From sequence record MT708547.1: a stretch of 64,000 nt of DNA; one strand, given 5' to 3'. A program made the translations under genes and the position numbers. Positions 1 through 64,000 of the stretch are shown piece after piece. The notes under the pieces were generated by a model. It saw nothing but the letters and a program-made list of their open reading frames with translations, had not been told where the DNA came from and made no database searches. Within the stretch, counting starts at the first letter, position 1. The number at the start of each line of letters is the position of its first letter.

Positions 1-9
1 TAAAATATT

Positions 10-586
10 ATGGATAAATTACACAAAGCAGTATTATTTTTAAAAGCATATAGCTATGAGTACTTACAAAGTCATGGAAAATGGAATGGTAGTTATAAGG
101 ATTTATATTCATCTGTTTTTCTTAATGAAGTAAATCTTGTGATATCAGAAGTACAAAAATTATATGAAAGAAAACTTGTGCATACGAGATTTGGTATTGG
201 AATTATTATTAGTATATTTTGCTTCACATACGGTTCCTTTTTAGTCGCAATAGAAACAATAGTAGAAGGCAAACCACAAACAATAGTATTAAAATTAAGT
301 GAGATATATCTGGATGAATGAACATTTTAATAGAATACAATTAATCACCCAACTTCTACAAATGGTTGATGACACATTTGATGAATTAAAAAATAATCTT
401 ATGAATAAGAAAATCAAATGTAAGGTATATATGAATGATGGTGATTATTTCGATATGCGTGAAGTTGAAGTAACTGGAATTGTTACTAATATTACTTTGT
501 ATGAATATGATCTAACTATTACAGTGAAAATCGACGAAGGTCGTGAATATTACGTTTGTAATCAACATATTGAGGTGGTTGAATGA
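10..586 (+). CDS. Two short hypothetical proteins (10-321, 299-586), members of a small helix+beta paralog family
   Basis: ORF track; co-directional overlapping ORFs; no recognisable catalytic motif. Confidence 0.55.
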
Positions 587-1728
587 GTTTAGTAGAAATC
601 TATAATGATTTAATGAATTTAGTACAAAATAATGAAGCATTTGAATATAAAGATCAGCGTTCAATTGGCGGTGGTTTGTATAGAATCTTTTCTTATCGAA
701 TGGCCTCATATACTGATTTCTGTGAACCTAATGCCAAAGAAACACGAGGATCAATGTGGGAAATCAATGAAGATGGCACTATGATTCGTTGTGCGGCACG
801 TACTATGAATAAATTTTTTAACGCATATGAAAACCCATTCACAATGTTTGATAAAAATATGCTTAGTACTGAAATTGAAGTGGCGATGGATAAACGAGAC
901 GGTTCTATTATCAGTACTTTCAAGGATAATGACGGAATTATTCGTTGTAAATCTCACACTTCTCTATCTTCAGAACACGCAATTAATAGTAATGCTATCA
1001 TGCGTCCTGGTTCTAGTTTATATCAATACGTAGAAGAAGCTGAACTTCAACAATATACCGTGAACCTCGAATATACTTCACCTGAATATCGTATTGTATT
1101 GCCATATCAGAGCGAGAAACTGACTGTATTGAACGTTCGTCATCGAATCACTGGTGAACTACTGTGTGGTGAAAAACTGCGTCAGAAGTTTCCTATGCTC
1201 GCTATGCGTAGCACTAATATGATAAATGGTCAGAACATTGCAAGTAATTTTCCAATGCGTACTACAGTACTTGAAACTGTGGAAGCAGTAAAAGGAATGC
1301 GAGACATTGAAGGATTTGTAGCAGTACTGAAAGATGGCACAATGTTTAAAATTAAAACAGATTGGTACTGTGCTTTGCATTTCAATAAGGATAGTATTAA
1401 TGTTGATTCTAGACTTTACGAATCAGTGCTACAAGGTGCAAGTGATGATTTAAGGCAAATGTTCTCTAATGATCAGTATTGTCTTGATAAGATTAAAAGG
1501 ATGGAAGATTTAGTATTCAGTACTTATAATTCTTTTGAAAAATTTGTTAATGATTTTTACAATGAATTTAAACATTTAGAACGCAAAGAATATGCACTAA
1601 AAGTACAGAAACTTCTACCAAAAGAATTAAATCATCAGGGTTATGCTTTCTCTTTGTATAACAATAAACCGTTTGATTTAAAGGAAAACATGATCAAATA
1701 CAGCAAAGAAGTATTAAAAGATTTCTAA
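583..1728 (+). CDS. rnlA: RNA ligase 1 (T4 RnlA-like)
   Basis: Nucleotidyltransferase motif I KRDGS, ETRG and MNKFFN, IEGFV and MFKIKTDWY motifs; 381 aa matches the T4 Rnl1 size class. Confidence 0.92.
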   Translation: MSLVEIYNDLMNLVQNNEAFEYKDQRSIGGGLYRIFSYRMASYTDFCEPNAKETRGSMWEINEDGTMIRCAARTMNKFFNAYENPFTMFDKNMLSTEIEVAMDKRDGSIISTFKDNDGIIRCKSHTSLSSEHAINSNAIMRPGSSLYQYVEEAELQQYTVNLEYTSPEYRIVLPYQSEKLTVLNVRHRITGELLCGEKLRQKFPMLAMRSTNMINGQNIASNFPMRTTVLETVEAVKGMRDIEGFVAVLKDGTMFKIKTDWYCALHFNKDSINVDSRLYESVLQGASDDLRQMFSNDQYCLDKIKRMEDLVFSTYNSFEKFVNDFYNEFKHLERKEYALKVQKLLPKELNHQGYAFSLYNNKPFDLKENMIKYSKEVLKDF

Positions 1729-1740
1729 TAAGGACACCAA

Positions 1741-2904
1741 ATGAAGAAAAGGAATTCGTGGAGTACTCCTGAAGAATATAGGAAGATTCAGTGTTATTTT
1801 GATACAATACACAAAGAAAAATCCAGTTCAGGAGTACGAAAAAACAGAAATAAAATTAATACTAAAAAGAAAGAACGTATATATTCTTTAGAACGCCATA
1901 CAAGAGAAGCTTAAACGGGAGATTATTATGAAAGTACAAATTCAGCACAGTATTGTTCAAGACATGTCAGTGGTTAAATTTAACAATCTTCATGATTTTT
2001 TTAGATGTATTGACTTTCTCGATAATTCATGTTTAGAATATGATATGATAAAATACAGTTCAGTTCTTGATACTGCCAGTATCAGAGTGAATGAATTGGT
2101 ACTACATAAATTTAGCAAACGTTTCGGGATTGGGAAATGATTATGTATGAAAAATTTATATCAACTAAAGAAATGCTTCAAAGGTTGATTGACGATAATG
2201 ACAAAGAAATTATAAGGTATTACACTGGAAAAAAAGTAAAAATTTCTGCTGAACTCCTTGAGGAACTCGAATTGGAATCAGATGATGATATTGTATGGAC
2301 TATATATGCAGTCACTGTATTCGATGATTGCCTATTTTTTGATGTAGAACACGGTGATGATGATTTACAAGATTTAGAAATAGATGATCTTATATTTCTT
2401 TGAGAATAAAAATGAATACAGAACAAGCTATTAGTACTATTGAAAATTTAAATAACACTTTAGGAATTCTTGAAAAAATTAAGTTAGATGTTGAATATCA
2501 AGTACAAAATTTATTTTTGAATAAGAAAGCATTATTCAAGGATGGCACGGAAGGATATATTGTCGAGTTGTTTTCTGAAAATGTAAACCTACCTTATGAT
2601 TTTCAATTTCTTGTTCGTTCAGAAGGTGGATACTTAGATTATATATATGAGGTAAAAGATTTTGTGCAATTCATCTAAAATAATTAAGCAGTACGAACAA
2701 TACGTAACTATGCTTGAAACCATGAATGCGGAATTAGAAGTTTCTGCATTTAATTCTGTACATAGATACTTTATAAATCGTCCAGTGTTATATAAAAACA
2801 ATGAATATAAAATTCAAAATGTATTCAGAGATGAAGAAAGTACTATAATTTTCCTACTGTATAATAATATATATGTGGATTATACTGAAGTAACGTTTAT
2901 TTAA
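1741..2904 (+). CDS. Run of short hypothetical ORFs (1741-1914 read by hand, 1928-2140, 2137-2403, 2400-2678, 2662-2904)
   Basis: Tightly packed or overlapping ORFs, several with SD-like AAGGA/GGAG. Confidence 0.55.
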
Positions 2905-2915
2905 AGGACATAATA

Positions 2916-3860
2916 ATGCCAACAATCACATTAACAGTTGGACTTCCCGGATGTGGCAAGACTACATGGGCTGTTGAAGAAGTTCGAAGATCTAAAAGTA
3001 AAACAGTAAACATCAACCGTGATGATATGCGAGAAAGCATGGCTGGTTCTCATGAGAATTATAAGTTCAAAGATGATAATGAGAAGTACATAGACGCTAT
3101 GCAAATTGCAGCAGCAGATACAGCAGCAAAGAATAAGTGGAATATTATTATTTCAGATACCAACCTAAAGTTATCTATCCGAAAGAAATGGAAAGATTGG
3201 GCTAAAGCCAATGGCTATGATTACAAAGAAAAGAATTTCTTTGATGACTTTGTAGCAAAAAGTACTTCAGGTGCAGATGTTCATCAGTACTTTAAAATTA
3301 AAGAATTTGTAAAACAATGCAAAGACTATAATTTACTTCGCTACAAATCAGTACCGGAATCGGTAATTGATACAATGGCTGATTCTTATTTGTATAGTAC
3401 TATGCCAGTTCCTTCTATTCAGAAAGATTCGATGTATGATTTTAATACTGAATATATCATTGTTGATATTGATGGTACTTTAGCACATAGGGGAAATCGC
3501 AACCCATATGATGAAAGTACTGTACTGGAAGATACACCAGATCTTGAAGTTATTCGTTCAGTACTGGCTGAAGTGAACCATCATAAACGAAAGGTTATTA
3601 TCATGAGTGGTCGTCATGAAACTTGTGCAAAAGACACTCGTTTGTGGCTTCATGAAAATGGAGTTCCATTTGAATATCTTTTTATGCGTTCAGAAAATGA
3701 TAATCGCCCTGATGATGTGGTAAAATATGAATTGTACATGAAACATGTTGCACCATATTATAATGTTGTTAAAGTTTATGATGACCGACAACAAGTGTGT
3801 ACGATGTGGCGTAAATTGCTGAAATTGAAAGTTTTTCAAGTTGATTTTGGTAATTTTTGA
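2916..3860 (+). CDS. pseT: Polynucleotide 5'-kinase/3'-phosphatase (T4 PseT/Pnkp)
   Basis: N-terminal P-loop GLPGCGKTT plus NRDDMR; C-terminal HAD motifs DIDGTLA, SGR, DDR. Confidence 0.93.
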   Translation: MPTITLTVGLPGCGKTTWAVEEVRRSKSKTVNINRDDMRESMAGSHENYKFKDDNEKYIDAMQIAAADTAAKNKWNIIISDTNLKLSIRKKWKDWAKANGYDYKEKNFFDDFVAKSTSGADVHQYFKIKEFVKQCKDYNLLRYKSVPESVIDTMADSYLYSTMPVPSIQKDSMYDFNTEYIIVDIDGTLAHRGNRNPYDESTVLEDTPDLEVIRSVLAEVNHHKRKVIIMSGRHETCAKDTRLWLHENGVPFEYLFMRSENDNRPDDVVKYELYMKHVAPYYNVVKVYDDRQQVCTMWRKLLKLKVFQVDFGNF

Positions 3861-3868
3861 TAATTATT

Positions 3869-3900
3869 GAAGGGGAACACTTGATCCCCTTCTTTTCTTT
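3869..3900 (+). terminator. Intrinsic terminator after pseT
   Basis: GAAGGGGA-acacttga-TCCCCTTC followed by a T-run. Confidence 0.75.
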
Positions 3901-3971
3901 TGTTAAAATAGAAATACAAATAGAAAAATAACATTTATCTAGATTCAGTAGTTGGGCTTGGGGATAAGAAA

Positions 3972-6348
3972 ATGAGACAATTTTATGAACACTGGAAAAT
4001 GTTATTTAATAGTACAGAGTTGTTGTACTGGAATAGATATTATTCCGGTTGTATCAATGAATTGTATAATCATTTTTTATATGAAGCTACTTCATCATTA
4101 AAAGGACAAACAGTTCAACACAACGTACTCGGCGAATGTAGAATTACAAGAGTTTATTCTTTTTATGATGATGAATTATTTTGTACAATATATTCGAATT
4201 TATACAGAATGGATGTAAAATTGCGAGATTTAATTTAATGAATTTATTAGAATGTATAAAATTTACTAAATTTTTAGATTCAGTGAATGATCGTATGTTT
4301 GAGGAATTTTGTGATAATACTGAATATTTAAATATAGTAATGGGTATTTTTCATAAACATTTAAATGGGTATATTGATGAACTGAATAAAAAACTAAAAA
4401 ACAGAGAACTTTTCGTGTATGGTTTAGGTTATTGTGTAATTTATGATGTTTATCGTTCGATACATGGTGAATTAAAATGTACAGTAACATTTGAAAATGA
4501 ATATCATAATGTCTATATGAAATACTCAAAACTTGTATGAATAAAATAAAATCACTTGATATTGCTTATACCCTATTTTATATCAAAGATCATATAGATG
4601 ACTCTTTTTACAAAGTTATAGTCGATTATACAGAGAATTTAATACAAGAACTTAACACAATACTTATAGGTAGTAGTTGTATTGTTAAACCATCTGGTGT
4701 TGAATTCAAAGCTACAATTGATTCAATATTGTTTAGTTCTATTTCTGGTTTAGTATATAAAGTAACTGAAAATACTAAATCATTTTATAGTTATCGTTAT
4801 GTTAATCCATTAAAAATTGAGTTCTTATGAAATCACTCAAAGAAGATATTAATTTCAAATTGTTATCAGTACTGAAAGAACATACTTTTAGTAACCCACT
4901 TTGTCAAGATTTACTTAATTCAATATATTATAATAAAATTACCAAATATGTTGATAATAAATGTTATTTTATTCATGACGAAGAAAAATTATACTCAACC
5001 ATAAATGGGTTTTTTGTATCAAAAAACGGTGATGTTTTATGTTATTTGTATCATAATAAAACATACAATTTTATAGAATTAAAGGATGTATATATTGAAT
5101 AGTATTCAGGATGATATAGAAAGGAGAATATACTTCATTATAGTGTGTTATAAAAGAAAATACACTACACAGTACTATAATTTCTGGAATGCAAGATTAA
5201 ATTTGGAAATTAAAAACATATTATACTACCAGAGGATATTGTAATGGATTCTTATTTAGATGAATTAATTATTGATTTACTAGTTTCTTCAGTACTATCA
5301 CGTCGCGGTGAACAAAAAGAACGCAAATACAATAAAGAAAAATTTGATGATTATTTGCGTGATTTTCTGGAAAGATTCAAATGAATCAACATCAAGATTA
5401 CAAATATCATAAGCTGCTTGATGAATTCACCGAAAACATAAAAATGTATGGGGTGCTAAAACAGATAGCAACAAAACATAAAACAGGAGACTATTTCAAT
5501 AAAAGATGTAATTCAATTATAAAGAGATTTGTTACAGAAAGTAATTTTATTATTAAAGGAAAATAATTTATGGATATTGATGATACGTATTTGTATAATC
5601 TTGAATTAGTGAGAGTTGGTGTATTATTGACCACTTATTATACTAACTACAAATGTATTAATTCTGTTATAAATTCTATACTTGATTCATGGGTATATTA
5701 TAGTTCCAGATTACTATAATGATTAATTTAAATTTAAGTTACAAAACACATAACTTCGAAAGTATAAAATTTGATGAATAAAATAAATGACGCATATCAT
5801 ACTTGGGAAATGCTTTTTGACTTAACTGATGATTTTTATCCAAGTAACTATTCAAATGTTTATTATGAAGTATATAAAAATTATTATTCAGAACTTAATA
5901 ATTATGTCAAAGGAACTAAAGTTGAACTTATATTATTATATTCAGTGAGTCCTTCAAAACTAGGAACTGTTAATTCAATAAATGTGACACCATTTGGATT
6001 ACACTTTGAAATAGAACTGTGTCATAATTCAGTAATCGTTTTCCGTGAATATTGTGAAATAAAAGAATGTTAATATGTGGGGTTATCATGAATTTAAAAA
6101 CTGATATAGAATATTTCAATTTACTTATGTCATTAGTAAATGAACAATTGGAGCACATGAATAATACTTATAAAAATACCAATGTATTAATAGATTCACA
6201 TAAAAAGAATTTATATGATGAAGAGGGAAATATTTTATTATTTGATATTTCGGATAAAGACTCTACATTAATGATAAGTGTTCAGTACAGTAACAGTTGG
6301 TTTGGTCATTTAAACTCGGAATATCATGATTTTGTGATCAAAAAATAA
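3972..6348 (+). CDS. Array of short hypothetical ORFs (3972-4238, 4181-4540, 4537-4830, 4827-5102, 5244-5384 by hand, 5381-5566, 5771-6073, 6067-6348)
   Basis: ORF track, overlapping start/stop codons; several share a helix then LKxxxV...G...I..I pattern. Confidence 0.55.
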
Positions 6349-6358
6349 CAAAAAAATA

Positions 6359-6387
6359 TTGCAATAGCTTCTATTGTGTTGTATAGT
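6359..6387 (+). promoter_or_regulatory. Sigma70-type early promoter
   Basis: TTGCAA-17 nt-TATAGT with an A-rich UP element. Confidence 0.65.
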
Positions 6388-6482
6388 CTGTGTATCAGTC
6401 TCACTGATGGATGTAAAATAAAAATTGAATATTTTTCGTATCAATGATATAGTGTTATAAACATATAAAAGAGGAAATAAAA

Positions 6483-7154
6483 ATGATCGCTATCTGGTTT
6501 ATTATGGTTATTCTTGTCGGTGTTTGGGCTAATGCATGGGGTCGTAGTGGTATTTTATTCGGTCTGTTGTCACTAATTTTGTCACCACTGATTGGTGCAA
6601 TTGTGCTTCTTTGTGCTGGTAAAAAAGTTGTTGCAACACAACCAAAAAATATGCAACCAATTCAGAACATCGTAATTCATACCAATGGTACTACTTCATC
6701 AGAAGTACAAGTAACAACTGATACTACTGTACTGGAAAAAGAAGACGAATCTGATAAAAAAAAAGATCAAAGTCTTGAACCCGTAGAAGCAACCGAAGTA
6801 TCTGAGGTAGTAAATGAGGTTGTTGAATCTTCTCCAAAAGAAGATAATACGAATCCAGTACCAGTTACTAAACAAAAGAGAGCACAACAAGCGAAAAAAG
6901 CACGTACTGTTAAAAAGAAATCAAGTACTGTTGGTGCAACTAAACAAACAAAAACAACTAAAACTGTTGTTGATGATTCCAGTAATAAAAATACATCAAA
7001 CAACAATGATAGTATTGATAGTACTTCAATCGTACCTGGTGTAGCCGCCGCTGTTATTACAACCCAAATACTAACGGAGAGTAGTTCAGTGGATAGTAGC
7101 TCTTCATACGATTCTGGAAGTTGTGACAGTTCTTCAAGTTCTTCATGTGATTAA
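6483..7154 (+). CDS. Membrane protein, two N-terminal TM helices plus a long low-complexity tail
   Basis: Hydrophobic residues 1-46; acidic then basic then Ser-rich tail ending SSYDSGSCDSSSSSSCD; SD GAGG. Confidence 0.7.
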   Translation: MIAIWFIMVILVGVWANAWGRSGILFGLLSLILSPLIGAIVLLCAGKKVVATQPKNMQPIQNIVIHTNGTTSSEVQVTTDTTVLEKEDESDKKKDQSLEPVEATEVSEVVNEVVESSPKEDNTNPVPVTKQKRAQQAKKARTVKKKSSTVGATKQTKTTKTVVDDSSNKNTSNNNDSIDSTSIVPGVAAAVITTQILTESSSVDSSSSYDSGSCDSSSSSSCD

Positions 7155-7160
7155 TAAACA

Positions 7161-7190
7161 AAAGAAGCCCAAATAAGGGCTTCTTTTTAT
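7161..7190 (+). terminator. Intrinsic terminator
   Basis: AAAGAAGCCC-aaataa-GGGCTTCTTT followed by T-run. Confidence 0.8.
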
Positions 7191-7216
7191 TTAAGTAAAA
7201 TATATTAAGGATTAAT

Positions 7217-7963
7217 ATGAGACATTATTTACAAGTAACAGTACCGGATGAAAAGGAATTATATATTGTTGGTGATATTCATGGTAATGCAAGACTGTGG
7301 GATTTAACTAAAAAAGAATTTGGAATCACTGATAATGATGTAGTATTCAGTCTAGGCGATATTGTGGATCGTGGTAAAAATAATTCCAAATTACTATTTG
7401 AATTTCTTTTTCAAGACAATCGTTATATGATTAACGGAAATCACGAATCCATGCTCGTTGATGGATTGACTAATCGTGAATGGTATCATTGTCATATGAG
7501 TAATGGTGGAGACAAACTATACGAAGAACTTGGTCATACTGGTGTAGAATTCTTTGCTCAGTACTTAAAAGATTTACCCATGATCATAGAAATACGTTAT
7601 CGTGGTATGAAAATTGGATTAGTACACGGTTGCTGTCCTTTACGTTATACGGACTGGAACGAATTTTTAACTGATAGTTCAACGTTATCTCCAAAAATTG
7701 TTGAAGAATGTATTTGGTCCAGAAATGATTTTGACTATGCAAAACAAAACAACACTTATCATTCACCAAGAATTTCCAATATTGATTATGTAATTTCAGG
7801 ACATTCCCCTGTATTTGATCCACTAATTTATGGAAACCGATGGTGGATTGATTCACAATTTAGTACTGGAGATTTGACTGTAGTACAGCCAAGCAATGGT
7901 AAACTGAGATATTTTAGAAGAGAAAAAGATGCATATTCTTTTGATCGTAAACGTGGTTATTAA
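7217..7963 (+). CDS. Ser/Thr protein phosphatase (calcineurin-like metallophosphoesterase, lambda NinI/PrpA type)
   Basis: GDIHG, GDIVDRG, GNHE, VHG, GHSP motifs. Confidence 0.9.
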   Translation: MRHYLQVTVPDEKELYIVGDIHGNARLWDLTKKEFGITDNDVVFSLGDIVDRGKNNSKLLFEFLFQDNRYMINGNHESMLVDGLTNREWYHCHMSNGGDKLYEELGHTGVEFFAQYLKDLPMIIEIRYRGMKIGLVHGCCPLRYTDWNEFLTDSSTLSPKIVEECIWSRNDFDYAKQNNTYHSPRISNIDYVISGHSPVFDPLIYGNRWWIDSQFSTGDLTVVQPSNGKLRYFRREKDAYSFDRKRGY

Positions 7964-7975
7964 TAAGGATAAAAT

Positions 7976-8413
7976 ATGAAACTATATCTATTAGTTAACA
8001 GTTATTGTACTGGTAAACAAGCATATATTCAGGCAATGCACGCTGGTTTTGATCTACTCATGAAATACCATGATGATTCAACCTATGGTACCAAATGTGT
8101 TGATATGATCACCGATTGGTACAATAATCATAAAACAGTAGTAGTACTGAATGCTGGTAATTCAGATATGCTTCATTATTATGAGACCATTCTTGACGCA
8201 CAACAAACAGTTCCATACGATGTTTTCTGTGAACCCGGACTGGATGGTGCCATGACTGCAATCGCAGTACTCGCAAGTACTGAAATGGTGGAAGATATGA
8301 AACATATGCGTGATGGTTTATATGATGATGTTCCTGGGTTTTTTGGTGTAAAATACGGGTGTGAATTAGAAGAAATCCTAACTGACATTAGTACCATGAG
8401 AACTGCGGATTAA
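7976..8413 (+). CDS. Peptidyl-tRNA hydrolase type II (Pth2)-like protein
   Basis: GKQAYIQAMHA, W...HKTVVVL, late TAIAV segment typical of Pth2 fold; recalled similarity, not searched. Confidence 0.65.
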   Translation: MKLYLLVNSYCTGKQAYIQAMHAGFDLLMKYHDDSTYGTKCVDMITDWYNNHKTVVVLNAGNSDMLHYYETILDAQQTVPYDVFCEPGLDGAMTAIAVLASTEMVEDMKHMRDGLYDDVPGFFGVKYGCELEEILTDISTMRTAD

Positions 8414-10285
8414 TGAAAATTTATAATAAAGAAACTAAACTTTATAATAATGTTATAAAATTATATAATTCGGAAATTAATTACTTAAAAAGCAAAGTCA
8501 AGAAACTCAAAAATAACCCAGTACTTAGAAATGAAATAAAAAGAACCAACGAACTATATACAAAAAAAGCAAAAACAGTATTACCAAAAGAACATTACGA
8601 AGCTAGTAGTGCATGGATGGAAGCATCCATGAATGTAAACAAAATAAAAAACAATTTGGGAATAAAAAGTTATTCACAACTAATAACAGATTTAGAAACA
8701 CAAAAGGAATTTCTATTAAAAGAAATAGAAAACCAGTTAGGTTCAGTTTTATTTCATTTGTGTGAATTAGATGGTAATTCCTCAACGCATTATTCTTTCT
8801 TTAGTATGAATGGTGTATATATTTGGATTACCAACATTGCAACAACATATATTTTATATGATAATTTTGATTATTACAGTACTGAATTATTTGAGGAACT
8901 TATAAAGTACCTTCCCAAGAAAAATTCTGAACTGAAATTCATTTTGCATGGTAAAAATAAGCATATAATTGTAAAAGATGATATTTTTATTCTTTTTGAT
9001 GAAGTAAATTTTAACCATTTTAGTACAGGATCACTACAGGAATTATTTGAAGAAATTATAAGGATTAATAATGAGTATACCTAGTAAATTATACGTAGCA
9101 CGTTCATATGCTGGAACAGATAAAATAAATGGAAGTATAATCGATGCAACAAAAGATCATACTAAAGCATATCAGGATAAAAAATCCAGAGTAGATCAAC
9201 GCCACCGACATAATACACTGACTTCACTTGAACTGGATAATGTCCCAACAAAGGGGTTCAGCGTAGTCAAACAATATAGTTATGTCAGCCGTGAATGTTT
9301 TTTTTCTATTCATCACCCAAGAGGTTTTGAATTTAGTATTTCAGTACAAAATATGATTGATTTGATTGCTAACAATAATATCATCAATGGTTCATTTGTT
9401 GATGAAATGTACTTCGATGATAAATTACAACTAATCAACAGTAATACTGAAGCGTTTGAAAAAATGAAAAAACGCGAAGAAATCAAAGAGAAGAACAAAA
9501 ATACAAAAGAAAATCTTAAATGTGGTAGTGGTTTTGTTTATCTGAAAAATGAATTCTATTACTGTGGTAAAGTTCATGCAATTAGTGTTCATGCAAACAA
9601 AGATTATGCATTAACTGATAAAAGTCGTTCATATGATTTAGTATATGATATTGGCAAGAAACTCTATTCTTTGTGTAATGATTTGAGTAAGTACCAAATT
9701 GAACAAAGAGCACTTCTTAATACAAAAACTGATTTAGAAACAGAAGTACAGAAAGCAAATACATATTTTCAAAGTACAGTCAAAAAAGAATATGCACCTC
9801 TTTCCGACCAAAGAGAACCAGTACTAATTCATACCAAATCATTCAAGAAATCCGACTTACGTATTCAGTACAATGATATTTCTTATTCAGAAATGTCAAA
9901 CGGTGTAAATTATTTTTGTTCTAATTTATTATACTTAGCAGAATATAATAATAACACATATAGAGTGTTCTTTGGTCTTAATAAAAACTATAAGCCAGGT
10001 GTATACCGACATTATAGTAATGATTATGATATAATCAATTCTGGTAATTTTGAGATTTACTGTGCATACCCATGTACTGTGTCAGAAAATACATTAGAAA
10101 TGGATGTTGACATTAATAGTCATTATTCTTTTGCTATGTGGGGTGCATATAAATCACCATTCTATCCACCATCCAAGCGTTATGACGCATATAGTACCAG
10201 TTATAAAAACAAAAAGGAACTAATTCATCTTGATCCATCTAATACAGTACTAAAAGTTGGTCGTTATTATCTACAAGGAAAGTAA
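8413..10285 (+). CDS. Two hypothetical proteins (8413-9084, 9071-10285)
   Basis: Long ORFs in operon; no confident family. Confidence 0.6.
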
Positions 10286-10287
10286 AA

Positions 10288-11691
10288 ATGAGCATTCTGT
10301 CCATTCTAAATGAAATTAAAAATACCAGCAGTACTAATGCAAAAAAAGATATCCTAAGAGAAAATAAAAATAATATTTTACTACAAAAGGTAATCAAATA
10401 CGCATTGGATCCTCTTAAAGTTTATGGATATAAAAAGCTTCCAGAACCAGTCTCAGACGGTTTCAAAATGAGCCTTAATGATGCACTGGACGCACTTGAC
10501 CGTATTGCTAGTCGTGAATTTACTGGTCATGCTGGCCGTGATTTTATTGCATCAGTCCTTGGTTCAGTTAATGAAGATGATGCTGAAGTACTACGTAAAG
10601 TATTGGTTAAAAATCTAGATAATGGTATTCAAGCAAAAATGGCAAATGCTGTTTTTGGTAATATCGTTCTCGATGAAAGTTATATGCGTTGTGATCTACT
10701 TACTGCAAAAACGGCAAAAAAAATTAATTTTAAAAAGTTTGGTTATGCAGTTAGTGAATTAAAACATGATGGTCAATATCTTTCGCATATTATCAAAGAT
10801 GGAAAAGTCACGAGTACCAGTCGCAACTCCAAAATATATGACTTTTATGGAACTAAAGATGATGATATGCTAAAACTTGCTGAACTTATTCAAAGTTCCG
10901 ACTCTCGTTTTAGTTCCGGTGTTGTTGTGATGGGTGAAGCATTAGTATACAGTACTGACATGATTAACCCAGAACCACGAACTACTGGTAATGGTATTAT
11001 TCAGAAATTTGGTAAAAATGGTGGTACTATTGACGAAGCCCACAGGGTATTCTTTAAACTATGGGATGTTGTTCCATATGATGCGTTCATTGAAGGTGAG
11101 TGGGATGTTATTAGAAAGGAACGCCGAGAACTATTAGAAAATACATTAAATGAATTAAATTCTAACTTTGTTAAAATGACTGAGTACAGAATCGTTCATT
11201 CATTTAAAGAAGCATTTGATTATAATACAGAAGTGATGACACAAGGTTCCGAAGGTACTATCATCAAGTCTGAAGACAATATTTTCAAATCACATACATC
11301 ACCAACACAACTTAAAGTCAAACTCAAGATGGAAGTTGATTTGAAAATTGTTGGATTTGAAAAAGGTGTAGGAAAACGTAAAGGAACACTTGGTTCTATT
11401 ATTCTACAAAGTGACGATGGTCAATTAGTGACCAACTGTGGAACTGGATTCACTGATAAAATGCTTGACGAAATCTGGAAAAACAGAGATAATCTTCTTT
11501 ACAAAATCGTAGCAGTTGAAGCAAATGATATAGTACTGGATAAGCGTACAAAAGTTCCAAGTTTATTCTTACCAGTATTTGTGGAAATTCGTGAAGATAA
11601 AGATACTGCCGATACTTATAGTAGAATTCAAGAAATTAAAGAAAGTAGTATTGAAGTATTCAGTACTAAACTATTAGAATCAATCAAATAA
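10288..11691 (+). CDS. lig: ATP-dependent DNA ligase (T4 gp30-like)
   Basis: Adenylation motif ELKHDGQY, EGTIIKS, C-terminal OB fold with GTGF and LFLPVFVEIREDK. Confidence 0.93.
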   Translation: MSILSILNEIKNTSSTNAKKDILRENKNNILLQKVIKYALDPLKVYGYKKLPEPVSDGFKMSLNDALDALDRIASREFTGHAGRDFIASVLGSVNEDDAEVLRKVLVKNLDNGIQAKMANAVFGNIVLDESYMRCDLLTAKTAKKINFKKFGYAVSELKHDGQYLSHIIKDGKVTSTSRNSKIYDFYGTKDDDMLKLAELIQSSDSRFSSGVVVMGEALVYSTDMINPEPRTTGNGIIQKFGKNGGTIDEAHRVFFKLWDVVPYDAFIEGEWDVIRKERRELLENTLNELNSNFVKMTEYRIVHSFKEAFDYNTEVMTQGSEGTIIKSEDNIFKSHTSPTQLKVKLKMEVDLKIVGFEKGVGKRKGTLGSIILQSDDGQLVTNCGTGFTDKMLDEIWKNRDNLLYKIVAVEANDIVLDKRTKVPSLFLPVFVEIREDKDTADTYSRIQEIKESSIEVFSTKLLESIK

Positions 11692-11699
11692 GGTATATT

Positions 11700-11993
11700 A
11701 TGAAAATTAAATCACTAATTGCAGGTTTTTCATTGGCATCTATTATTTTCATTACTGGTTGTACTGATGCAACTCAATCACAAATCATGTCACTTGGTAA
11801 TATTCATCAAGTTAAATGTTATAGTGGTGGAGTAGAAATCTTTAATGATTACAGTACTGGTAAAGTGAATGATGAAAGTGGTAATGGTATTGGATATGAA
11901 TCTTACTATACTAAACAATATGTAAACACATATGCAGATTGTATTGTACATACTATGCCAAATAATTTTGTACCTCCTTCTAAATCAGAATAA
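11700..11993 (+). CDS. Putative lipoprotein
   Basis: Signal peptide with lipobox ITG-C; sequence of the T4-like type CTDA...VKCYSGG. Confidence 0.65.
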   Translation: MKIKSLIAGFSLASIIFITGCTDATQSQIMSLGNIHQVKCYSGGVEIFNDYSTGKVNDESGNGIGYESYYTKQYVNTYADCIVHTMPNNFVPPSKSE

Positions 11994-12006
11994 GGAATAT
12001 TAAAAT

Positions 12007-12034
12007 AGAGCACTCTTTGTGCTCTCTAATTTTT
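12007..12034 (+). terminator. Terminator-like hairpin
   Basis: AGAGCAC-tcttt-GTGCTCT then a T-rich tail. Confidence 0.55.
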
Positions 12035-12430
12035 ATGTACATAAAAATGCTAAATTTTAGGAATAATGATTTTATATTTACATCAACTGCATCACCACAG
12101 TCGTATTTGAATATGAATAATCTACCTTATGGTATTATGTACCATTGTGATGTATCTACAATTTTTGATTCCAATAATCCTGAATTTCATTTCGTTGAAA
12201 AATCAAGATATAATAACAATGTTGGTATTATCAATGGTGGATTATATGAATATGCATTTGATTACGATAAAAATTATTATGTAGCAATACCAAATAGTAG
12301 TTTAGTGTATTCGTGTAAACTAGACAAAATAATTGGGTTTTCATGGAGTACTAAATTATTGAAATTTGATTTGAGGGTGATTGAACCAGTACTATTATGG
12401 GATTTTATTTTTGCAATGAAATCGCTTTAA
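12017..12430 (+). CDS. Hypothetical protein (true start probably downstream of the hairpin)
   Basis: ORF track; the TTG start lies inside the hairpin. Confidence 0.45.
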   Translation: MCSLIFMYIKMLNFRNNDFIFTSTASPQSYLNMNNLPYGIMYHCDVSTIFDSNNPEFHFVEKSRYNNNVGIINGGLYEYAFDYDKNYYVAIPNSSLVYSCKLDKIIGFSWSTKLLKFDLRVIEPVLLWDFIFAMKSL

Positions 12431-12433
12431 TTC

Positions 12434-12462
12434 TTGACAAATGTAAAAATTTGTGATATAGT
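12434..12462 (+). promoter_or_regulatory. Sigma70-type early promoter
   Basis: TTGACA-17 nt-TATAGT. Confidence 0.75.
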
Positions 12463-12515
12463 GATTGTAATGATTGCAGTATTAAAATACGTATATGTAA
12501 AATGGAGAATATACT

Positions 12516-12587
12516 ATGATTAATTTGACATAAGAAGAAACTGCTGTTATTATAAAAAAAATAATCAATAAGCTCACCATAAGGTGA
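12516..12587 (+). pseudogene. Possible nonsense-inactivated mini-gene
   Basis: SD GGAG then ATG at 12516, TAA at codon 6; read-through gives MINLT*EETAVIIKKIINKLTIR. Confidence 0.35.
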
Positions 12588-12595
12588 GCATTTTT
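12572..12595 (+). terminator. Intrinsic terminator
   Basis: GCTCACC-ataa-GGTGAGC followed by ATTTTT. Confidence 0.75.
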
Positions 12596-12644
12596 GTCTC
12601 AAAATACTTACAATTTAATAGATTAAAATATACAAAGGATTTGT

Positions 12645-13469
12645 ATGAAAGTAACAGGAAAGGGAAATCAGAAGGATGACCTATTTCATATAGATAAGTT
12701 TTTAAATACTGGTAAATTTTTACCAGGAACAATATTTTCTCGTTCAACTACTAGACAAAAGAACAATAAAGGTGTAATATCATATCCATATTGGAATTAT
12801 AAATGCCCCAAATGTTCACATGATGAATTTGTTGAACATGGTTTATGTTCTGGTGTATTCGAAGGTGAATGTCAAAAACTAAAATTAGGAAAACGTAATT
12901 GTAGATGTGCTCCGACATATAGGTGGACACAAGAACAACGAGAATATCAAATACAAAAAGAAATCGATGAACGTGGTCTAGAAAATTATTTTATTGGATG
13001 GGTTGATCCTGAAGGATATAAAAATAATGGAAGTAAAATTATAATTGGATGTATAAATTCAGATGATGATGGTACCCAACATAAAAGTTATACTATAGCA
13101 ATAAATGATTTTCTCCATGGACATAAAGGTTGTGCTAAATGTGCCGGTCAAACACAAAAACATGCATATATAAATGTTGTATATAATGAAAATAAACCAG
13201 TAGCTATAAAATTTGGAATTGCAAATGCACCACACATAAGGATTGAATTTCAAAATAGTAAAAATTTATATAAGATGGTTCAAACGCACATTTACAAATT
13301 TTTCAGTACTGAACAATGTAAAGATGCTGAACGATATTGTAAATCAATTTATAAAAATGTTTTAACAAAAGAACAACTATTTGATGGTTATACTGAAACC
13401 ACACTATTGGAAAATATAGAAAATATTATTCAAATCTATGAAAAATATGGTGGAATCAGAACAAAATAA
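12645..13469 (+). CDS. Zn-finger protein, putative free-standing homing endonuclease (C-terminal GIY-YIG/T5orf172-like)
   Basis: CPKC, CRC, CAKC motifs and AIKFGIA...R segment; very AT-rich. Confidence 0.5.
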   Translation: MKVTGKGNQKDDLFHIDKFLNTGKFLPGTIFSRSTTRQKNNKGVISYPYWNYKCPKCSHDEFVEHGLCSGVFEGECQKLKLGKRNCRCAPTYRWTQEQREYQIQKEIDERGLENYFIGWVDPEGYKNNGSKIIIGCINSDDDGTQHKSYTIAINDFLHGHKGCAKCAGQTQKHAYINVVYNENKPVAIKFGIANAPHIRIEFQNSKNLYKMVQTHIYKFFSTEQCKDAERYCKSIYKNVLTKEQLFDGYTETTLLENIENIIQIYEKYGGIRTK

Positions 13470-13472
13470 TGA

Positions 13473-13500
13473 TTGACATTTTATTTGTTTATGTTACAAT
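13473..13500 (+). promoter_or_regulatory. Sigma70-type promoter for clpP
   Basis: TTGACA-16 nt-TACAAT; the ORF-track TTG start is the -35 box. Confidence 0.6.
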
Positions 13501-13538
13501 GTCTCTATAAATTGATTAATAAACACGAGGAAATACAA

Positions 13539-14240
13539 ATGCTAGATCAATTCACATTCGGTGGTTACTCATCCGGTACACAAATTACTAACTACAGTGT
13601 TCCAATTGTGGTAGAAAAAGAAAATGGGCAAGAGCGTTCTTATGACTTGTCTTCTCGTATGATGAAAGAACGTATTATTTTCATCGATTCTGATTTCAAT
13701 CCACAAATGGCACACATTCTAAAAATGCAACTACTTTGGCTTGACTCACAGGATGATGCACCAATTGTATTGTATGTATCATCGCCTGGTGGTTCTGTTC
13801 ATGATGGTCTAGGTATTGCTGACGTTGCGAAATACTGTCGCTCTCCAATTCGTACTATTGTAATGGGATATGCCGCCAGTATGGGTGCGTTTACGCAAAG
13901 TACAGTAGGTACTCCAGGTCATCGTTTTGCTGGCGAATCTGCTATGATTATGTGTCACCAAGTATCTTCAGGCACTAAAGGTCTAATTACTGATCAGAAG
14001 ATTGCTCTAAAGCATACTGAACGCCTTAATGAACTACTGATGAAACGCATTGCTGAAAGTGTTGGTGTTTCATATGAACAACTACTTGAAGATGCTGACC
14101 GTGACTTGTGGCTAAATGCTGAAGAGTCACTAAATTATGGTACTAAAGGTTTCATTGATGGTATTATTCTTAGTGCTAAAAATGAAAAAGGTGAATTCCT
14201 AGTTCGTCGTCGCGGTGGCGTAGAAGAGTGGGTCAAATAA
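13539..14240 (+). CDS. clpP: ClpP-family ATP-dependent protease proteolytic subunit
   Basis: ERIIF, YVSSPGGSV, AASMG (catalytic Ser), MCHQ (His), DRD (Asp); start moved to ATG 13539 after SD GAGG. Confidence 0.9.
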   Translation: MLDQFTFGGYSSGTQITNYSVPIVVEKENGQERSYDLSSRMMKERIIFIDSDFNPQMAHILKMQLLWLDSQDDAPIVLYVSSPGGSVHDGLGIADVAKYCRSPIRTIVMGYAASMGAFTQSTVGTPGHRFAGESAMIMCHQVSSGTKGLITDQKIALKHTERLNELLMKRIAESVGVSYEQLLEDADRDLWLNAEESLNYGTKGFIDGIILSAKNEKGEFLVRRRGGVEEWVK

Positions 14241-14257
14241 TTTAGTACTGAATAATT

Positions 14258-14283
14258 AAAACCCTCCAATTGGAGGGTATTTT
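14258..14283 (+). terminator. Intrinsic terminator
   Basis: ACCCTCC-aatt-GGAGGGT followed by ATTTT. Confidence 0.75.
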
Positions 14284-14297
14284 GTATAGAGAGTAAT

Positions 14298-16545
14298 ATG
14301 AAACAATTAATTCGAAACAATACAAATGAAGAATCCGAAATTCTAGATGATACCGAATTTCTCAGTACTGCATTAGAACAGATCAGTACTACTGCATTAA
14401 ATCTCAAAGAAGTTGATGCAACTGATAAATTACTTGATGGTTTTTCAGATATTCTTGAACTTCTTAGTGAAGTACTTCTTAAAAATAATATCAATCCAAA
14501 AAATGCTTTTATTCATGCAGAAAATCTACGTCAAGAAAAGGGAACTTTTCATGACAAGAAAGCAATTAATAAAGACTAACATCAATTAAAAGGAATTAGA
14601 ATATGTCACAACAAGAACAATATGAACTAGGTAAAGTATCTTTCAACAACGGTATTGTATATACTCAGGAAGAACTTAAACAATGTAATCCACTATTTCG
14701 TACTGGATATAAGGCTGCACAACAAGCAGCGATGCTACGAAATAACAACATTTTCCCCACTGTACTCTTCGATGTTCCAAAACGTCCAGAAATTTTCAAA
14801 CCAACATGGGTTGATATCATGAGTGCAATGAAACGCCCACGATACCATCGCTTACATAGTAATGAAGGCCGTTGGTTGATGTTTGGTATTGCTAAGCATA
14901 TTGAAACACGTACAAGTGAAATCAAGCGTTATAAAGACGTGCTCACTATGGTGGATGAAGCATTTGACTATGTTCTCCAATATGGTTATGATGAAGGCGT
15001 ATTAACGGCACAGGATTGTGAGCAATATAATTACACACCAAAGCCAGTAATTGCAAATAAAGAATAAAATAGATCCAGTACTACACTCTATGTGGTATTT
15101 TTGAGGTAATTGTAATATGCGTAAAATTATTTGTGTTGATATGGATTATTCCGCTGATCCTCTGTGGTTAGGAATTGAAGATGTAGATGAACCAGAAAGT
15201 ATTTCATTCATCAATGAATGTTTGACTGATTACGAGGATGTTTTGAGTAATGAAGTACTACACAGTTTAACTCTATTCCAATCCACATGGGAAAGTTTTC
15301 ACAGTTCAAAATACAAATCTGTATTTTCTGCATATTCTTTTCCTGGATCATTCAGTACCAAAGAATACCTGAGTACTTTAGCTTTTTTGTGTGCTTCACA
15401 AATTAAAAAAGAACACCCAGAATGGCGTGTATTTTATACCTCAATGTATGATTATGAAAGGACTGAATTAAAATGAAATTAAAAAATGCAGATGTAAAAA
15501 ACATTAGTACTAAAATTGAATACTTGCATAAGCGTAGAATTGAACTTGCATATGAAATTAGTACTAAAGCATATAATTTAGTTAAAGGGTTATATGCCGA
15601 ATATGAAAAAAATTTCAAATATAGTATTTTAAATACACTTCAATTCAAACCACAATCTTTTGATAGTTTTGAGAAAGATTTGTTTGGTGGTGGAGGATTC
15701 TATAGTACCAAAAAGAAAATTGTACTTGATGTAGTTAATCAGACCAATCCAGGTGTTACTAGGGTGATATTTGTTGATGCTTTGTGGTTTAAAGTCAAAT
15801 ATACTATAACCAACGAAAAGGATGATGATTTTATTCATCGTGCTGATACAGTAGGTCAAATTTTTGTAGATCATAATAAAGACTTTGATTTTTATAAAAA
15901 ATTCCGTATTATTTCTGAATTGGGTGATATAGTATATGAAGATTCAGATTTATCCCGAATTACACGATGGGAAAGAGAGATTGACAATATGGAATCAATT
16001 TTAGCGGATTACAATAAATGATATATCATTTAACTGAAGAACAAAGTACTGAATACTTTAACAATTTAGAAGCAGTTCTGGACTATCATAAAAAAATTCA
16101 TACAGATGCATGTAATATTTTAAATTCTTGGTATACTTTTTATAAACTGAATTTTAATAACCTACCGTGGTATATGAAATTTGGTGTTTTATCATATAAA
16201 AAGTTTTTAGCATCTATTGCTAATGATACTGGGTTAGAAATCAGAAATAAAATGTATCAATATGTAACACCACGTAATATGTCTGGATGGGTTTATAAAT
16301 TAAAAATTAATAAAATCCAAAAATTAACTGGTATTGATTTAAGTACCGAAAGTATAAATTTAGTAATTCATGCAATGCATTTTGGTTTACAATATGATAG
16401 TATGTATGATTTGTATAGAACATTAGAAAAAATAAAAAAATATGGTTCAATTCCATATACTATTGATGAATATGATTTGAAAATTTTCGAACATGTATCA
16501 TTTTTAGTACAACATTATAATATAGAGAAATATAATGAAGCATAA
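14298..16545 (+). CDS. Five hypothetical proteins (14298-14579, 14603-15067, 15117-15476, 15473-16021, 16018-16545)
   Basis: ORF track, SD motifs, overlaps. Confidence 0.6.
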
Positions 16546-17005
16546 AACATGGTTAAATATTGCTAAAGCGGTTGCTGAGGAAAGTAAATGTATTTCACAT
16601 AAAGTTGGTGCAGTAATTGTAAAGAATAACAGGATTCTAAGTACTGGGTATAATGGTACAAGTTCTGGAGCAGTTAATTGTTGTGATGCGAATAGTCATT
16701 TAATTCATAATAATGAATTTCAAAATTGGGTATCAGATGAAGCTAAACATGAACATCATGAGTGGAGTAATATTCATGAAATTCACGCAGAAATGAATGC
16801 TTTATTGTATAGCTCTCCACAAGAACGACAAGGTGCAACTCTTTATAGTACAATGCAACCCTGCTATACCTGTTCTAAATTAATTGCAGGAAGTGGTATT
16901 ACTAATGTAATTTATGAAAAAGAATACCCACGTACACCACCAGAAGCAATTGAAGTTTTAAAAGATGCTGGTATTACAGTTAATAAATTATCAGATTTGG
17001 AATAA
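16535..17005 (+). CDS. cd: dCMP deaminase
   Basis: SKC...KVGAVIV, GYNG, HAEMNAL, PCYTCSKLI zinc motifs. Confidence 0.92.
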   Translation: MKHKTWLNIAKAVAEESKCISHKVGAVIVKNNRILSTGYNGTSSGAVNCCDANSHLIHNNEFQNWVSDEAKHEHHEWSNIHEIHAEMNALLYSSPQERQGATLYSTMQPCYTCSKLIAGSGITNVIYEKEYPRTPPEAIEVLKDAGITVNKLSDLE

Positions 17006-17076
17006 TTATTTTAACAAATAAATGTACTTTTGGATTATATACAATTAGTATCTTTTGAGTTAAAATAATACAAAAA

Positions 17077-17107
17077 AAGGAGAACTATAAAGTTCTCCTT
17101 AATTTTT
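17077..17107. terminator. Bidirectional terminator between convergent genes
   Basis: AAGGAGAACT-ataa-AGTTCTCCTT with an A-run before and T-run after. Confidence 0.7.
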
Positions 17108-17110
17108 AAA

Positions 17111-17749
17111 TTATTCTACTGTGACTTCAACAGTATCAGTTTTGTTTCCATCATTGGTGGTTACAGTTATAGTTGCAGTACCAGTAGCTACATATGAAAC
17201 TAGTCCAGCACTATCTACAGTACAAACACTCTCTGCACTGGAAGACCATGTAACAGATTTATCGGTTGCATCCAATGGTAGTACTGAAATACTCAATTGC
17301 TCAGTACCACCTACAGCACCAGTAAGCGTTTTTGGTGAAACTGTAACGCTTTCTACATGAACGACTGGTGGTTTTACGTTAGTGCGTCTAAAAATAAATC
17401 CACCATTATCCAACTTGACTTTGTTGAGTTGGTAGAGTATACTGAATCCCTCGACACCGGTTTTTGGGTCAGATTCTTTGATACAAAAGGTATTTACTGC
17501 TAGTGAATCAGCAATATCTTCGTCAGCATCGGAATATTTTAGTGCTACCAGATTTGAATCGCGGTGAACTAGTCTAATAAATGTATAAACAGTTCCATCT
17601 GTGGAAATCAAATCATACACATCAAAAGTTCTTTGTTTGTATACAAATAGGTCGCCAACATGAACTGTACCATTAACATTTGCCGCAGTGACTTTCAATC
17701 CATCAACAACAAACGGATAATGGTTTTGTTTTGCGATAACACGTGCCAT
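17111..17749 (-). CDS. Virion protein with C-terminal Ig-like (Big_2) domain
   Basis: VESVTVSPKTL...DATDKSVTWSSS...VDSAGLV...GTATITVTT pattern; SD AGGGAG. Confidence 0.8.
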   Translation of the reverse strand: MARVIAKQNHYPFVVDGLKVTAANVNGTVHVGDLFVYKQRTFDVYDLISTDGTVYTFIRLVHRDSNLVALKYSDADEDIADSLAVNTFCIKESDPKTGVEGFSILYQLNKVKLDNGGFIFRRTNVKPPVVHVESVTVSPKTLTGAVGGTEQLSISVLPLDATDKSVTWSSSAESVCTVDSAGLVSYVATGTATITVTTNDGNKTDTVEVTVE

Positions 17750-17848
17750 TATTTTCTCCCTTTTATAAAAACTTGTAAACGTTATTAAATTTATGTTTAT
17801 TATAAAATTTTATATAACCTTACTATTATTTACCAATTTAGAGGAAAT

Positions 17849-18445
17849 ATGTTTATTGTACTAAAAGAATTTTTATATAATACATTAATTGCTTTTTCAC
17901 TTATTTTCCCATCACATGATATTCAACAGAATGTAACTGTAAACGATAGTAACGTATTAATTTTTAATACGAAAATAAACGACGAATCAGTACAAAGAGC
18001 GGAAACATTATATAAGAAATATAAGTACAAAACCATTTCTATTACCTCACCGGGAGGTGATGTGAATTCTAGTTTCGAATTAGCAGTCTTTGCTTCTGAC
18101 CATAATATTAAAGTTCATGTACCACAGTACTGTGCAAGTGCATGTACAGTTATATTTTTTGCTGCTGATAAACAAAACAGAGTTATGGATAAAGATGCTA
18201 TTATTGCTATTCATAATGTTTCGGTTGTGGCTAATAATGATATTTCTGGTAATGAAACCATATCTATCAATACTGCCATGGATTTAATGAAAGATACATC
18301 AGAAATTGTAGCAGCTATGTATAGTTTATATGCATATGTTGGTATTCCAGGTGAAATCCTGATGAGAACAAGCACTATGCACGGAGCTGATTCTTATCAA
18401 ATAACAAAAAAACAACTCCAAATGTGGGGCATTTTAGAAAAATAA
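17849..18445 (+). CDS. Membrane-anchored ClpP/crotonase-fold protease-like protein
   Basis: N-terminal hydrophobic anchor; ITSPGG, CASAC, IAIH motifs. Confidence 0.6.
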   Translation: MFIVLKEFLYNTLIAFSLIFPSHDIQQNVTVNDSNVLIFNTKINDESVQRAETLYKKYKYKTISITSPGGDVNSSFELAVFASDHNIKVHVPQYCASACTVIFFAADKQNRVMDKDAIIAIHNVSVVANNDISGNETISINTAMDLMKDTSEIVAAMYSLYAYVGIPGEILMRTSTMHGADSYQITKKQLQMWGILEK

Positions 18446-18484
18446 ATCTGTACAAGAATATCATTTGTGATATAATAATTAAAC

Positions 18485-18532
18485 AGAGAGTGATGTAGCT
18501 CTCTTTTATATAGCTTAGGGAGTACTAAGACA
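18485..18532 (+). promoter_or_regulatory. Twin-hairpin leader of NMNAT-Nudix gene
   Basis: AGAGAGT-gatgta-GCTCTCT, 9 nt, CTTAG-ggagta-CTAAG (SD in loop), 3 nt, ATG. Confidence 0.6.
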
Positions 18533-19597
18533 ATGAAAGAAAAAGTTTATGTATATATTGGACGTTTCCAAATTCCACATATTGGTCATGAAGAAGTCCT
18601 CAAACATGCGATCAAAATTGCAGATCGTGTTATCATTCAGGTCGGTTCAAGTGAACTGGCTCGTGATCCAAAAAACCCATTCACGTTTGAAGAACGTAAG
18701 TCAGTACTAGAAGAAATTACAAAACGTGTAGCTCAAGATGAATGGAATAAAGGTCGAACTGTTAAAATCGATATTATGCCATTACATGATTATGTATATG
18801 ATAATAATGCATGGCTAAAAGAAGTACAGGATAATGTTAAAACATGTACTTCAAGTAATGATATTACTATTACCGGTTGTCGTAAAAATGGTGATACCAG
18901 TACTGAATATCTTAACTATTTTCCTCAATGGAAAAATGACTTCATTAACGAAGTACAAAGTAATGCAAAAGGTACTATTAGTAGTACTGAACTACGCGAA
19001 GCTTTTTTTGTCTCTGGTAAAGTTCCAACTGAATTTGTTTCAAAAGAAACAACAGAATTTCTAGAAAATTTTGTCAGTACTAAACCAGATGTATTCGATA
19101 ATCTTATTAAAGAATATGAATTCATTAATCGTTATATTGAACAAATGAAAGAAGCACTACCTTATGATATTCCTTTTATTTGTGGAGATTCAATTATCGT
19201 AGCTGCTGGGCATGTTTTATTGGGTCGTCGCAGAACTTTTCCGGGGAAAGGTCTTTTGTGCATTCCTGGTGGTTTTTTCCAAGCATGGGAAGACAAAGAC
19301 CAAGTAGATACTGCCATCCGAGAATTGAAAGAAGAAACTAAAATTGATGTACCAGAAAAAGTTCTTCGTGGTAATATTGTAAATGTACAAGATTTTACGG
19401 ATATTAATCGTAGCTTACGTTGGCGTATTCTAACTAAAGCAGTACTTATCCAGTTACCTGATACAACGTTACCAAAAGTTAAAGGAAGTGATGATCTAGA
19501 ATCTGCAAAATGGTATCCACTAAGTGACATAGAAAAATACCGAGATCAGTTCTTTGAGGATCATTATAGTGTACTTCAATCTATGCTAAAACTATAA
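18533..19597 (+). CDS. nadM: Bifunctional NMN adenylyltransferase / Nudix ADP-ribose pyrophosphatase (NadM-Nudix, NatV-like)
   Basis: GRFQIPHIGH (HxGH), NPFTFEER, ISSTELR; Nudix box PGGF...AIRELKEETK; GSDD. Confidence 0.92.
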   Translation: MKEKVYVYIGRFQIPHIGHEEVLKHAIKIADRVIIQVGSSELARDPKNPFTFEERKSVLEEITKRVAQDEWNKGRTVKIDIMPLHDYVYDNNAWLKEVQDNVKTCTSSNDITITGCRKNGDTSTEYLNYFPQWKNDFINEVQSNAKGTISSTELREAFFVSGKVPTEFVSKETTEFLENFVSTKPDVFDNLIKEYEFINRYIEQMKEALPYDIPFICGDSIIVAAGHVLLGRRRTFPGKGLLCIPGGFFQAWEDKDQVDTAIRELKEETKIDVPEKVLRGNIVNVQDFTDINRSLRWRILTKAVLIQLPDTTLPKVKGSDDLESAKWYPLSDIEKYRDQFFEDHYSVLQSMLKL

Positions 19598-19615
19598 AAG
19601 GAGAGCTAGAACTAC

Positions 19616-20623
19616 ATGGATGTAGTTAAAATAAATGTTTATAATATAACTTTTAAATATATTTCTTTAGATGTTTTAAAATATAATAAAGTATCAAATT
19701 ATGAATTTATGGATATCTGGATTAATAAAATAAAAATTATTAACCCAGATATAAAAATATTAGGTGCTAATATTAATTCCATTGAAGAATGGAATGGATT
19801 TAAAACTAAATTATTAATAATTTTCAATGATACATTTTATGATACACAAACTATGAATCACTTATGTTATAGAAAATTTGGTGGAAATATGGTTTTAACA
19901 CAAGATAATTGTTATTATTATCTGAGTAAATCAAATCCAAATATTATTAATTTTATATCTAATATAACAATATTAGATGATAAAACTATAAAATGTGATT
20001 GTATTAAAAATCATTCTTTTACAAGAAATTTAAAAGGATTCAAAGAACCTGATGTACGTAATTGTCCAATTTGTACAAATAATGTATATGTTAAAGAATA
20101 TTTAGAAGAACAAATTTATAAAATAAGAGATCCTGAAATAACAGGAATAAAACTTAGATATGTTCCAGATTTAAATAAAGGAAAAAATACCAAATTGCCA
20201 TTGATTTGTAAATATGGTGATGAATGGGATACAACAACAATTGATAATTTTGTTAATAAAAAATATTGTTGTCCCATATGTTCAGAACGACAACAAAAAT
20301 CAAGACCCGTCTTAGAAATCAAAGAATATCTTTCAAATAATAACATAAAATTTATTATGGAAAAACGTTTTGATGATTGTAAAAATAAACAAGCTTTACC
20401 ATTTGATTTTTATTTACAAGAACAAAATATTTGTATAGAATATGATGGTATTCAACATTTCAAGGCAGTTGAACATTGGGGTGGAGAAGAATATCTTAAA
20501 ATAAGACGAAATAATGATCAAATTAAAAATCAGTACTGTAAAGATAACAATATACGTCTGATTAGAATACGTTATGATGAAGATCCAAAAGAAATTCTTT
20601 TGAGAGAAGGTATCATAACTTAA
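19616..20623 (+). mobile_element. Putative free-standing homing endonuclease (Zn-ribbons plus Vsr/DUF559-like nuclease domain)
   Basis: CPIC repeats; LPFDFYL...IEYDGIQHF...D..KN.YC..NNIRLIRI; extremely AT-rich insertion between nadM and nadV. Confidence 0.7.
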
Positions 20624-20653
20624 AAGAATTATTACACAGAGTAATAATAAATC

Positions 20654-20699
20654 AGAGAACGTAGTAGTTCTCTAACTTAAACTAAGGGAGTCTTAGAAA
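20654..20699 (+). promoter_or_regulatory. Twin-hairpin leader of Nampt gene
   Basis: AGAGAAC-gtagta-GTTCTCT, 8 nt, CTAAG-ggagt-CTTAG (SD in loop), 3 nt, ATG. Confidence 0.6.
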
Positions 20700-22172
20700 A
20701 TGAAAAACGTAAATCCAAATGTAAACTTTATTCTAAATGCCGATTCATATAAAGTTGGTCATCGCAAAATGCTTCGCAAACATGTTGATGGTTATTACAG
20801 TACTATTGTACCTCGTAAAAGCTCTCCACATAGCAACCATGTAGTTGTGGCTGGTTTGCAATACACAATTAATACCTATATCAATATTCAGATTACCAAA
20901 GAAGATGTTGATGAAGCTGAAATTGAAATTCGTGAACAAGGTTCACGTTTTGACCGCACTATTTGGGACAAAATCGTCAATGAGTTTGGTGGTAAAGTTC
21001 CAGTAAAAATTAGTGCTATTAAAGAAGGTACAGTTGTTCCAGTTCAATCAGTAGTTTGTGTTGTTGAAGCTAAAGATGAGTTTGCATTTTTGGCTAGTTA
21101 TATTGAAACTTGTATTCAACGTGGTGTATGGTATAGCAGTACTGTAGCATCTGAATGTCGTGCAATGAAAAAAATTCTTGCTGATGTAATGCAACGTCAT
21201 GCTGGTCATAAGAATGTAGATTATCATTTCCACAACTTTGGAGATCGTAGTGCAACTTGTTTTGAACATGCATATGTAGCTGGTATGGCACATGCAATTA
21301 TGTTCAATGGTTCGGATAGTTTAACTTCAAATCGTTATATTAAAGCTCACTATAATACTACCAAAGCGTATCTGAGTTCAGTTGACGCTACTGAACATAG
21401 TGTTATGTGTAGTAATAGTGATGCTGAACATCGCAATGATTATGGTGCAGCAGTAATGGCGGTAGATCATTGGGAAGAACAAGTTACAATGTGGGAAGAA
21501 GATGGATTAGGTGTACCAGTAACTTCATGTGTTATTGATACTTATAATGATTATCGCTTTGTCCGTGACTTTATCGGTACTAAATTAAAAGACCGTATTG
21601 TTGAAATTGGAAAACGAGGTGGTCGCTTTGTTCTTCGTCCTGATTCACGAATTCCCAAAGAAATTTGTATTGATGTAATCGAAATTCTAATGGAAAAGTT
21701 TGGTTATACTATTAACGAACATGGTTACAAAGTACTACCACCATATATTGGAGTAATTCAAGGTGATGGTGTTAATTTCGATAGTATTCATGAAATTCTA
21801 GATATTCTTGATGAAAAGAAATTATCCCTTGAAAACATTGTATTTGGTTGTGGTACCAAATTGGTTAACCCTGAACGTGGTCGTGATCTTTATAGTTGGT
21901 CAATGAAAGGTACTGCACAACATGTCGAAGATGAACGTGAATGGCAAGACCTATTCAAAGATCCAGCAGGTGAACCAGGCAAACGTTCACATAAAGGGCG
22001 TGTAGTAACCTGGAAATGTAAAGTATCTGGTAAGATTTTTGTTGATCGTGATGATCTTGATAAAGTTAATCATTTCATTGAAAATCTACTTGTACCAATG
22101 TATGACTGCGGTAAAATTATGAATTTCAGTACTTTTGATGAAGTTCGTGAGCGTGCTAACGTAGGTATCTAA
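20700..22172 (+). CDS. nadV: Nicotinamide phosphoribosyltransferase (Nampt/NadV)
   Basis: ADSYK, FHNFGDR, ATEHSV, VIDTY, LRPDS, IQGDG, FGCG, KDP motifs. Confidence 0.9.
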   Translation: MKNVNPNVNFILNADSYKVGHRKMLRKHVDGYYSTIVPRKSSPHSNHVVVAGLQYTINTYINIQITKEDVDEAEIEIREQGSRFDRTIWDKIVNEFGGKVPVKISAIKEGTVVPVQSVVCVVEAKDEFAFLASYIETCIQRGVWYSSTVASECRAMKKILADVMQRHAGHKNVDYHFHNFGDRSATCFEHAYVAGMAHAIMFNGSDSLTSNRYIKAHYNTTKAYLSSVDATEHSVMCSNSDAEHRNDYGAAVMAVDHWEEQVTMWEEDGLGVPVTSCVIDTYNDYRFVRDFIGTKLKDRIVEIGKRGGRFVLRPDSRIPKEICIDVIEILMEKFGYTINEHGYKVLPPYIGVIQGDGVNFDSIHEILDILDEKKLSLENIVFGCGTKLVNPERGRDLYSWSMKGTAQHVEDEREWQDLFKDPAGEPGKRSHKGRVVTWKCKVSGKIFVDRDDLDKVNHFIENLLVPMYDCGKIMNFSTFDEVRERANVGI

Positions 22173-22180
22173 TATATTTT

Positions 22181-22210
22181 GGAGAGTCATTATGGCTCTC
22201 CATTCTTTTT
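22181..22210 (+). terminator. Intrinsic terminator after nadV
   Basis: GGAGAGTCA-tta-TGGCTCTCC followed by T-run. Confidence 0.65.
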
Positions 22211-22418
22211 AATTAAAGTAATAAAGGTATATAATGTGTTTATTGGTTTTAAAATAGTTATTGTCTTCTTTATATGGTTTATTACATATCAAATAATTGA
22301 AGAAATCAGCACTAAATTTTCCTCAGATAATTTCTTAGTAGACGTTTGTTTATTATCCATTGCAATACTTGGTTTTTTGATCATACCAGTTATATTTTCA
22401 TATTTTATATGAAAAATG

Positions 22419-22447
22419 TTGACATTTTTTTCTTCATAAGATATAGT
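22419..22447 (+). promoter_or_regulatory. Sigma70-type early promoter
   Basis: TTGACA-17 nt-TATAGT. Confidence 0.75.
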
Positions 22448-22480
22448 ATAGATATTAACAATTAATAACGGATATCAAAA

Positions 22481-22747
22481 ATGTTCCAACATCTTTTGGA
22501 TTTTTTCTGTACTGTAAACATTGAAAAACAAGCTAAGTTCATTATTGCAGAACTGGTCTGGTTTTACTTAGGTGGCCTGGTAATTACAATGTGTGCATTT
22601 TTACATAGTGATATTAATCTTGGTATTTCCTATGCAAAAAGTGAGAATAAATCATCATTACTAATCAAGTTTATTAGATGTTTATTGTACTTAGCGTATA
22701 TCTTATATATTGTTGGATTTTTTGGTGTATATTATGTAATTCATTAG
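22481..22747 (+). CDS. Small two-TM membrane protein
   Basis: Two hydrophobic segments; first gene after the promoter. Confidence 0.6.
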   Translation: MFQHLLDFFCTVNIEKQAKFIIAELVWFYLGGLVITMCAFLHSDINLGISYAKSENKSSLLIKFIRCLLYLAYILYIVGFFGVYYVIH

Positions 22748-22754
22748 GAATTGA

Positions 22755-23495
22755 TTGATGATTAGTACTAAATTCATTAAAAAAGCTGGTGATAAAAGAT
22801 TACTAATCATTTCTGGAAATGGATTGTCAATGGATAGTGGTTTTGATTTATATGATATTCCTGATAATTTTCAGATAAATGATGTATGTAATATTGCCAG
22901 TTTAGGTACAAAATATCACGTAGTACATTCTTATTATAATACTCTTAGAGTTAAATTAAAAGATATTGAACCAAACGAAATGCATTACTATATTAAATCA
23001 TTACAAGATGAGTATGGTGATAACTTTTTACACATGACCAGTAATGTAGATGATTTATATACAAGAATTGGTGGCACTGAATTAAAATTGCATGGTAATA
23101 TTAAAGAGGTTATAGAAAACTACACCGCTGATGGTTCTGAAATAGAAATAAAAGAATTAGGTTATGAACCATATATTCCATGTAGTGGTATTTTTTCTAA
23201 ACCCGGTGTTACATTAATTGGTGAGTTCCATAGTTATTTTTATGGATATAAAACCCCAATTTATGAAGAACGAAATGAAATACTAAAATCATTAAATGAA
23301 AATGATACTGTAGTAGTAATTGGAAGTTCTGATTCAGTACTGAAATGGAGCCATTTAATAAATGATAAATGTTACACAGTACTAATCAATATAAGAAAAA
23401 ATGAAAACGATCATCGTTTCAATGAACGAATTTATAAATCTTGTTCCAAATCTGTATTAGATTTATCTGGAATAATTTCAAAAAGGATGGTATAG
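22755..23495 (+). CDS. Sir2/sirtuin-family protein (divergent)
   Basis: ISGNGLSMDSG (cf. GAGISxxSG), TSNVDDL, LHG, KPGVTLIGE, VIGSS. Confidence 0.75.
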   Translation: MMISTKFIKKAGDKRLLIISGNGLSMDSGFDLYDIPDNFQINDVCNIASLGTKYHVVHSYYNTLRVKLKDIEPNEMHYYIKSLQDEYGDNFLHMTSNVDDLYTRIGGTELKLHGNIKEVIENYTADGSEIEIKELGYEPYIPCSGIFSKPGVTLIGEFHSYFYGYKTPIYEERNEILKSLNENDTVVVIGSSDSVLKWSHLINDKCYTVLINIRKNENDHRFNERIYKSCSKSVLDLSGIISKRMV

Positions 23496-24049
23496 TGGAA
23501 AAAATTGATTTCGGTAAAAGAAGTGCCAGAGCCGATTTTGCTTTTTGTTGGATTTTTGCCAGAGATTGTACTCCATACTCTGGATATGATGATCAACTTG
23601 GAATTGATAAAGTAAATTTAGTACTAGCACAATTACGTTTTGATGGTTGCATTGGGGCGTGTGGTGGTATGGTGGAAAGTGATGATAAATCATTAGAAGA
23701 AGCTGTACAGCGTGAAGTACTGGAAGAAATTGGTTATACTGTTGATTTAACACATTTAAAACCACTTCTAAGCTTGCGTTTACCATCAGGCAGCCATTGT
23801 CATAGCTATAGTTATGAAGTTGATTACAATGAATTACAAAGCATTAGAGATGGTGCTTATAGAGGAATGCATTTCAATCCAGAATGTGCTGGTGTGAATC
23901 TTTTACATATTTCAAGATACACAAAAGGTTATGGAAATGAATGTGGATATAATGTATTATTAGAACAACACTGGAGTGGTACATCAAAAGAAGAATTTAT
24001 GTACCTTGTAGAGACAGAAAATCTATTAATTAGTTATTTGAAGGAATGA
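23495..24049 (+). CDS. Nudix hydrolase, NUDT16 (U8 snoRNA-decapping)-like
   Basis: LAQLRFDGCIGACGGMVESDDKSLEEAVQREVLEEIG; start probably GTG at 23495 overlapping the Sir2 stop. Confidence 0.8.
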   Translation: MEKIDFGKRSARADFAFCWIFARDCTPYSGYDDQLGIDKVNLVLAQLRFDGCIGACGGMVESDDKSLEEAVQREVLEEIGYTVDLTHLKPLLSLRLPSGSHCHSYSYEVDYNELQSIRDGAYRGMHFNPECAGVNLLHISRYTKGYGNECGYNVLLEQHWSGTSKEEFMYLVETENLLISYLKE

Positions 24050-24381
24050 TAATGGGATACCAGTTATTTTTAGATGATATTCGTGATCCATCAAAATATT
24101 ATAGTACTGAAATGGTACTATGTAGATCTTATGATGAAGCTGTCAAATATGTAGAAGAACATGGAATTCCAGAATTTATCAGTTTTGATCATGACCTTGG
24201 AGATACTTCTGATAATGAAAAAACTGGTTATTCATTTGCTAAATTTTTGATTGATTATATGATTGATAATGGTATCAGTACTGAATTCAAATATAATATT
24301 CATAGCTCAAATCCAGTAGGTGCAGATAATATCGATTCTTATCTAAAAGCTGGTTTTAAATATCTAAGAGAAAATATGTAA
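24046..24381 (+). CDS. Cyclic-phosphate-processing receiver-domain protein (cREC-like)
   Basis: LFLDDIR, ISFDHDLG, TGY, IHSSNPVG motifs. Confidence 0.75.
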   Translation: MIMGYQLFLDDIRDPSKYYSTEMVLCRSYDEAVKYVEEHGIPEFISFDHDLGDTSDNEKTGYSFAKFLIDYMIDNGISTEFKYNIHSSNPVGADNIDSYLKAGFKYLRENM

Positions 24382-24704
24382 TGAGTATTAGTAATCATAT
24401 TTTTGCATGTTTTATTAGTATATGCATATGTTCTGTTGTTGGTGGATTGTGGTATAATTCAATGAGGTACGAAAAACACAATATTAGATATAATTCAGTT
24501 AAAGTTGTTGGTATTGGTCAATGTTCTAATAAAAGAAAAAGTTCGAGTGCCGAGTGTGCTTTTTGGTACGAAGATGGAAATTCTACACAATTTGCAATTT
24601 CAGATGATCCAGTTTCAATTGGTCAAATTGTTTATCAAATGTGCTGGACAGAAAAGGCTCGCGGTGATAGATGTTATGTAAATTACCAAACGAGTAAGCA
24701 GTAA
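24381..24704 (+). CDS. Membrane-anchored Cys-rich hypothetical protein
   Basis: N-terminal TM segment; several Cys. Confidence 0.55.
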   Translation: MSISNHIFACFISICICSVVGGLWYNSMRYEKHNIRYNSVKVVGIGQCSNKRKSSSAECAFWYEDGNSTQFAISDDPVSIGQIVYQMCWTEKARGDRCYVNYQTSKQ

Positions 24705-24726
24705 AAAAAGTTGTATTTTAGCAGTT

Positions 24727-24736
24727 CTAAATACAT
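24727..24736 (+). promoter_or_regulatory. T4-late-like promoter (CTAAATACAT) upstream of phoH
   Basis: Same 10-mer precedes tail genes at 51958 and 55144. Confidence 0.5.
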
Positions 24737-24783
24737 ATGAGAACAACATAATATTCTCCCCCAACTAAGATAAGGAATATCTT

Positions 24784-26223
24784 ATGAAAAAATATACTAT
24801 TGACACTAACGTAGTACTTTCCGATCCAAATGCAATCACTGCGTTTGATGGTACATCTGTTATTCTTCCATTTAAAGTACTAGAAGAACTAGATTCTATT
24901 AAAAGTCGTAATGTTGACGTATCTCGTGATGCACGTTTCGCAATCCGAAATATTGATGCAATTCTAGCTGATGCAACTTATGAAGAGATTAGAAATACTG
25001 GTGTTGATATTTCAAAAGTACATACGAATATGAGTGCTTCCAGTAAATTATTTGTAATTACCGATGAAGAAGCAGAAGCTTTAATTCGTACACAAGATAA
25101 AGAAGAAAAATTAGTCACTCTTCTAAAAAGTACAGTTCCTGATGATAAAATCATTTTAGTAGCACTAGCAACTGATTCAGTACTAGTTACAAAAGATATC
25201 AATATGCGTCTAAAAGCACTATCTTATGGTGTTGAGGTTCAAGATTATCGTCATGATGTAGTACTAGAAGATAGTGATCTTATTCATGTCGGTCAACATC
25301 ATCTTGACATTGATTTTTGGGAAATGTTTAAAGATATTCCTGATGCAGAAATTAAATCCAATCAAATTGGTAGAAAATTGTATCACTATATCAGTACTGA
25401 ACTATTAAAAGATTCGTTACCAACAAATATGTATATTGGTGATTATTTGTATGATAATTCTGATGTATTGTTTGTATATGATGGTATTGTTGAACTTGAT
25501 GATTCAGAAGGTAATGCAATTGAAGGTGAGTTTTTTGTATTTCAAGATGTAGGACAATCGGTTGCTTTACGTGCCAAAGTTTGGGATATTAAATCAAAAA
25601 ATATCCAACAATCATTAGCAATTAATAGTATTCTCGATCCTGACGTACATCTTACTGTACTTCTTGGTTCTGCTGGTACTGGTAAAACACTAATTACAAT
25701 TGCAAGTGCACTTGAATTAGTACTAGAGAAGAAAAAATATTCTCGTATTATTTTCTCAAAAACTCAAGATTCACAGTTTGAAGATATTGGTTTCCTACCA
25801 GGATCAGAAAGTGAAAAAGTAATTCCTTTCTGTGGTGCAGCAATTGATGCATTAGAGTTTTTACATCGTGATGACCGTGATCCACAAGGTAGTATTGAAG
25901 AAATTATGAAACGTAATGTTATTCAATTTAAAGCATTGAACTTCGTTCGTGGTCGTAGTTTCACTGATACAATTCTTGTTATCGACGAATTCCAAAATAT
26001 TTCACCTGCACAAGCGAAGACAATCTTGACACGTGCTGGACAAAACTGTAAAGTAATCATTATGGGAAACCTATCACAAATTGATAATAAATTTATTAGT
26101 GCAGTGAATAGTGGTTTAACCTATGTTACTGAAAAATTTAAAGATTGGTCCGGTTGTCGTATCATCGAGTTAGAAGGTGTTGTGCGTTCACCATTAGCCG
26201 AATTTGCTGAGAAAAATATGTAA
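24784..26223 (+). CDS. phoH: PIN-domain PhoH-family ATPase
   Basis: IDTNV, EELD, DDKII, TKDINMR (PIN); GSAGTGKT, RGRS, IDEFQN, GNLSQID, RSPLAE (PhoH). Confidence 0.92.
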   Translation: MKKYTIDTNVVLSDPNAITAFDGTSVILPFKVLEELDSIKSRNVDVSRDARFAIRNIDAILADATYEEIRNTGVDISKVHTNMSASSKLFVITDEEAEALIRTQDKEEKLVTLLKSTVPDDKIILVALATDSVLVTKDINMRLKALSYGVEVQDYRHDVVLEDSDLIHVGQHHLDIDFWEMFKDIPDAEIKSNQIGRKLYHYISTELLKDSLPTNMYIGDYLYDNSDVLFVYDGIVELDDSEGNAIEGEFFVFQDVGQSVALRAKVWDIKSKNIQQSLAINSILDPDVHLTVLLGSAGTGKTLITIASALELVLEKKKYSRIIFSKTQDSQFEDIGFLPGSESEKVIPFCGAAIDALEFLHRDDRDPQGSIEEIMKRNVIQFKALNFVRGRSFTDTILVIDEFQNISPAQAKTILTRAGQNCKVIIMGNLSQIDNKFISAVNSGLTYVTEKFKDWSGCRIIELEGVVRSPLAEFAEKNM

Positions 26224-26230
26224 TAATATG

Positions 26231-26259
26231 TTCGGTACTGAACAACACTCAGTACCGAA
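26231..26259. repeat. Perfect inverted repeat TTCGGTACTGA-7 nt-TCAGTACCGAA
   Basis: Read directly; lies 23 nt upstream of the -35 box. Confidence 0.8.
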
Positions 26260-26282
26260 ATTTAAAATAATTAAAAAAACAT

Positions 26283-26311
26283 TTGACATATCAATCGTTG
26301 TATCCTATAAT
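26283..26311 (+). promoter_or_regulatory. Perfect consensus sigma70 promoter
   Basis: TTGACA-17 nt-TATAAT with an A-rich UP element. Confidence 0.85.
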
Positions 26312-26357
26312 AATCTCATCAACACGAAACACAGAAACAATAAAAGAGGAAATAAAA

Positions 26358-26654
26358 ATGGCTAAACAAGCAAAGAAAAAAGTTCAAGAAGCTCCAGTTA
26401 AAGTTAAAAAAGCAAAAACCGAAAAACTGTCCAAAGAAGAACGCGTAAGTGCACTGTACAAAGCCGAAGCACAAACAACTCTCCAAACCCTACGCAAGAA
26501 AGGTGTGCTGACCCGCCGCCAACAACGTATGATTGCGTACACAAAAGGTCTTGGTGGTGTCAAAGGTGTACCACTGGTAAATACCTATGAAGTGGAGAAA
26601 AAAGGAGACAAAAAAGTTGTAGTTCACAAACTCCAACAATGGCATCGTATCTAA
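26358..26654 (+). CDS. Small very basic (Lys-rich) protein, candidate nucleic-acid-binding
   Basis: SD GAGG then ATG 26358; MAKQAKKKVQEAPVKVKKAKTEK...; 98 aa. Confidence 0.75.
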   Translation: MAKQAKKKVQEAPVKVKKAKTEKLSKEERVSALYKAEAQTTLQTLRKKGVLTRRQQRMIAYTKGLGGVKGVPLVNTYEVEKKGDKKVVVHKLQQWHRI

Positions 26655-26665
26655 TATAATTTTAT

Positions 26666-26690
26666 AGTACTGTAATATAATTACAGTACT
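26666..26690. repeat. Perfect inverted repeat AGTACTGTAAT-ata-ATTACAGTACT
   Basis: Read directly; carries two AGTACT sites. Confidence 0.8.
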
Positions 26691-26697
26691 TCATATT

Positions 26698-26722
26698 AAA
26701 TCCCCACTTTTGTGGGGATTTT
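26698..26722 (+). terminator. Intrinsic terminator
   Basis: AAATCCCCAC-tttt-GTGGGGATTT followed by T. Confidence 0.75.
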
Positions 26723-26931
26723 CCTTATATAAGGACAATGAGTATGCACCATTTATTTGAAGCTTTTTTGGATATTGTTACCTGTGTTATTCCATCTACT
26801 AAGAAAAGTACTATTATTTTTCTTGGTATTATCCTGTTATTGACAATTGGCTATTTCCTCACTGCATAAGGAGTTATAATGAAAAAATTAATCAGAGGTA
26901 GAATGACATTTCATTAAGTTAAACTAACTTA

Positions 26932-27897
26932 ATGGAGATCATATACATGTTTTTCAACCAAACTTTCGTTTTGTATCATGACAACGGTAATGTGGAAATT
27001 ACTGATGATTTATTAAAAACAGTACAGAAATATGGTGGCTCTGAAAAATTTCATAGTCTAATGAAATTTAATCTAGGTTCTTTTGAAGAACGAAAAAGAA
27101 AGTATTATCGCCCCAATGGATATTTTGATTATGAATTCACAAATCATATGGGCTTTTTTCTTTGTAATGAAAAAGGATTACTGATTTCTCCTGATTTATT
27201 TTATGGTGAATATGAAGTAATCTGGAATAAGTACTGGGAACAGAGAAATCATACTCGTACTATGCATTTCAAACATAATAGATCATGGGTTCATAAACAC
27301 AATAACACTCGTTATAAACATCCGCAAACAATGAATGCTCGCAGAGCATCATGTGCGGTACTAAAAGAAGAAGGTGAACCTGAATTTCGAGGTAAACGTA
27401 AGGTACGTTCTATTCCAACGTTGTGGGATGATAAAAAAACTCGTCACGGTACTGGATGGAAGTATAGTACAAAACGAAAACATCAATACAAATAATCCAA
27501 AAGGAGAACGTAAATGTTCTCCTTTTTCTATTGGACAATATCAATGTCAAAATATAAAAAGAAAATTTTATCAAAAATAATTCATACTGAATCACTGGAA
27601 GATGATAATTTGGATGATATTATTTCAGTACTATTACACTGGAAAGAACAATACCCAAATGAAGAATTACGTGTTGAATATGGTTCTTGTGGTTTAGATC
27701 CTTATGGTGGATATGATGAATATTATATTATCCGTGATTGTTTAGAAACTGATGAAGAATTTAATACAAGAGTTCAGTACGAAGAAGATAAATTAAGAAC
27801 TAAAGAGCAAAAAGAAATGGAACGTTTATTAAGATGTAAAACTTTAAACGAATCCAACAAAGAAAAGTTAATCAAATATATCGAGAAATATAAATGA
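26932..27897 (+). CDS. Two hypothetical proteins (26932-27495, 27514/27547-27897)
   Basis: ORF track; the first has a basic C-terminus RGKRKVRSIPTLWDD. Confidence 0.6.
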
Positions 27898-28754
27898 ATC
27901 ATATTACTGAAGAAAAAATTCTATATCACGCATTACATAATGGATCATTTACTTTACAAAGTTGTGATTATATTGGTCATACTCAGACATGTATTGATAA
28001 CCTTCTGAAGTGTAAATTTCTTACATGGGAAACTAATAGTTTGTGGAGTGATTATAAACATAATGATAGTTCTAAATATTATGACATAGCATTTCATCAG
28101 TATAAAATCACCGAAACAGGTGAAGTTCGTTTAGCCATTTATCGTTTAGCTTATGCACATAAGAATCACAGAGATACTTCTAAACATGTGAAAAGGATGG
28201 AACAATTAACAAAAGTATTGAAACAGTATTCTCTGGATATTGATAACTTCAAAAAGAATTGTACTAAAAATGAAGTGAAAGCAATTAATTATTATAAAGA
28301 AAACTATAATAAAACGGTTGATATTGAAGAAGCGAAAGCTGTCGGTGATGCATTAAAACAAGCTATTCATCCAGTATTCAGTACTGAAAAAATTCAATCC
28401 AAAAATTCTCATCTAAATGATATTGATTTCGGTGATGTAGTACTTAATAATATGTTCCAAATGAGTTCTATGCTTGGTGAAAAAGGTTATGATAAATCCA
28501 GAACATGGGATTATGTTCTCCGTAAAATTAATGAAGAATTAGGTGAAATGACACTTGAAATGAATGTAGCAGATGGGTTATCATATAAAGAAGCAGGGAA
28601 AGATGGCGTAAAAGGTGAAGCCGTTGATTTAGCAATTTGTGCTATGGATATGTTTGCGTTAGAATGTCCTGGTATGAGTGCTGATGAAATTGAGCGTGAA
28701 TTTTTAACATACATGAACATCAAACTAGCTAAATGGAGAAAATCAATACAATGA
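27894..28754 (+). CDS. Protein with C-terminal MazG-like NTP pyrophosphohydrolase domain
   Basis: KINEELGEM...GEAVDLAICAMD (EExxE...ExxD) pattern. Confidence 0.7.
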   Translation: MNHITEEKILYHALHNGSFTLQSCDYIGHTQTCIDNLLKCKFLTWETNSLWSDYKHNDSSKYYDIAFHQYKITETGEVRLAIYRLAYAHKNHRDTSKHVKRMEQLTKVLKQYSLDIDNFKKNCTKNEVKAINYYKENYNKTVDIEEAKAVGDALKQAIHPVFSTEKIQSKNSHLNDIDFGDVVLNNMFQMSSMLGEKGYDKSRTWDYVLRKINEELGEMTLEMNVADGLSYKEAGKDGVKGEAVDLAICAMDMFALECPGMSADEIEREFLTYMNIKLAKWRKSIQ

Positions 28755-29053
28755 ATAAATTTATTTTTGGCATGGTCTTGATTGGTACAGTACTGTTAAG
28801 TGGTTGTGTTAGTTATTTTGAATGTGATACTTATACACAATACTTACCATTTAGTGCTAATGCACCGGAAAATTGTTATCTTGCGAATAGTGAGATTACT
28901 GTCATTAATGGTATTCCTTCATTTGAATATATTTGCAATAAAGGAGAAGAATTACAAGAAGGTTCATCTCGTTCTCAATATTTAACTGGTTCTACACCAT
29001 ATAAATGGCCGGTAAGTACTGAAGATATTATATTCATAGGTGGAAAAGAATAA
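28751..29053 (+). CDS. Putative lipoprotein
   Basis: MNKFIFGMVLIGTVLLSG-C lipobox. Confidence 0.65.
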   Translation: MNKFIFGMVLIGTVLLSGCVSYFECDTYTQYLPFSANAPENCYLANSEITVINGIPSFEYICNKGEELQEGSSRSQYLTGSTPYKWPVSTEDIIFIGGKE

Positions 29054-30850
29054 TGCGTAAAATTGATTATGTAGCATTTTTATTAAAGGATGGTACAGTA
29101 ATTGAAAAGCATATTATTCGTATGCCAGCGTATAATGAGAAGGGATGGTATAATAGTGTAGTTAGTATTGATGCATTCAACAATCGTGAGTCCGAAAGAT
29201 ATTATCAAATTAGATGTGTTAAAAAGAAACCACTTCTTGGTTTATTGTGTCATTTATATCGATTAACTGAATGGGAACGTGATACACAGTTATCAACTAA
29301 TCGTATGAAAAAATATGATCCTTCATATGAACATCCTTACAATTTAGTACCATGCATTGAGCATCAAAATGTGTTTGACTTTTATAAACACATCGGGTAT
29401 GATTATAAAAAGAAGCGATACATTTAAAGGTAAATTTAATGAAACTTTGTAAGCATTGTCAGAAACCAAAATTCAAACATCAACGTGAAACACTGAATTG
29501 TCCAAGTCCAACTCGTTCATTGGCTGCGAATTTTAATAGTACAACTGTATATGATGAATATGAATCTGATCCAGTACATTATGCTATTGCACAAGTACAA
29601 TTGAAAGCTGATATTGCTGAAATTACTGCTGGTCTTGATGAACTTCTTGCTAAAGGTGATATTAACGAACAGTCGTATAAAATGAATTTAGCAAATGCAA
29701 CTGCTAATCTTACTCGTATTGCTGAAAATAGTAAACGCGAAGAATTTGAACCTAATGCAGTACTGTCTGTTTCTTTTAACGATATGGTGTATTTTTATGA
29801 TGCACAATGGGAAGAAAATGCAGTACTAGAAGGTGAAAAAGCGGTAGAAGATTTATATTTCTCTGATAAATTCAAAGAATATCATGATGCTGGTATTATC
29901 CCAGTATTAGAAGTGTTAGATAATGAAAGTACTGAAAGTGTTAAAGTAATTTATAATGCAGAACGTGCTGAATTTATTTCTGATATTAGTCGTGATGAAC
30001 ATTTAAAAGAAAAAGATACAAAACAAGAAGAAGTATCTTTATCTGATTTGAATAATGATGATTTTGTACTTCCATTACACGATAAACAATGGGTACTAAA
30101 TACTATTCGCAAGAATTGTGATGATGAAGTTGACGATCTTGAATGTGCATTGAAAAGTTGTGATGGATCTATTGTTCTTGGTAAACCAGATACAGCAAAC
30201 GATGGAACTTATCTAATGTTTGGTATGAAAACCAATGATGGTTTCCTTGAAAATGATTACTTCCTTCTTGATAACATTTTGTTTAAAGAATGGCATGTAC
30301 TTAATGATTCAGGATTAATCGAAATTGGGACATTTGAAAGCCACATTGACATTGATGAAAGCAAAAATAAAGGCATTACTACTTTTATGTCTGAAGTAAT
30401 TGCACGTTCATTATTCAGTACTGAAGCATTGGATATCAAAAGTACTTCTGATTGTAAAGAATTCTTGAAATCAGAATACAATGTACAAAAAGCAAAACGA
30501 ATCAAGAAAGAAAAATGGGGTAAAATTGAGTACCGAATCTTTGAAGATGATAATGGTGAACAGTATACTATTGTCACTTACTGTGATAAGTTGATTTCAC
30601 ATTATCCATTTGCTTACAATGAGGATTATTAATGATCATCTATGCTGTTCAGGAAATTGATTTTTATACTGAAGAATACGACAATCAAAAAATTCGTAAA
30701 TTATTTTTAAATTTAGACGCTGCACTTAATTATGTAAAAACTACATATGATATTAAAATTACTAACGTTAATACATGTAAAACATATATAGAAAATGATG
30801 AAGAACGTGGAGAAGTTTCCGTTGGTATTTATGAAATGAGTGTGTTATAA
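29053..30850 (+). CDS. Three hypothetical proteins (29053-29427, 29439-30632 acidic, 30632-30850)
   Basis: ORF track, overlapping stop/start. Confidence 0.6.
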
Positions 30851-30872
30851 TTAAATAATTTTTAACAAACAA

Positions 30873-30991
30873 GAAAGTACTGTCACCGTGCATCTGGGTA
30901 AAATCAGTATAAGTCCGTAAAGCACAATGCCAATACTCAACTATCTCCCTACTCCTTGAGATCTACCAAAGTTGAGGGTGGTAGTACTTTC
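30873..30991 (+). ncRNA. Candidate structured RNA (three-way junction)
   Basis: P1 30873-87/30977-91 (15 bp, 2 G-U), P2 30888-91/30922-25, P3 30936-42/30970-76 plus 30943-47/30958-62; intergenic, GC-richer than flanks. Confidence 0.55.
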
Positions 30992-31001
30992 ACCTTTTTA
31001 G

Positions 31002-31906
31002 TTGAGAAATATTATGATTTTATTAATTATTACAGTACTGTTAGGATTTTTTAATTGTTTTATTTTTTTCAGAATTGAAAAGAAAGAAGGATATTGCTTT
31101 CATAGTACAAAAGATGGTAAATTAGTTTCAATGTTTAGTATAGAATCTCCATCAATTTGTAAATTCTTTATTCTTTTACAATTCATCCCGTTTGTTAATA
31201 TCGTTTTCGCACTTTTATATTTCGTAGATATTCTTAATGGACATTAATAATGAATATTAAAACAACAGCAGATAAGTACTGGTTCATTATGAACCACCCA
31301 AAGTTTGTAAATAAAAATTACATTGTACCAAAAATTGAAATTGAACCACATAATGTATGTCCACAAACCAACAGAATTGAACAGTATGAATATTTGAATA
31401 CAAAAGTTCAGTACTGGATTGAGTTTTATATCCCAGTACAAGAAGATGGAAAATGGGATATTGCACATGATTACAAACATGATTGTGGTGGTGATACAAT
31501 AGATGAAGCAATTGACTGCTTATACAATTCAGTACTAAAAGAATATGGAAATTATACACAAGAAGAATTAGACAAAAAAGAAGATGAAGTATATGATTAC
31601 AAAAAATTCAAGGTTGGTGGTGCAACAATGTCATATATTTTATCTAAAATTCATGAAGACCTGTTTGAATACGCAAATGATAAAATTGTAACAGATGAAG
31701 AAGCAGAACCCTATAATAACAACACAGTTGGTTATTATGAAAACAAAATTAAAGAATTAAAAGGAACTTTAAATTCATTAATCGAATTCAAAAGAAATTC
31801 ACCAAAAGAAATGCACAAAGTAATTGACAAAGACATAAAAAACGTAGAACATGACATTTTTGCGAATGAAATGAGTATTAAATTTATGGTGGATTTGGAT
31901 CTATGA
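31002..31906 (+). CDS. Small membrane protein (31002/31014-31247) and hypothetical protein (31250-31906)
   Basis: ORF track; two hydrophobic segments in the first. Confidence 0.55.
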
Positions 31907-32271
31907 ATAAAGATCTTACAAAATTAGTTGAAGACCTACGGAATATGCCGAAAATTGAACAAGTTGGGCCGTGTAAACGTTTTTTGGTTATTGCACGTGC
32001 ATTAGATAGAAAGGGTCGTGTACTCAGTACTAAAACTAATTCATACACACAAACACATCCAGTACAGAAGAAGTTTGCAGTTAGGGCTGGGCGGTGTGAA
32101 GCTGTATGGCTCCATGCAGAAATTCGTTGTTTGTTAGCTGCAAGAAAAGATGTTCATACGTTACTAATTGCCAGAATTAACAAAGAAGGTCTTCCTGTTC
32201 CAGCAAAGCCATGTTCTGTTTGTGAACTGGCTATAAAAGAATATGGTGTAAAAAGGGTGATTTATACATGA
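31903..32271 (+). CDS. Zinc-dependent cytidine/adenosine deaminase-fold protein
   Basis: HAEIRC and PCSVC motifs. Confidence 0.7.
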   Translation: MNKDLTKLVEDLRNMPKIEQVGPCKRFLVIARALDRKGRVLSTKTNSYTQTHPVQKKFAVRAGRCEAVWLHAEIRCLLAARKDVHTLLIARINKEGLPVPAKPCSVCELAIKEYGVKRVIYT

Positions 32272-32567
32272 AAAATATTTTTAAAAAAGAATATGATGGT
32301 GAAAGCCTTTGTGATGTTCAACGAGATGTTGTTGAAGCATTCAGTACAGTATTCAATCCAGAAATGATTGATATCCCAGTCGATGAATACGGATTTCAGG
32401 AAGGTACATTTGTTGTAAGTATTAAATGGAAGCCAGAATAATGCGTGATCTTATTATGTTCTTTTCTGCAATCATAGGATTATGTACTTATTATTTTTCC
32501 AATCATTATATTATAGCTATGGTATTTGCTATTATATATATTGCACTTTACAGTACTGACGACGAAT

Positions 32568-32591
32568 AAAAGCACCCCAGCGGTGCTTTTT
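32568..32591 (+). terminator. Intrinsic terminator
   Basis: AAAAGCACC-ccagc-GGTGCTTTT followed by T. Confidence 0.75.
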
Positions 32592-32725
32592 GTATTTGTA
32601 CAAAATATAATCTAAGTGACTTTTTATTGATTTAAATCAAGAATAAAATCACCTTTTAGTGATATAATATGTTACGTAGCATTTAAATAAATCTACCACA
32701 TAATAAAAAAAATCAAGGAAGAAAA

Positions 32726-34531
32726 ATGAATTCAAATAAATTATATGAAGATATTGAAAATTTTATTAATAATACAAATAAAGATATTACTACTGAAAAT
32801 GCTAATAAAGATGCCAAAGTAGTTAATACACATAGAGATTTATTTGCTGGTATCCTTTCTAAACATTACGCCCAAGATACTATCCCAGAAGAATTTATTA
32901 AATGGCACAATGATGGTTATGGACACTGCCACGATTTAGATTACTGGATCTCACCATTAACAAATTGCTGCCTTATTAATTATCCAGATATGCTTAGAAA
33001 TGGTTTTAAAATTGGTAGTGCTAACATTGAAGAACCAAAAAGTTTTTCTGTGGCTTGTACGGTACTAACACAGATTGTGCAAGCGGTTGCAAGTTCACAA
33101 TATGGTGGACAATCATTAGCTCACATTGACAAATATTTAGAACCATATGTTCAAATGTCATGGAATAAACTATTAGAAAAACAAAAGAAATATAATTTAA
33201 GCACCGAATTCATTGAAGACGAATTAAAAAAAGAAGTTTATGATGGGTGTCAAACATTTTTATATCAATTAAACAGTACTGTGTCCGTGTCAGGTCAAAC
33301 CCCTTTCATATCTATTAGTTTAGGTTTAAGTACTACTAAATTTGGACGTTTAATTACTGAACAATATTTAAAAGTTCATGAAAAAGGTTTAGGTAAAGAT
33401 GGTATTACTCCAGTATTTCCTAAAGTTATTTTCTTTTTAGAAGATGGTATTAATACTAATAGTACTGATCCAAATTATGATTTAAAACAACAAGCATTAC
33501 ATTGTAGTTCTAAAAGAATTTATCCTGATTTCGTTAGTGTTACATTGAATAAAGAAACCACAGGTAGTACTTCTGAAGCTGTTACTCCAATGGGTTGTCG
33601 TTCATTCCTTTCCAAATGGATAAATGAAGATGGTGAAGAGCAATATAATGGCCGTTGTAATTTAGGGGTGGCATCAATCAACCTACCGTTAATTGCTCTT
33701 GAAAGTACGTCAGATGACGTTTTCTTTGACAAGTTACACCATCACATGGACATGGCATATCGCTTCTTATCGCTTCGTGTAGAGCGTTTAAAAGGCACAA
33801 AAGCCCGACAGAACCCAGTACTGTACATGTACGGAGCCTTAGCTCGTTTAGATCCAGATGAGACTATCGAACAACTATTTTACAATGGCAGAAGTTCCAT
33901 TAGTATTGGGTATGTTGGTTTATCTGAATGTTCTGAAATTCTTAAAGGAAAAATAGACAAAGATTTTGGATTAAAAGTACTAAAATATATGCAAATGAAA
34001 TGCAATCAATATAAAGAAGAAACTAATATCGCATATAGTTTATATGGAACACCAGCCGAAAGTTTGTGTTATAAATTTGCAAAAATTATTAATGAGAAAT
34101 ACCCCTCTGTATTGAATAGAGATTACATTAGTAATTCATTTCATTATCCAGTTCATTATGATATTTCAATTTTCGATAAATTTCAATATGAAAGTTTATT
34201 TGGAAATATCAGTTCAGGTGGTAATATTAGTTATGTTGAAACTCCAAATCTTTCTAATAATTTAAAAGCATTAGAAACTATAGTTGATTATGCCAGAACG
34301 AAAGTACAATATTTCGGTATAAATCAACCAGTGGATCACTGCTATGAATGTGGATATGATGGACAATTCAACGTAGATAAAAATGGATATAATTGCCCAC
34401 ACTGTGGTAATAATGATGAAAGTACTATATCAGTTATTAGACGTGTTTCAGGTTATCTTGGTGCACCAAATAGTCGTCCGTTCAATAAGGGAAAACAAGC
34501 CGAAGTAATTGAAAGAATTAAACACCAATAA
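32726..34531 (+). CDS. nrdD: Anaerobic (class III) ribonucleoside-triphosphate reductase large subunit
   Basis: [55 protein letters not shown] glycyl-radical loop. Confidence 0.95.
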
Positions 34532-34541
34532 GGAGTCAATT

Positions 34542-34904
34542 ATGACAATTAAAGCAAAACAAATTTTATCCGGCGAACATACTGGAACAATCTTTTTACA
34601 CGATGATGAATATGCACGTATTTTAGTATCAAAAACATTTTCAGAAGATGATGAAGTATTATTCAGTACTTTTGAAAATGAAGAAATGCGTGAAGTTGAT
34701 ATTCAAGAACAACCCAAAATTGAAGGTGGTCAACATTTAAATGTAAATGTATTATCACGTTCTCAATTAGAAGAAGCACAGAAATTTCCTGAAAAATATC
34801 CTCAACTTACTATTCGTGTTTCTGGATATGCAGTTCGTTTTAATTCTCTTACGAAAGAACAACAAAATGATGTAATTTCACGAACTTTCACTACTAAGTT
34901 CTAA
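34542..34904 (+). CDS. grcA: Autonomous glycyl radical cofactor GrcA (YfiD)
   Basis: [38 protein letters not shown]; SD AAGGAG before ATG 34542. Confidence 0.93.
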
Positions 34905-34908
34905 TGTA

Positions 34909-35256
34909 ATGTTTTTTGAATATAATGATGAAAATATATATCCAATTGTGGTTAATAAGTACAAAGAACCATATGATGTATATATTGGAAGAGGTTCAAA
35001 ATGGGGGAATCCATTCACTCACATAAAAAATCGTGATACGAAAGCTGAGTTTATTGTTAATACCAGAGAAGAATCTATTTCAAAATATAGAGAATGGATA
35101 TTTGATAAAATTGAAAACGGTGAAATTACCATTGATGAGTTACTAGAATTATCTGGTAAAAAATTAGGATGTTTTTGTAAGCCTAAATCATGTCATGGTG
35201 ATGTTCTTGTGGAAATAGTGAGTGCATTATTAGATGAATTATCAAACAATAATTAA
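34909..35256 (+). CDS. DUF4326-type protein
   Basis: YDVYIGRGSKWGNPF...LGCFCKPKSCHGDVL. Confidence 0.75.
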   Translation: MFFEYNDENIYPIVVNKYKEPYDVYIGRGSKWGNPFTHIKNRDTKAEFIVNTREESISKYREWIFDKIENGEITIDELLELSGKKLGCFCKPKSCHGDVLVEIVSALLDELSNNN

Positions 35257-35692
35257 AGATGACTTAATAAATGGGGAGGGAGTTAGATGCTCCCTTTTTG
35301 TTTCGGGTTGTTCAATGGGTTGTAAAAATTGCTACAATGAAAAAGCATGGGATTATAGAAGCGGTACTGAATTCGGCACTGAACAAGTTGAACTTATACT
35401 AAACGAATTATCTAAATCATATGTATCAGGATTATCATTACTTGGTGGTGATCCACTTGCTCCAAAAAATTGTAGTACTGTAATCGAACTATGTAAAGTT
35501 GTTAAAGAAAAATACCCAGACAAAACCATATGGTGTTGGTCTGGGTATACATTAGAAGAGATACAAAACAATCATGCAAAAGATATATTACAGTACTGTG
35601 ATGTATTGGTTGATGGTAAATTCATAAATGAATTAAAAGATTTATCATTACCATATAGGGGATCATCAAATCAAAGAATAATAAAATTTTAA
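35234..35692 (+). CDS. nrdG: Anaerobic RNR activating enzyme (radical SAM)
   Basis: NGEGVR, GCSMGCKNCYN (CxxxCxxC), GGDPL, DVLVDGKF, GSSNQR. Confidence 0.93.
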   Translation: MNYQTIIKDDLINGEGVRCSLFVSGCSMGCKNCYNEKAWDYRSGTEFGTEQVELILNELSKSYVSGLSLLGGDPLAPKNCSTVIELCKVVKEKYPDKTIWCWSGYTLEEIQNNHAKDILQYCDVLVDGKFINELKDLSLPYRGSSNQRIIKF

Positions 35693-35775
35693 TTATAAAT
35701 TATTTTCTATATTATAGAACAATTTTCAAAACATTATCATTTTCTTAATCTCTCCATATAGAACCAGATGGCAAT

Positions 35776-36086
35776 CTAGTTGGACATGCTCACATGGTTC
35801 TTGAATAAAGTGTGTAAACGTTCTTCTAAGCGAGCCAGTAAAACTGCTGGTGATTCATCATTCATACATTAAGCTTTAACATATATAATCAATAAAACCC
35901 GTCAGTGTTTTGCTGGCGGGGAGTGTAATCCTACATCATAGTGAGACGGACCTGCCACCTTAGATATTCATCCACACCATGTCACCACTACAGAACCGCT
36001 AAACATCAGTACCTATCGGCATGGTGCTGGCTTAAATCTGTCCCCGTATACCAGATATCAAATGCGTCGTTAGTTTCAGTTTCCAT
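35776..36086 (-). pseudogene. Co-captured donor debris after tail spike: 26-aa ORF (36006-36086), hairpin, truncated holin-like ORF (35776-35865)
   Basis: GC-richer tract; MNDESPAVLLARLEERLHTLFKNHVSMSN* then IAIWFY on read-through; hairpin CCCGTCAGT-gtttt-GCTGGCGGG. Confidence 0.35.
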
Positions 36087-36087
36087 A

Positions 36088-37959
36088 TTATGCCCTTAAT
36101 CTTGCGTTAATAATTCGGCTTGCAGAGTCAATAGCTGTTAATGTGACGGTTAGTGTGGTGCCATCCGCAGAGATAGCAAAAGCCAGAGAAACCCCGGTTG
36201 GAGAAGCAGAAGCGATCCCCCACGTCCCACTACCAAGGGTAGAGAAAGTTCTAACAGAAGCCGTATCTACCGCTAAAGCAGCCGACGCTTGCTCACGAGA
36301 GATAATTAAGTTGACAGAGTAATACGCAACTGCTCCTGTATTTGTATTATTACGCACTCTAAATTCCAGAGTACGAACAAGCAAATCAGCGGTGTACCGT
36401 GAAAAGGTCTGTGATGTCGTTGTGAAAGTTAGGGTTGCGGTGCTGCCCGCTCCAGATAGCGACAGGGATGACACGGCATCACCGAGGTATTGCACACCAT
36501 TACTAATGCGGCGAAGACCGAAATTCTTCTCATCTTCCACGCCAGAGCAACCGAGCACTGATAACGCCTTAACCAATCCCGAGCGTAGCCATGATGACCC
36601 TGTATAGCCTGATAGGTTGGATGCTGAAGCCCGGAAACTTTTCTCATCAGAAGAGCTACCGCCAGTGGCTAGTATATATGTTGGTGATTGTCTACCTGAA
36701 CCATCATCGTTTGCACCTGTAGTGGTAAAAACTGCGGTTTGTATTATAGAAGAACCATCACCTTCGATATAATAGTGAGCATCCTCCGCACTACCCTCAG
36801 TTGCCAATCTTCCTGAACGCTGCACTGCTACACCAGAAAGGGTAAACTGGGCCCCACCAGTGGCAGCTACTGCACGTTTACCAGCTCGGTCTATCAACTC
36901 ACCCTGAATCAGGATTCGCTTACACCCATATCCAAAATAGTTATCACCATTATTCCATTCGTTTCTGACACCAATGAATGAGTTATTATTTGCCCCAGTC
37001 ATCAGCTCAACACCATGGTTACGATTGGCATTAATGTTCGTCCCTATGAACAGAGAGTCGATAACGTTACGTACACCTATGGTATTGCTCGCAATTGAAC
37101 AGTCAAGCACTCTAATACCTGCCGTATAGCCAGTGGAGCTTGACCCACCAACACCTATAGACCATCTATAAAAGCCACACCTGTAGTATTGGCAATTTTG
37201 AGTCTGGTCGGACCCAATCCCTCTCATAAAAGGGATGGATCTATCGCGGCCATCAAAACTGATATTAAAAAATCTATGACTGTTCGTTAGAATGAAGATA
37301 GATGGTGAACCGGATGCAAGCCTTAAAACCGTCCCTTTATTATTGAATGACGCATCTGAATACGCTGTGTATGGCCTGAATGAAACTCCAGTCATAGAAA
37401 AGCCAGAAGGAAGAGTTACAGGAGAAGCTCCGAGAACATAAATTCCCTTTACTGGTGGGAAATGGAGTTCCATAACACCATCGTCGATGGCAGCTTGTAG
37501 GGCATAATCTACGACAACTTCTGTTCCTACAGTCCCTTTTATGGCTAATTGGTCTGTTTTGGTCATGTACGAAAAAATATTTGCCCGCACAACATCCCTA
37601 ACTGATGCCTGGCCAATATTAATCAACGAAGCACCTAACGTGGGTTCACTAGAGCTTAGGTTTTCTCGAAGAGTATCAACTGATTCAAAAATTTTTATTG
37701 TGTATGTTTGTATAGATGTGGTTATAATCATAGTGTCTTCATCTTGAATAACCCATGAATATATAGTACCAGTTTCATTACCATTAAGAGTCCAGATAGT
37801 TTCAGTACTTGTATCATATAGAAATTTTAGTCCAGAAATATCCAAACCATTGTCTAAGTATTGTACTTCTTCAATTTTGGAACCGGTTATTCTTGCAATA
37901 CTTTGTTTATTAGTTTCTTTTGATACTGAACCTTTCGGTTGAATTAAATTATTTGTCAT
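36088..37959 (-). CDS. Tail spike / capsule depolymerase (short QPKGS N-terminal anchor family)
   Basis: N-terminal about 90 aa shared with 40739 and 44195; pectin-lyase-like entry LQAAID...HFPP..G.Y, beta-helix composition. Confidence 0.85.
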   Translation of the reverse strand: MTNNLIQPKGSVSKETNKQSIARITGSKIEEVQYLDNGLDISGLKFLYDTSTETIWTLNGNETGTIYSWVIQDEDTMIITTSIQTYTIKIFESVDTLRENLSSSEPTLGASLINIGQASVRDVVRANIFSYMTKTDQLAIKGTVGTEVVVDYALQAAIDDGVMELHFPPVKGIYVLGASPVTLPSGFSMTGVSFRPYTAYSDASFNNKGTVLRLASGSPSIFILTNSHRFFNISFDGRDRSIPFMRGIGSDQTQNCQYYRCGFYRWSIGVGGSSSTGYTAGIRVLDCSIASNTIGVRNVIDSLFIGTNINANRNHGVELMTGANNNSFIGVRNEWNNGDNYFGYGCKRILIQGELIDRAGKRAVAATGGAQFTLSGVAVQRSGRLATEGSAEDAHYYIEGDGSSIIQTAVFTTTGANDDGSGRQSPTYILATGGSSSDEKSFRASASNLSGYTGSSWLRSGLVKALSVLGCSGVEDEKNFGLRRISNGVQYLGDAVSSLSLSGAGSTATLTFTTTSQTFSRYTADLLVRTLEFRVRNNTNTGAVAYYSVNLIISREQASAALAVDTASVRTFSTLGSGTWGIASASPTGVSLAFAISADGTTLTVTLTAIDSASRIINARLRA

Positions 37960-38020
37960 TTATAATTCTCCAAATATAATTATAATAATATTTATAATAA
38001 TATTTATAATAAAAAAAGCC
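37960..38020 (-). promoter_or_regulatory. Late promoter/RBS cassette with two TATAAATA boxes
   Basis: TATAAATA on - strand at 37989-96 and 38001-08; SD GGAG; near-identical to 44196-44244. Confidence 0.75.
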
Positions 38021-38171
38021 AGTTAACTCTGGTATTTCTAAACTACCTTATCTAAGTTATTTTTTTGAGTAGTAGAGATATAATCAAGAACCAAATTGTA
38101 AAGTTTTGAAAGAATATTATATAAAAGATAAAATTGATAAACTAATGATATATTTCATATTACTAGTACAT

Positions 38172-38200
38172 AAAAAGCCCTCAATTGAGGGCTTTTCTTT
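38172..38200 (-). terminator. Palindromic (bidirectional) terminator
   Basis: AAAAGCCCTCAATTGAGGGCTTTT. Confidence 0.75.
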
Positions 38201-38298
38201 TATTGCTTTACCTCTTTTGAAATTAAGGTACCAACTTAGTCAATTTAAGAGTTTATTACAATAGTAATAAGTCATAGTCAGTCTTGACCATATAAAGG

Positions 38299-38499
38299 TT
38301 ATCCGCCAAAAACAATCGAGCATTGATTAGCAGACTTTCCGACAGCAAATGTGTCGTACACTCGCTCAAGAATAACGCTGGTATCAGTTTCATCGGTGTC
38401 CAGCATCCCGGCCAGTTCTCCGTATGCTGTGCTCTCTTTGCTTGTCACGGTGTAAAAATCCGTCTCACCTTCAGTTAATTTATAAACGTACATAATCAC
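38299..38499 (-). CDS. Small protein coupled to 747-aa tail spike (possible accessory/chaperone)
   Basis: Start overlaps tail-spike stop; same GC-richer composition. Confidence 0.55.
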   Translation of the reverse strand: MIMYVYKLTEGETDFYTVTSKESTAYGELAGMLDTDETDTSVILERVYDTFAVGKSANQCSIVFGG

Positions 38500-40739
38500 T
38501 CCTTCCAGAACGCAGGTAGTCTAATTTTGTAAGAACCCTGAGCACCAACAAACGAAAGTGCGGGAACCACCACAATAGAGCCACCATATGATGCAACAGC
38601 CGACGCAGGCACGGATGCTGAACATTGCAGTGAAATCAGACCACTACCATCACCTCCCGAGGTAGAATAGTCTGCAACTTTTATATCGCTCCCATAAAGA
38701 GTTCCTATTTGAGTTGACAAATCTGATGCACGATAAATCTGAAGGCGAAGTGTAACAAATAGTTCGCCACTGGTAATGCCAGCCGGGTTCATCGTTATCG
38801 CCCCATAAACTATCTCTTCAGGGTTGTTGAGTGGAATACGTATGTTGGTATTCTGTATAATAAAACGTGCATCAGTTGATGTTGAAGAAACATTAACTTC
38901 CTGTGCTTGGGTGAATGTACTGGTGTCCGATGTGTCGATATTACCATACACGATGGTCAGGGCTGCATCGTTGTTAATAGTGGAGAACAACATTCTCGTT
39001 CCCGCATCTGTTGCACCTTTTAAGTTAGAACCTACATCCCCCGAAAAATTATATAGACCGAAGTTAAGAGAATGCTTGTAACTGGTCAGAGATGGTTCAG
39101 GAAATTTCAAGGTTCCTGTCCGTTTTAGTACAATTCTGTTCTGTGAACCAAGCTCAATAAGCGACAGGGATTTTGATGCGGTTTTACCTTTGAAATCAAT
39201 ATACATCCCGCCATCATAAATATAATCCGTGACATTTCCTCTATTTTTGAAAATAGGTGATCTAGGCATTTCAGTTATTGGTGAGTTAATACGTGGGAGT
39301 ATATAAGTTCCTTGGTTAAAAAATAAATGATTATGCAAATCCGCAGCCCAGGCACCGGATGGTTCAGCACTATATACGTAGTGACCAGCACCATACCCCT
39401 CTATCCAGCACTCATTGGTAAAAATAAACCGATTCCCTCGTCCGTAATAACTGAAACAAATAGCATCCCCACCATTGTAGTCAATACTGACACTGTCAAA
39501 AACAATACCAGCGGAGATTGCCCCCCAATATATACCATGGGATGTGTTATTACCAATAACACCATTGACAAAACGGATACGTTCTCCGCCGTTAGACACA
39601 TCAGCAATTGTATTTCCGAGGCCATAATAATTATATACAAAGTTGTAGTTACTAATGGTATTAAGGTATTGACTTTTTACAGTCATGTCAAAACCGTAAT
39701 AAAACCCACGGATTTTTATGTTATCTATCGTGTATCCTCGGATATTTAAAATATTTGATGATACCGTATTACCCTCCGAGTTACCGAAAAATACACCACT
39801 GGCAGTACTGGTAATGCCGTCGGCGGAAATACCTACGACCTCAATCTCGCCAGTCAGTGATCTGAAGCAGCCCTGGTGCTGATGCACTAGGAGGCCAATT
39901 GCCCATCCTGACAGACCATATGTCTGATAATAGTAGTAATTATCAACAGAAATGGCTTTACCACTATTACCTGCATATTTAAGTTCAGCATTTCCTTCAA
40001 ATTCGATTGAGAATAGAGAGCACACACGGAGAGTTGTATCCAGAGTCAGCGACAGTTTACTTCCAGTTTGGAACTTAGCGGGAATAGTGATTTTGGTATT
40101 ACCTGCCAGCATAGAGCCAGCCGAGATAATTTTCTGAACCTCTTTTGCCATTATATCATTCACTACAGTTGCAAAATTAGTTCCATCCACCTTAATACTT
40201 TCATGCATCCTAACATCTATCCCCCGGCTAACATCAGCTTTCCAGCGAGCACCATTGTTAGTAACGAAAACAGAATAGCCATCATCAGTTGTGGTGGTAT
40301 CACTAGCATCGTAAGTCAATACAGCATTAATTGTAGGCCCAGCTAGGTTGGACTGGTTTAGAACTATGGCCTGACCGTGGTTTGTTGGCTCTATGGTTCT
40401 AAGTTCAGCTATATTTTTACATCTACCAATTAACTTAAAACCATCACTTGCTCCTAAATTTGTTCTTAGATCTGCTAAAAGCAGATTATATGTCCCACTA
40501 CTGGTAATTAGTGTTAAAGTCTGTCCTGAAATACTCCAAGATATAGCTGATCCAGTAGCTAGTCCACGATACCAACAAGTTTGTGTATTTTCATCATATA
40601 AAATTGTATATGGATCTATAAGTACTGAAGTAGATAGATATTCTACCGAAGATTTTTTAATCCCAAAGATTCTAGCGATGGATTCTTTATTCGTCTCTCT
40701 TGATACTGATCCTTTTGGTTGTGTTAATTTGTTTGACAT
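38496..40739 (-). CDS. Tail spike / capsule depolymerase (QPKGS anchor family)
   Basis: Shared N-terminus MSNKLTQPKGSVSRETNKESIAR; GFKLIGRC..IAELRTIEP linker; beta-helix-like body. Confidence 0.85.
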   Translation of the reverse strand: MSNKLTQPKGSVSRETNKESIARIFGIKKSSVEYLSTSVLIDPYTILYDENTQTCWYRGLATGSAISWSISGQTLTLITSSGTYNLLLADLRTNLGASDGFKLIGRCKNIAELRTIEPTNHGQAIVLNQSNLAGPTINAVLTYDASDTTTTDDGYSVFVTNNGARWKADVSRGIDVRMHESIKVDGTNFATVVNDIMAKEVQKIISAGSMLAGNTKITIPAKFQTGSKLSLTLDTTLRVCSLFSIEFEGNAELKYAGNSGKAISVDNYYYYQTYGLSGWAIGLLVHQHQGCFRSLTGEIEVVGISADGITSTASGVFFGNSEGNTVSSNILNIRGYTIDNIKIRGFYYGFDMTVKSQYLNTISNYNFVYNYYGLGNTIADVSNGGERIRFVNGVIGNNTSHGIYWGAISAGIVFDSVSIDYNGGDAICFSYYGRGNRFIFTNECWIEGYGAGHYVYSAEPSGAWAADLHNHLFFNQGTYILPRINSPITEMPRSPIFKNRGNVTDYIYDGGMYIDFKGKTASKSLSLIELGSQNRIVLKRTGTLKFPEPSLTSYKHSLNFGLYNFSGDVGSNLKGATDAGTRMLFSTINNDAALTIVYGNIDTSDTSTFTQAQEVNVSSTSTDARFIIQNTNIRIPLNNPEEIVYGAITMNPAGITSGELFVTLRLQIYRASDLSTQIGTLYGSDIKVADYSTSGGDGSGLISLQCSASVPASAVASYGGSIVVVPALSFVGAQGSYKIRLPAFWKE

Positions 40740-40775
40740 ATTTATTCCTTAATAAATTGTAAACCTTACTTTTAT

Positions 40776-41600
40776 TTAATCTACAGCCTCTATTTCTATT
40801 GATACAGGGTATTTATCATCTGTAACATTAGATTGAGTACCATCTAAATTAACATCAAAGCCCAATGTATTTGTGGTACTATAAGTATTATCAACCAAGT
40901 CACCCGCATTGGTAATATAAAAAGGTAAGAAATTTTTATTACTAGCTGTAGATACAAAAGATGTGGAATTTGTAGAAACTGAAGGAACAGAATCTGTTCT
41001 TGTTGTTATACCGCCATTATTTGGTGTTTGTATATTTAGAATGTACTGTTGTTGGGTAGTAGATGATAAATTACAACGTAATGTTACTTTATATCTATGA
41101 TAAGATAGTAATCCAACAACACTTACAACAGAATTTTGCCCTTTAAAAAGAGTCCCTGTGATTTTACATTTCACACCAAGAGTTGTTACTATTGATTCAC
41201 CAGGGTATTCTGGATGAATAGTACTTGACCCATTTGGAATATCTGCAATAGCTAACCAAGGTCTTATTGTTAACGCTGTGGCCCCTGAATTTAACCAAAG
41301 TCCATCAATATTCTTATAATTCTCACATTTTAAATTAATATATCCAGTGGTGCCGGATTTTCGTACTGGTCTACACAGTTGAGAAGAAGACGTTATTGCA
41401 TTCGCCTCGAAACCATCATATCTAAATATTGTCCTGCCATTAATTTTTGCTTTATTTAAGGCTCATATTGCTGTACTATTTCCTCCAACTTCCCACCAAC
41501 CAGACATATCAATATCACAATTATATAAATTATCTGCCCTAGTTCCGTCCCCAACTTTAATCCCGACGTTCTGCATGGGTGCCTCGACTACAATGGATCA
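40776..41600 (-). pseudogene. C-terminal remnant of a tail spike
   Basis: Frame of ORF 40776-41174 stays open upstream to an in-frame TGA at 41463-65 and continues IVVEAPMQNVGIKVGDG...; no N-terminal anchor. Confidence 0.65.
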
Positions 41601-41967
41601 AGTAGAAATCTTCCTGATTGATGATGACAAATCTGTCCATTAACAAAGTCATCAAAATCACCGTTGATATTATCTGGGAGAATAAAACCAGATCCCATAT
41701 TGAATACCATATCTACAAGACAATCAAACTGACCATGAGTAAGGTTATGTCCATACTTGTTTACTTCAGCCTCTGCTTTAGCAAGGTCAGCATCAAGTAA
41801 TTGTTCAGCTCTGGTTTGTGAGATTGGTAAACCATGATAAACATCTGGCTCTGTGTGACCATAGCCTATAGTCCATGGTTTACCCCCAGTAGCTGGATCA
41901 GGGTATCACGTAACTTTAGCGATTCAAAATACTTAGTTACTTTTTTACCTTCATTGGAAATTTTCAT
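41588..41967 (-). pseudogene. Frameshifted, truncated GH24 (phage lysozyme) endolysin
   Basis: SD GAGG, MKISNEGKKVTKYFESLKLR, 1-nt frameshift at about 41906, YPDPATGGKPWTIGYGHT...QFDCLVDMVFNMG. Confidence 0.85.
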
Positions 41968-41981
41968 AGTTAATCCTCATT

Positions 41982-42003
41982 AAAAAGCCCCCGAAGGGGC
42001 TTT
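41982..42003 (-). terminator. Intrinsic terminator (UUCG loop on - strand)
   Basis: AAAGCCCC-TTCG-GGGGCTTTTT on - strand. Confidence 0.8.
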
Positions 42004-42006
42004 AAA

Positions 42007-42276
42007 TCAAATAGTTAAGGCATCAAAGACATCTCTTAAAGTTTGGTCTTCAATATAAGGTACTACCCGTTGGATGGTATCTACTTTAACCTTACCTGAA
42101 TCATATGCATCTTTAGATGCATAGATATCTAAGGAAACTTCCATGGAGTACTTAACTTCAGACGCCTCTTCAATTGTAATGGTATGCATAAAAATCTGAG
42201 CACCCACAACACAAATAAAAGCATCACTGATGGTCAAACCAGAATCAGTTGTAATAGCTTGAATTTTAGAAAGCAT
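42007..42276 (-). CDS. Small protein downstream of 634-aa tail spike (possible accessory/chaperone)
   Basis: SD AAGGGG, 14 nt after tail-spike stop; YASKDAYDSG motif. Confidence 0.6.
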   Translation of the reverse strand: MLSKIQAITTDSGLTISDAFICVVGAQIFMHTITIEEASEVKYSMEVSLDIYASKDAYDSGKVKVDTIQRVVPYIEDQTLRDVFDALTI

Positions 42277-42290
42277 TTTAATCCCCTTAC

Positions 42291-44195
42291 TTAGTATGTG
42301 CCTTTACCAATGATTGTAATAGAGTACGTACAATTGGCTGTGGCAGTTAATGTTATTGTCAGGTCGCCACCTGAAGTGATTTTAACTGCTGAGGATACCC
42401 CAACAGAAATCTCAGAACCCGCAGATCTAGGATTATCTATAGATTTAAGAGTAGTATTTGTAGTTGTATCATAAAATCCACAAAATACACCAGTAAATTT
42501 AGAAGTAACCCCAGCAGTTGAAATATCAATAATCACATCATAAGCCTGGTTTATTGCAGGTAATAATCCAGACAATGATATTGTTTGTGTTGATGCATTA
42601 GCGGTAATAGCACCAGTTGCACGTCTCCCCATTATACCCGTGTGCCGCCCAGATGAATTTATGGCCAACTGTGTTGCACCTCCAACATAATTAAATTTGT
42701 ACTCTGGTCTAAATGATGTAATACCATTTAAATGAATTAACTGGCGTAAGATGAGATCCTTTACACTATCCCCAGCAGATTGAGAAACAATTGCTAAACC
42801 TTGTTTTTCAAAAGTACCAGAATCATACCCAGTTACAGCAAGTGCTTCAGCATTACTACCTCGAAGTCGCATCAATCCTCGATATACTTGGCCGTCTATA
42901 AGTGGCTTCAAAGATTCAAATGCAGTAAACCCTGCCGTAGCAAAGTTAGGATCAGAAGGAGTTACAGGTGTAATGTAACTTTCATTAAAAAATGGGATAG
43001 TGGACGTATCAGTAATTGCCCCAGTCCCATTTTGTATTCGCCAGTGCCCAGCAGTACTCCAACTACCATTATTAGTAACGGTGCCATTACCCTCAAAATA
43101 TAATGTTTCAAAACCGTTCCTTGATCCGTTATTAAGTATCCACTGGACGCCAGCCGCACCAAAGAACGTAACCTGATTCCAGTCTGCATTATAAATTACA
43201 CACCCAGCCCCAACATCAAGACCCGTCTGACCTGGCAGGTTATTACTGATAACGTTACGTAAAGTGATGCCATGGAACGAACCATCACCACCATCTTTCC
43301 TAAATTTTATGTTGGTCTTGTTGTTCTCTAACCAGCCATCTTCAATAATATTAAATTCAGTAAAGATACCGGCTGCTGAACCATTTGAGAATGATAACCC
43401 ACCATCACCAAAGCGATAAGCGGCAAAATCAGATAAGCGGATACCAGTAATGCCCTGTAGCTTCCAGCCTTCCCCTACAAAATCATTGGCAGAGTACAGC
43501 GACATGCCTTGAAGGAATATGTTTGTAGGCCAACCAGAGGTTCCCTTAACATGGACTGCTGGTATATCCCCACCATCAAAAATAAGTTTGGTTGCAGTTT
43601 TACCATCGCCCAGAAGTGATGCTCCACGCCACAAAGACCCGGATGTAACAGCTGGAAATAAAGTCTCATCGTAAAGATAAGCATTCCCATTCTTAGGAGA
43701 AGGAAAATAAACAATCCCATTATATGTTTGTGCGTCAGCTAATGCTGCTTTTATTGCACTCGTATTATTTGTACCTTTAATGATTGTAAGAGTTCCATTC
43801 CCATTTCTGGAAACTGAAGAGTCCGGGATACCACCTGGGTAATCTGTAACTTTAAAGTATCTACGAGACCCTCCGATTAAATCAACCCCCATTCCAGGTT
43901 CTGTGGATTTTAGATTTTTAAAGATATCTAACAGCTTTAAAGAAAAATCCCCTTTTTCAGTAGTAATTTGCATTGAGTCCGTAGACCCTACCCAAGAAAT
44001 CACCGTACCTGATGCATCCCCACGATACCAACATGTTTGGGTGGTCTTATCATATAAGACTTTAAAAGTGTCTATAACCAAGCCAGTAGCTAAATAAGCA
44101 ACTTCACTTATTTCAATACCCAAGATACGAGCAATCGTTTGTCTATTTGTTTCTATTGCGGTTGAACCTTTAGGCTGAATTAACATACTTGCCAT
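42291..44195 (-). CDS. Tail spike / capsule depolymerase (QPKGS anchor family)
   Basis: Shared N-terminus; NNTSAIKAALADA...VYFP...Y pectin-lyase-like entry; beta-helix body. Confidence 0.85.
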   Translation of the reverse strand: MASMLIQPKGSTAIETNRQTIARILGIEISEVAYLATGLVIDTFKVLYDKTTQTCWYRGDASGTVISWVGSTDSMQITTEKGDFSLKLLDIFKNLKSTEPGMGVDLIGGSRRYFKVTDYPGGIPDSSVSRNGNGTLTIIKGTNNTSAIKAALADAQTYNGIVYFPSPKNGNAYLYDETLFPAVTSGSLWRGASLLGDGKTATKLIFDGGDIPAVHVKGTSGWPTNIFLQGMSLYSANDFVGEGWKLQGITGIRLSDFAAYRFGDGGLSFSNGSAAGIFTEFNIIEDGWLENNKTNIKFRKDGGDGSFHGITLRNVISNNLPGQTGLDVGAGCVIYNADWNQVTFFGAAGVQWILNNGSRNGFETLYFEGNGTVTNNGSWSTAGHWRIQNGTGAITDTSTIPFFNESYITPVTPSDPNFATAGFTAFESLKPLIDGQVYRGLMRLRGSNAEALAVTGYDSGTFEKQGLAIVSQSAGDSVKDLILRQLIHLNGITSFRPEYKFNYVGGATQLAINSSGRHTGIMGRRATGAITANASTQTISLSGLLPAINQAYDVIIDISTAGVTSKFTGVFCGFYDTTTNTTLKSIDNPRSAGSEISVGVSSAVKITSGGDLTITLTATANCTYSITIIGKGTY

Positions 44196-44264
44196 TTATA
44201 ATTCTCCAAATATAATTTATAATAATATTTATAATAAAAAAGCCCCAGATTGGAGCTTTTTTTT
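44196..44264 (-). promoter_or_regulatory. Late promoter/RBS cassette plus upstream terminator
   Basis: TATAAATA at 44226-33 (-); hairpin AGCTCCAATCTGGGGCTTTTTT on - strand. Confidence 0.7.
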
Positions 44265-45130
44265 ATAACAGTAATTTGTAATAAAACTTGTGTCTTTTGA
44301 ATAGAGAAACCATCATTTGTGATATCTTTCCATTCATATAAATTAATATTTAAAGGGTTAGTTAGTCAAAGAGTTTACATTAACCAATGTTCTAACTGAA
44401 TTTGTAATTCCATTTTTTACAACATATCCAGATAGTATTACATGTGTGTCAGATACTAGTTATTATATTCAATATATACTGAACCTTTTATATAGTTTAA
44501 AGTAGTTCAATTAGTTCATCGTTGTATAACAAAAACGCCACAGACGGAGATACACACAATAATACGGTGTGTTATTAAATATCACGATTATTAATTTGTG
44601 AATCAACTGCGTATTTATAAACATCAAGAACAACTATTACACTATTAATAATTTTAATATTTCCTAGTTATATTATTACAGGGTGAACGGGCAACACACA
44701 TAATGTTCAACTAATAAAATATTATTAGTATTTTTATATACTTTAATATTACATTTAACACTATTTACATCGGACGTAGAACCGATTCTACATACACCAG
44801 AAGGATACACATTTTTGACTATAGTTTTTATTATTATTTTACCCAACTCAGTTAAACTTATCCGATGCTGTTGGTGAATCTGGTGGTATCATATTAAAAT
44901 CACTTTCAGTTGAAGTGTAATGTAATTATCAATTGCAGAAATGACTTCCAACTGCAAATTAAGTTCGTATTAACTTATCTAAAAACTTGAATTATCTCCA
45001 TTGAAAATAGTACTGATGTTGAACAAGACAACATCAGTAAAAGTCCATGTAAAATTCCACCACTTGATATTTTTTTGAGAAATTAATGTTATGAATAATT
45101 TTATAGGTTTTGTTTATTTCATACCTTTTA
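44265..45130 (-). pseudogene. Heavily decayed gene remnant in an RBP slot
   Basis: About 870 bp with no long ORF in a dense locus; broken beta-rich frames (VKNVYPSGVCRIGSTSDVNSVKCNIKV; VSDTHVILSGYVVKNGITNSVRTL). Confidence 0.4.
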
Positions 45131-45155
45131 ATCATTAAATATTTTTCTTTATCTA

Positions 45156-48100
45156 TTAACGTTTAGGTACTTCTAAGTTATAATAAGTAATATAAATTTC
45201 GTCGTTAGCAGATAACCCACCTAAATTTACAGATAAAAACAAATAATCATACCCTTTATAATCATCACTAATAGTCAATTGCCCTCTTGCATCAAATGTG
45301 GATATTGTTGATGATATTGAAGTAATTGTAGTAGAAACAACAGGAGTTATTTTTGTATGTAATGGTTGACCGTATGAGTCGAACATATTTTTACTTTTGA
45401 CAAAACCTACCGAGGTAGTACATACGCCACTTGGTATAATTACTGAATTGCTCCCAATAGATACAGTTCCAAGCGGGCCGAAATTACTATATGGTGCTTT
45501 AACGTATAGCCTTAAAGTTGCCCCGGCTGATGTTTTCAATTTTTTCACCTTTAATGCTGGATATGTGATTGAGTTTGAATCTGTGAATGTAGTAACTGTG
45601 CATGAAAGTACATCACTAGTTAGTGCTCCAGATTTTGTACCATCAATTACTTGCCAATTGTCTAAAGTTGTGGTGGATGTTGAGTTGGAAAAGTTATTTT
45701 CTAAAATTAAATCACTCCTATCTGATAAATATCCACGAACTTGTGAATTGAGTCCATTGATCATTGGGTAAAATTTAGACATTCCTCTATTGGACCATTG
45801 TCTAACTCCAGCACCCCATATATCTGTACCTTCTATAACAAACTGACCATTTGTACTTTCATCATAGAACCAATATGGACATGAATTATATGTACTACTA
45901 TGTCTCATCATTCCACCAATTATGTTAATTGCTACTGATGTATTAACTTGAAAATAATTTCCTGTCCAATTATCATTGACATTTCCAGATTCAAAGTGGC
46001 ATCCATAAAAATCAATTTTTGATCCTTGTCTGAAATCACTCCATTGAACATAATTATTCTCTACGCTACCACCTGTATAATCAAACGAACACGAATTAAA
46101 AGTTAACCCACATTCAAATCCAGTTAATCTTGAAATCATATTCGAATCACTTATGATGCAATCATTAAATCTAATATTTTCACCTGCATTATTAAGTGTA
46201 GTGGAAGATGTTCCAGTATATTGAGTAGTACTTAGTGCTATATTACAATTATGTATCACCCAATTATTATGAATAGTTAAATAAGAATTAGCTGCAAAGA
46301 CTAAACCACAGTTTACATATCGAATGTCTATATTATTCATAGAAACACTAGACAAGCTATTTGATGGCTGAATTAAAATACCATGAACATTGCTAGTATT
46401 TCGATTTACTGCACCGTAAACTTCAACATTATTGAATACACATATGTTACCTTTCGATTTCCTGCTACTAACAGAAGAACCATCTAAAATTAATATATAA
46501 TAAGGGTCATATGAGTTAACAGTAGTATCATATAATGATATGTTTTGTAATCCAACTTTAACCAAGTCTATTTCTATGGATGATGATTTTGTAATTGTTT
46601 TATTTTCACCGTCTATTACGTAACCAGATAATGAGGAACAAACAGAAATTAAATTTACCAATTTAGCTGTTTCGTCGTCGCCATTTCCTAAAATCCCAGC
46701 CATTGATATATATATAATATTGTTTTCAAGTTTTCTCTTCCATACTTTACCGTTATATGTTACAATGTTTATTAAACCATCATCGGTGTTAGTATTATCG
46801 CTTTCATAAACGAATATCCCACCACCTACATTTAAATTTTCATAAAATGATTTTACTTCAATGTGTTGTCCATCATACTCAGGTTCTATCGTGCGAAGTG
46901 AAGAAACACTTTTAGCCATTCCTATATATTTTAAACCATCTTCAGATGACAAATTGGATTTTTCTACATAAAAATCCAATTTTGAAGTTTTAGCATAACT
47001 TATCAAATCTTGGTTTGTAACATATGGATTTGTATTGAAAACCAATTTACCAAGAATTGCAATAAAATTATCACCAGTTTGTAATGCACCATTTAAATTG
47101 ATGTATTGTCCATCAATTGTGTAGTGATTTAAATTTACGCTTTGAAGAATACCATTAATAAAAATAGTAATACTACCAAAATTATACGGAACGAAGATTC
47201 TAGTTACATTATCAGAGGTTGCAGTATAAGTCCATGTAATAACGTCTTTGTTTGAATCTAATTTATAAAACGGTACACCTGGTACTGTACCAAGAATTCC
47301 TGTACCAGTCCAGACAGTACCGTCAACTGGATATAACCAGTACTGGTTCACGGTCGATGTACTACCAACTGTCCATATTTTCAATGATCTTCGTGGTAAA
47401 CCAAATGCTACTTCAATACTCGGTAAATGTGGTTGCCATTTTAAATTTATACCTTCATTTTTTAATGAATTTTTTAATTCCTGTAGTTCTTCTGCGGTTG
47501 CATAGGAAGTTAAATCTGCTTTGGTTACTAAATTACTGTTCTGTACTGGAGAGTTATAAACAATAACATGAATATCGTCTCCTAATTGTAAAGGAGAACT
47601 TAACGTAATTTCAGTACCGTTTAATATATAAGCACCGCTGTCTGGATTTTGCAAAACACCATTGATAAAAACTTGCAATTCACTAAAATTAAAATAAGGT
47701 ATATTTAGTTTATTATTCGATTCATCGGTTATGGTACTGGTATAACTGGCATTAACACTATCAATGAATTTTGGATCATTCAATGTAACAAAAACATTAT
47801 CATTTTCATCCAAAGACGAAATAAATGATAAAGTTGTGCCTGATACACTATATGCATTATCGTATTGCAAAACACCATTGATATAAACAAGACCATCATC
47901 AAATTCACCAGGTAAAGTAAAATCAGTTTGATTTTGAGACGCAAGAGCAGTAAATGAAACCAGGTCAGTCTCATTACCAAGAACAAGAATATCATCATTT
48001 AAATACAATTTATCACCAAGAGTGATAGTACTTCCAGAAACAGTATACGAATCTGGATATTGCAAAATACCATTAATAAAAACAAAATTAGTTTTTTTGG

Positions 48101-48695
48101 TAAATGGTAACACAATAACAGTTTGATCTTCGGTTGCAGTTGCAGTAAATTCTTCATTATCAGTGTTGGTTGTGTCTTCACCAACAACAACATAAATGGT
48201 ATCACCTGTACTTAATTTGGAGTTAAATGTTACAGTACCACCAAATGTTTGGTAAGATAAACCTGGATATTGTAGTACACCGTTAACATAGATAATTGCT
48301 TTTTTGAAATCTAGATTAGGAACTGTGAATTTAGTTTGCCCGGCGGCGGCGATAGAACTCCATGTTACTGTAGTTTTGGATGAATCAAAGATAGTAACCC
48401 AATCCGAATCGTTAACATCGTTAACGACTCTCATCATCAATTTCACTGGTGCCGAAGCGGTGTCTTTCCAATCTCCAGTATTAAAAGAAAACATACCAGC
48501 GATATTTTCTTGTTTACCAAAATTTGTTACTAAAGTATTACTTGCTAAATCTGTAGTGCTTTCATCAATTTCATTTATTGTGAATTTTCCTTTAGGCATA
48601 ATTTTAGAATCTGATAACTTTTCATTATCAAATATCACTCCACCTTTAAGGGATGCATCAACTGCTGATAGTGATCCTTTAAATTTAAATGCCAT
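45156..48695 (-). CDS. Large branching tail spike with 5 docking-type repeats plus depolymerase domain
   Basis: Five approx. 60-aa F/Y.NG.LQ...Y...G...L..GD repeats; [12 protein letters not shown] module; GLKYIG..SLRTIEP linker; beta-helix. Confidence 0.85.
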
Positions 48696-48725
48696 TTTTT
48701 ATTCCTTTTAAATTAAAAATTTATA

Positions 48726-48736
48726 ATGTATTTATA
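48726..48736 (-). promoter_or_regulatory. Late promoter TATAAATACAT
   Basis: T4 late consensus 30 nt upstream of the 48695 start. Confidence 0.7.
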
Positions 48737-48740
48737 AAGA

Positions 48741-48767
48741 AAAATCCCCCATATGGAGGATTTTTTT
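48741..48767 (-). terminator. Intrinsic terminator
   Basis: AAAAATCCCCC-atat-GGAGGATTTTT hairpin. Confidence 0.65.
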
Positions 48768-48771
48768 ATTA

Positions 48772-49156
48772 TTAACAGACAAATGTATATACTCCAAATC
48801 CATATATCACCTGAACATTGGAAATGTCTAAATCCAAGAGATGCAGTTAATGCACCATTTGTAATATTAAAATCACTCCATAATAATTCAGTTAAAAATA
48901 TAATATTTTCACTGGAAGTACTTGAATACTCTGTCTTATTGTTGTTACTGTATTTCCATCAACATCAGGTGATGTTCCTGAATTAGATGGTATGTGGTAA
49001 CTGACCAAGCCAACTATAACCTGTACTATTACCATAACTGCTATGTAAAAAACCAAGCTTATTCCGAGTTTTAACAATTTTATCAGTACTGAATGTTCCA
49101 GAACTTATAAGTTGTTAATCACCATTACTTGTTGGTGATAATTATATTAATGACAT
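48772..49156 (-). pseudogene. Collapsed RBP gene (MSL-anchor family): broken N-terminus joined to a C-terminal stub
   Basis: MSLI*LSP..NG...SGTFSTDKIVKTRNKLGFY...YGNSTGYSWLGQLPHT aligns with the 55183 N-terminus via stop and frameshifts. Confidence 0.8.
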
Positions 49157-49191
49157 TTTTTATCTTAATAAAAAATATTTTGTTGTTATAA

Positions 49192-51903
49192 TTAATCTAT
49201 TACTTGAGATTTAACATATTTAAATGGATATGCATATACACTAGAGGTTAATATAATATCAGATATTGTGAATGAAACTGGTAATGATGTTAATTTATCG
49301 TGACCAATGTGTATAATTAATTTATTTAATGTTGTTGATGTCCCAACTGGAAATCTATATGTTATTATGTATTCTTTATTTAATTCAGTAGGTGTTAATT
49401 TAATAAAATTACCATACATTTGAAAATTTAAATAATGGTTATTTATATCACCAGACGTCATTGTTATTTTTGCTGTTAAATAATAATAATCCAATGTTCC
49501 AGATGTGGTTGATACTAATGGATATTGTACGTTTTGGTCATCTGTTATATTATTAGTGGCTGGAAATCCCATTATTAATTCCCTTTTAGAACCTTGAGAA
49601 AAAATTATATCAGTAGCATAATAAGAAGAATTTGTAGGAAAATATAATGTAGAACTTCCTGATTTTAATGTCATATTAGAATAAAAACTAAGTGGGTGCT
49701 GAACTGTTACATTATTAGACATTTGATAACTATCCCATTTTGTGTTAACTCCATTATCATGCATATATGTTGTAAATGCGTTTTTCCAAGGTGAATCGAA
49801 TGATGTTGATATTATATTGCGAATCACACAATCTCTAAATGTTGCACCTTCACACGCAACAATATTTAATGAATCTAAATAATTACCATTTTGATCCTTA
49901 ATTTGTCCGGGTTGAAATGTCCAATTTGTAAAGGTTGGTTCAATTCCATCTATGATTTTTAATCCTGAATTTCCTAATGCTCCATGTGGATACATCATAT
50001 CAAATTTATTTCTATATCCTGCTTGAAGTTCAACTTGTGGCAGTGATGTATAGTAATTATTTGTATCAACGCCATTTATATAAGCATGTGTTTCTCCAGA
50101 AAAATTAGACATTCTATTTCCAACAAATAATAATCTTGAATTTGATGTAGTTTTTATATGAGTGTTTAATCTAGTACTAGTAAAAAATCTTTCAAATATT
50201 ACATTAAAAATAGTTTTATTTGTATTGTTTATAGATAATGCAATAGGGCCAATATTCATGTTTGAATCTGAATTTGTTGATGAAATATCAACATCACGGA
50301 TAGAACCGTCGGTCCAATTAGTCGTATTATCATTAACATCTATAGAAAAACTTGAATAATAATTGGTAGAACCACAATCTAATAAATATATTCTTTCAAC
50401 AATGAGATTAACTATATCTCTAGTTGCACCAACTGGTGAAATACGAAGACCACCTAGCCAACAGTTTCTCGCAAAAACAGCATTTATTTCTGATGTATGA
50501 CAGCCAGAACTCATATTAAATCCACCAACATAATCCTGTCTAACATTCCCTAAACCATCATATGACATTCCATATGATGTCATTCGGGGCTGTCCAGAAA
50601 CAGCAGGCCACGTATGCAACCAATTTAATGTGGTAAATGTTGTATATGGGACTAAAAAACTAGCACCCGGAATACCAATTATTTTTCTTGCACGTTGTAC
50701 ATATGTTTGTGATATTGGATATTGACCCGCAGGAAAAAATAGAACTTTGTTATTATTATACGCATATAAATCTGCATTTACTATATATTCATATAAATCT
50801 CCTACTTCTTGTATTGTGGTTGCAGCGGGGATTTCCTGTCCGATTTTACTATGATATGTTAGAGGAATAAATTCCATAACACTAATATATCCATCACAAT
50901 CAAATATATCTTGAACCGATATATTATTTTTTGTACCAATATTACTAGCACCAGTTGAACTTGATAATTCAGATTTTAAAACATAATCATCACTTTGGAT
51001 AATAATATCCCCAAGCATAACAATTATTTCATCATCTGCATATAATTCTTCTGCAAATGTAATAATTCTATCAGCTCCAATACTATATGCACTAGATGGA
51101 TTTTGCAAAACACCATTAATATAAACAATAGCAGTACTGAAATCATATGGCACTTGAATTGTTGTTTGACCTTGCATTGCATTAGCTGTGTAAATTCTAT
51201 TAAGTTTATCATTAGTACTAATATTCGGGTTGCCAATAAAGACATATAATAAATCACCAGCTTCTAATTCAGTAGTGAATGTTAATGTGCTACCAGATAC
51301 AGTGTAATTCAATCCGGGTAACTGAATTGAACCATTAACAAATACAGTTATAGTACTGAATGTGAATGGAATATTAAAATCAGTTTGACCATCAGTTGCT
51401 GATGCAGAATATGTTTTAATACTTGCATTAAAATTCGGAGTAATTTTTTCAAAACCAGTACTGGTTTCGGGATTATTACCAAGGACACCAACCCCATTCC
51501 ACACTGTACCATCAATGTATAACCAATAATCATCTGATGTTGCAGTAGTACCAGATTTCCACATTTTTAATGAATTTTTAGTTAGTCCATAAGCAACTTC
51601 AACAGTAGGGAGATGTGCGTTCCAGTCCAGAGTTAAACCCTCTGTTTCCATTTTTTCTTTTAATTTGCTGTATATAACCGGAACCCAAGCAGTATCTGAA
51701 ATACCACCATCTGTATTTGGATTATTAGTACTGGTAATATGAGGTAATGTACCTTTCCATACATATCCAGTTTTAATTGAAGTTACTGGATCTGTATAAT
51801 ATAAAATTTGGTTGTTTGATACTAATCGTTTGTTAATAACAAAGTCACCAGCATCAATTAGTGCACCTGAAATATTTGTTGCACTTAAATTGTTCAATGA
51901 CAT
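49192..51903 (-). CDS. Tail spike / depolymerase (MSL anchor, 2 docking repeats)
   Basis: Start moved to ATG 51903 after SD GAGG; TDGGISDTAW, HLPTVEVAYGL; beta-helix body. Confidence 0.85.
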   Translation of the reverse strand: MSLNNLSATNISGALIDAGDFVINKRLVSNNQILYYTDPVTSIKTGYVWKGTLPHITSTNNPNTDGGISDTAWVPVIYSKLKEKMETEGLTLDWNAHLPTVEVAYGLTKNSLKMWKSGTTATSDDYWLYIDGTVWNGVGVLGNNPETSTGFEKITPNFNASIKTYSASATDGQTDFNIPFTFSTITVFVNGSIQLPGLNYTVSGSTLTFTTELEAGDLLYVFIGNPNISTNDKLNRIYTANAMQGQTTIQVPYDFSTAIVYINGVLQNPSSAYSIGADRIITFAEELYADDEIIVMLGDIIIQSDDYVLKSELSSSTGASNIGTKNNISVQDIFDCDGYISVMEFIPLTYHSKIGQEIPAATTIQEVGDLYEYIVNADLYAYNNNKVLFFPAGQYPISQTYVQRARKIIGIPGASFLVPYTTFTTLNWLHTWPAVSGQPRMTSYGMSYDGLGNVRQDYVGGFNMSSGCHTSEINAVFARNCWLGGLRISPVGATRDIVNLIVERIYLLDCGSTNYYSSFSIDVNDNTTNWTDGSIRDVDISSTNSDSNMNIGPIALSINNTNKTIFNVIFERFFTSTRLNTHIKTTSNSRLLFVGNRMSNFSGETHAYINGVDTNNYYTSLPQVELQAGYRNKFDMMYPHGALGNSGLKIIDGIEPTFTNWTFQPGQIKDQNGNYLDSLNIVACEGATFRDCVIRNIISTSFDSPWKNAFTTYMHDNGVNTKWDSYQMSNNVTVQHPLSFYSNMTLKSGSSTLYFPTNSSYYATDIIFSQGSKRELIMGFPATNNITDDQNVQYPLVSTTSGTLDYYYLTAKITMTSGDINNHYLNFQMYGNFIKLTPTELNKEYIITYRFPVGTSTTLNKLIIHIGHDKLTSLPVSFTISDIILTSSVYAYPFKYVKSQVID

Positions 51904-51936
51904 ATTAAACCTCATCTAAAAGTTTATGTATAGTAT

Positions 51937-51967
51937 TATTTATGATGCTCATTAGAACTAAATACAT
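51937..51967. promoter_or_regulatory. Divergent late promoters
   Basis: CATAAATA on - (51937-44) and CTAAATACAT on + (51958-67). Confidence 0.6.
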
Positions 51968-51997
51968 GAAAGCAAATGCAAACTAAGAGGTTTTGAC

Positions 51998-54900
51998 ATG
52001 TCTTTAAGTAATTTAAGCTCAAGTAATAGTAATGGGGCATTTCTTGATTATGGTGAATTCAGAAGTGGTGTCTATATCCAAACATCAAATCAGATTTTGT
52101 ACTTCACTGATGAAAATGGAAATAAAGTAGGTTATCAGTGGAAGGGACTTTTGCCTCACACAACAACAACAAATGATCCAAATACAGATGGTGGTATTTC
52201 AGATACTGCTTGGTGTAGCATTGTTGGAAGTGGATTTATTGAAAAATTATCAAAAGAAGGTATTGATTTAAGTTGGCAAGCACACTTACCAACAGTTGAG
52301 GTTTCATATAACTTACCACATAAGACTTTGAAGATTTGGGAAAAAGGTCTAAACAGTACTGTAAATGATTATTGGTTATATACCGATGACGGTACTGTGT
52401 GGAATGGTGTTGGTGTTCTTGGTGATATCCCAGATGTACCTTTTAAACAAATTGTACCACAAAATAATGTAATAGAGTGGAGTTCAATTGCAACAGAAGG
52501 ACAGAATCAGTTTACAGTACCATATGAATTCACAAATATATCAGTTTTTATTAATGGATTATTGCAGAATAAAAGTACTGGTGGATATGTAGTTAATGGT
52601 AGCACTGTTACATTAAATGGTTCATTGAAAGCTGGAGATGATATTCATGCTGTAATATCAAATATTCCTATTAAAAACATAAATTATATTACTGATGTTG
52701 AATTATCACAACCAGATGCAGCACAAAAAATTGGATTAATTAATGGTGGAAGACTTCAATCGGCTATTAAATTTCTTAATTTTGATATGTTTAATATTGA
52801 TAAGACTGGAACAACTGATGTAACTAGTAATATTTTGCAAGTAATTAATTTAGCTAACTCATTAAAAATACCAATTATACAAAATGATGGAATATATAGA
52901 ATTTCTGGAAATACAAAATTTACAATTAATATTGATTTATTAACTAAATTTGATTTATCGGGTGTTACTTTATTACCTAGTGTTAATACAACTGCAACAT
53001 TTTGGGTTACTAGCTCGATACAACCAACGACCTATTCGAGTTCGAGTTCTGTTGTTGGATTGTTAAATTCAGCGGCAGCTACTGATTTAGTACAAGATAC
53101 TGGAACTTTTGATTCATTAAACAGTGATACAACATTAAATAATAAAATGATAATTATTAAATTTTCTGATTTAGCATATACATATAATACATCAGGTACA
53201 TCTACTGGTGGTTCAAGTAGAAATTATTATCATGTTACTAGATTATCAACTTCTGGGAAAATAGATCACTCTTTACCATATACTGCAACATCTATTGAAT
53301 CTATATGGGCATTACCTATATCAAAAAATAATTCGATTGTAAAATTACCAACAATCGATTATTCGGAAGTGAAAACTCCATTTCCAATAATGTTTCAATT
53401 TTTTTATGTATCTAATTTGGATATTACGTGTGGAACTATTATAAACAAACCATTAACTGTTGTTGGTAATTTAAATGTGTTTGATGTTCAATATTCATAC
53501 AATGTTACTGTTAGAGATTTATATGATCCACATCCATCAGTTAGCTATACATCTGGTGGAAGTACAACCGCATCATATTCATTACATCATGGATGGACTT
53601 GCAGATTTACTGCAATAAATTGTATTTCAAACGGTTACGGGTGGGGTTCTGCGTCATCAGCCGGATGGGTATGTGATACACTTTTTGATAAATGTAGTTT
53701 TAATAATATTGATAATCATGATCCACATATTGGATATTTTAGAATACAAAATACAAATATTGGAGATGGAACAATAACTACAATTGGTGTAAAAAATTCA
53801 ACATTAGAATTAGAAAATGTTATATTTGAATTGGGAATTAGTAATTCTCCATATTATTCTGGTGGATTATCTAGTACTAAATATTTTTTTCCTGCATTAA
53901 TTACATTAAGAACATCATCTGGCGGTTTACATGATGGTGATTTAAAAATGAAAAATGTTAGAGTTAAAGGAACATGGAAAACATATGATCCAGTTAGAGA
54001 CACACAAGGTGCAATAGTTTTAAGTGCTTCTGACAATTTTACAACATTACCTGCTGGTGCAGTAATGTCAGCAAATACGTTTAGAAATATTGAAATTGAT
54101 GGATTAAAAATTGATAATCAAAATACCGCAAATATAATAAAAAATCTTATTTTTGTAAATAGAGATCAATCAGTATATCCTCCATATAATAGTAAATTAT
54201 CTAATATTTTTTATCCATCTTCTAGTACTTTTAGAATTTATAATAAAAATTTTGCATATAGAATAGCATCAAATTCTGCAACGGTTAATAAAACATTTGG
54301 TGAAGTTGGATCTAGAGTCTCTATTAACGGTATGAGTGTAGGTACATTAAATATAATTGGACCAACAACCAATGATAATTTTACTACTATTATAAATATA
54401 ACAAATTTACGAAATGATGAAACTAATTCTACACCAACTGTTATTAGAATGTCACAACGTGGTATATATAATATTTCTGATAGTGAAATATCCAGTATAA
54501 TAACAAATGATGGTAGTAATGAATTGGCATATAGTGCAGAGATAAATTTGTCAAATTGTATTATTAGAAATAATAGTTCACCATTTATTACTGGAACTAG
54601 TTCATTCATTCATAGAATAAAAGCAACTAATACTACATTTATTGGTGATTATTCATCATCCACCATAACTAATAGTAATACAAATGTAGCACAATGGTTT
54701 AGTTTGAAAAATTGTGATTATTATAATACTGATGGTTCTTTAGTAAGCAACATGATTATATGGAATGGGAATATATCAAATACAACTGGAACGGTTAATT
54801 TATATATCGCAAAAGGAAATTGCGTGTCAACCTCACTAACTTTTAACTCAACAACGTATTGGGATTCATTTAATATTAATTATGTGACAAGTGGCGTATT

Positions 54901-55111
54901 TAGTAGAAATATTAGTACACAAACAACCTCATCAGTTAATACAGTTACTGGAACGTCTACTACTAACGTGTCAGGAACAAATTATAGTGGTACAACGTCA
55001 ACTCAATTGAATACCTTTACTATTAATTATAACATAGGAACACGTGCATCTCAAGCATATATAAATACCATATTTTCACATTTACCATTAACATCTATAT
55101 ATGTAGGATAA
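51998..55111 (+). CDS. Tail spike / depolymerase (MSL anchor, 1 docking repeat)
   Basis: Shared N-terminus; Asn/Ser/Thr-rich beta-helix. Confidence 0.85.
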   Translation: MSLSNLSSSNSNGAFLDYGEFRSGVYIQTSNQILYFTDENGNKVGYQWKGLLPHTTTTNDPNTDGGISDTAWCSIVGSGFIEKLSKEGIDLSWQAHLPTVEVSYNLPHKTLKIWEKGLNSTVNDYWLYTDDGTVWNGVGVLGDIPDVPFKQIVPQNNVIEWSSIATEGQNQFTVPYEFTNISVFINGLLQNKSTGGYVVNGSTVTLNGSLKAGDDIHAVISNIPIKNINYITDVELSQPDAAQKIGLINGGRLQSAIKFLNFDMFNIDKTGTTDVTSNILQVINLANSLKIPIIQNDGIYRISGNTKFTINIDLLTKFDLSGVTLLPSVNTTATFWVTSSIQPTTYSSSSSVVGLLNSAAATDLVQDTGTFDSLNSDTTLNNKMIIIKFSDLAYTYNTSGTSTGGSSRNYYHVTRLSTSGKIDHSLPYTATSIESIWALPISKNNSIVKLPTIDYSEVKTPFPIMFQFFYVSNLDITCGTIINKPLTVVGNLNVFDVQYSYNVTVRDLYDPHPSVSYTSGGSTTASYSLHHGWTCRFTAINCISNGYGWGSASSAGWVCDTLFDKCSFNNIDNHDPHIGYFRIQNTNIGDGTITTIGVKNSTLELENVIFELGISNSPYYSGGLSSTKYFFPALITLRTSSGGLHDGDLKMKNVRVKGTWKTYDPVRDTQGAIVLSASDNFTTLPAGAVMSANTFRNIEIDGLKIDNQNTANIIKNLIFVNRDQSVYPPYNSKLSNIFYPSSSTFRIYNKNFAYRIASNSATVNKTFGEVGSRVSINGMSVGTLNIIGPTTNDNFTTIINITNLRNDETNSTPTVIRMSQRGIYNISDSEISSIITNDGSNELAYSAEINLSNCIIRNNSSPFITGTSSFIHRIKATNTTFIGDYSSSTITNSNTNVAQWFSLKNCDYYNTDGSLVSNMIIWNGNISNTTGTVNLYIAKGNCVSTSLTFNSTTYWDSFNINYVTSGVFSRNISTQTTSSVNTVTGTSTTNVSGTNYSGTTSTQLNTFTINYNIGTRASQAYINTIFSHLPLTSIYVG

Positions 55112-55142
55112 AAACAAAGCACCTTCGGGTGCTTTTGTTTTT
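55111..55142 (+). terminator. Intrinsic terminator (UUCG loop)
   Basis: AAAGCACC-TTCG-GGTGCTTT followed by T-run. Confidence 0.85.
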
Positions 55143-55143
55143 G

Positions 55144-55153
55144 CTAAATACAT
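55144..55153 (+). promoter_or_regulatory. Late promoter CTAAATACAT
   Basis: 29 nt upstream of the 55183 start. Confidence 0.65.
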
Positions 55154-55182
55154 AATAAAATCTTTATAAAGAGGTTTATTAA

Positions 55183-57828
55183 ATGTCTTTAATTCAACTT
55201 TCACCTAGTAATGGTGATTCATTATTAATAAATTCTGGTTCTTTTAGTACTGGAAAAATTATACGAACTAGAAATGAACTGGTATTTTACACCGATCAAT
55301 ATGGTAACAGCACCGGCTATCGCTGGTTAGGTAATTTACCTCATGTGATTAATGGTAATTCACCACAAACCGATGGTGGTATTTCAAGTACATCATGGGA
55401 ATCTTATATTACTGAAAATTTATATGATAAATTAAAATCAGAAAATATCACATTATCAGGTACAGCACATTTACCAACTGTTGAAGTTGCATATGGATTA
55501 CCAAAAGGTTCATTGAAAGTTTGGACTCCAGGTTCTACCAGTTCATCTTCTCAGTACTGGTTATATTCAGATGGAACTGTGTGGGGTGGTGTTGGGGTTT
55601 TGGGATCAGAACCAGATGTTCCATTCACACAATTACATTTACAACGAGATATTATAAAATATAATTACACAATTCCGTCTAATGGTACCACAACTATTTC
55701 TATACCCTATACATTCAGTTCAATTGAAGTTTATGTTAATGGTGTATTACAAGATTCAAATTCCTATTCGGTATCAGGTCAGTATATATTTTTTTCTTCT
55801 GAATTATTGCAGGGTGATATCATTCAAACATTTTTAAATGATGTTCCTATCAGTTCAGTCGATTATGCATTAAAAAGTGATTTATCTAACTATGCTACAA
55901 AAGATAATTTAATGAATTTTGAACAAGATATCAGTTCTAATTATGGTCTTACAATGATTGGACAATGTTCTGACATAAATGATATGAAATCGGTAGAGCC
56001 TATGATAAGTGGGCAACAAGTATATTTAATATCTCGTGTTAGTGGGTGGGAAGCAACATCTTCTGGTATGCCATGGGGCGGTGGTAAATTTCGTTATATT
56101 TCAAACCTCCCTGAAAATTTAAGAATTGATGATGGTGGTAGCATTATTAAAACCAATAATGGTAAATTTTGGGTAAGAGATGAATTATTCACAGGGCAGG
56201 GGGAAATACGGGTTGAATGGTATCTTGAAAACGCCCCATCATTTTTAAATGATGAAAGTGATGCATTACAAACCGCAGCTAATACTGCCCTGCTATGGTC
56301 TAAATATTCAGGATATAATAAAACAATACGCTTAATTATGCCACCAATTTTAACTATTAGTAAAACTATTAATATATATACTCGTGGTGTTCGTATTGAT
56401 GGTAATCATGGATATTGTAAAGTATTAAATACCGGAACTTATACTTTATATACTGATTTAAGTAGTAATGTAAATATAAAAAATACTCCTGATAATAATA
56501 TACCACCACGAGTAGTAATAAACATAACTCATGGTTCCGACGGCGGTGTATCTAACCCAGCATATTCGGATCAAGAAATTATAAAAGATTGGAATCTAGT
56601 ATTAGGAAATGTTGGAGATGATTTTAATCCAATTAATAAAACCGACAATGGAATAGTTGCATTTTGTCATTGGGGTACCAGTACTGTTGCCGCTGCCCAG
56701 TTTTCTATAAAAAATGTATCAGTGCAAGGGTTTGGTGTAGGATATATCAACGGTGATAATACTTGGGGTGGTAATTTTTATGAATGTAAATTCGTTGGAT
56801 GTTGGATTCCACTATGGTTAATCAACGGAGCCGATAATACCGAGCGTTACACTCTTTTTGGTTGCGTTATGCAGAACGGATACCGATGTGTATATTCTCC
56901 TTGGGGTGGGGATTTTAACATCGTTAAAGGCTCATATGTCTGGAATACTGGCCCGTATTTTGAGTTCCCGACTGCGAGTAATATGATAGAAATAAATCCA
57001 TCTAGAATTGAAATGGTTAATACATCAAACCCACTTCTTATAGTTGGAACCGCTATCGAAACCGGGGCAACATCCCAAACATTCCCGCTGGTAAAATTGC
57101 ATGGCTCAATGATCTTATTGGACGCGTCAACAGTTCAGCCTGCTAATTATTTATTCAGTGTGAGTAAATATTCCAAGTTAATCGTAGAGGACAATACTTG
57201 GTCACATAAAAATATGACCAATAACGCGAATTTGAAGCTCTTGAATCCTTCTGACACTGGCGGGAAAGTGATTTTCAGGAACAACACCTGCCGCGTTGGT
57301 ATATTCTCAGAAATGGCCCGTGACAGTAGATTGATGACAAGCAGGACGCCAGCAGGACGTATCAATGATATTACAATCGGCGGAGTTAATGCTGCAAAGG
57401 CGTCATACAGTGTAAATGGAGCAGCTCTGACTTTTACAGTAAACGAGACATCAACCAGCGGAACATTGACGCTGTTGTTGAGAGTCCCTGTGGACGTAGA
57501 TATGACAGACTGGGACAGCCTGTCATGGAAAGCAGTGTTCGCCAACTTAAACCTAACTGGAACGTGGACTATTAACTGCTTCGCGTCCGTAGCAGGCTCA
57601 TCATATCTGAACAACCGTATAGATCTCGGTTCAGTTACATTGAACTCGGTAACTGATATCAGTGATGTTTGCAGCAATAACGCTTACGGATTCAAGAAAA
57701 TACTGAAACGTGCAGATGGCGGGTGGGACCGCGTGCCAACAGAGGTATATTTTTATATTTCTGGTGGAAATTCCCAAACTGCTGGCGATACATTTACAAT
57801 CACTAGTCTTGGGCTGCTTGGGTACTAA
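55183..57828 (+). CDS. Tail spike / depolymerase (MSL anchor, 1 docking repeat)
   Basis: Shared N-terminus; ESDALQTAAN pectin-lyase-like entry; beta-helix. Confidence 0.85.
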   Translation: MSLIQLSPSNGDSLLINSGSFSTGKIIRTRNELVFYTDQYGNSTGYRWLGNLPHVINGNSPQTDGGISSTSWESYITENLYDKLKSENITLSGTAHLPTVEVAYGLPKGSLKVWTPGSTSSSSQYWLYSDGTVWGGVGVLGSEPDVPFTQLHLQRDIIKYNYTIPSNGTTTISIPYTFSSIEVYVNGVLQDSNSYSVSGQYIFFSSELLQGDIIQTFLNDVPISSVDYALKSDLSNYATKDNLMNFEQDISSNYGLTMIGQCSDINDMKSVEPMISGQQVYLISRVSGWEATSSGMPWGGGKFRYISNLPENLRIDDGGSIIKTNNGKFWVRDELFTGQGEIRVEWYLENAPSFLNDESDALQTAANTALLWSKYSGYNKTIRLIMPPILTISKTINIYTRGVRIDGNHGYCKVLNTGTYTLYTDLSSNVNIKNTPDNNIPPRVVINITHGSDGGVSNPAYSDQEIIKDWNLVLGNVGDDFNPINKTDNGIVAFCHWGTSTVAAAQFSIKNVSVQGFGVGYINGDNTWGGNFYECKFVGCWIPLWLINGADNTERYTLFGCVMQNGYRCVYSPWGGDFNIVKGSYVWNTGPYFEFPTASNMIEINPSRIEMVNTSNPLLIVGTAIETGATSQTFPLVKLHGSMILLDASTVQPANYLFSVSKYSKLIVEDNTWSHKNMTNNANLKLLNPSDTGGKVIFRNNTCRVGIFSEMARDSRLMTSRTPAGRINDITIGGVNAAKASYSVNGAALTFTVNETSTSGTLTLLLRVPVDVDMTDWDSLSWKAVFANLNLTGTWTINCFASVAGSSYLNNRIDLGSVTLNSVTDISDVCSNNAYGFKKILKRADGGWDRVPTEVYFYISGGNSQTAGDTFTITSLGLLGY

Positions 57829-57883
57829 AATTATATTTTACATGAGTAACAAATATTAAATATATTATAAGGCAAAACATGAT

Positions 57884-59968
57884 ATGTCATTAACAAATTT
57901 AAATTCATCAAATTCAAAAAGTATGTTGATTAATTCTGGAACATTTAGAAGTGGGGTGTATATCACCTCACAAAACCAAATTTTAACATATACTGATAGT
58001 AATGGGATGACTGCTGGATATTATTATACTGGCTCAGTTCCATATACTACCACAAAAAATACACCACAGAGTGATAGTGTACTTTGGAAAGTTATGTTCA
58101 TTGCAGATAAGTACTCTTATCTAAAATCTGACATTGTACCAATCACCAGTGGTGGTACTGGAGCTAATAATATATCTAATGCAAGAACTAACTTTGGTTT
58201 AGGCACTGCTGATACCCCAACGTTCCAGAGTCTTAATATTCAATACAGTTCCAATGAACCAAAAATTAATTTAAATAATTCCATCATTAGATCTAACACC
58301 AGTAACGCATTAGTTGTTAGTGCATTACAAGGGATTTATTTACGTCCAGCAGGTGACAATGTTTCGAGTCCTCAAATTTTATATTCTACGGATGGGACAT
58401 TGACAATGACAAACACTAATGTTACAGTTAACGGTAATGTTAGTGTTAACGGTAGTTTAACATTAAGTACTGCATTAGCACTTTCAAGTGGTGGTACTGG
58501 AGCAACTGATGCACCCACAGCGAGAACAAATTTAGGATTAGGTACATCATCAACTGTTGATACTGGTACAAGTGGTGCCACAATTCCATTGCTAAGTACT
58601 GCAAATACATGGTCATCTACTCAAACTATACAAGGCAACTTAGTTGTTGGTGTATCAGGTACGAGTACTATTAATTTGGGTGCTTCTGCTTTTATGCGAG
58701 ATAATGGATCAAAAGCATTAATTATCACGTCCAACTCAGCATCTGATGCATCCCCTGCTGGTCTGTATCTACGACCAATGGGTGATACTGTAAGTACAGT
58801 GCAAATTTATGGTAATAATACTGGATGGTCAGTCAATGGAAATACTCAAATTTCTGGAACATTTTCTAATACAGGAAATGCTTCATTTTTGAATAGTGCG
58901 TATACAGTTGATAGTACTGGGATGTACGCATCAAGTACTGGAAAAATGTTGGGTGCTGTTGGCACACCATGGAGTACTACTTATACTAATACATTAACAT
59001 CTGGTACATCAGCACAGCTTTATTTAAATTCAACATCTGGTACTATAAATTTACAAAATTCCGGTGTAACCACATATACATACACATCTAGTGCTTTTAG
59101 TCCAGCAACAACAGGGAAAAATTCAGCGGCTGTTGGAACTCCATGGAGTGTAACATATAGCAATTCTATTACATCAGGAACTAGTACGGCATTAACTTTA
59201 AATGGCACTTCAACTAACATAAATTTACAAATAGCTGGAACTACGATAATACAGCTAGGATCGTCGGGTTTTGTATCTAATAACAACGTGACATATAGAT
59301 CGAAAAATACATCAGGTACTGCATTAGATCTATGCAAAATTGATACTAGTAATATTACACAAATTGGTAATACTACTATACAAACTAATATAAATTCTTC
59401 AGTACATCCAACAGTAAACGTGGCTGGAACTTCTTATACACTTTATAGTACTGGTAATAAACCAACAGTAAGTGCATTTAGAGCAAGCTATTTAACAACT
59501 GCTGGTTCAGATTCCAAACAAACATTAACTGCATCTAATACACCACAGACTTTATTAGTTAATACTATAACTGCTGCATCAAGTATTATAACTGCTAATA
59601 CAAGTACTGGTACATTTTTATCTAATGTTACACAAGGCATGATGATGTCAATTAACGCACAAATTATTAGAGAAACTTCTGGTGGTGGTGATGTTTATTG
59701 GATAATGTTCTTGGAAACAAGTACGGATGGTACAACATGGACTTCTGTTCCGGGTTCTAATAGAATTGTTACATTAAGTTCTAACACAACTAATGAAATG
59801 AAGCAGGTTGATTTTACCGTTGCTATACAAAGTACACAAGGTTCATATATAAGAATTAGACATGCCTGTACTGATAGTACTAAAACCGTTTCTGTAATTT
59901 CTAAAGATTCATTATTTGCCGGTGTTCCAATTTCATCTGGTTTGATAGTAAGTTTCTTAACTATATAA
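57884..59968 (+). CDS. Tail fibre protein (truncated MSL anchor, fibre repeats)
   Basis: SGGTGA...ARTNxGLG twice, YLRP repeats, duplicated AVGTPWS..Y.N..TSGTS unit; no pectin-lyase entry motif. Confidence 0.8.
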   Translation: MSLTNLNSSNSKSMLINSGTFRSGVYITSQNQILTYTDSNGMTAGYYYTGSVPYTTTKNTPQSDSVLWKVMFIADKYSYLKSDIVPITSGGTGANNISNARTNFGLGTADTPTFQSLNIQYSSNEPKINLNNSIIRSNTSNALVVSALQGIYLRPAGDNVSSPQILYSTDGTLTMTNTNVTVNGNVSVNGSLTLSTALALSSGGTGATDAPTARTNLGLGTSSTVDTGTSGATIPLLSTANTWSSTQTIQGNLVVGVSGTSTINLGASAFMRDNGSKALIITSNSASDASPAGLYLRPMGDTVSTVQIYGNNTGWSVNGNTQISGTFSNTGNASFLNSAYTVDSTGMYASSTGKMLGAVGTPWSTTYTNTLTSGTSAQLYLNSTSGTINLQNSGVTTYTYTSSAFSPATTGKNSAAVGTPWSVTYSNSITSGTSTALTLNGTSTNINLQIAGTTIIQLGSSGFVSNNNVTYRSKNTSGTALDLCKIDTSNITQIGNTTIQTNINSSVHPTVNVAGTSYTLYSTGNKPTVSAFRASYLTTAGSDSKQTLTASNTPQTLLVNTITAASSIITANTSTGTFLSNVTQGMMMSINAQIIRETSGGGDVYWIMFLETSTDGTTWTSVPGSNRIVTLSSNTTNEMKQVDFTVAIQSTQGSYIRIRHACTDSTKTVSVISKDSLFAGVPISSGLIVSFLTI

Positions 59969-59970
59969 TA

Positions 59971-59999
59971 AAAAGCCGCAATTTATGTTGCGGCTTTTT
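59971..59999 (+). terminator. Intrinsic terminator ending the tail locus
   Basis: AAAAGCCGCAA-tttatg-TTGCGGCTTTT. Confidence 0.8.
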
Positions 60000-60049
60000 C
60001 TACATTATGATATTATTACATCATTCTAAATCCATTTAAAAATCTTTTA

Positions 60050-60078
60050 TTGACAAAGGATCTATTTTAAGTTAAAAT
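60050..60078 (+). promoter_or_regulatory. Sigma70-type early promoter
   Basis: TTGACA-17 nt-TAAAAT. Confidence 0.75.
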
Positions 60079-60107
60079 GCAAAAATAACTATTTAAGAGA
60101 CTGAAAA

Positions 60108-61958
60108 ATGGCGAAATTTGATCGACTACAAAAAAAGTATACTTTTGTATTGCATTTACTAAGAAGAAGTTCAGTACTAAAATCGTTAGTATCTGATGAT
60201 AAATCAAGAAAAGAACTTATTGAATGCATGTATGATATGTCCAGACATACATTATATAAATTATTAAAGGATTATAGTACTGATCCGTTTAGTTCACGCT
60301 TTGAACTAAATTCTTCACCGAATTATGTATCATTAGCGTCCATTGAAAAGTTTGAACTAAGAGACAAAACTAACAATATTCTTTTATGTATCAGCAACTA
60401 TAATGGTAGTACCGAAAAATACAATCCAAAGTATATCAAATGCAATGCATATATCAATGGAAAGTACACAAGTGATGTTTTAACTGAAAATGAAAAATTG
60501 TACTTTTTACGCTTACATGAAGATATACGTGTAATGATCAAAAACTTTGATGAATTGGAAAAATATCAAGAAATCAATGAAGTCAAAGATAAATTAAAAA
60601 GGTTATATTAATGGCTATTGCACCCAAGAAACCAAAACTAAACGACAATTCAGTAATAAAATGTATGTTAGGTGCATTGTTATTATCCAAAAGTTTAATA
60701 CTAATGGAGTATAATAACAAAAGAGATATTTTAAATGCAAAGTACTACAATTCAAAAGTCTCACAAGAGGTATATCATTTCTGTAAGTACTGCGTGAACA
60801 ACCCATCAGATATAAATTATTTTAATGAAAGTGGTAATTTAAGATATCAACATCCTGTTTTTGAATTTTATATTGAACATTATGATATGGGATTCAAATA
60901 TTCATCACAATCTGATGTTGTATACTTTAAAGTTCAAAATAATTGGATGGAATTCAGTACTAACAAATATGATAAAATGTTATTGAGTTCAGTATTTTTT
61001 TGTTTATCAGAAAGAGAAAGAAATGAAAAAATTCTTTCCAATATACAAAATACAATAGATAGTAAATTGCGTTATCTTGCTATGTATAAGGAGACAAAAT
61101 GACAATTGATGATATTTACAGTACAATAAGGAATTTAGATAAGTACAAAAAAGTTTTTGATTCAATCAACCGTAACATTTTTTATGGTATTGGTACTTAT
61201 GATATTATACAACTGGAATACGATCAGGAAGGAAAAAGTGGTATAAATTTCGTATGTCCACGTGACAGTGAAAACAATTTCATGTATGTTGAAGTTAACG
61301 AAGATGGTATCAAATTTACAAAAATCTTCAAAGGTGGAATTGATTACGAAGAACTGGATTTGAATGAAGAAGATAGTTTCTTTCAACAAGATACTGTTAT
61401 AAATCTTGGTTTTTCATTACAAGAGTACAGAGAAATGCATAAAGATTTTATGCGTTATTACAATGGCTTCCTCAAAGAATTAACGGTACATTTATGAATC
61501 TCAATACAAGTGAAATGTTCTTTAACGATGTAAAATCAAAATTTCTAAAAAATGATGGTAGTGGGTTTGATGAAAAAATCAAAGAGGTAGTATTGCGTTG
61601 GAAAAATAGTCCAGTACTGAATAATATATGCCCTCGCTGGTCATGTCAAAGTCATGAATATGATGATTTTAATACTTATTATTACATTATATTCTGTACC
61701 CAAAACGATGGTGCGGAATTTCTGTACAATAAAGTATTGAAAAAGCTAATCGAACTCAGTGCAAAGTGCGGTGTGATGGATAATTGTTGGGAATACAAGG
61801 TAATCCAGTTAATGAACACAATTGATAATAATCACACACCCTTTGAACCACACGTAGAAATTGCATGTAGAGTATTTGGGGATTATAATAAAATTTGTAT
61901 TTTAGAAAAAGTATGGTTAGAATTACTAGAAGGTATTGAAAAAGAATATGGGCAATAA
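60108..61958 (+). CDS. Four hypothetical proteins (60108-60611, 60611-61102, 61099-61497, 61494-61958)
   Basis: ORF track, overlapping stop/start operon. Confidence 0.6.
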
Positions 61959-63192
61959 TAATTTTTTAGAACAAAATATAGTTAAACATCTTGCAGGTTC
62001 AAATGCATATGGTACTAATACCCCTGAAAGTGATGTTGATTACAGGGGTATTTTTTTAGCATCAAAAGAATATATCATGACTCCCTTTTATAATGTAAAA
62101 GAAGTCACTGATTCTTCAGAAGAAGATACAAAATTTTATGAATTGAATCAGTACATGAAATTGTATCTGGATGCTAATCCAAACATTCTCGAAAGTTTAT
62201 GGGTAGATCCATCAGATATCGTTGATAGTACTGAATTTTATGATTATCTACGAAAACACAATGCTGATTTACTAAGTTCACGAATTGCATTTACTTATAC
62301 TGGTTATGCTTATAATCAGGTAACTCGTATGAAAAATCATCACGGTTGGATGGATAAAGAACGTACAGCAGAAAATAGATTAAATGAAATTATTTCTTTA
62401 TATCCATATGTTATCACAAAAGAATGGATGTATGATACGTTCCCAGATTATATAGTTGAACGCGTATTAAAAGATGTAATCTTATCAAACATGAACATTT
62501 CAATTGATTTTGAAAAATTAATGCGTGATACTTCATTACAACTGGTTTCTATTGTCCCACTGAAGCAATACCATTTTGTCAAATTAGTACATAATTACAG
62601 TACTGAAAAAGTTCTTGATCGTGATTTCAATTTACTGAATTACAATAATGGTTATGAATTAATTCACTACGGTGAAAATATTTTTGCTCTTGTAAAAAAT
62701 AAAAATGAGAGTACAATTAATTCTGATGGTACATTGCGTTATTTCAATAAAGAACGTAGTACTGAAGAATTGAAAACTTATCCTGAACTTATTATCAAAT
62801 TCAATAATAAAGAATGGACTGAAAATTCTGATAACAGAAAGAACTATCACAAATGGAAGAAAAATCGTAACACTAAGCGTTCTATTATGGAAATGCAATC
62901 AGGTTATGATCGAAAATTTGCAATGCATACTATCAGATTATTGAACACCGCTGAAGAAGCGTTGGAAAGTGGTATTATTCATGTCAAACGTCCAGATGCA
63001 CAATTTTTATTGGATATCAGAAATGGTAAGTACACCTATGAAGAGATCATGGAAATGTATAATACCAAACAACACAATATCCGAGAAGTTCTGTACAAAA
63101 AATCAGTACTACCAAAGAAACCGAATATCAAATTAGCTACCAAGATTTTACTTGATATTCGTGAAATGCAATTTTATGGCAAAAAATCTTAA
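61936..63192 (+). CDS. Pol-beta-superfamily nucleotidyltransferase (RlaP / predicted NTase family)
   Basis: LAGSNAYGTNTPESDVDYRGIF, ELNQY, NPNILE, YDRKFAMHTIRLL, LLDIRNG. Confidence 0.85.
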   Translation: MKKNMGNNNFLEQNIVKHLAGSNAYGTNTPESDVDYRGIFLASKEYIMTPFYNVKEVTDSSEEDTKFYELNQYMKLYLDANPNILESLWVDPSDIVDSTEFYDYLRKHNADLLSSRIAFTYTGYAYNQVTRMKNHHGWMDKERTAENRLNEIISLYPYVITKEWMYDTFPDYIVERVLKDVILSNMNISIDFEKLMRDTSLQLVSIVPLKQYHFVKLVHNYSTEKVLDRDFNLLNYNNGYELIHYGENIFALVKNKNESTINSDGTLRYFNKERSTEELKTYPELIIKFNNKEWTENSDNRKNYHKWKKNRNTKRSIMEMQSGYDRKFAMHTIRLLNTAEEALESGIIHVKRPDAQFLLDIRNGKYTYEEIMEMYNTKQHNIREVLYKKSVLPKKPNIKLATKILLDIREMQFYGKKS

Positions 63193-63209
63193 CACAAAGA
63201 GGTAATTAT

Positions 63210-63674
63210 ATGAGCAACTATTCAGAGTATAAACAAAAAGAAATTGAATTGAAAGAAATGGTGAAAACCGTTGGCAAAGAACTCATTCAAGAAATGTACG
63301 AACAGTTTTTTGAAAAGTACCCAGAAGTTAAATTTGTTAGTACCGTTGGTTATATCCCAGGGTTTAATGATGGTGATGCTTGTGAATTCACATCTGATAC
63401 TGAATTTAGTGGAGATTATGTTGAAAATCTTAGCGAAGAAAGTTTAGAAGATATGGTCATTGCATTTGGTGGTGAACCAGGTGAAGATGATTTGTTTGAT
63501 CTTGATACTGCGGAAAATCCAAACTGGAATTATCAACAATACAACGCCGCCGGGAAAGATGTGGACGTCGACCTTCTGGAAAAAGTATATGGTTATGATT
63601 GGATTGTTGTTGCTTATAAAGGTATTGATGGAACAGTTTCAATTGTTCAAGAGGATTATGATTGTGGATATTAA
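63210..63674 (+). CDS. Acidic hypothetical protein
   Basis: SD GAGG; KYP...GYIPGFNDGDACEF. Confidence 0.7.
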   Translation: MSNYSEYKQKEIELKEMVKTVGKELIQEMYEQFFEKYPEVKFVSTVGYIPGFNDGDACEFTSDTEFSGDYVENLSEESLEDMVIAFGGEPGEDDLFDLDTAENPNWNYQQYNAAGKDVDVDLLEKVYGYDWIVVAYKGIDGTVSIVQEDYDCGY

Positions 63675-64000
63675 TGCTATCGTTGAAAACATGAATGCAG
63701 AAATTGAAGAAGTACGTCAAAAATATGTAACTATATTTAATGATGATTTCAATATAGTATTACAAGCTATTAAAGACAAATATCCCGCACTCGAAGTTGT
63801 TTACATTCGTGCATGGACACCTCATTGGAACGACGGTGAAGAATGTAAACACAACATGTCTGTACACGTAGATAACAATGGTAAGTATACTGATATCGAA
63901 GAGTTTTTTGAATGTACTGAACGTAATTTTAATTGGGATGAAGCACCTGATTGTATTAAGAATGTCAACAAAGGCATAAGTACTAAAATGTCGAAAGAGA
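63664..64000 (+). CDS. Hypothetical protein, paralog of 63210 (runs off window)
   Basis: Read by hand from GTG 63664: ...KYPALEVVYIRAWTPHWNDGEECKH. Confidence 0.65.
   Translation, partial: MDINAIVENMNAEIEEVRQKYVTIFNDDFNIVLQAIKDKYPALEVVYIRAWTPHWNDGEECKHNMSVHVDNNGKYTDIEEFFECTERNFNWDEAPDCIKNVNKGISTKMSKE

Follow-up and report, generated by a model that had tools for sequence, protein, structure and literature searches.

An over-represented AGTACT palindrome in RaK2/121Q-type jumbo phages is the core of a 12-bp motif that is paired in early promoters

Phages are known to avoid short palindromes, and the abundance of one such palindrome, AGTACT, in Klebsiella phage Muenster raises the question of what it is kept for. 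The window analysed here is a 64,000-nt stretch of this phage (record MT708547.1, 62001-126000), for which the initial annotation had estimated about 150 AGTACT sites where about 22 would be expected. The exact count over the whole window is 152, against 21.7 expected from base composition (32.0% GC) and 14.85±3.74 after dinucleotide-preserving shuffling, with 25 as the highest value among 100 shuffles. The excess is genome-wide, with 871 copies in 326 kb and, by another count, 835 in 314 kb where 106 are expected (the Muenster sequence scanned is 314 or 326 kb depending on the count, and the whole chromosome is 346 kb). The palindromes TGTACA, ACTAGT and AGATCT, whose equal enrichment would have spoken against a special role for AGTACT, are not enriched in the window (0.9x, 0.6x and 0.5x), and the runner-up among the hexamer palindromes, CCATGG, reaches just 2.1x. 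The excess runs counter to the palindrome avoidance expected of phages, as had been pointed out, and to that seen elsewhere in the same genome: many GC-rich palindromes have a count of zero, and GCGC is entirely missing, with no occurrence in either Muenster or a related coliphage.

The sites are distributed in a way that codon or amino acid bias does not account for, again as proposed earlier. Of the 141 sites in coding sequences, 84 are read as AGT-ACT, 42 as xxA-GTA-CTx and 15 as xAG-TAC-Txx, the other 11 being intergenic, and densities are alike in coding and intergenic DNA (2.4 and 2.2 per kb). The three examples singled out by the initial annotation (865, 1323 and 3286) are indeed in three different frames, and its intergenic sites (14244, 15077, 26666, 26685, 30876 and 30983) are all where it placed them. 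A per-gene synonymous-codon shuffle predicts 42.9±5.5 coding sites (z 17.8), a third-base shuffle that also preserves the 2-3 and 3-1 dinucleotides predicts 92.2±5.8 (z 8.4), and permutation of codon order predicts 23.7. Against synonymous shuffles, AGTACT is the strongest outlier of the 4096 hexamers (z 14.9); next come CAGTAC and GTACTG, which are shifted versions of the same motif. Occurrence in all frames and between genes, together with the excess over codon-preserving shuffles, supports a signal that acts at the DNA level rather than through codons or amino acids.

The motif is larger than the hexamer. The common extension to CAGTACT or AGTACTG, which the initial annotation had remarked upon, is correct yet understated: in the window the flanks are symmetric as far as ±6 bp. 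The preferred bases are -3T -2T -1C and +6G +7A +8A, and the TTC flank is enriched 11x. The true motif is a 12-bp palindrome, TTCAGTACTGAA, of which AGTACT is the core, and 30 perfect copies are present in 314 kb where 0.04 are expected. CAGTACTG occurs 35 times in the window (0.6 expected) and 212 times in the larger-scale count (2.7 expected), and enrichment of imperfect TTCAGTACTGAA copies is graded, with 95 observed and 1.3 expected at one mismatch and 243 observed and 21.6 expected at two. The core is strict when the flanks are perfect, with at most three copies of any single one-off core compared to the 30 perfect ones. Symmetry of this kind is typical of a dimer operator; the strict hexamer core would also suit an enzyme, for example a methyltransferase or a nuclease, and counts to that extent against a dimeric binding factor. 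Perfect copies and representative sites in the window are listed in the table.

Features of the AGTACT motif in the 64,000-nt window
Feature	Position	Strand	Basis
Dispersed AGTACT array, 152 sites	1..64000	.	counts and shuffles
Example in frame 0, Ser-Thr (AGT ACT), RNA ligase gene	865..870	+	frame assignment
Example in frame 2, Val-Leu (xxA GTA CTx), RNA ligase gene	1323..1328	+	frame assignment
Example in frame 1, Gln/Lys/Glu-Tyr (xAG TAC Txx), PseT-like kinase gene	3286..3291	+	frame assignment
Perfect TTCAGTACTGAA	13302..13313	.	sequence match
Intergenic site tttAGTACTgaa, between ClpP gene and its terminator	14244..14249	.	position
Perfect TTCAGTACTGAA	23333..23344	.	sequence match
Intergenic pair, 19 bp apart	26666..26690	.	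after gene ending 26654, before terminator-like hairpin
Perfect TTCAGTACTGAA	28377..28388	.	sequence match
Perfect TTCAGTACTGAA	30414..30425	.	sequence match
Further intergenic sites	5171, 15077, 18521, 30876, 30983, 41220, 45009, 49085	.	position
Site-poor stretch, three GC-rich (40-43%) tail-fibre/depolymerase genes with 1, 2 and 1 sites	36088..44195	-	counts

The sites fall into two classes, dispersed copies and pairs exactly 20 bp apart, and the window holds the dispersed class only; the closely spaced intergenic sites at 26666..26690 were rejected as a promoter-type pair, being without a TTGACA. Dispersed sites number about 700, at about 2.3 per kb or roughly one per 430 bp, and are scattered across the genes irrespective of function or strand. 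Their spacing is Poisson-like, their density is alike in core and accessory genes, and the spacing and position analysis found neither helical phasing nor a preferred position inside genes. Density is 1.47 sites per kb over the whole tail-fibre block (36088-59968) compared to 2.97 per kb in 1-35700, and we read the site-poor, GC-rich genes of this block as recent acquisitions in which the motif has not yet accumulated. The motif is strong enough to distort protein composition: the two dipeptides furthest above expectation are Gln-Tyr (1.87x) and Ser-Thr (1.64x), and AGTACT encodes 43% of the Ser-Thr pairs where codon usage predicts 13%.

The paired class consists of 22 pairs, nearly all of them in the terminal repeat, a 20-kb region immediately beyond the window. 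These have the layout AAAAGTAC[TTGACA]-N9-cAGTAC[TG]tATAAT, in which the first copy abuts the -35 hexamer and the second is in the spacer, immediately upstream of the -10. Within the terminal repeat, AGTACT is in the spacer of 27 of the 38 strong sigma-70-like matches and both sites are present in 12 of the 38, whereas none of the 133 sigma-70-like promoter matches outside the repeat has both. 121Q and other 345-371 kb contigs have this layout too, with spacers of different sequence. The motif is a fixed paired component of the terminal-repeat early promoters, with palindromes at constant positions over the -35, spacer and -10 of a defined promoter set as in an operator pair. Neither the 12-bp unit nor this place in early promoters had featured in the initial annotation, and together they favour a DNA-binding protein that acts as a dimer over a methylation mark.

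The motif is identical in Klebsiella and E. coli phages and is clade-wide, at about 900 copies per phage. The 121Q-like coliphage has 918 AGTACT sites against 119 expected (7.7x), with nucleotide similarity to Muenster that is nearly undetectable. In 259 orthologous genes, 102 of 421 sites (24%) share an aligned position with the coliphage, compared to 6.4±2.5 after synonymous shuffling, and the shared-position rate exceeds the hexamer baseline 1.6-3x in all identity bins from 30% upward; in the sparse 20-30% bin, none of six sites is shared. Between two 98%-identical phages, per-base divergence is 1.16% within sites and 2.25% in the ±30-bp flanks, and site gains equal losses (44 and 42). As judged from these alignments, the motif is shown to be old and to turn over slowly. 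Substitution within sites at half the rate of the flanks, and a density of about 8x in two genera nearly without nucleotide similarity, support maintenance by selection, in keeping with the earlier suggestion that the site is selected for. We note that the array has the attributes of the HIP type: a genome-wide excess, occurrence in all frames and between genes beyond codon usage, and positional conservation in relatives.

A long-kept palindrome excess with a cost to proteins implies, as a prediction, that some abundant factor reads DNA sequence and acts across the genome. Our preferred but tentative reading, to which we give somewhat less than an even chance, is that a dimeric factor particular to the RaK2/121Q jumbo-phage clade binds DNA sequence-specifically at TTCAGTACTGAA, the 12-bp site of which AGTACT is the core. 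We infer that a protein dimer reads the site and represses early promoters by binding: bound to the twin sites, it would occlude the host sigma-70 RNA polymerase, which looks like a switch for shutting off the early genes. The dispersed copies may be held by weak selection on total site density, and would turn the entire phage chromosome into a preferred substrate of the factor; their purpose could be to coat or organise the chromosome, to act as a reservoir, or to mark self DNA. In a more far-reaching and doubtful form of this proposal, the roughly 900 copies of TTCAGTACTGAA would be a sequence 'barcode' of self, read by a phage DNA-binding protein of a novel type that switches off the host-takeover genes at the twin sites and specifically coats, organises or protects the chromosome through the dispersed ones; with the absence of GCGC, base modification would not be needed to tell self from non-self, which sequence composition would do instead. 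For this one palindrome, an entire clade of phages (345-371 kb) does the opposite of avoidance, and has done so for the time it took its genera to lose nearly all nucleotide similarity, at a visible protein cost. A search of the literature for a prior description of the motif found none, as the initial annotation had supposed. Two sites per promoter offer a simple handle on early-gene control in phages under study for therapeutic use against Klebsiella and E. coli. Over half of the genes in these phages are without known function, and a 12-bp bait makes at least one such function testable.

A search for the reader gave one weak candidate. About 330 small ORFs were scanned with Pfam and gave no HTH, RHH, TetR or similar domain, which counts against the binding-factor reading, and no HU/IHF homologue is annotated or detected by these scans. 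The sole conserved early candidate is gp011, which has an H-NS N-terminal domain (E 1.3e-5) and a structural model with no significant match in the PDB; to our knowledge, H-NS-type proteins are not readers of 12-bp palindromes. Gp004 and gp137 were rejected, as neither is conserved in the motif-sharing coliphage. The initial annotation had inferred that a phage-encoded factor selects for the site, naming a methyltransferase and a Chi-like recombination signal among the options. The maintained DNA-level signal stands; modification of the site by gp435 or a Mom-like enzyme is unsupported, and an oriented role like that of Chi or KOPS is impossible, as a perfect palindrome, here flanked symmetrically, carries no direction.

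Of the orphan methyltransferase that had been suggested as a search target, there are two conserved candidates, gp138 (Dam-family) and gp435 (DNMT3-like); the annotations over 326 kb include no cognate methyltransferase or nuclease for AGTACT. We consider it rather unlikely that a phage enzyme modifies AGTACT or its inner GTAC, the modified site being selected for early-promoter regulation or as a self mark, in a parallel to cyanobacterial HIP1. HIP1 is tied to orphan methyltransferases recognising the internal GATC and CGATCG (PMC4390886), RaK2 DNA is reported to be resistant to many restriction enzymes (PMC3622015), a giant-virus methylome paper (PMC7253447) discusses AGTACT for mollivirus sibericum, among sites that are methylated or targeted, and a strict hexamer core is enzyme-like. 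The most plausible enzyme would be gp138, a conserved 172-aa Dam-family adenine methyltransferase (PF05869, E 4e-28) kept at 68% identity in the motif-sharing coliphage, but homology to phage T1 Dam, as annotated, predicts a reader of GATC, which is below expectation (0.79x and 0.55x). A preference 3 bp outside the site, as in the enriched TTC..GAA flanks, is rare for methyltransferases, and GTAC outside AGTACT and its half-sites is near expectation (96 tallied from the window counts, 82 expected). Gp435, the single C5-cytosine methyltransferase, aligns over its full length to the DNMT3A/B catalytic domains, which suggests a CpG-type enzyme, and RaK2 DNA is reported to contain methylated CpG (PMC3622015); AGTACT has no CpG, and this candidate is unsupported. 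So is the Mom-like enzyme, which is absent from the coliphage with the same motif and has homologues elsewhere in motif-free phages.

The even scatter of the dispersed sites bears on two further explanations. Across all gene classes it is uniform and Poisson-like, as expected where sites are needed everywhere, and the strict symmetric core is centred on the 4-bp GTAC; the site could be preferred by a symmetric-dimer DNA-processing enzyme of the phage, with dense sites aiding replication, decatenation or recombination of the 346-kb chromosome. Candidates would be a replication factor, a nuclease for nicking or recombination, or a T4-type topoisomerase II, with its 4-bp stagger placed around GTAC, and the genome does encode topoisomerase II subunits, gp46/47-type and endonuclease VII-type nucleases and many homing endonucleases. 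We judge this improbable: it leaves the exact paired placement in early promoters unexplained, the Vsr-fold proteins of this genome belong to the EDxHD homing endonucleases, are present in multiple copies and have long asymmetric targets, and the enzyme families in question are not known to prefer such a sequence. The excess could also be a non-adaptive by-product of biased mutation or repair (very-short-patch-type correction or biased gene conversion), leaving functionless sites, an explanation we hold slightly less probable still. The dispersed sites show no link to local function, and such a drive would yield the same density pattern, which counts against a binding factor; a steady drive predicts exactly a uniform density, equal in core and accessory genes and lower just in recent acquisitions, and Vsr-fold nucleases and an m5C methyltransferase are encoded. 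However, the deamination neighbours AGTATT and AATACT are undepleted (ratio 0.98-1.12), and changes are even across the site, with transitions of 16, 15 and 15 over the three symmetric positions in a tally from close relatives and no hot position, so that a very-short-patch-repair-type drive is unsupported. The lone C of AGTACT is outside CpG, the likely target of the sole m5C enzyme, and the fixed 20-bp promoter pairs and flank preference to ±6 bp are left unexplained.

Least probable, and in our view very unlikely, is a host protein conserved in the Enterobacterales that reads the site, with the phage genome as a sponge or platform; the lead candidate is SlmA, whose binding would disturb host division. 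The identity of the motif in Klebsiella and E. coli phages and the failure of the Pfam scans to find a phage-encoded reader are in favour, and the SlmA-binding sequence GTGAGTACTCAC of E. coli is also a 12-bp palindrome, has the identical AGTACT core and is bound by SlmA as a TetR-type dimer (Tonthat et al. 2011, PMC3020112). The phage sites satisfy the core A4 G5 Y6 R7 C8 T9, but SlmA also requires G1, T2 and a purine at position 3 (PMC3020112), and these outer bases are depleted in the phage. G is found at position 1 (-3) in only 13% of sites and at position 3 (-1) in 8%, with C there in 42%; the GTG flank is down to 0.31x, and full matches (GTRAGTACTYAC) number just 2 in 314 kb. An SlmA-type site is unsupported by these flanks, and the phage seems, if anything, to avoid genuine SlmA sites. 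Copy numbers also differ, SlmA sites numbering tens per chromosome and the phage motif about 900 per 346 kb.

The motif has partial counterparts among known systems. SPO1 is likewise a large lytic phage with a terminal repeat in which host-takeover genes are behind many strong host-type early promoters, and its abundant DNA-binding protein TF1 covers early promoters and turns them down; TF1 differs in being HU-type, in recognising and bending hydroxymethyluracil DNA with no strict palindrome, and in having sites that are not spread through all genes. HIP1 (GCGATCGC, cyanobacteria; Elhai 2015, PMC4390886) is reminiscent of the phage motif as a short perfect palindrome with hundreds to thousands of copies, genic in all frames and intergenic, retained across related genomes and of a function disputed for decades. 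It is a GC-rich 8-mer of bacterial chromosomes with two orphan methyltransferases reading inner sequences, whereas the phage motif is an AT-rich, phage-borne 12-mer with a 6-bp core that is also at fixed promoter positions. The phages provide another case, easier to work with in experiments, in which to ask what purpose highly iterated palindromes serve, a question of long standing. USS/DUS, Chi and KOPS are also genome-wide over-represented words that are intragenic, function by density and bias peptide composition, but they are asymmetric and orientation-dependent, with known readers. Dam/GATC, with SeqA and methylation-sensitive promoters, is a palindrome used both genome-wide and at special spacings in promoters and origins, and these phages too encode a Dam-family enzyme; it differs in that GATC is not many-fold enriched in those genomes, and in the phage it is under-represented.

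AGTACT occurs 152 times in the window, close to the figure of about 150 proposed in the initial annotation, and all of the individual sites cited there were verified. Base composition predicts 21.7 copies, codon-order permutation 23.7, and dinucleotide-preserving shuffles 14.85±3.74 (none of 100 shuffles reached 26). Shuffling synonymous codons gene by gene gives 42.9±5.5 where 141 are observed in coding sequences, and a very tight shuffle that also holds dinucleotides over codon borders gives 92.2±5.8. Against the synonymous shuffles AGTACT ranks first among the 4096 hexamers, and the next ranks are taken by its own shifts. The sites fall in all three reading frames, as had been noted (84, 15 and 42 in frames 0, 1 and 2, each 3–7 times the shuffle expectation), and between genes, with 2.2 per kb in intergenic and 2.4 per kb in genic sequence. 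No dipeptides are more over-represented in the window's proteins than Gln-Tyr and Ser-Thr, and 84 of the 195 Ser-Thr pairs are spelled AGTACT. The three types of codon-preserving shuffle and the equal intergenic density rule out codon or dicodon bias as the cause, in keeping with the earlier claim that such bias is insufficient. A general enrichment of palindromes is likewise ruled out, as AGTACT is the sole enriched hexamer palindrome of the window; all others are at or below about twofold and many are at 0.

The first 20 kb of the window are identical (100%) to positions 62001–82000 of MT708547.1, the 346,937 bp genome of Muenster, an Alcyoneusvirus and RaK2-like jumbo myovirus; the record's annotation of 62001–126000, moved onto the window, translates without internal stops. 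Phages K64-1, RaK2 and OU509535.1 are close relatives (97–98% identity), and nucleotide similarity of the 121Q/PBECO4 coliphages to the first 20 kb is detectable over only ~450 bp. The window contains genes for nucleotide metabolism and NAD salvage, many small genes of unknown function, and a tail-fibre/depolymerase block. Three genes of this block have a GC content of 40–43% compared with ~31% around them, a GC skew of opposite sign and a low density of AGTACT (0.5–0.9 per kb), as expected of recently acquired receptor-binding genes, and they are probably recent arrivals. Genome-wide analyses covered Muenster up to 326 kb, the whole genome apart from ~0.9 kb and the second (right-hand) terminal-repeat copy.

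The hexamer is only part of the motif. The extension to CAGTACT or AGTACTG described initially is borne out in its symmetry, with C preferred and G seldom found at -1 and the reverse at +6, but stops short of the full motif: genome-wide, T, T and C are preferred at -3, -2 and -1 with the mirror image G, A, A downstream, and the TTC flank is enriched 11-fold. In 314 kb there are 212 copies of the flank-extended form CAGTACTG (2.7 expected), 67 of TCAGTACTGA (0.31 expected) and 30 of the perfect 12-mer TTCAGTACTGAA (0.036 expected). Versions of the 12-mer with one mismatch (95 observed, 1.3 expected) or two (243 and 21.6) are also enriched, and the hexamer core is close to invariant where the flanks are perfect.

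Coordinates of the perfect 12-mers and of other features in the window, the Muenster record and coliphage OR844650.1
Feature	Sequence	Position
Perfect 12-mer	Window	13302
Perfect 12-mer	Window	23333
Perfect 12-mer	Window	28377
Perfect 12-mer	Window	30414
Promoter-like sites, none with AGTACT	Window	12434, 13473, 22419, 26283, 60050
Tail-fibre/depolymerase genes (three)	Window	36088-44195
EDxHD/Hef-type endonuclease	Window	19616-20623
EDxHD/Hef-type endonuclease	Muenster record	141793-143796
EDxHD/Hef-type endonuclease	Muenster record	241828-243456
EDxHD/Hef-type endonuclease	Muenster record	245879-247612
EDxHD/Hef-type endonuclease	Muenster record	265772-267481
Terminal repeat	Muenster record	1-20030
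gp011	Muenster record	5709-6209
gp011 homologue	Coliphage OR844650.1	314769-315233
gp138	Muenster record	56069-56587

The 871 sites in 326 kb of Muenster are of two classes. Beyond the 20,030 bp terminal repeat the sites are dispersed, at 2.32 per kb within and 2.54 per kb outside open reading frames, with a mean spacing of 429 bp and a coefficient of variation of 0.92, near Poisson; early, replication and structural genes have similar densities, and no helical phasing, regular spacing, or bias towards gene starts, gene ends or positions along genes was found among them. The terminal repeat has 157 sites, at 4.8 per kb in open reading frames and 14.9 per kb between them, and contains nearly all of the 22 pairs separated by exactly 20 bp. 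These pairs have the layout AAAAGTAC[TTGACA]-N9-cAGTAC[TG]tATAAT, in which the final T of the first site doubles as the initial T of the -35 element, and the final T of the second site with the following G forms the TG directly upstream of the -10 element. An unbiased scan found 38 strong sigma-70-like promoters in the terminal repeat, 27 with AGTACT in the spacer and 12 with both sites; elsewhere, 7 of 133 strong matches have the spacer site and none has both. The promoter-like sites in the window lack AGTACT, so all of its sites are of the dispersed class. The terminal repeat encodes ~47 small genes, most with their own near-consensus sigma-70 promoter, and GC-rich inverted repeats (e.g. gggaatgaataattcattccc) are common in their 5' leaders.

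The 121Q-like coliphage OR844650.1 has 918 AGTACT sites in the 350 kb covered (119 expected). The flanks are TTC..GAA as in Muenster, 16 of the sites are perfect 12-mers, and an early block at 300–330 kb is dense in sites. Promoters with twin sites are also seen in RaK2, in 121Q and in other IMG/VR contigs of 345–371 kb, where the spacer sequences are unrelated. AGTACT is enriched in contigs with 80% major capsid protein identity to Muenster and not in the many relatives at 60–65%; in a few of the latter, other palindromes such as CAGCTG and CAATTG are raised 4–8-fold, and different lineages may have their own iterated palindromes. Observed and expected counts in the capsid-gene regions of three relatives at 60–61% identity (IMG/VR loci L054, L068 and L035) are 23/3.7 and 18/2.3 for CAGCTG, 27/6.2 for CAATTG and 24/6.2 for TTGCAA.

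Alignment of Muenster with OU509535.1 (288 kb, 1.87% divergence) shows that 42 of 788 aligned sites have changed (5.3%, compared with 8.7% for all hexamers), with a per-base divergence of 1.16% in sites and 2.25% in the ±30 bp flanks. Changes are distributed evenly among the site positions, and sites private to one genome are balanced (42 and 44). In a comparison of 59,897 codons from 259 Muenster genes and their coliphage orthologues (the test was also run on the window only), 102 of the 421 Muenster sites coincide with an AGTACT in the aligned orthologue, compared with 6.4±2.5 when both genomes are synonymously shuffled. This 24% exceeds the any-hexamer baseline of 13.6%, with an excess in every identity bin at or above 30%. 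Individual sites are thus weakly protected and changing while density is equal in both genera, and the data show that it is chiefly the density of the dispersed sites, rather than their position, that is kept.

Tentatively, we rank first a DNA-binding factor specific to the clade that would turn off early transcription. A dimeric protein would read the palindrome and use the 20 bp pairs over the -35 element and spacer as operators; occupancy of a pair at these host-type early promoters would block RNA polymerase, and the chromosome at large would be made a good substrate for the same factor. The ranking reflects the 12 bp symmetry, the graded tolerance of flank changes and the exact 20 bp pairing, all expected of dimer operators; a 20 bp offset is roughly two turns of the helix and puts the two sites on one face of the DNA. 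The explanation is weakest on what the dispersed sites are for. Pfam scans of ~330 small open reading frames found no classical sequence-specific DNA-binding domain. Two annotated proteins, gp004 (rated sigma-region-4-like in the annotators' HHpred analysis) and gp137 (an AP2-like 'DNA binding protein'), are not conserved in the coliphage; gp489, adjoining the phage sigma factor, is conserved but has no recognisable DNA-binding domain. The terminal-repeat gene product gp011, with an H-NS N-terminal domain and with homologues that map to the site-dense early regions in the coliphage and other clade members, is a candidate nucleoid-type protein. Its AlphaFold2 model (pLDDT 76) predicts a long helix leading into a small beta-hairpin/helix domain, and Foldseek returned no significant PDB match for the model. 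All clade members checked encode an H-NS/StpA-like protein of this family in their early region, with an oligomerisation domain at the N-terminus and a C-terminus like the H-NS DNA-binding domain, but with GTKGNKG or SGN in place of the TGQGRTP loop.

Among host regulators, the LexA, ArgR and Cra boxes are unlikely matches, as their half-site arrangement or spacing would not fit. A host factor such as SlmA is the least probable of the alternatives: its site GTGAGTACTCAC, used in E. coli nucleoid occlusion, has the same core (PMC3020112), but the flanks are wrong, those that SlmA requires are depleted in the phage, and there are only two full matches. That the motif is a modification target is unlikely, although it has a better claim than the other alternatives. 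The methyltransferase suggested in the initial annotation is probably not gp435, a C5-cytosine enzyme whose full length aligns with the catalytic domains of DNMT3A/B; methylated CpG is reported in RaK2 DNA (PMC3622015) and AGTACT contains no CpG. Of the scored loci with gp435 homologues, enrichment is confined to RaK2-type contigs, and the other 67, outside the clade, show depletion of AGTACT together with all other palindromes. The Mom-like gp390 is rejected, as it has homologues in phages lacking the motif and is absent from the coliphage. The suggestion survives in gp138, a predicted 172-residue Dam-family (PF05869) enzyme with 68% identity in the coliphage, which is the best candidate enzyme for a modification model. 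The gp138 gene appears to have been exchanged, being only 69% identical to the RaK2 copy compared with ~98% between the genomes. That the motif serves a DNA-processing enzyme acting symmetrically is quite improbable, and a non-adaptive by-product of repair drive slightly more so; very-short-patch-type drive through the Vsr-fold protein gp277 is rejected, as this belongs to a multi-copy homing endonuclease family and neighbouring words are not depleted.

The nearest known systems are cyanobacterial HIP1, the uptake sequences and Chi among words selected for density, and, among phage proteins that work at early promoters of a terminal repeat, SPO1 TF1. No earlier description of AGTACT or CAGTACTG in phages was found in literature searches or the RaK2 and CBB papers, the latter listing three promoter types for the group without reporting the motif; subscription journals (e.g. 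the GAP32 paper) lay outside this scope, so a prior mention is possible.

The tetranucleotide GCGC is absent from Muenster 1–326000 (208 expected) and coliphage 1–350000 (293 expected), and AGCGCT, GGCGCC, TGCGCA, CGCGCG and GCGCGC are all at 0 in the window; its elimination in two genera could be the effect of a host or phage GCGC-specific nuclease. The E. coli Chi octamer GCTGGTGG is present 12 times on the plus and 3 times on the minus strand in 314 kb of Muenster (<1 expected); the corresponding counts for 350 kb of the coliphage are 12 and 16. TGGTGG is likewise among the window's most over-represented hexamers, and both may reflect a codon effect (TGG/GGT). The family that includes gp277 has five members, paralogous Vsr-fold homing endonucleases of the EDxHD/Hef type; one is encoded between the two topoisomerase II subunit genes, and gp277 itself has four DUF7487 repeats.

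Follow-up and report, generated by a model that had tools for sequence, protein, structure and literature searches.

The two NAD-salvage genes of Klebsiella phage Muenster, a RaK2-like jumbo phage, begin behind leaders of strikingly similar design, each with two small hairpins, the second of which presents the Shine-Dalgarno (SD) sequence in its loop. Is this arrangement an RNA element kept by selection, and what might it do? We examined it in a window of 64,000 nt from sequence record MT708547.1 (full genome, 346,937 bp), where all features described below lie on the plus strand. The gene nadM (18533..19597) encodes a bifunctional NMN adenylyltransferase/Nudix hydrolase of 354 residues, identified from its Pfam domains (CTP_transf_like and NUDIX) together with the annotation of the record. 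The gene nadV (20700..22172) encodes a nicotinamide phosphoribosyltransferase of 490 residues, identified from Pfam families NAMPT_N and NAPRTase and from relatives found by tblastn. The pathway NARP2, composed of Nampt and Nmnat, lets phages rebuild NAD+ and evade NAD-depleting defences such as Thoeris and DSR2 (10.1101/2024.02.11.579819). By domain content Muenster encodes both components, and the activities of its two enzymes are predicted.

In the nadM leader, hairpin 1 (HP1; 18485..18504) pairs AGAGAGT with GCTCTCT in a 7-bp stem, closed by a U.G pair, around the hexaloop GAUGUA, with a folding energy of -8.6 kcal/mol. An unpaired, A/U-rich linker of 9 nt (18505..18513) leads to hairpin 2 (HP2; 18514..18529), whose 5-bp stem CUUAG/CUAAG (-3.5 kcal/mol) carries the loop GGAGUA; the SD sequence GGAG occupies 18519-18522, and 3 nt separate the hairpin from the AUG at 18533. 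The nadV leader repeats this plan with an HP1 at 20654..20673 (7-bp stem AGAGAAC/GTTCTCT, hexaloop GUAGUA, -8.5 kcal/mol), a spacer of 8 nt, and an HP2 at 20682..20696 (5-bp stem CUAAG/CUUAG, pentaloop GGAGU, -2.2 kcal/mol), its SD lying at 20687-20690 and its AUG (20700) again 3 nt away. RNAfold folds each leader into its two hairpins (z = -2.5 and -1.95). The two leaders are clearly paralogous by sequence. Between them, one HP1 pair goes from G-C in nadM to A-U in nadV and another from U.G to C-G; in HP2, the central pair goes from U-A to A-U. The twin hairpins are therefore present exactly as the preliminary description had them, and the compensatory stem differences that it reported amount to three changes, each preserving pairing. 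HP1 is stable in both leaders, at about -8.5 kcal/mol, while HP2 is marginal, at -2 to -3.5 kcal/mol, and its 3' arm fills the gap between SD and AUG. An SD:anti-SD duplex is worth about -8 kcal/mol, against -2.2 to -3.5 kcal/mol for HP2, so that the ribosome should win unless the hairpin gets stabilised.

Upstream of nadM, a predicted early promoter of the sigma-70 type (18449..18476) consists of TGTACA, a 16-nt spacer, and TATAAT with an extended -10 element, the TG standing one base upstream of the -10. With 10/12 matches plus the TG, it is the top-scoring promoter-like site within 17700-22400. The transcript is predicted to start at about 18483, 1-2 nt upstream of HP1, which itself begins 8 nt past the predicted -10. 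The same order, TGnTATAAT and then HP1 after 8-9 nt, is seen in 11 of the 12 distinct RaK2-like nadM leaders listed, the exception being that of XaC1, which has no TGnTATAAT. Between nadM and the nadV leader lies a gene annotated as an EDxHD homing endonuclease (19616..20623), for which a Pfam search found no match. This gene is absent from the relatives K64-1, RCIP0023, phiKp_21, and OU509535, and among reads from four metagenome runs placed on the locus, the endonuclease-free form is also present in one run; the inserted gene is outside the twin-hairpin element. A further hairpin, hairpin 0 (20628..20648, -4.1 kcal/mol), precedes the nadV HP1 and has an 8-bp A/U stem, ATTATTAC/GTAATAAT, with the loop ACAGA. 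In endonuclease-free relatives it falls 3 nt past the nadM stop codon, and CBB-like nadV leaders contain a hairpin in the corresponding place, with covarying stems (TTTGGT/ACCAAA, ATGGC/GCCAT, and TTGGCA/TGCCAA). Downstream of nadV, a terminator-like hairpin (22180..22202) with a 10-bp stem that includes 5 G-C pairs, followed by the T run TTCTTTTT, likely marks the end of a nadM-nadV transcription unit. Where nadM and nadV are operonic, the nadV copy of the leader is internal to the transcript.

The sequence patterns of both hairpins occur at two sites only in the 346,937-bp Muenster genome. Searches with covariance models gave the nadM and nadV leaders as the sole matches in each of ten phage genomes or contigs. 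Model R1 found exactly two strong matches (31.7-64.9 bits) per genome in five jumbo phages of about 350 kb; these were the nadM and nadV leaders, and the next-best score was at most 22 bits. In five distant genomes or contigs, model R2, built for HP1 of a second loop class (AUAGA, see below), scored 21-30 bits solely in the leaders of nadM and nadV; its next-best match, of 17 bits, lies away from any gene start. Occurrence of the motif before unrelated genes, which the preliminary description had named as grounds for rejecting the element, was thus not seen by covariance models in the ten genomes or contigs. In a much larger collection, the 2.9 million viral contigs of IMG/VR, the exact 15-mer of HP2 in its nadV form followed by ATG occurs 25 times, and 24 of these occurrences sit before NadM or NadV. 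The 17-bit match to model R2 is the third one in DSS3P8; it follows gp224 and lies 350 nt from the next gene, and was treated as unrelated to the leader.

The preliminary description had noticed this layout at no other gene of the window. That holds for the twin layout and its sequence; a looped SD in itself is not unique. The Muenster genome has 32% GC, and short complementarity flanking the SD is not rare there. Stems of at least 4 bp flank the SD at 73 of 267 crude Muenster gene starts, compared with 50.7 +/- 6.4 in permutations, and stems of at least 5 bp at 25 of 267, compared with 19.5 +/- 4.4. Other starts within the window have such complementarity too, for example those at 24784 and 55183.

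Comparison across phages provides strong evidence for an element at RNA level. For HP1 of RaK2-like phages, all seven pairs are altered on both sides among the aligned leaders. For HP1 of the AUAGA class, aligned without gaps and anchored on the loop alone, 86% of cells are paired, seven of eight pairs are doubly changed, and the covariation score is 0.76, compared with 0.23 in shuffles. The HP2 alignment, also gapless and loop-anchored, comprises 33 distinct leaders; it is 90% paired, compared with 47% in shuffles, shows double changes at all five pairs, and has a covariation score of 1.05, compared with 0.21. In none of these three sets did any of 500 shuffles reach the observed score. Controls in which pairing partners were slid gave 22-56% paired cells, against 84-90% for the proposed structure. 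Compensatory changes are therefore found in each helix above control levels, as is expected of a structured cis-regulatory RNA. Alignments made by MAFFT or by covariance model displace some leaders by one column (the Muenster nadM HP2 and HP1s with 5-nt loops), and because of this shift the RaK2-like alignment understates pairing and displays no HP2 covariation. In the HP1 sets, G.U pairs appear in the sense strand only; in the nadM HP1 of RCIP0023, for instance, an A-to-G change yields a G.U pair.

Stems and loops behave differently in these comparisons. HP1 stems are wholly different between lineages, whereas each lineage keeps its HP1 loop. RaK2-like phages have GNNGUA; the second class has an invariant G-AUAGA-C, and there the loop with its closing bases, GAUAGAC, is the same in 11 leaders with unrelated stems. 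GUUGUA and AGAGA are also among the HP1 loops seen. The two leaders of one genome have the same HP1 loop class, and the classes differ by lineage. In HP2, GGAG is invariant, and the 33 leaders have loops of the form GGAGN, located 0-4 nt before the AUG. The linker in relatives is 8-20 nt long, variable in sequence, and poor in G. From the HP1 loop (including the closing C) to the AUG, the distance is 30-38 nt in the AUAGA class and 33-36 nt in Muenster and CBB. The leaders of phiKp_21 are 100% identical to those of Muenster, though the NadV proteins are just 60.6% identical, and among the differences listed for four metagenomic relatives there is no leader substitution, while coding regions vary. 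These comparisons of sequence argue for purifying selection on the leaders.

Phages that carry the leader were isolated on Ruegeria, Ralstonia, Aeromonas, Vibrio, and Klebsiella, genera that we take to represent the Alpha-, Beta-, and Gammaproteobacteria, and the leader is found as well in a few bacterial contigs, including a cyanobacterial metagenome-assembled genome (MAG). Some phages depart from the pattern. Munch, Kae01, EJP2, Hallingskeid, and L070 have a different conserved ribosome-binding site in place of HP2 in front of nadV; KP27 and V09, a KVP40-like phage, have no HP1; and both hairpins are missing from Aes508.

A leader that stays with nadM and nadV, with compensating changes, in widely differing phages and a few bacteria must be viewed as a real element, and we hold with high confidence that the twin-hairpin leader is a selected RNA motif specific to nadM and nadV. 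The prediction that orthologous nadM and nadV leaders would share a conserved, covarying structure is borne out, and conservation, covariation, sense-only G.U pairs, and genome-wide exclusivity together uphold the earlier proposal of a dedicated RNA-level element common to both NAD-salvage genes. It is extremely unlikely that the leaders have no function and represent a duplicated intergenic segment, or an A-rich and U-rich by-product around the SD in AT-rich phages. Such a view could appeal to the paralogous sequence of the two Muenster leaders, to the near-chance frequency of weak SD-flanking stems in that genome, and to the many HP2 stems in which the 5' arm is rich in A and the 3' arm in U. 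However, the comparative sequence data already contradict it: stems covary around constant loops in a set whose proteins share just 30-60% identity, the outer G-C pairs of HP2 covary as well, the motif is exclusive to nadM and nadV genome-wide, and leaders remain 100% identical where coding sequences have diverged.

Our preferred reading, held tentatively and with rather less than even confidence, is that the leader is a bipartite translational operator bound by a protein. HP1 and HP2 would act together in the control of nadM and nadV. The first part is a stable hairpin about 33-38 nt upstream of the AUG, with a lineage-specific loop, located for nadM at the extreme 5' end of the predicted early sigma-70 transcript; the second is the marginally stable hairpin that displays the SD, GGAG, in a 5-nt loop. 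A sequence-specific RNA-binding factor may read the HP1 loop and clamp the weak HP2, which would bar the 30S subunit from opening that hairpin and pairing with the SD. Both NARP2 enzymes could in this way be dosed jointly, and a costly pathway held in check. The conserved loops point to sequence-specific recognition rather than to folding alone, and the energetics of HP2 relative to SD:anti-SD pairing are consistent with an operator. Among the explanations that the preliminary description had offered, a translational-repressor site is the best; CsrA, its candidate for the binder, is disfavoured (see below). NARP2 consumes PRPP and overproduces NAD+, and the KVP40 NARP2 operon is toxic once cloned in E. 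coli (10.1101/2024.02.11.579819), which provides a rationale for dosing the pathway.

There is precedent for such an arrangement in the operator of T4 gene 43, where the gene's own product binds the ribosome-binding site together with a hairpin upstream of it whose loop is conserved (PMC3014915). That operator resembles the NAD leaders in being bipartite, with a hairpin tens of nucleotides before the AUG plus overlap with the ribosome-binding site, in having a loop that is conserved while stems vary among relatives, and in belonging to early transcripts (PMC3014915). It has no sequence relation to them, however, and in the NAD leaders the SD has a covarying hairpin of its own and one element is shared by two genes. 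HP2 can also be compared with the coat-protein operators of RNA phages. In MS2/R17 and PP7, a small, marginal hairpin containing part of the ribosome-binding site is held shut by protein, and HP2 is likewise a small hairpin at the ribosome-binding site that a ribosome can open. The MS2/R17 and PP7 operators are single hairpins that include a bulged A and the start codon of the replicase gene, whereas the NAD leaders loop the SD and keep a second, distant hairpin.

As to the binder, a protein encoded by the module is the simplest candidate, because the element travels with the genes across phages of alpha-, beta-, and gammaproteobacterial hosts. Candidates are NadM-Nudix or NadV/Nampt itself; either would make control autogenous, and such control could respond to metabolites of the NAD pathway. 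The fullest version of this idea is that NadM-Nudix or NadV, when free of substrate or product, binds the purine-rich loops of both leaders and sets translation by metabolite level, making the whole a mobile, self-regulating anti-defence module; we consider it speculative and unlikely in that full form. In NadM and NadV, Pfam finds nothing but their enzyme domains, with no recognisable RNA-binding domain. NadR and NrtR, regulators of NAD genes that derive from the NMN adenylyltransferase and Nudix families, sense NAD-pathway metabolites, and bind DNA through added helix-turn-helix domains. The two NadM domains come from the very families that gave rise to these regulators, which are thus a precedent for autogenous control; in contrast to them, NadM has no helix-turn-helix domain by Pfam, and the leader is read as RNA.

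The main rival to an operator is a cis-acting cassette for mRNA stability and ribosome access, a genuine possibility that we nonetheless judge to be on the unlikely side. HP1, as a stem-loop at a primary or processed 5' end, would shield the mRNA from decay that depends on that end and would insulate the ribosome-binding site from upstream sequence, HP2 would hold the SD pre-organised, protected, and easily opened, and expression would be constitutive, with no regulator. 5'-terminal stem-loops do stabilise E. coli mRNAs, as in the ompA 5' UTR, and the nadM HP1 is stable (about -8.5 kcal/mol) and begins 8-9 nt after the -10 in 11 of the 12 distinct RaK2-like nadM leaders listed, which by prediction leaves no more than about 2 nt between it and the 5' end. 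That the anti-SD easily outcompetes HP2, that the linker is unstructured and poor in G, and that a self-contained unit suits a module moving among phages are also in keeping with a cassette. What it leaves unexplained are the seven invariant bases GAUAGAC over unrelated stems and the loop class shared within one genome. No other early gene in the ten genomes or contigs has the same device, and unlike an ompA-type stabiliser, HP1 has a conserved, gene-specific loop and is found before nadV as well, inside the transcript where the genes are operonic. Two further roles for HP1 were considered and rejected. As a terminator or attenuator, the nadM HP1 is weakly terminator-like, with the tail TTTATATAG, but the T run is not conserved, and none follows the nadV HP1 or orthologous HP1s. 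As an enhancer pairing with 16S rRNA, no HP1 loop class has a Watson-Crick 7-mer site in E. coli rrsH, where scattered G.U-tolerant sites only were found.

Three other readings had been put forward at the outset, and each fares worse on closer inspection. Cleavage by a phage or host RNase, at the exposed GGAG/U loop in the manner of T4 RegB or beside HP1, could end expression of the genes once the early period is over, or sever nadV from nadM; we regard it as improbable. RegB cuts GGAG/U in the translation-initiation regions of early T4 mRNAs, and without S1 it requires an unpaired GGA and a constrained fourth G (PMC3014915). The GGAGU pentaloop matches this requirement, both copies of GGAGU (18519-18523 and 20687-20691) follow a promoter of the sigma-70 type, and hairpins 0 and 1 directly follow the nadM stop in endonuclease-free relatives. 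However, a homologue search of the 346,937-bp Muenster genome found no match to REGB_T4 (PF10715) at E <= 1 (nor to RegA, PF01818, at the same threshold), which leaves a non-homologous nuclease conceivable, and the 3' context GGAGUCUUAG is unlike the A-rich strong-site consensus GGAGRAYARAA (PMC3014915), from which the leader sequences GGAGUACUAAG and GGAGUCUUAGA both depart. Cleavage also leaves the conserved HP1 loop unexplained, and the motif extends to phages unrelated to T4 and to a few bacterial contigs. A metabolite riboswitch, in which the twin hairpins would bind NAD+, NMN, ADP-ribose, nicotinamide, or PRPP and alter access to the SD, is highly improbable. The element does sit before NAD-synthesis genes only, like the nadA and pnuC motifs of NAD+ riboswitches, its geometry is conserved, and its twin layout loosely recalls the two-domain, tandem NAD+-I riboswitch of the nadA motif. 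Yet Rfam 15 gave no family at gathering score in the whole 64-kb window, and at E <= 10 it gave four weak, chance-level matches in 18400-20750, none within the leaders. In contrast to those riboswitches, the leaders have no covariance-model match and no conserved bulge, junction, or pseudoknot; conserved bases are confined to terminal loops of 5-6 nt, the linker is constant neither in sequence nor in length, and the loops of HP1 and HP2 are purine-rich and unable to pair mutually. At least as improbable is repression by a host CsrA/RsmA dimer bound to the GGA of the HP2 loop. The classic CsrA target presents GGA within a short hairpin loop that overlaps the SD, a form that HP2 does provide (GGAGU, GGAGUA, and GGAGN across the 33 leaders), and a few HP1 loops contain GGA, as in EJP2 nadV (GCGGA) and Hallingskeid nadM (GUGGA). 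A GGA is inherent to every GGAG Shine-Dalgarno, however, and most HP1 loops (GAUGUA, GUAGUA, GUUGUA, AUAGA, AGAGA) are conserved without one, which leaves no second CsrA site for a dimer. The conservation of the element over phages from all five isolation-host genera named above, and its presence in a cyanobacterial MAG, likewise argue against any single host regulator.

Neither Rfam nor the literature searched yielded a description of phage control of NARP2, and the twin-hairpin leader is apparently an undescribed control element of a known anti-defence pathway. An RNA motif exclusive to nadM and nadV provides a concrete, testable handle on that control, and compensatory evolution has maintained it in phages of widely differing hosts. 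It is also compact, at 50 nt, and makes clear mutational predictions. The leader may also be useful as a marker when NARP2 genes are annotated, and possibly as a portable part for expression or regulation. If the binder is NadM or NadV, phage counter-defence would gain a metabolic enzyme with control over its own mRNA. Should such enzyme-RNA feedback prove true, the leaders would represent a translational operator of a new class, and NAD reconstitution by phages would have its first known layer of regulation.

Klebsiella phage Muenster is a RaK2-like jumbo phage of the genus Alcyoneusvirus, with a genome of 346,937 bp and 32% GC; the window spans 62001-126000 of its record, MT708547.1. Its genes nadM (18533-19597; NMN-adenylyltransferase-type and Nudix domains) and nadV (20700-22172; NAMPT_N and NAPRTase domains) encode both enzymes of NAD+ reconstitution pathway 2 (NARP2) as that pathway is defined (10.1101/2024.02.11.579819). 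Both leaders match the preliminary description exactly in sequence. An upstream stable hairpin, designated HP1 (18485-18504 for nadM, 20654-20673 for nadV), is followed by a weak hairpin, HP2 (18514-18529 and 20682-20696), that holds the Shine-Dalgarno (SD) sequence. RNAfold predicts HP1 and HP2 in both leaders, with stabilities of about -8.5 kcal/mol for HP1 and -2.2 to -3.5 kcal/mol for HP2; the duplex of the SD region with the 16S 3' end is worth about -8 kcal/mol. Across the whole 346,937-bp genome the pattern of each hairpin is confined to these two leaders. What sets the leaders apart is their conserved twin layout; the placement of the SD in a loop is not unusual, since short complementarity flanking the SD is common in the genome, at a frequency near chance and only mildly above it. 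Within the window, AAGATA-aggaa-TATCTT (24766-24786) abuts the ATG of a PhoH-like ATPase, and ATAAA-gagg-TTTAT (55166-55185) flanks the SD of an 881-aa ORF.

Of the sigma-70-like sites in the region examined around the NAD genes, the predicted nadM promoter ranks first. A third hairpin, 5' of nadV HP1 (20628-20648; eight A/U pairs, loop ACAGA), may serve in end protection or processing; at this position CBB-like phages carry a hairpin with an ATAA-type loop and covarying stems (TTTGGT/ACCAAA, ATGGC/GCCAT, TTGGCA/TGCCAA). Two early-region genes outside the window (about 12900-12950 and 17930-17975 in the Muenster genome, L025) each carry a G+C-rich hairpin whose loop is ATAAT, with stems GGGAATGA/TCATTCCC and GGGGAG/CTCCCC, and a weak SD hairpin 7 nt downstream. 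These may be leaders or terminators of another, repeated kind.

The interval from the nadM stop to the nadV leader (19598-20626) is a variable insertion site across relatives. In Muenster it holds a homing endonuclease gene (annotated EDxHD, 335 aa; 19616-20623), which is missing from K64-1, RCIP0023, phiKp_21 and OU509535, where the site is empty; RaK2 carries a 1026-nt ORF there and KP13-7 a 1425-nt ORF. In one seawater metagenome run the filled form occurs alongside one that skips 19567-20623. In CBB, GAP32, BF, Yen9-04, XbC2, Kaldavass and XaC1, nadM is directly followed by a strong terminator-like hairpin (about 2870-2900 in L012; same place in L013, L017, L018 and L020-L022), which in the first three phages is GGAGTAC-ttcg-GTACTCC followed by a T run, and a gene of about 175 aa and unknown function lies upstream of nadV. 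Muenster has neither.

Within Alcyoneusvirus the leaders are nearly invariant, the sole change being an A-U pair that has become G.U in RCIP0023. In phiKp_21 (L006, 447-546 and 1575-1685) neither leader differs from that of Muenster up to the ATG (100% identity), whereas NadV shares only 60.6% identity, its divergence starting with the first codon past the ATG. The leader therefore either marks a mosaic boundary or is constrained far more strongly than the gene. In four metagenomic relatives the coding sequence differs at many positions, and none of the differences listed falls in either leader.

The layout is kept at both genes in the wider RaK2-like clade (CBB, GAP32, XbC2, Kaldavass, BF, SNUABM_19, Yen9-04, Munch, Kae01, EJP2, Hallingskeid and XaC1; NadV 51-56% identical). 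HP1 stems are wholly different among these phages (CAAGGU, GAAAGC, GCCGAU, CCAAC and AAGAAC, for example), and the loop is constant, GNNGUA, or GNGRA in EJP2 and Hallingskeid. In a model-based alignment of the clade, all seven HP1 pairs show changes on both sides, the covariation score was reached by none of 500 shuffles, and pairing fell from 84% to 25-56% once partners were slid. HP1 follows a TGnTATAAT extended -10 element by 8-9 nt in 11 of 12 distinct nadM leaders, XaC1 lacking the element. HP1 stems of both leaders start AGAGA in Alcyoneusvirus; in other RaK2-like genera they are CAA(A/G)G(C/U) at nadM and GAAAGC at nadV. The two leaders of one genome seem to have changed together, a sequence pattern that suggests gene conversion between them. 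HP2 is close to invariant in the clade (CUAAG-GGAGU-CUUAG). In Munch, Kae01, EJP2 and Hallingskeid (L014, L015, L016 and L019) and in the metagenomic relative L070, the nadV leader keeps HP1 but has another conserved ribosome-binding site, CCAAAGAGGTAATA or CCTAAGAGGTAATA, in place of HP2. Because HP1 persists without HP2 in these four phages and L070, the two hairpins can be uncoupled.

Among NadM loci at only 33-40% identity, the architecture is retained 5' of nadM, and also 5' of nadV where that gene follows directly or after a gap. Carriers include Roseobacter phage DSS3P8 and Ralstonia phage RSP15 (both genes) and Aeromonas phage Aeh1 (nadM); KP27 has HP2 only, the KVP40-like phage V09 a weak HP2 only, and neither hairpin was found in the Aes508 leader. 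The motif also precedes a small number of nadM genes from bacteria or MAGs (a Leptospiraceae contig, Jannaschia pohangensis, a cyanobacterial MAG). It is absent from the Moraxella and Polaromonas nadM genes and from two NMNAT-only homologues (L090, L092) that match only NadM residues 4-193. When 33 distinct leaders, chosen for having GGAG, are aligned without gaps and anchored on it alone, HP2 cells are paired in 90% of cases versus 47% in shuffles and 30-42% with slid partners; all five pairs show changes on both sides, with a covariation score of 1.05 versus 0.21. The stems, which enclose a GGAGN pentaloop 0-4 nt before the AUG, covary freely (UCUG/CAGA, ACGA/UCGU, AUAG/CUAU, CGAG/CUCG, UCAC/GUGA, GCAAA/UUUGC, GAUAA/UUAUC and others). 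An HP2 of at least 4 bp is absent from 12 of 48 leaders surveyed (none in ten, 3 bp in two).

The largest HP1 loop class, G-AUAGA-C, is invariant in 11 leaders with unrelated stems (86% pairing; double changes in seven of eight pairs; score 0.76 versus 0.23). Further classes are AGAGA, AGGGA, GGGGU and, in Jannaschia, GAGGU, and the class is common to both leaders of a genome. From the loop to the AUG is 30-38 nt in the AUAGA class (closing C included) and 33-36 nt in Muenster and CBB. A check for base pairing between HP1 loops and 16S rRNA found none. In the chromosomal J. pohangensis nadM leader (L107, about 1715-1770) both hairpins have the loop GAGGU, on stems CGCGG/CCGCG and TTGCG/CGCAA, which hints that HP1 arose as, or imitates, another hairpin presenting an SD.

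R1, a covariance model for the twin motif, was run on five complete jumbo phage genomes; in each it gave exactly two strong matches, at the leaders of nadM and nadV (31.7-64.9 bits), and no other site exceeded 22 bits. Among 2.9 million IMG/VR contigs there are 25 occurrences of the exact HP2 15-mer plus ATG, 24 of them before a NadM or NadV gene, one such NadM being only 36% identical to that of Muenster. R2, which models only the AUAGA hairpin, found nadM/nadV leaders and nothing else at 21-30 bits in five further genomes or contigs; a third, weaker match in DSS3P8 (17 bits; L101, about 637-662) lies just 3' of gp224, with the next annotated gene 350 nt away.

The tolerance of G.U pairs indicates that the helices form in the sense RNA, and compensatory changes, together with leaders conserved where proteins diverged, indicate selection. 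We therefore hold it very probable that the helices form, are selected, and constitute an element dedicated to the two NAD genes; covariation, exclusivity and leader conservation bear out the RNA-level element first proposed. The HP1 loop, conserved at up to seven positions on a free stem, points beyond a merely stable fold to a sequence-specific partner that would recognise it. HP2 is too weak to block a ribosome alone yet is kept by covariation, as is typical of an operator hairpin that needs a protein to stay closed, the coat-protein operators of RNA phages being an example; a protein may hold HP2 shut in this way. The T4 gene 43 operator likewise combines a conserved-loop hairpin with a ribosome-binding site (PMC3014915), paralleling HP1 about 35 nt upstream here. 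Phages isolated on Ruegeria, Ralstonia, Aeromonas, Vibrio and enterobacteria share these loop classes, so the partner would be universal or travel with the genes. The only genes that all these loci have in common are nadM and nadV, which favours autogenous or joint translational repression. We tentatively propose that such repression doses NARP2, a costly pathway that is toxic when overexpressed (10.1101/2024.02.11.579819). A domain search found no recognisable RNA-binding domain in NadM or NadV.

A cassette acting only in cis, in which a 5' stabiliser hairpin accompanies a protected, pre-organised ribosome-binding site, suits the position of HP1 after the promoter and the hairpin energetics but leaves the conserved loops and exclusivity unexplained, and we regard it as rather doubtful. 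RNase processing is improbable: GGAGU is exposed, but no RegB gene was found in Muenster and the RegB 3' consensus (PMC3014915) is absent. The metabolite switch among the original options is very unlikely, as no Rfam family matches, conservation is confined to terminal loops and the linker varies. A CsrA site is likewise very unlikely, most leaders lacking a second GGA and the host range being very broad.

No Rfam family matches the leaders, and our searches of the literature turned up no such leader under NARP2, nadV RNA motifs, candidate structured RNAs or RaK2-like transcription. Structured mRNA leaders and translational operators are a familiar kind; as a motif, this one appears new.

Follow-up and report, generated by a model that had tools for sequence, protein, structure and literature searches.

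A conserved structured RNA of RaK2-like jumbo phages, found ahead of nucleotide-metabolism genes in Klebsiella phage Muenster

Introduction

Bacteriophage T4, a large virulent myovirus, produces two small structured RNAs, species 1 and 2 (rnaC, 139 nt, and rnaD, 119 nt). Both are stable, are annotated in the T4 record, and arise by excision from a longer transcript. To our knowledge, their function is still not known, decades on. The element described here, a 119-nt RNA of the Klebsiella jumbo phage Muenster, resembles them in being a small structured RNA of similar size in a large virulent myovirus. In contrast to them, however, it lies among nucleotide-metabolism genes and not in a tRNA cluster, and it shows no similarity to the T4 RNAs in sequence or structure. 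Homology was considered and rejected: a search of the T4 tRNA region with a covariance model (CM) and the filters off gave no match to rnaC or rnaD (best score 13.5 bits, elsewhere), and the equal length of 119 nt is a coincidence.

Three-way-junction riboswitches, such as those for purines and TPP, share with the Muenster RNA an end-closing P1 helix, covarying arms, an invariant junction, and metabolic genes downstream. Unlike these riboswitches, the Muenster RNA has no Rfam match, a P1 of 14–15 bp, no conserved expression platform, and variable next genes. RNase III stalks are known to process rRNA and T7 mRNAs. As in the stems of rRNA precursors and the sites in T7 early mRNAs, a long-range helix is formed by the flanks of the element inside what would be a polycistronic transcript; the helix comprises about two helical turns if P1 and P3 stack, and the internal loop is shared as well. 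Such stalks, however, have no conserved 60-nt core. Cis-acting processive antitermination RNAs (HK022 put, EAR) are likewise structured, embedded in a long phage operon, and independent of their neighbours. This is an analogy only; no sequence relation was seen, and neither promoter-proximal placement nor a downstream-terminator logic was apparent.

RaK2-group jumbo phages are candidate therapeutic agents against Klebsiella, E. coli, Salmonella, and plant pathogens, and over half of the RaK2-group genome is unexplained. No sequence record annotates the present element as an RNA, and no paper describing it was found in a literature search. A collection of 8,495 unnamed structured RNA motifs (‘DNAVirus_X’) was obtained from IMG/VR with the same discovery logic and from the same data source as used here (PMC10690425); its main text makes no mention of jumbo phages, Klebsiella, or deaminase. 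Since IMG/VR contains about 12 instances of the RNA, it may be among the DNAVirus_X candidates of PMC10690425.

Results and Discussion

The RNA occupies an intercistronic gap of phage Muenster

The window, that is, the whole stretch of 64 kb analysed here, is part of the 347-kb genome of the Klebsiella jumbo phage Muenster (MT708547, Alcyoneusvirus). All positions are window coordinates; adding 62,000 gives the coordinate in the record. In RaK2, K64-1, and other Alcyoneusvirus isolates, the region 30600–31300 is 96–99% identical (blastn, phage records). The RNA lies in a 163-nt gap between a 72-aa ORF and the gene of a 77-aa membrane protein (Table 1). The surrounding genes are densely packed on the + strand, with NrdD encoded further downstream of the dCMP deaminase, and strong terminator-like hairpins are found on either side of the block (27500–27525 and 32568–32590). 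A CM search detected one copy of the RNA in the whole Muenster genome. According to the ORF list of the window, no ORF of at least 40 aa runs across the RNA on the + strand. A coding RNA was considered and rejected, as the GUG frame ends after 10 codons in Muenster and 1-nt indels shift the frame in relatives.

Table 1. Positions of the RNA, its parts, and associated genes (window coordinates unless stated otherwise)
Feature	Position	Strand	Remark
Upstream 72-aa ORF	30632–30850	+	stop codon 22 nt before P1
Whole structured RNA, 119 nt	30873–30991	+	P1 around a branched, highly conserved core
P1, 5' strand	30873–30887	+	pairs with 30977–30991
CCGUGC, junction entry	30886–30891	+	identical in all sequences of alignment A6
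P2a hairpin	30894–30907	+	4 bp, 6-nt A-rich loop
Single-stranded conserved block UAUAAGNCCGU	30908–30918	+	conservation line of A6: U.UaAG.CCGU
Possible mini-hairpin, GC-loop-GC	30922–30930	+	alignment and single-sequence folds
P3, 5' strand	30936–30942	+	pairs with 30970–30976
CCUACUC, apical P3	30948–30954	+	identical in 18 of 18 sequences
CUACCAA, 3' side of P3 arm	30963–30969	+	CC invariant
P3, 3' strand	30970–30976	+	
P1, 3' strand	30977–30991	+	continues straight from the 3' strand of P3
Short U/A-rich spacer and RBS of next gene	30992–31013	+	
77-aa membrane protein gene	31014–31247	+	first gene 3' of the RNA in Muenster
218-aa acidic protein, phrog_16370	31250–31906	+	
dCMP deaminase	31903–32271	+	after the 218-aa gene
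NMNAT-Nudix gene	18533–19597		NAD salvage; co-distributed with the RNA
NAMPT gene	20700–22172		NAD salvage; co-distributed with the RNA
PTH2-type peptidyl-tRNA hydrolase	286982–287401 (Muenster)		co-distributed with the RNA

Folding energy and scores assign the RNA to the gene strand

A preceding reading of the letters alone (hereafter the sequence-only reading) had described a compact RNA fold of the + strand and had named the comparison of its folding energy with shuffled sequences as one check. The 119 nt of the + strand fold with −33.6 kcal/mol, compared to −21.7 ± 3.1 kcal/mol for shuffles (z −3.8); none of 200 shuffles was as good. The minus strand reached only z −1.5 against its own shuffles. 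Similarly, CM R1 scored the Muenster RNA with 173 bits on the + strand and 36 bits on the minus strand, and G-U pairs of both orientations occur only on the + strand. The G-U pairs and the asymmetry of the scores indicate an RNA on the gene strand, and the description of a compact + strand RNA was borne out.

These data also bear on the idea that the element is a DNA-level signal, for example an origin or a target of an AGTACT reader, or simply a chance palindrome. It had been noticed that P1 is built from two AGTACT sites. Both are indeed present in the Muenster group, and the word is tenfold enriched genome-wide (152 observed, 14.9 expected). However, half of the family keeps P1 without AGTACT (GAGAAAUAC paired with GUAUUUCU), and the compensatory changes preserve pairing, not sequence. 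The two sites in Muenster reflect the genome-wide excess and do not constitute a feature of the RNA. With helices that are strand-specific owing to their G-U pairs and a far lower CM score on the minus strand, a DNA signal is scarcely credible and is largely refuted by the strand asymmetry.

P1, P2a, and P3 are supported by covariation

Covariation among collected homologues, a second check named beforehand, was assessed in alignment A8, in which 18 distinct sequences were fitted to the model. Standard pairs were formed in 90.6% of the cells. When the 3' partner was slid by 1–3 columns, 40–47% were paired; column shuffles gave 69%, and 0 of 500 reached 90.6%. Changes on both sides were seen in 26 of the 34 pairs. 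Because A8 leans towards the model, the test was repeated with MAFFT and RNAalifold using a structure-blind alignment of 11 sequences. P1, P1b, P2a, and P3 were recovered, again with compensatory changes, P1b being a 3-bp extension (GCC/GGC) whose first pair is G-C, G-U, or A-U.

The long terminal helix around a branched core, as originally drawn, was thereby confirmed. In P1, 11 of the 15 pairs show compensatory changes and 93.6% of the cells are paired (A8), and single-sequence minimum-energy folds of all 18 sequences have P1 as the outermost helix, with a length of 14–15 bp. In most relatives, P1 consists of 11 bp, a 2x1 internal loop (AA opposite G), and 3 bp (GCC/GGC). In Muenster, this loop is closed, resulting in one continuous helix of 15 bp that includes G-U and U-G. 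P3 was found exactly where it had been placed (CTCAACT/AGTTGAG); all seven pairs have changed on both sides, for example CUCAACU/AGUUGAG versus UCAGGGU/ACCCUGG, and 94.2% of the cells are paired. The 3' strand of P3 runs straight into that of P1, so that P1 and P3 can form a stack of about 21 bp. The CTG/CAG hairpin (30894–30896 with 30905–30907) is present and supported in relatives too, with 4 bp instead of the three proposed. This helix, P2a, reads CUGG/UCAG in Muenster and CUGG/CCAG in most relatives, so that the G-C to G-U change stays paired, and 95.6–98% of its cells are paired.

Other elements of the initial fold are less well conserved. GTGC/GCAC (30888–30891 with 30922–30925) is present in Muenster but unsupported by relatives: 72% of the cells are paired, compensatory changes are absent, and two positions are broken in 9–10 of the 18 sequences. 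The inner helix of the P3 arm, ATCTC/GAGAT (30943–30947 with 30958–30962), exists but is only loosely kept (84.5% paired, many gaps). The suggested pseudoknot GGTA/TACC had to be abandoned, with 58.8% of cells paired, no covariation, and inner pairs broken in 12–14 of 17 sequences. Several other tertiary pairings are possible among the invariant blocks, whose columns do not vary, namely GUG with the three UAC sites, AGUA/UACU, and UGG/CCA. There are also weak signs of a mini-hairpin at 30922–30930, which reads CUC-AUA-GAG in Munch and competes with the GTGC/GCAC helix.

The sequence-only reading had further envisaged a competing fold that would turn the RNA into an attenuator or switch ahead of the membrane protein gene. 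The octamer required for this fold, TAGTTGAG, is found at 30999–31006, but it is specific to the Muenster group: in RCIP0023, where it has shifted along with the downstream gene, it lies about 820 nt from the RNA, and other lineages do not have it. The octamer is part of the leader of that gene and not of the RNA. With an unconserved competing fold and a P1 that is too stable at 14–15 bp, the switch as drawn is not supported; an attenuator of another design may be at work.

The core is nearly invariant

Between the helices lies a core of about 60 nt, which is nearly invariant and mostly unpaired. It comprises, in this order, CCGUGC, the hairpin with the A-rich hexaloop, UAUAAGNCCGU, a short variable stretch, A(A/G)UAC, CCUACUC, and CUACCAA. 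Within the last block, ACCA is kept everywhere but in Kaldavass (ACCAG). Among phages of Klebsiella, Salmonella, Erwinia, Yersinia, Pectobacterium, Cronobacter, and Xanthomonas, the core hardly changes while the helices vary freely, a pattern that suggests a specific tertiary fold or a partner. Within the 64-kb window, no target-like site was detected: CCUACUC has its only complement on the strand opposite to the RNA itself.

Hardly a letter of the core has changed, whereas the neighbouring proteins have diverged to 35–40% identity. An RNA under such constraint usually has a precise partner or ligand. We are nearly certain that the element is a real, functional structured RNA. If a partner were found, it would reveal a new RNA player in host takeover or in the control of phage nucleotide supply, and the family, being small and compact, is easy to test at the bench.

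The RNA family is specific to RaK2-like jumbo phages

When a 701-base query was compared with Erwinia phage Hallingskeid, blastn aligned only bases 273–397, which correspond to the RNA (73.8% identity). The locus is syntenic, and the 218-aa proteins are 36% identical. That only the RNA can be aligned while the adjacent proteins are this divergent argues for selection on the RNA itself. CM R1, which was built from four sequences, gave scores of 51–113 bits in 17 other distinct lineages, with full-length matches in the equivalent gap of Munch, XbC2, pEa_SNUABM_50, fHe-Yen9-04, fENko-Kae01, EJP2, and Kaldavass. A motif-pattern scan of IMG/VR yielded 12 true instances, all but two on contigs of 346–378 kb, and metagenomes contributed six more, three of which represent new lineages. 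Five IMG/VR and most metagenome pattern matches were G+C-rich chance matches and were removed by the CM. Using blastn with three family members, we found about 35 phage records that carry the RNA. In two Salmonella phage records, a ‘hypothetical protein’ has been called over it; in the rest it is unannotated.

All carriers are RaK2-like jumbo phages, i.e., Alcyoneusvirus, the Munch group, EJP2, Eneladusvirus, GAP32, CBB, XbC2, and metagenome contigs of ~350 kb. Whole-genome CM searches revealed exactly one copy per carrier and none in 121Q, G17, Turkey5, CMSTMSU, PA5oct, and Vibrio phage 11895-B1. In Shewanella phage 1/4, a search with the filters off at the locus of the 218-aa homologue showed simple hairpins only. 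A stricter pattern with ~23.5 specified bases matched nowhere when 185,579 bacterial and archaeal species, each represented by one genome, were scanned, and a bacterial origin was rejected. The absence from other phages and from these species genomes indicates that the family is confined to RaK2-like jumbo phages. We conclude that the RNA is a new family specific to these phages and a gene-like, self-contained module.

At the same spot, 121Q and G17 have a plain 8-bp hairpin, CAGUACUGC and GCAGUACU with an 8-nt loop, followed by UUUUUAAUUGGAG; in G17, hairpin and U-run carry a terminator annotation. At the corresponding spot of Turkey5, nothing was found. The hairpin looks like P1 minus the core, although its homology to P1 is not certain because AGTACT hairpins are common in these genomes. 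Phages that do with a simple hairpin and a U-run would be in line with a purely structural role of the RNA as an intercistronic element, be it for partial termination, for processing by RNase III or RNase E, or for stabilising the 3' end of the operon mRNA. The element also fills the intercistronic gap exactly, and the P1–P3 stack of ~21 bp with its internal loop may be likened to the RNase III sites of T7, which are duplexes with an internal loop. For such a purpose, however, a helix alone would suffice, and the ~60 nt of near-invariant unpaired core would be left unexplained. We therefore regard a purely structural element as unlikely.

Both neighbours of the RNA change between lineages

In every lineage, the RNA lies on the gene strand, and the gap that contains it is always the one before the dCMP-deaminase/NrdD cluster. 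The distance from the upstream stop codon to P1 is 0–12 nt in most lineages and 22–23 nt in Muenster and Hallingskeid, and the next start codon follows 12–25 nt after P1 in all of them. Gaps this short leave no room for a terminator or an expression platform of its own and, mostly, none for a promoter. The upstream neighbour varies by lineage (72-aa ORF, methylase, or membrane protein). Downstream, the RNA directly precedes the 218-aa homologue in five lineages (two IMG/VR contigs, pEa_SNUABM_50, fHe-Yen9-04, and CBB), which is likely the ancestral arrangement. A small gene is inserted after the RNA in Muenster, Hallingskeid, and Munch, and a methyltransferase in XbC2 and Kaldavass; in RCIP0023, the 3' end of the RNA is immediately followed by two additional ORFs (about 820 nt). 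The membrane protein gene is thus a lineage-specific insert, with unrelated genes in its place elsewhere, and the earlier idea that the RNA controls this gene was discarded. A linkage to TyrRS was also rejected: its gene lies 1–3 kb upstream in XbC2, Kaldavass, and Eneladusvirus, and there is none in the 64-kb Muenster window.

No known RNA class matches

The failure of the sequence-only reading to recognise a tRNA or riboswitch was upheld by the Rfam search it had proposed. None of the 4227 models of Rfam 15 matched anywhere in the window at gathering thresholds. At E values up to 10, four chance matches appeared within 30600–31300, none of them over the RNA on the + strand. ARAGORN detected no tRNA gene in the 64-kb window, nor did Rfam give a tRNA match. 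A tRNA-like NCCA end is seen after P1 in Muenster and Hallingskeid; it was rejected as a family feature, as the tails elsewhere are GCC, GCU, CCC, and UUUU. A type III toxin-antitoxin RNA (ToxI-like) was dismissed as well, because the RNA is a single unit with one copy per genome and no visible internal repeat.

Phages are rich in small ribozymes, and this RNA, an intergenic phage element in which several helices meet compactly at a junction of invariant nucleotides, might be a new self-cleaving class that processes the operon transcript. However, the models of hammerhead, twister, twister-sister, pistol, hatchet, and HDV ribozymes gave no match at E values up to 10, no mark of a cleavage site was seen, and a new class is improbable a priori. 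This makes a ribozyme highly improbable.

A cis-acting sensor is the main rival to an autonomous RNA

The conservation pattern, an invariant junction surrounded by covarying peripheral helices, resembles that of riboswitch aptamers. In a cis-acting, riboswitch-like sensor, a small molecule would set read-through or translation of the downstream nucleotide-metabolism genes, with the 218-aa protein, dCMP deaminase, thymidylate kinase, and NrdD as proposed targets. The fixed place before the dCMP deaminase/Tmk/NrdD cluster in every lineage favours this explanation, as does the plain hairpin with U-run at the same spot in 121Q and G17; the U/A-rich tract after P1 would suit a sensor or an attenuator. 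On the other hand, neither an alternative pairing nor an expression platform is conserved, and there is no conserved competing helix in the 12–25 nt after P1. P1 with its 14–15 bp is far more stable than switching P1 helices, and no known riboswitch family matches. An intrinsic terminator was not called at the RNA by the terminator scan; its ‘loop’ would comprise about 90 nt, and P1 is A/U-rich. At least five U within the 8 nt after P1 are present in only 7 of 18 sequences. Moreover, several lineages have unrelated genes inserted directly downstream and have retained the RNA. We consider a cis sensor, the main rival to an autonomous RNA, rather unlikely.

A more specific proposal is that the core forms a ligand aptamer of a new class, which senses a metabolite reflecting the nucleotide pool or the state of infection and tunes the operon for dNTP supply of the phage. 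We deem this quite unlikely. If true, it would mean a phage-specific riboswitch with an unconventional read-out, in which the ligand might, for instance, govern processing or termination at the long P1; the genes tuned would be those for dCMP deaminase, thymidylate kinase, and anaerobic ribonucleotide reductase.

The 218-aa protein is not a convincing RNA partner

The protein encoded by the gene that follows the RNA in five lineages has no sequence match in Pfam or PDB. Its N-terminal 115 residues were modelled with confidence (pLDDT 92) as alpha-beta-beta-beta-alpha, followed by a C-terminal helical hairpin. In a fold search with this N-domain, T7 Gp1.2, the dGTPase inhibitor, scored best (Z 5.8), and about 40 of the best 50 chains were dsRNA-binding domains (Z 4.3–5.6); with all Z below 6, these are middling scores. 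Together with the position of the RNA immediately 5' of the gene in five lineages, the predicted fold might suggest that the RNA serves as an autoregulatory operator bound by the dsRBD-like N-domain. However, the net charge is −15 for the whole protein and −10 for the N-domain, and where dsRBDs have KKxAK at the start of helix 2, the N-domain reads DT(W/I)EEA. The best fold match, Gp1.2, is itself an acidic enzyme inhibitor. Furthermore, the protein is present without the RNA in 121Q, G17, Turkey5, and Vibrio and Shewanella phages, and in four lineages other genes lie between the RNA and the 218-aa gene. Because the protein is strongly acidic and occurs without the RNA, we do not take it as the RNA partner, and an operator of this kind seems very unlikely.

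A tentative model of an autonomous RNA

The explanation we favour, albeit tentatively, is an autonomous, trans-acting RNA that is cut from the operon transcript and works via its invariant core. The RNA would be transcribed within a long early or middle operon RNA. The module would then be released, or would fold on its own, with the P1/P3 stack as a stalk for processing and protection. Cleavage of P1 by RNase III is conjecture; the geometry is compatible with a candidate RNase III stalk, as P1 (11+3 bp) continues into the 7 bp of P3 on the 3' strand. Once folded, the module would act in trans, its core docking to a conserved partner, which might be a protein or an RNA of host or phage.

Autonomy is suggested by the retention of the RNA where the genes on both sides differ from lineage to lineage. 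The length of P1, 14–15 bp, is in keeping with stable or processed RNAs and exceeds what would suit a switch based on P1. Against a role in trans, the strict synteny ahead of nucleotide-metabolism genes fits a cis role equally well, and ribosomes that terminate 6–22 nt before P1 would open its base as long as the RNA is part of the mRNA.

A promoter of its own was considered for the RNA. In Muenster only, a sigma-70-like site (TTGGTA-18-TG-TATAAT) is located at 30822–30851. No promoter is shared among lineages, and the upstream stop codon is mostly 0–12 nt from P1, so this candidate was rejected. Among public runs, which were covered as assembled contigs, the one recorded as RNA is a wastewater metatranscriptome. 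It has a single contig on the 1-kb stretch; its 232 nt cover 30844–31057 at a depth of 2.4 and are centred on the RNA. This is a weak hint of expression, as the contig may derive from DNA and extends 66 nt beyond P1. The relevant published transcriptome study concerns PA5oct, a phage without this RNA.

Genes co-distributed with the RNA

A phyletic profile was compiled from eight whole genomes, six with and two without the RNA. Six ORFs share its presence pattern. The two genomes without the RNA are close relatives and represent a single loss branch; the co-distribution is therefore a lead only. Three of the six ORFs encode proteins without assigned function, and the other three are the genes of the PTH2-type peptidyl-tRNA hydrolase and of the two NAD salvage enzymes, NMNAT-Nudix and NAMPT (Table 1).

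Boundaries of the RNA and its annotation in related phages

The 3' boundary of the RNA is also an insertion boundary, since in Klebsiella phage RCIP0023 an insertion begins precisely where the RNA ends on its 3' side. At its other end, this insertion stops just short of the membrane-protein gene's TAGTTGAG leader.

The palindrome AGTACT, found in the terminal helix P1, occurs 152 times in the 64-kb window, where 14.9 copies are expected, and none of 100 shuffles reached this count. Both P1 copies belong to this excess, which is genome-wide. In the related phages 121Q and G17, which lack the RNA, a plain hairpin occupies its position, with the arms CAGTACTGC and GCAGTACT enclosing an 8-nt loop and followed by TTTTTAATTGGAG. 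It is annotated as a terminator in G17. The 121Q-type hairpin may be a remnant of P1 left after loss of the conserved core. In the Salmonella phages 7t3 and PHA46, the RNA lies under a CDS annotated as "hypothetical protein", which is probably a false gene call.

Features at the RNA locus and in related phages (window positions unless a phage or record is named; L numbers denote sequence stretches outside the window)
Feature	Location	Remark
Insertion	RCIP0023, L003:900-1722	~820 nt; two annotated ORFs (154 and 81 aa)
AGTACT copies in P1	e.g. 30876-30881, 30983-30988	
Plain hairpin	121Q, L005:3951-3995; G17, L170:2452-2496	at the RNA's position
CDS-covered RNA	7t3, MK773491 142149-142265; PHA46, PP191103 135403-135519	
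Sigma-70-like promoter	30822-30851	extended -10 (TTGGTA, 18 nt, TG-TATAAT)
Strong terminator-like hairpins	27500-27525; 32568-32590	either side of the RNA's gene block
Tyrosyl-tRNA synthetase	XbC2, L007:665-1933; fHe-Yen9-04, L008:455-1720; pEa_SNUABM_50, L009:1190-2452; Kaldavass, L175:1-1240	
PTH2 peptidyl-tRNA hydrolase	Muenster record 286982-287401 (L245:6982-7401)	RNA-like distribution
NMNAT-Nudix; NAMPT	18533-19597; 20700-22172	NAD salvage; RNA-like distribution
218-aa acidic protein	31250-31906	phrog_16370

Putative transcription signals and associated genes

The sigma-70-like site of Muenster lies within the end of the upstream ORF, approximately 15 nt 5' of the RNA, and is not common to other lineages. 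The two terminator-like hairpins probably mark the limits of the transcription unit that holds the RNA. In the four phages listed, a tyrosyl-tRNA synthetase gene is located 1-3 kb upstream of the RNA; none was found in the 64-kb Muenster window.

Six genes were present in all RNA-bearing genomes tested (6/6) and missing from 121Q and Turkey5, a co-distribution whose sole basis is a single loss branch. Besides the PTH2 and NAD salvage genes, three unknown proteins follow this pattern (six genomes with the RNA versus 121Q and Turkey5).

The N-domain of the 218-aa protein encoded downstream was confidently modeled as an alpha-beta-beta-beta-alpha fold. Its top structural match was T7 Gp1.2 (Z 5.8), a dGTPase inhibitor, followed by many dsRBDs. 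A Gp1.2-like inhibitor role would fit with the neighboring dCMP deaminase gene. Invariant residues of the protein include H16, C37, H73, D78, and G80-G81.
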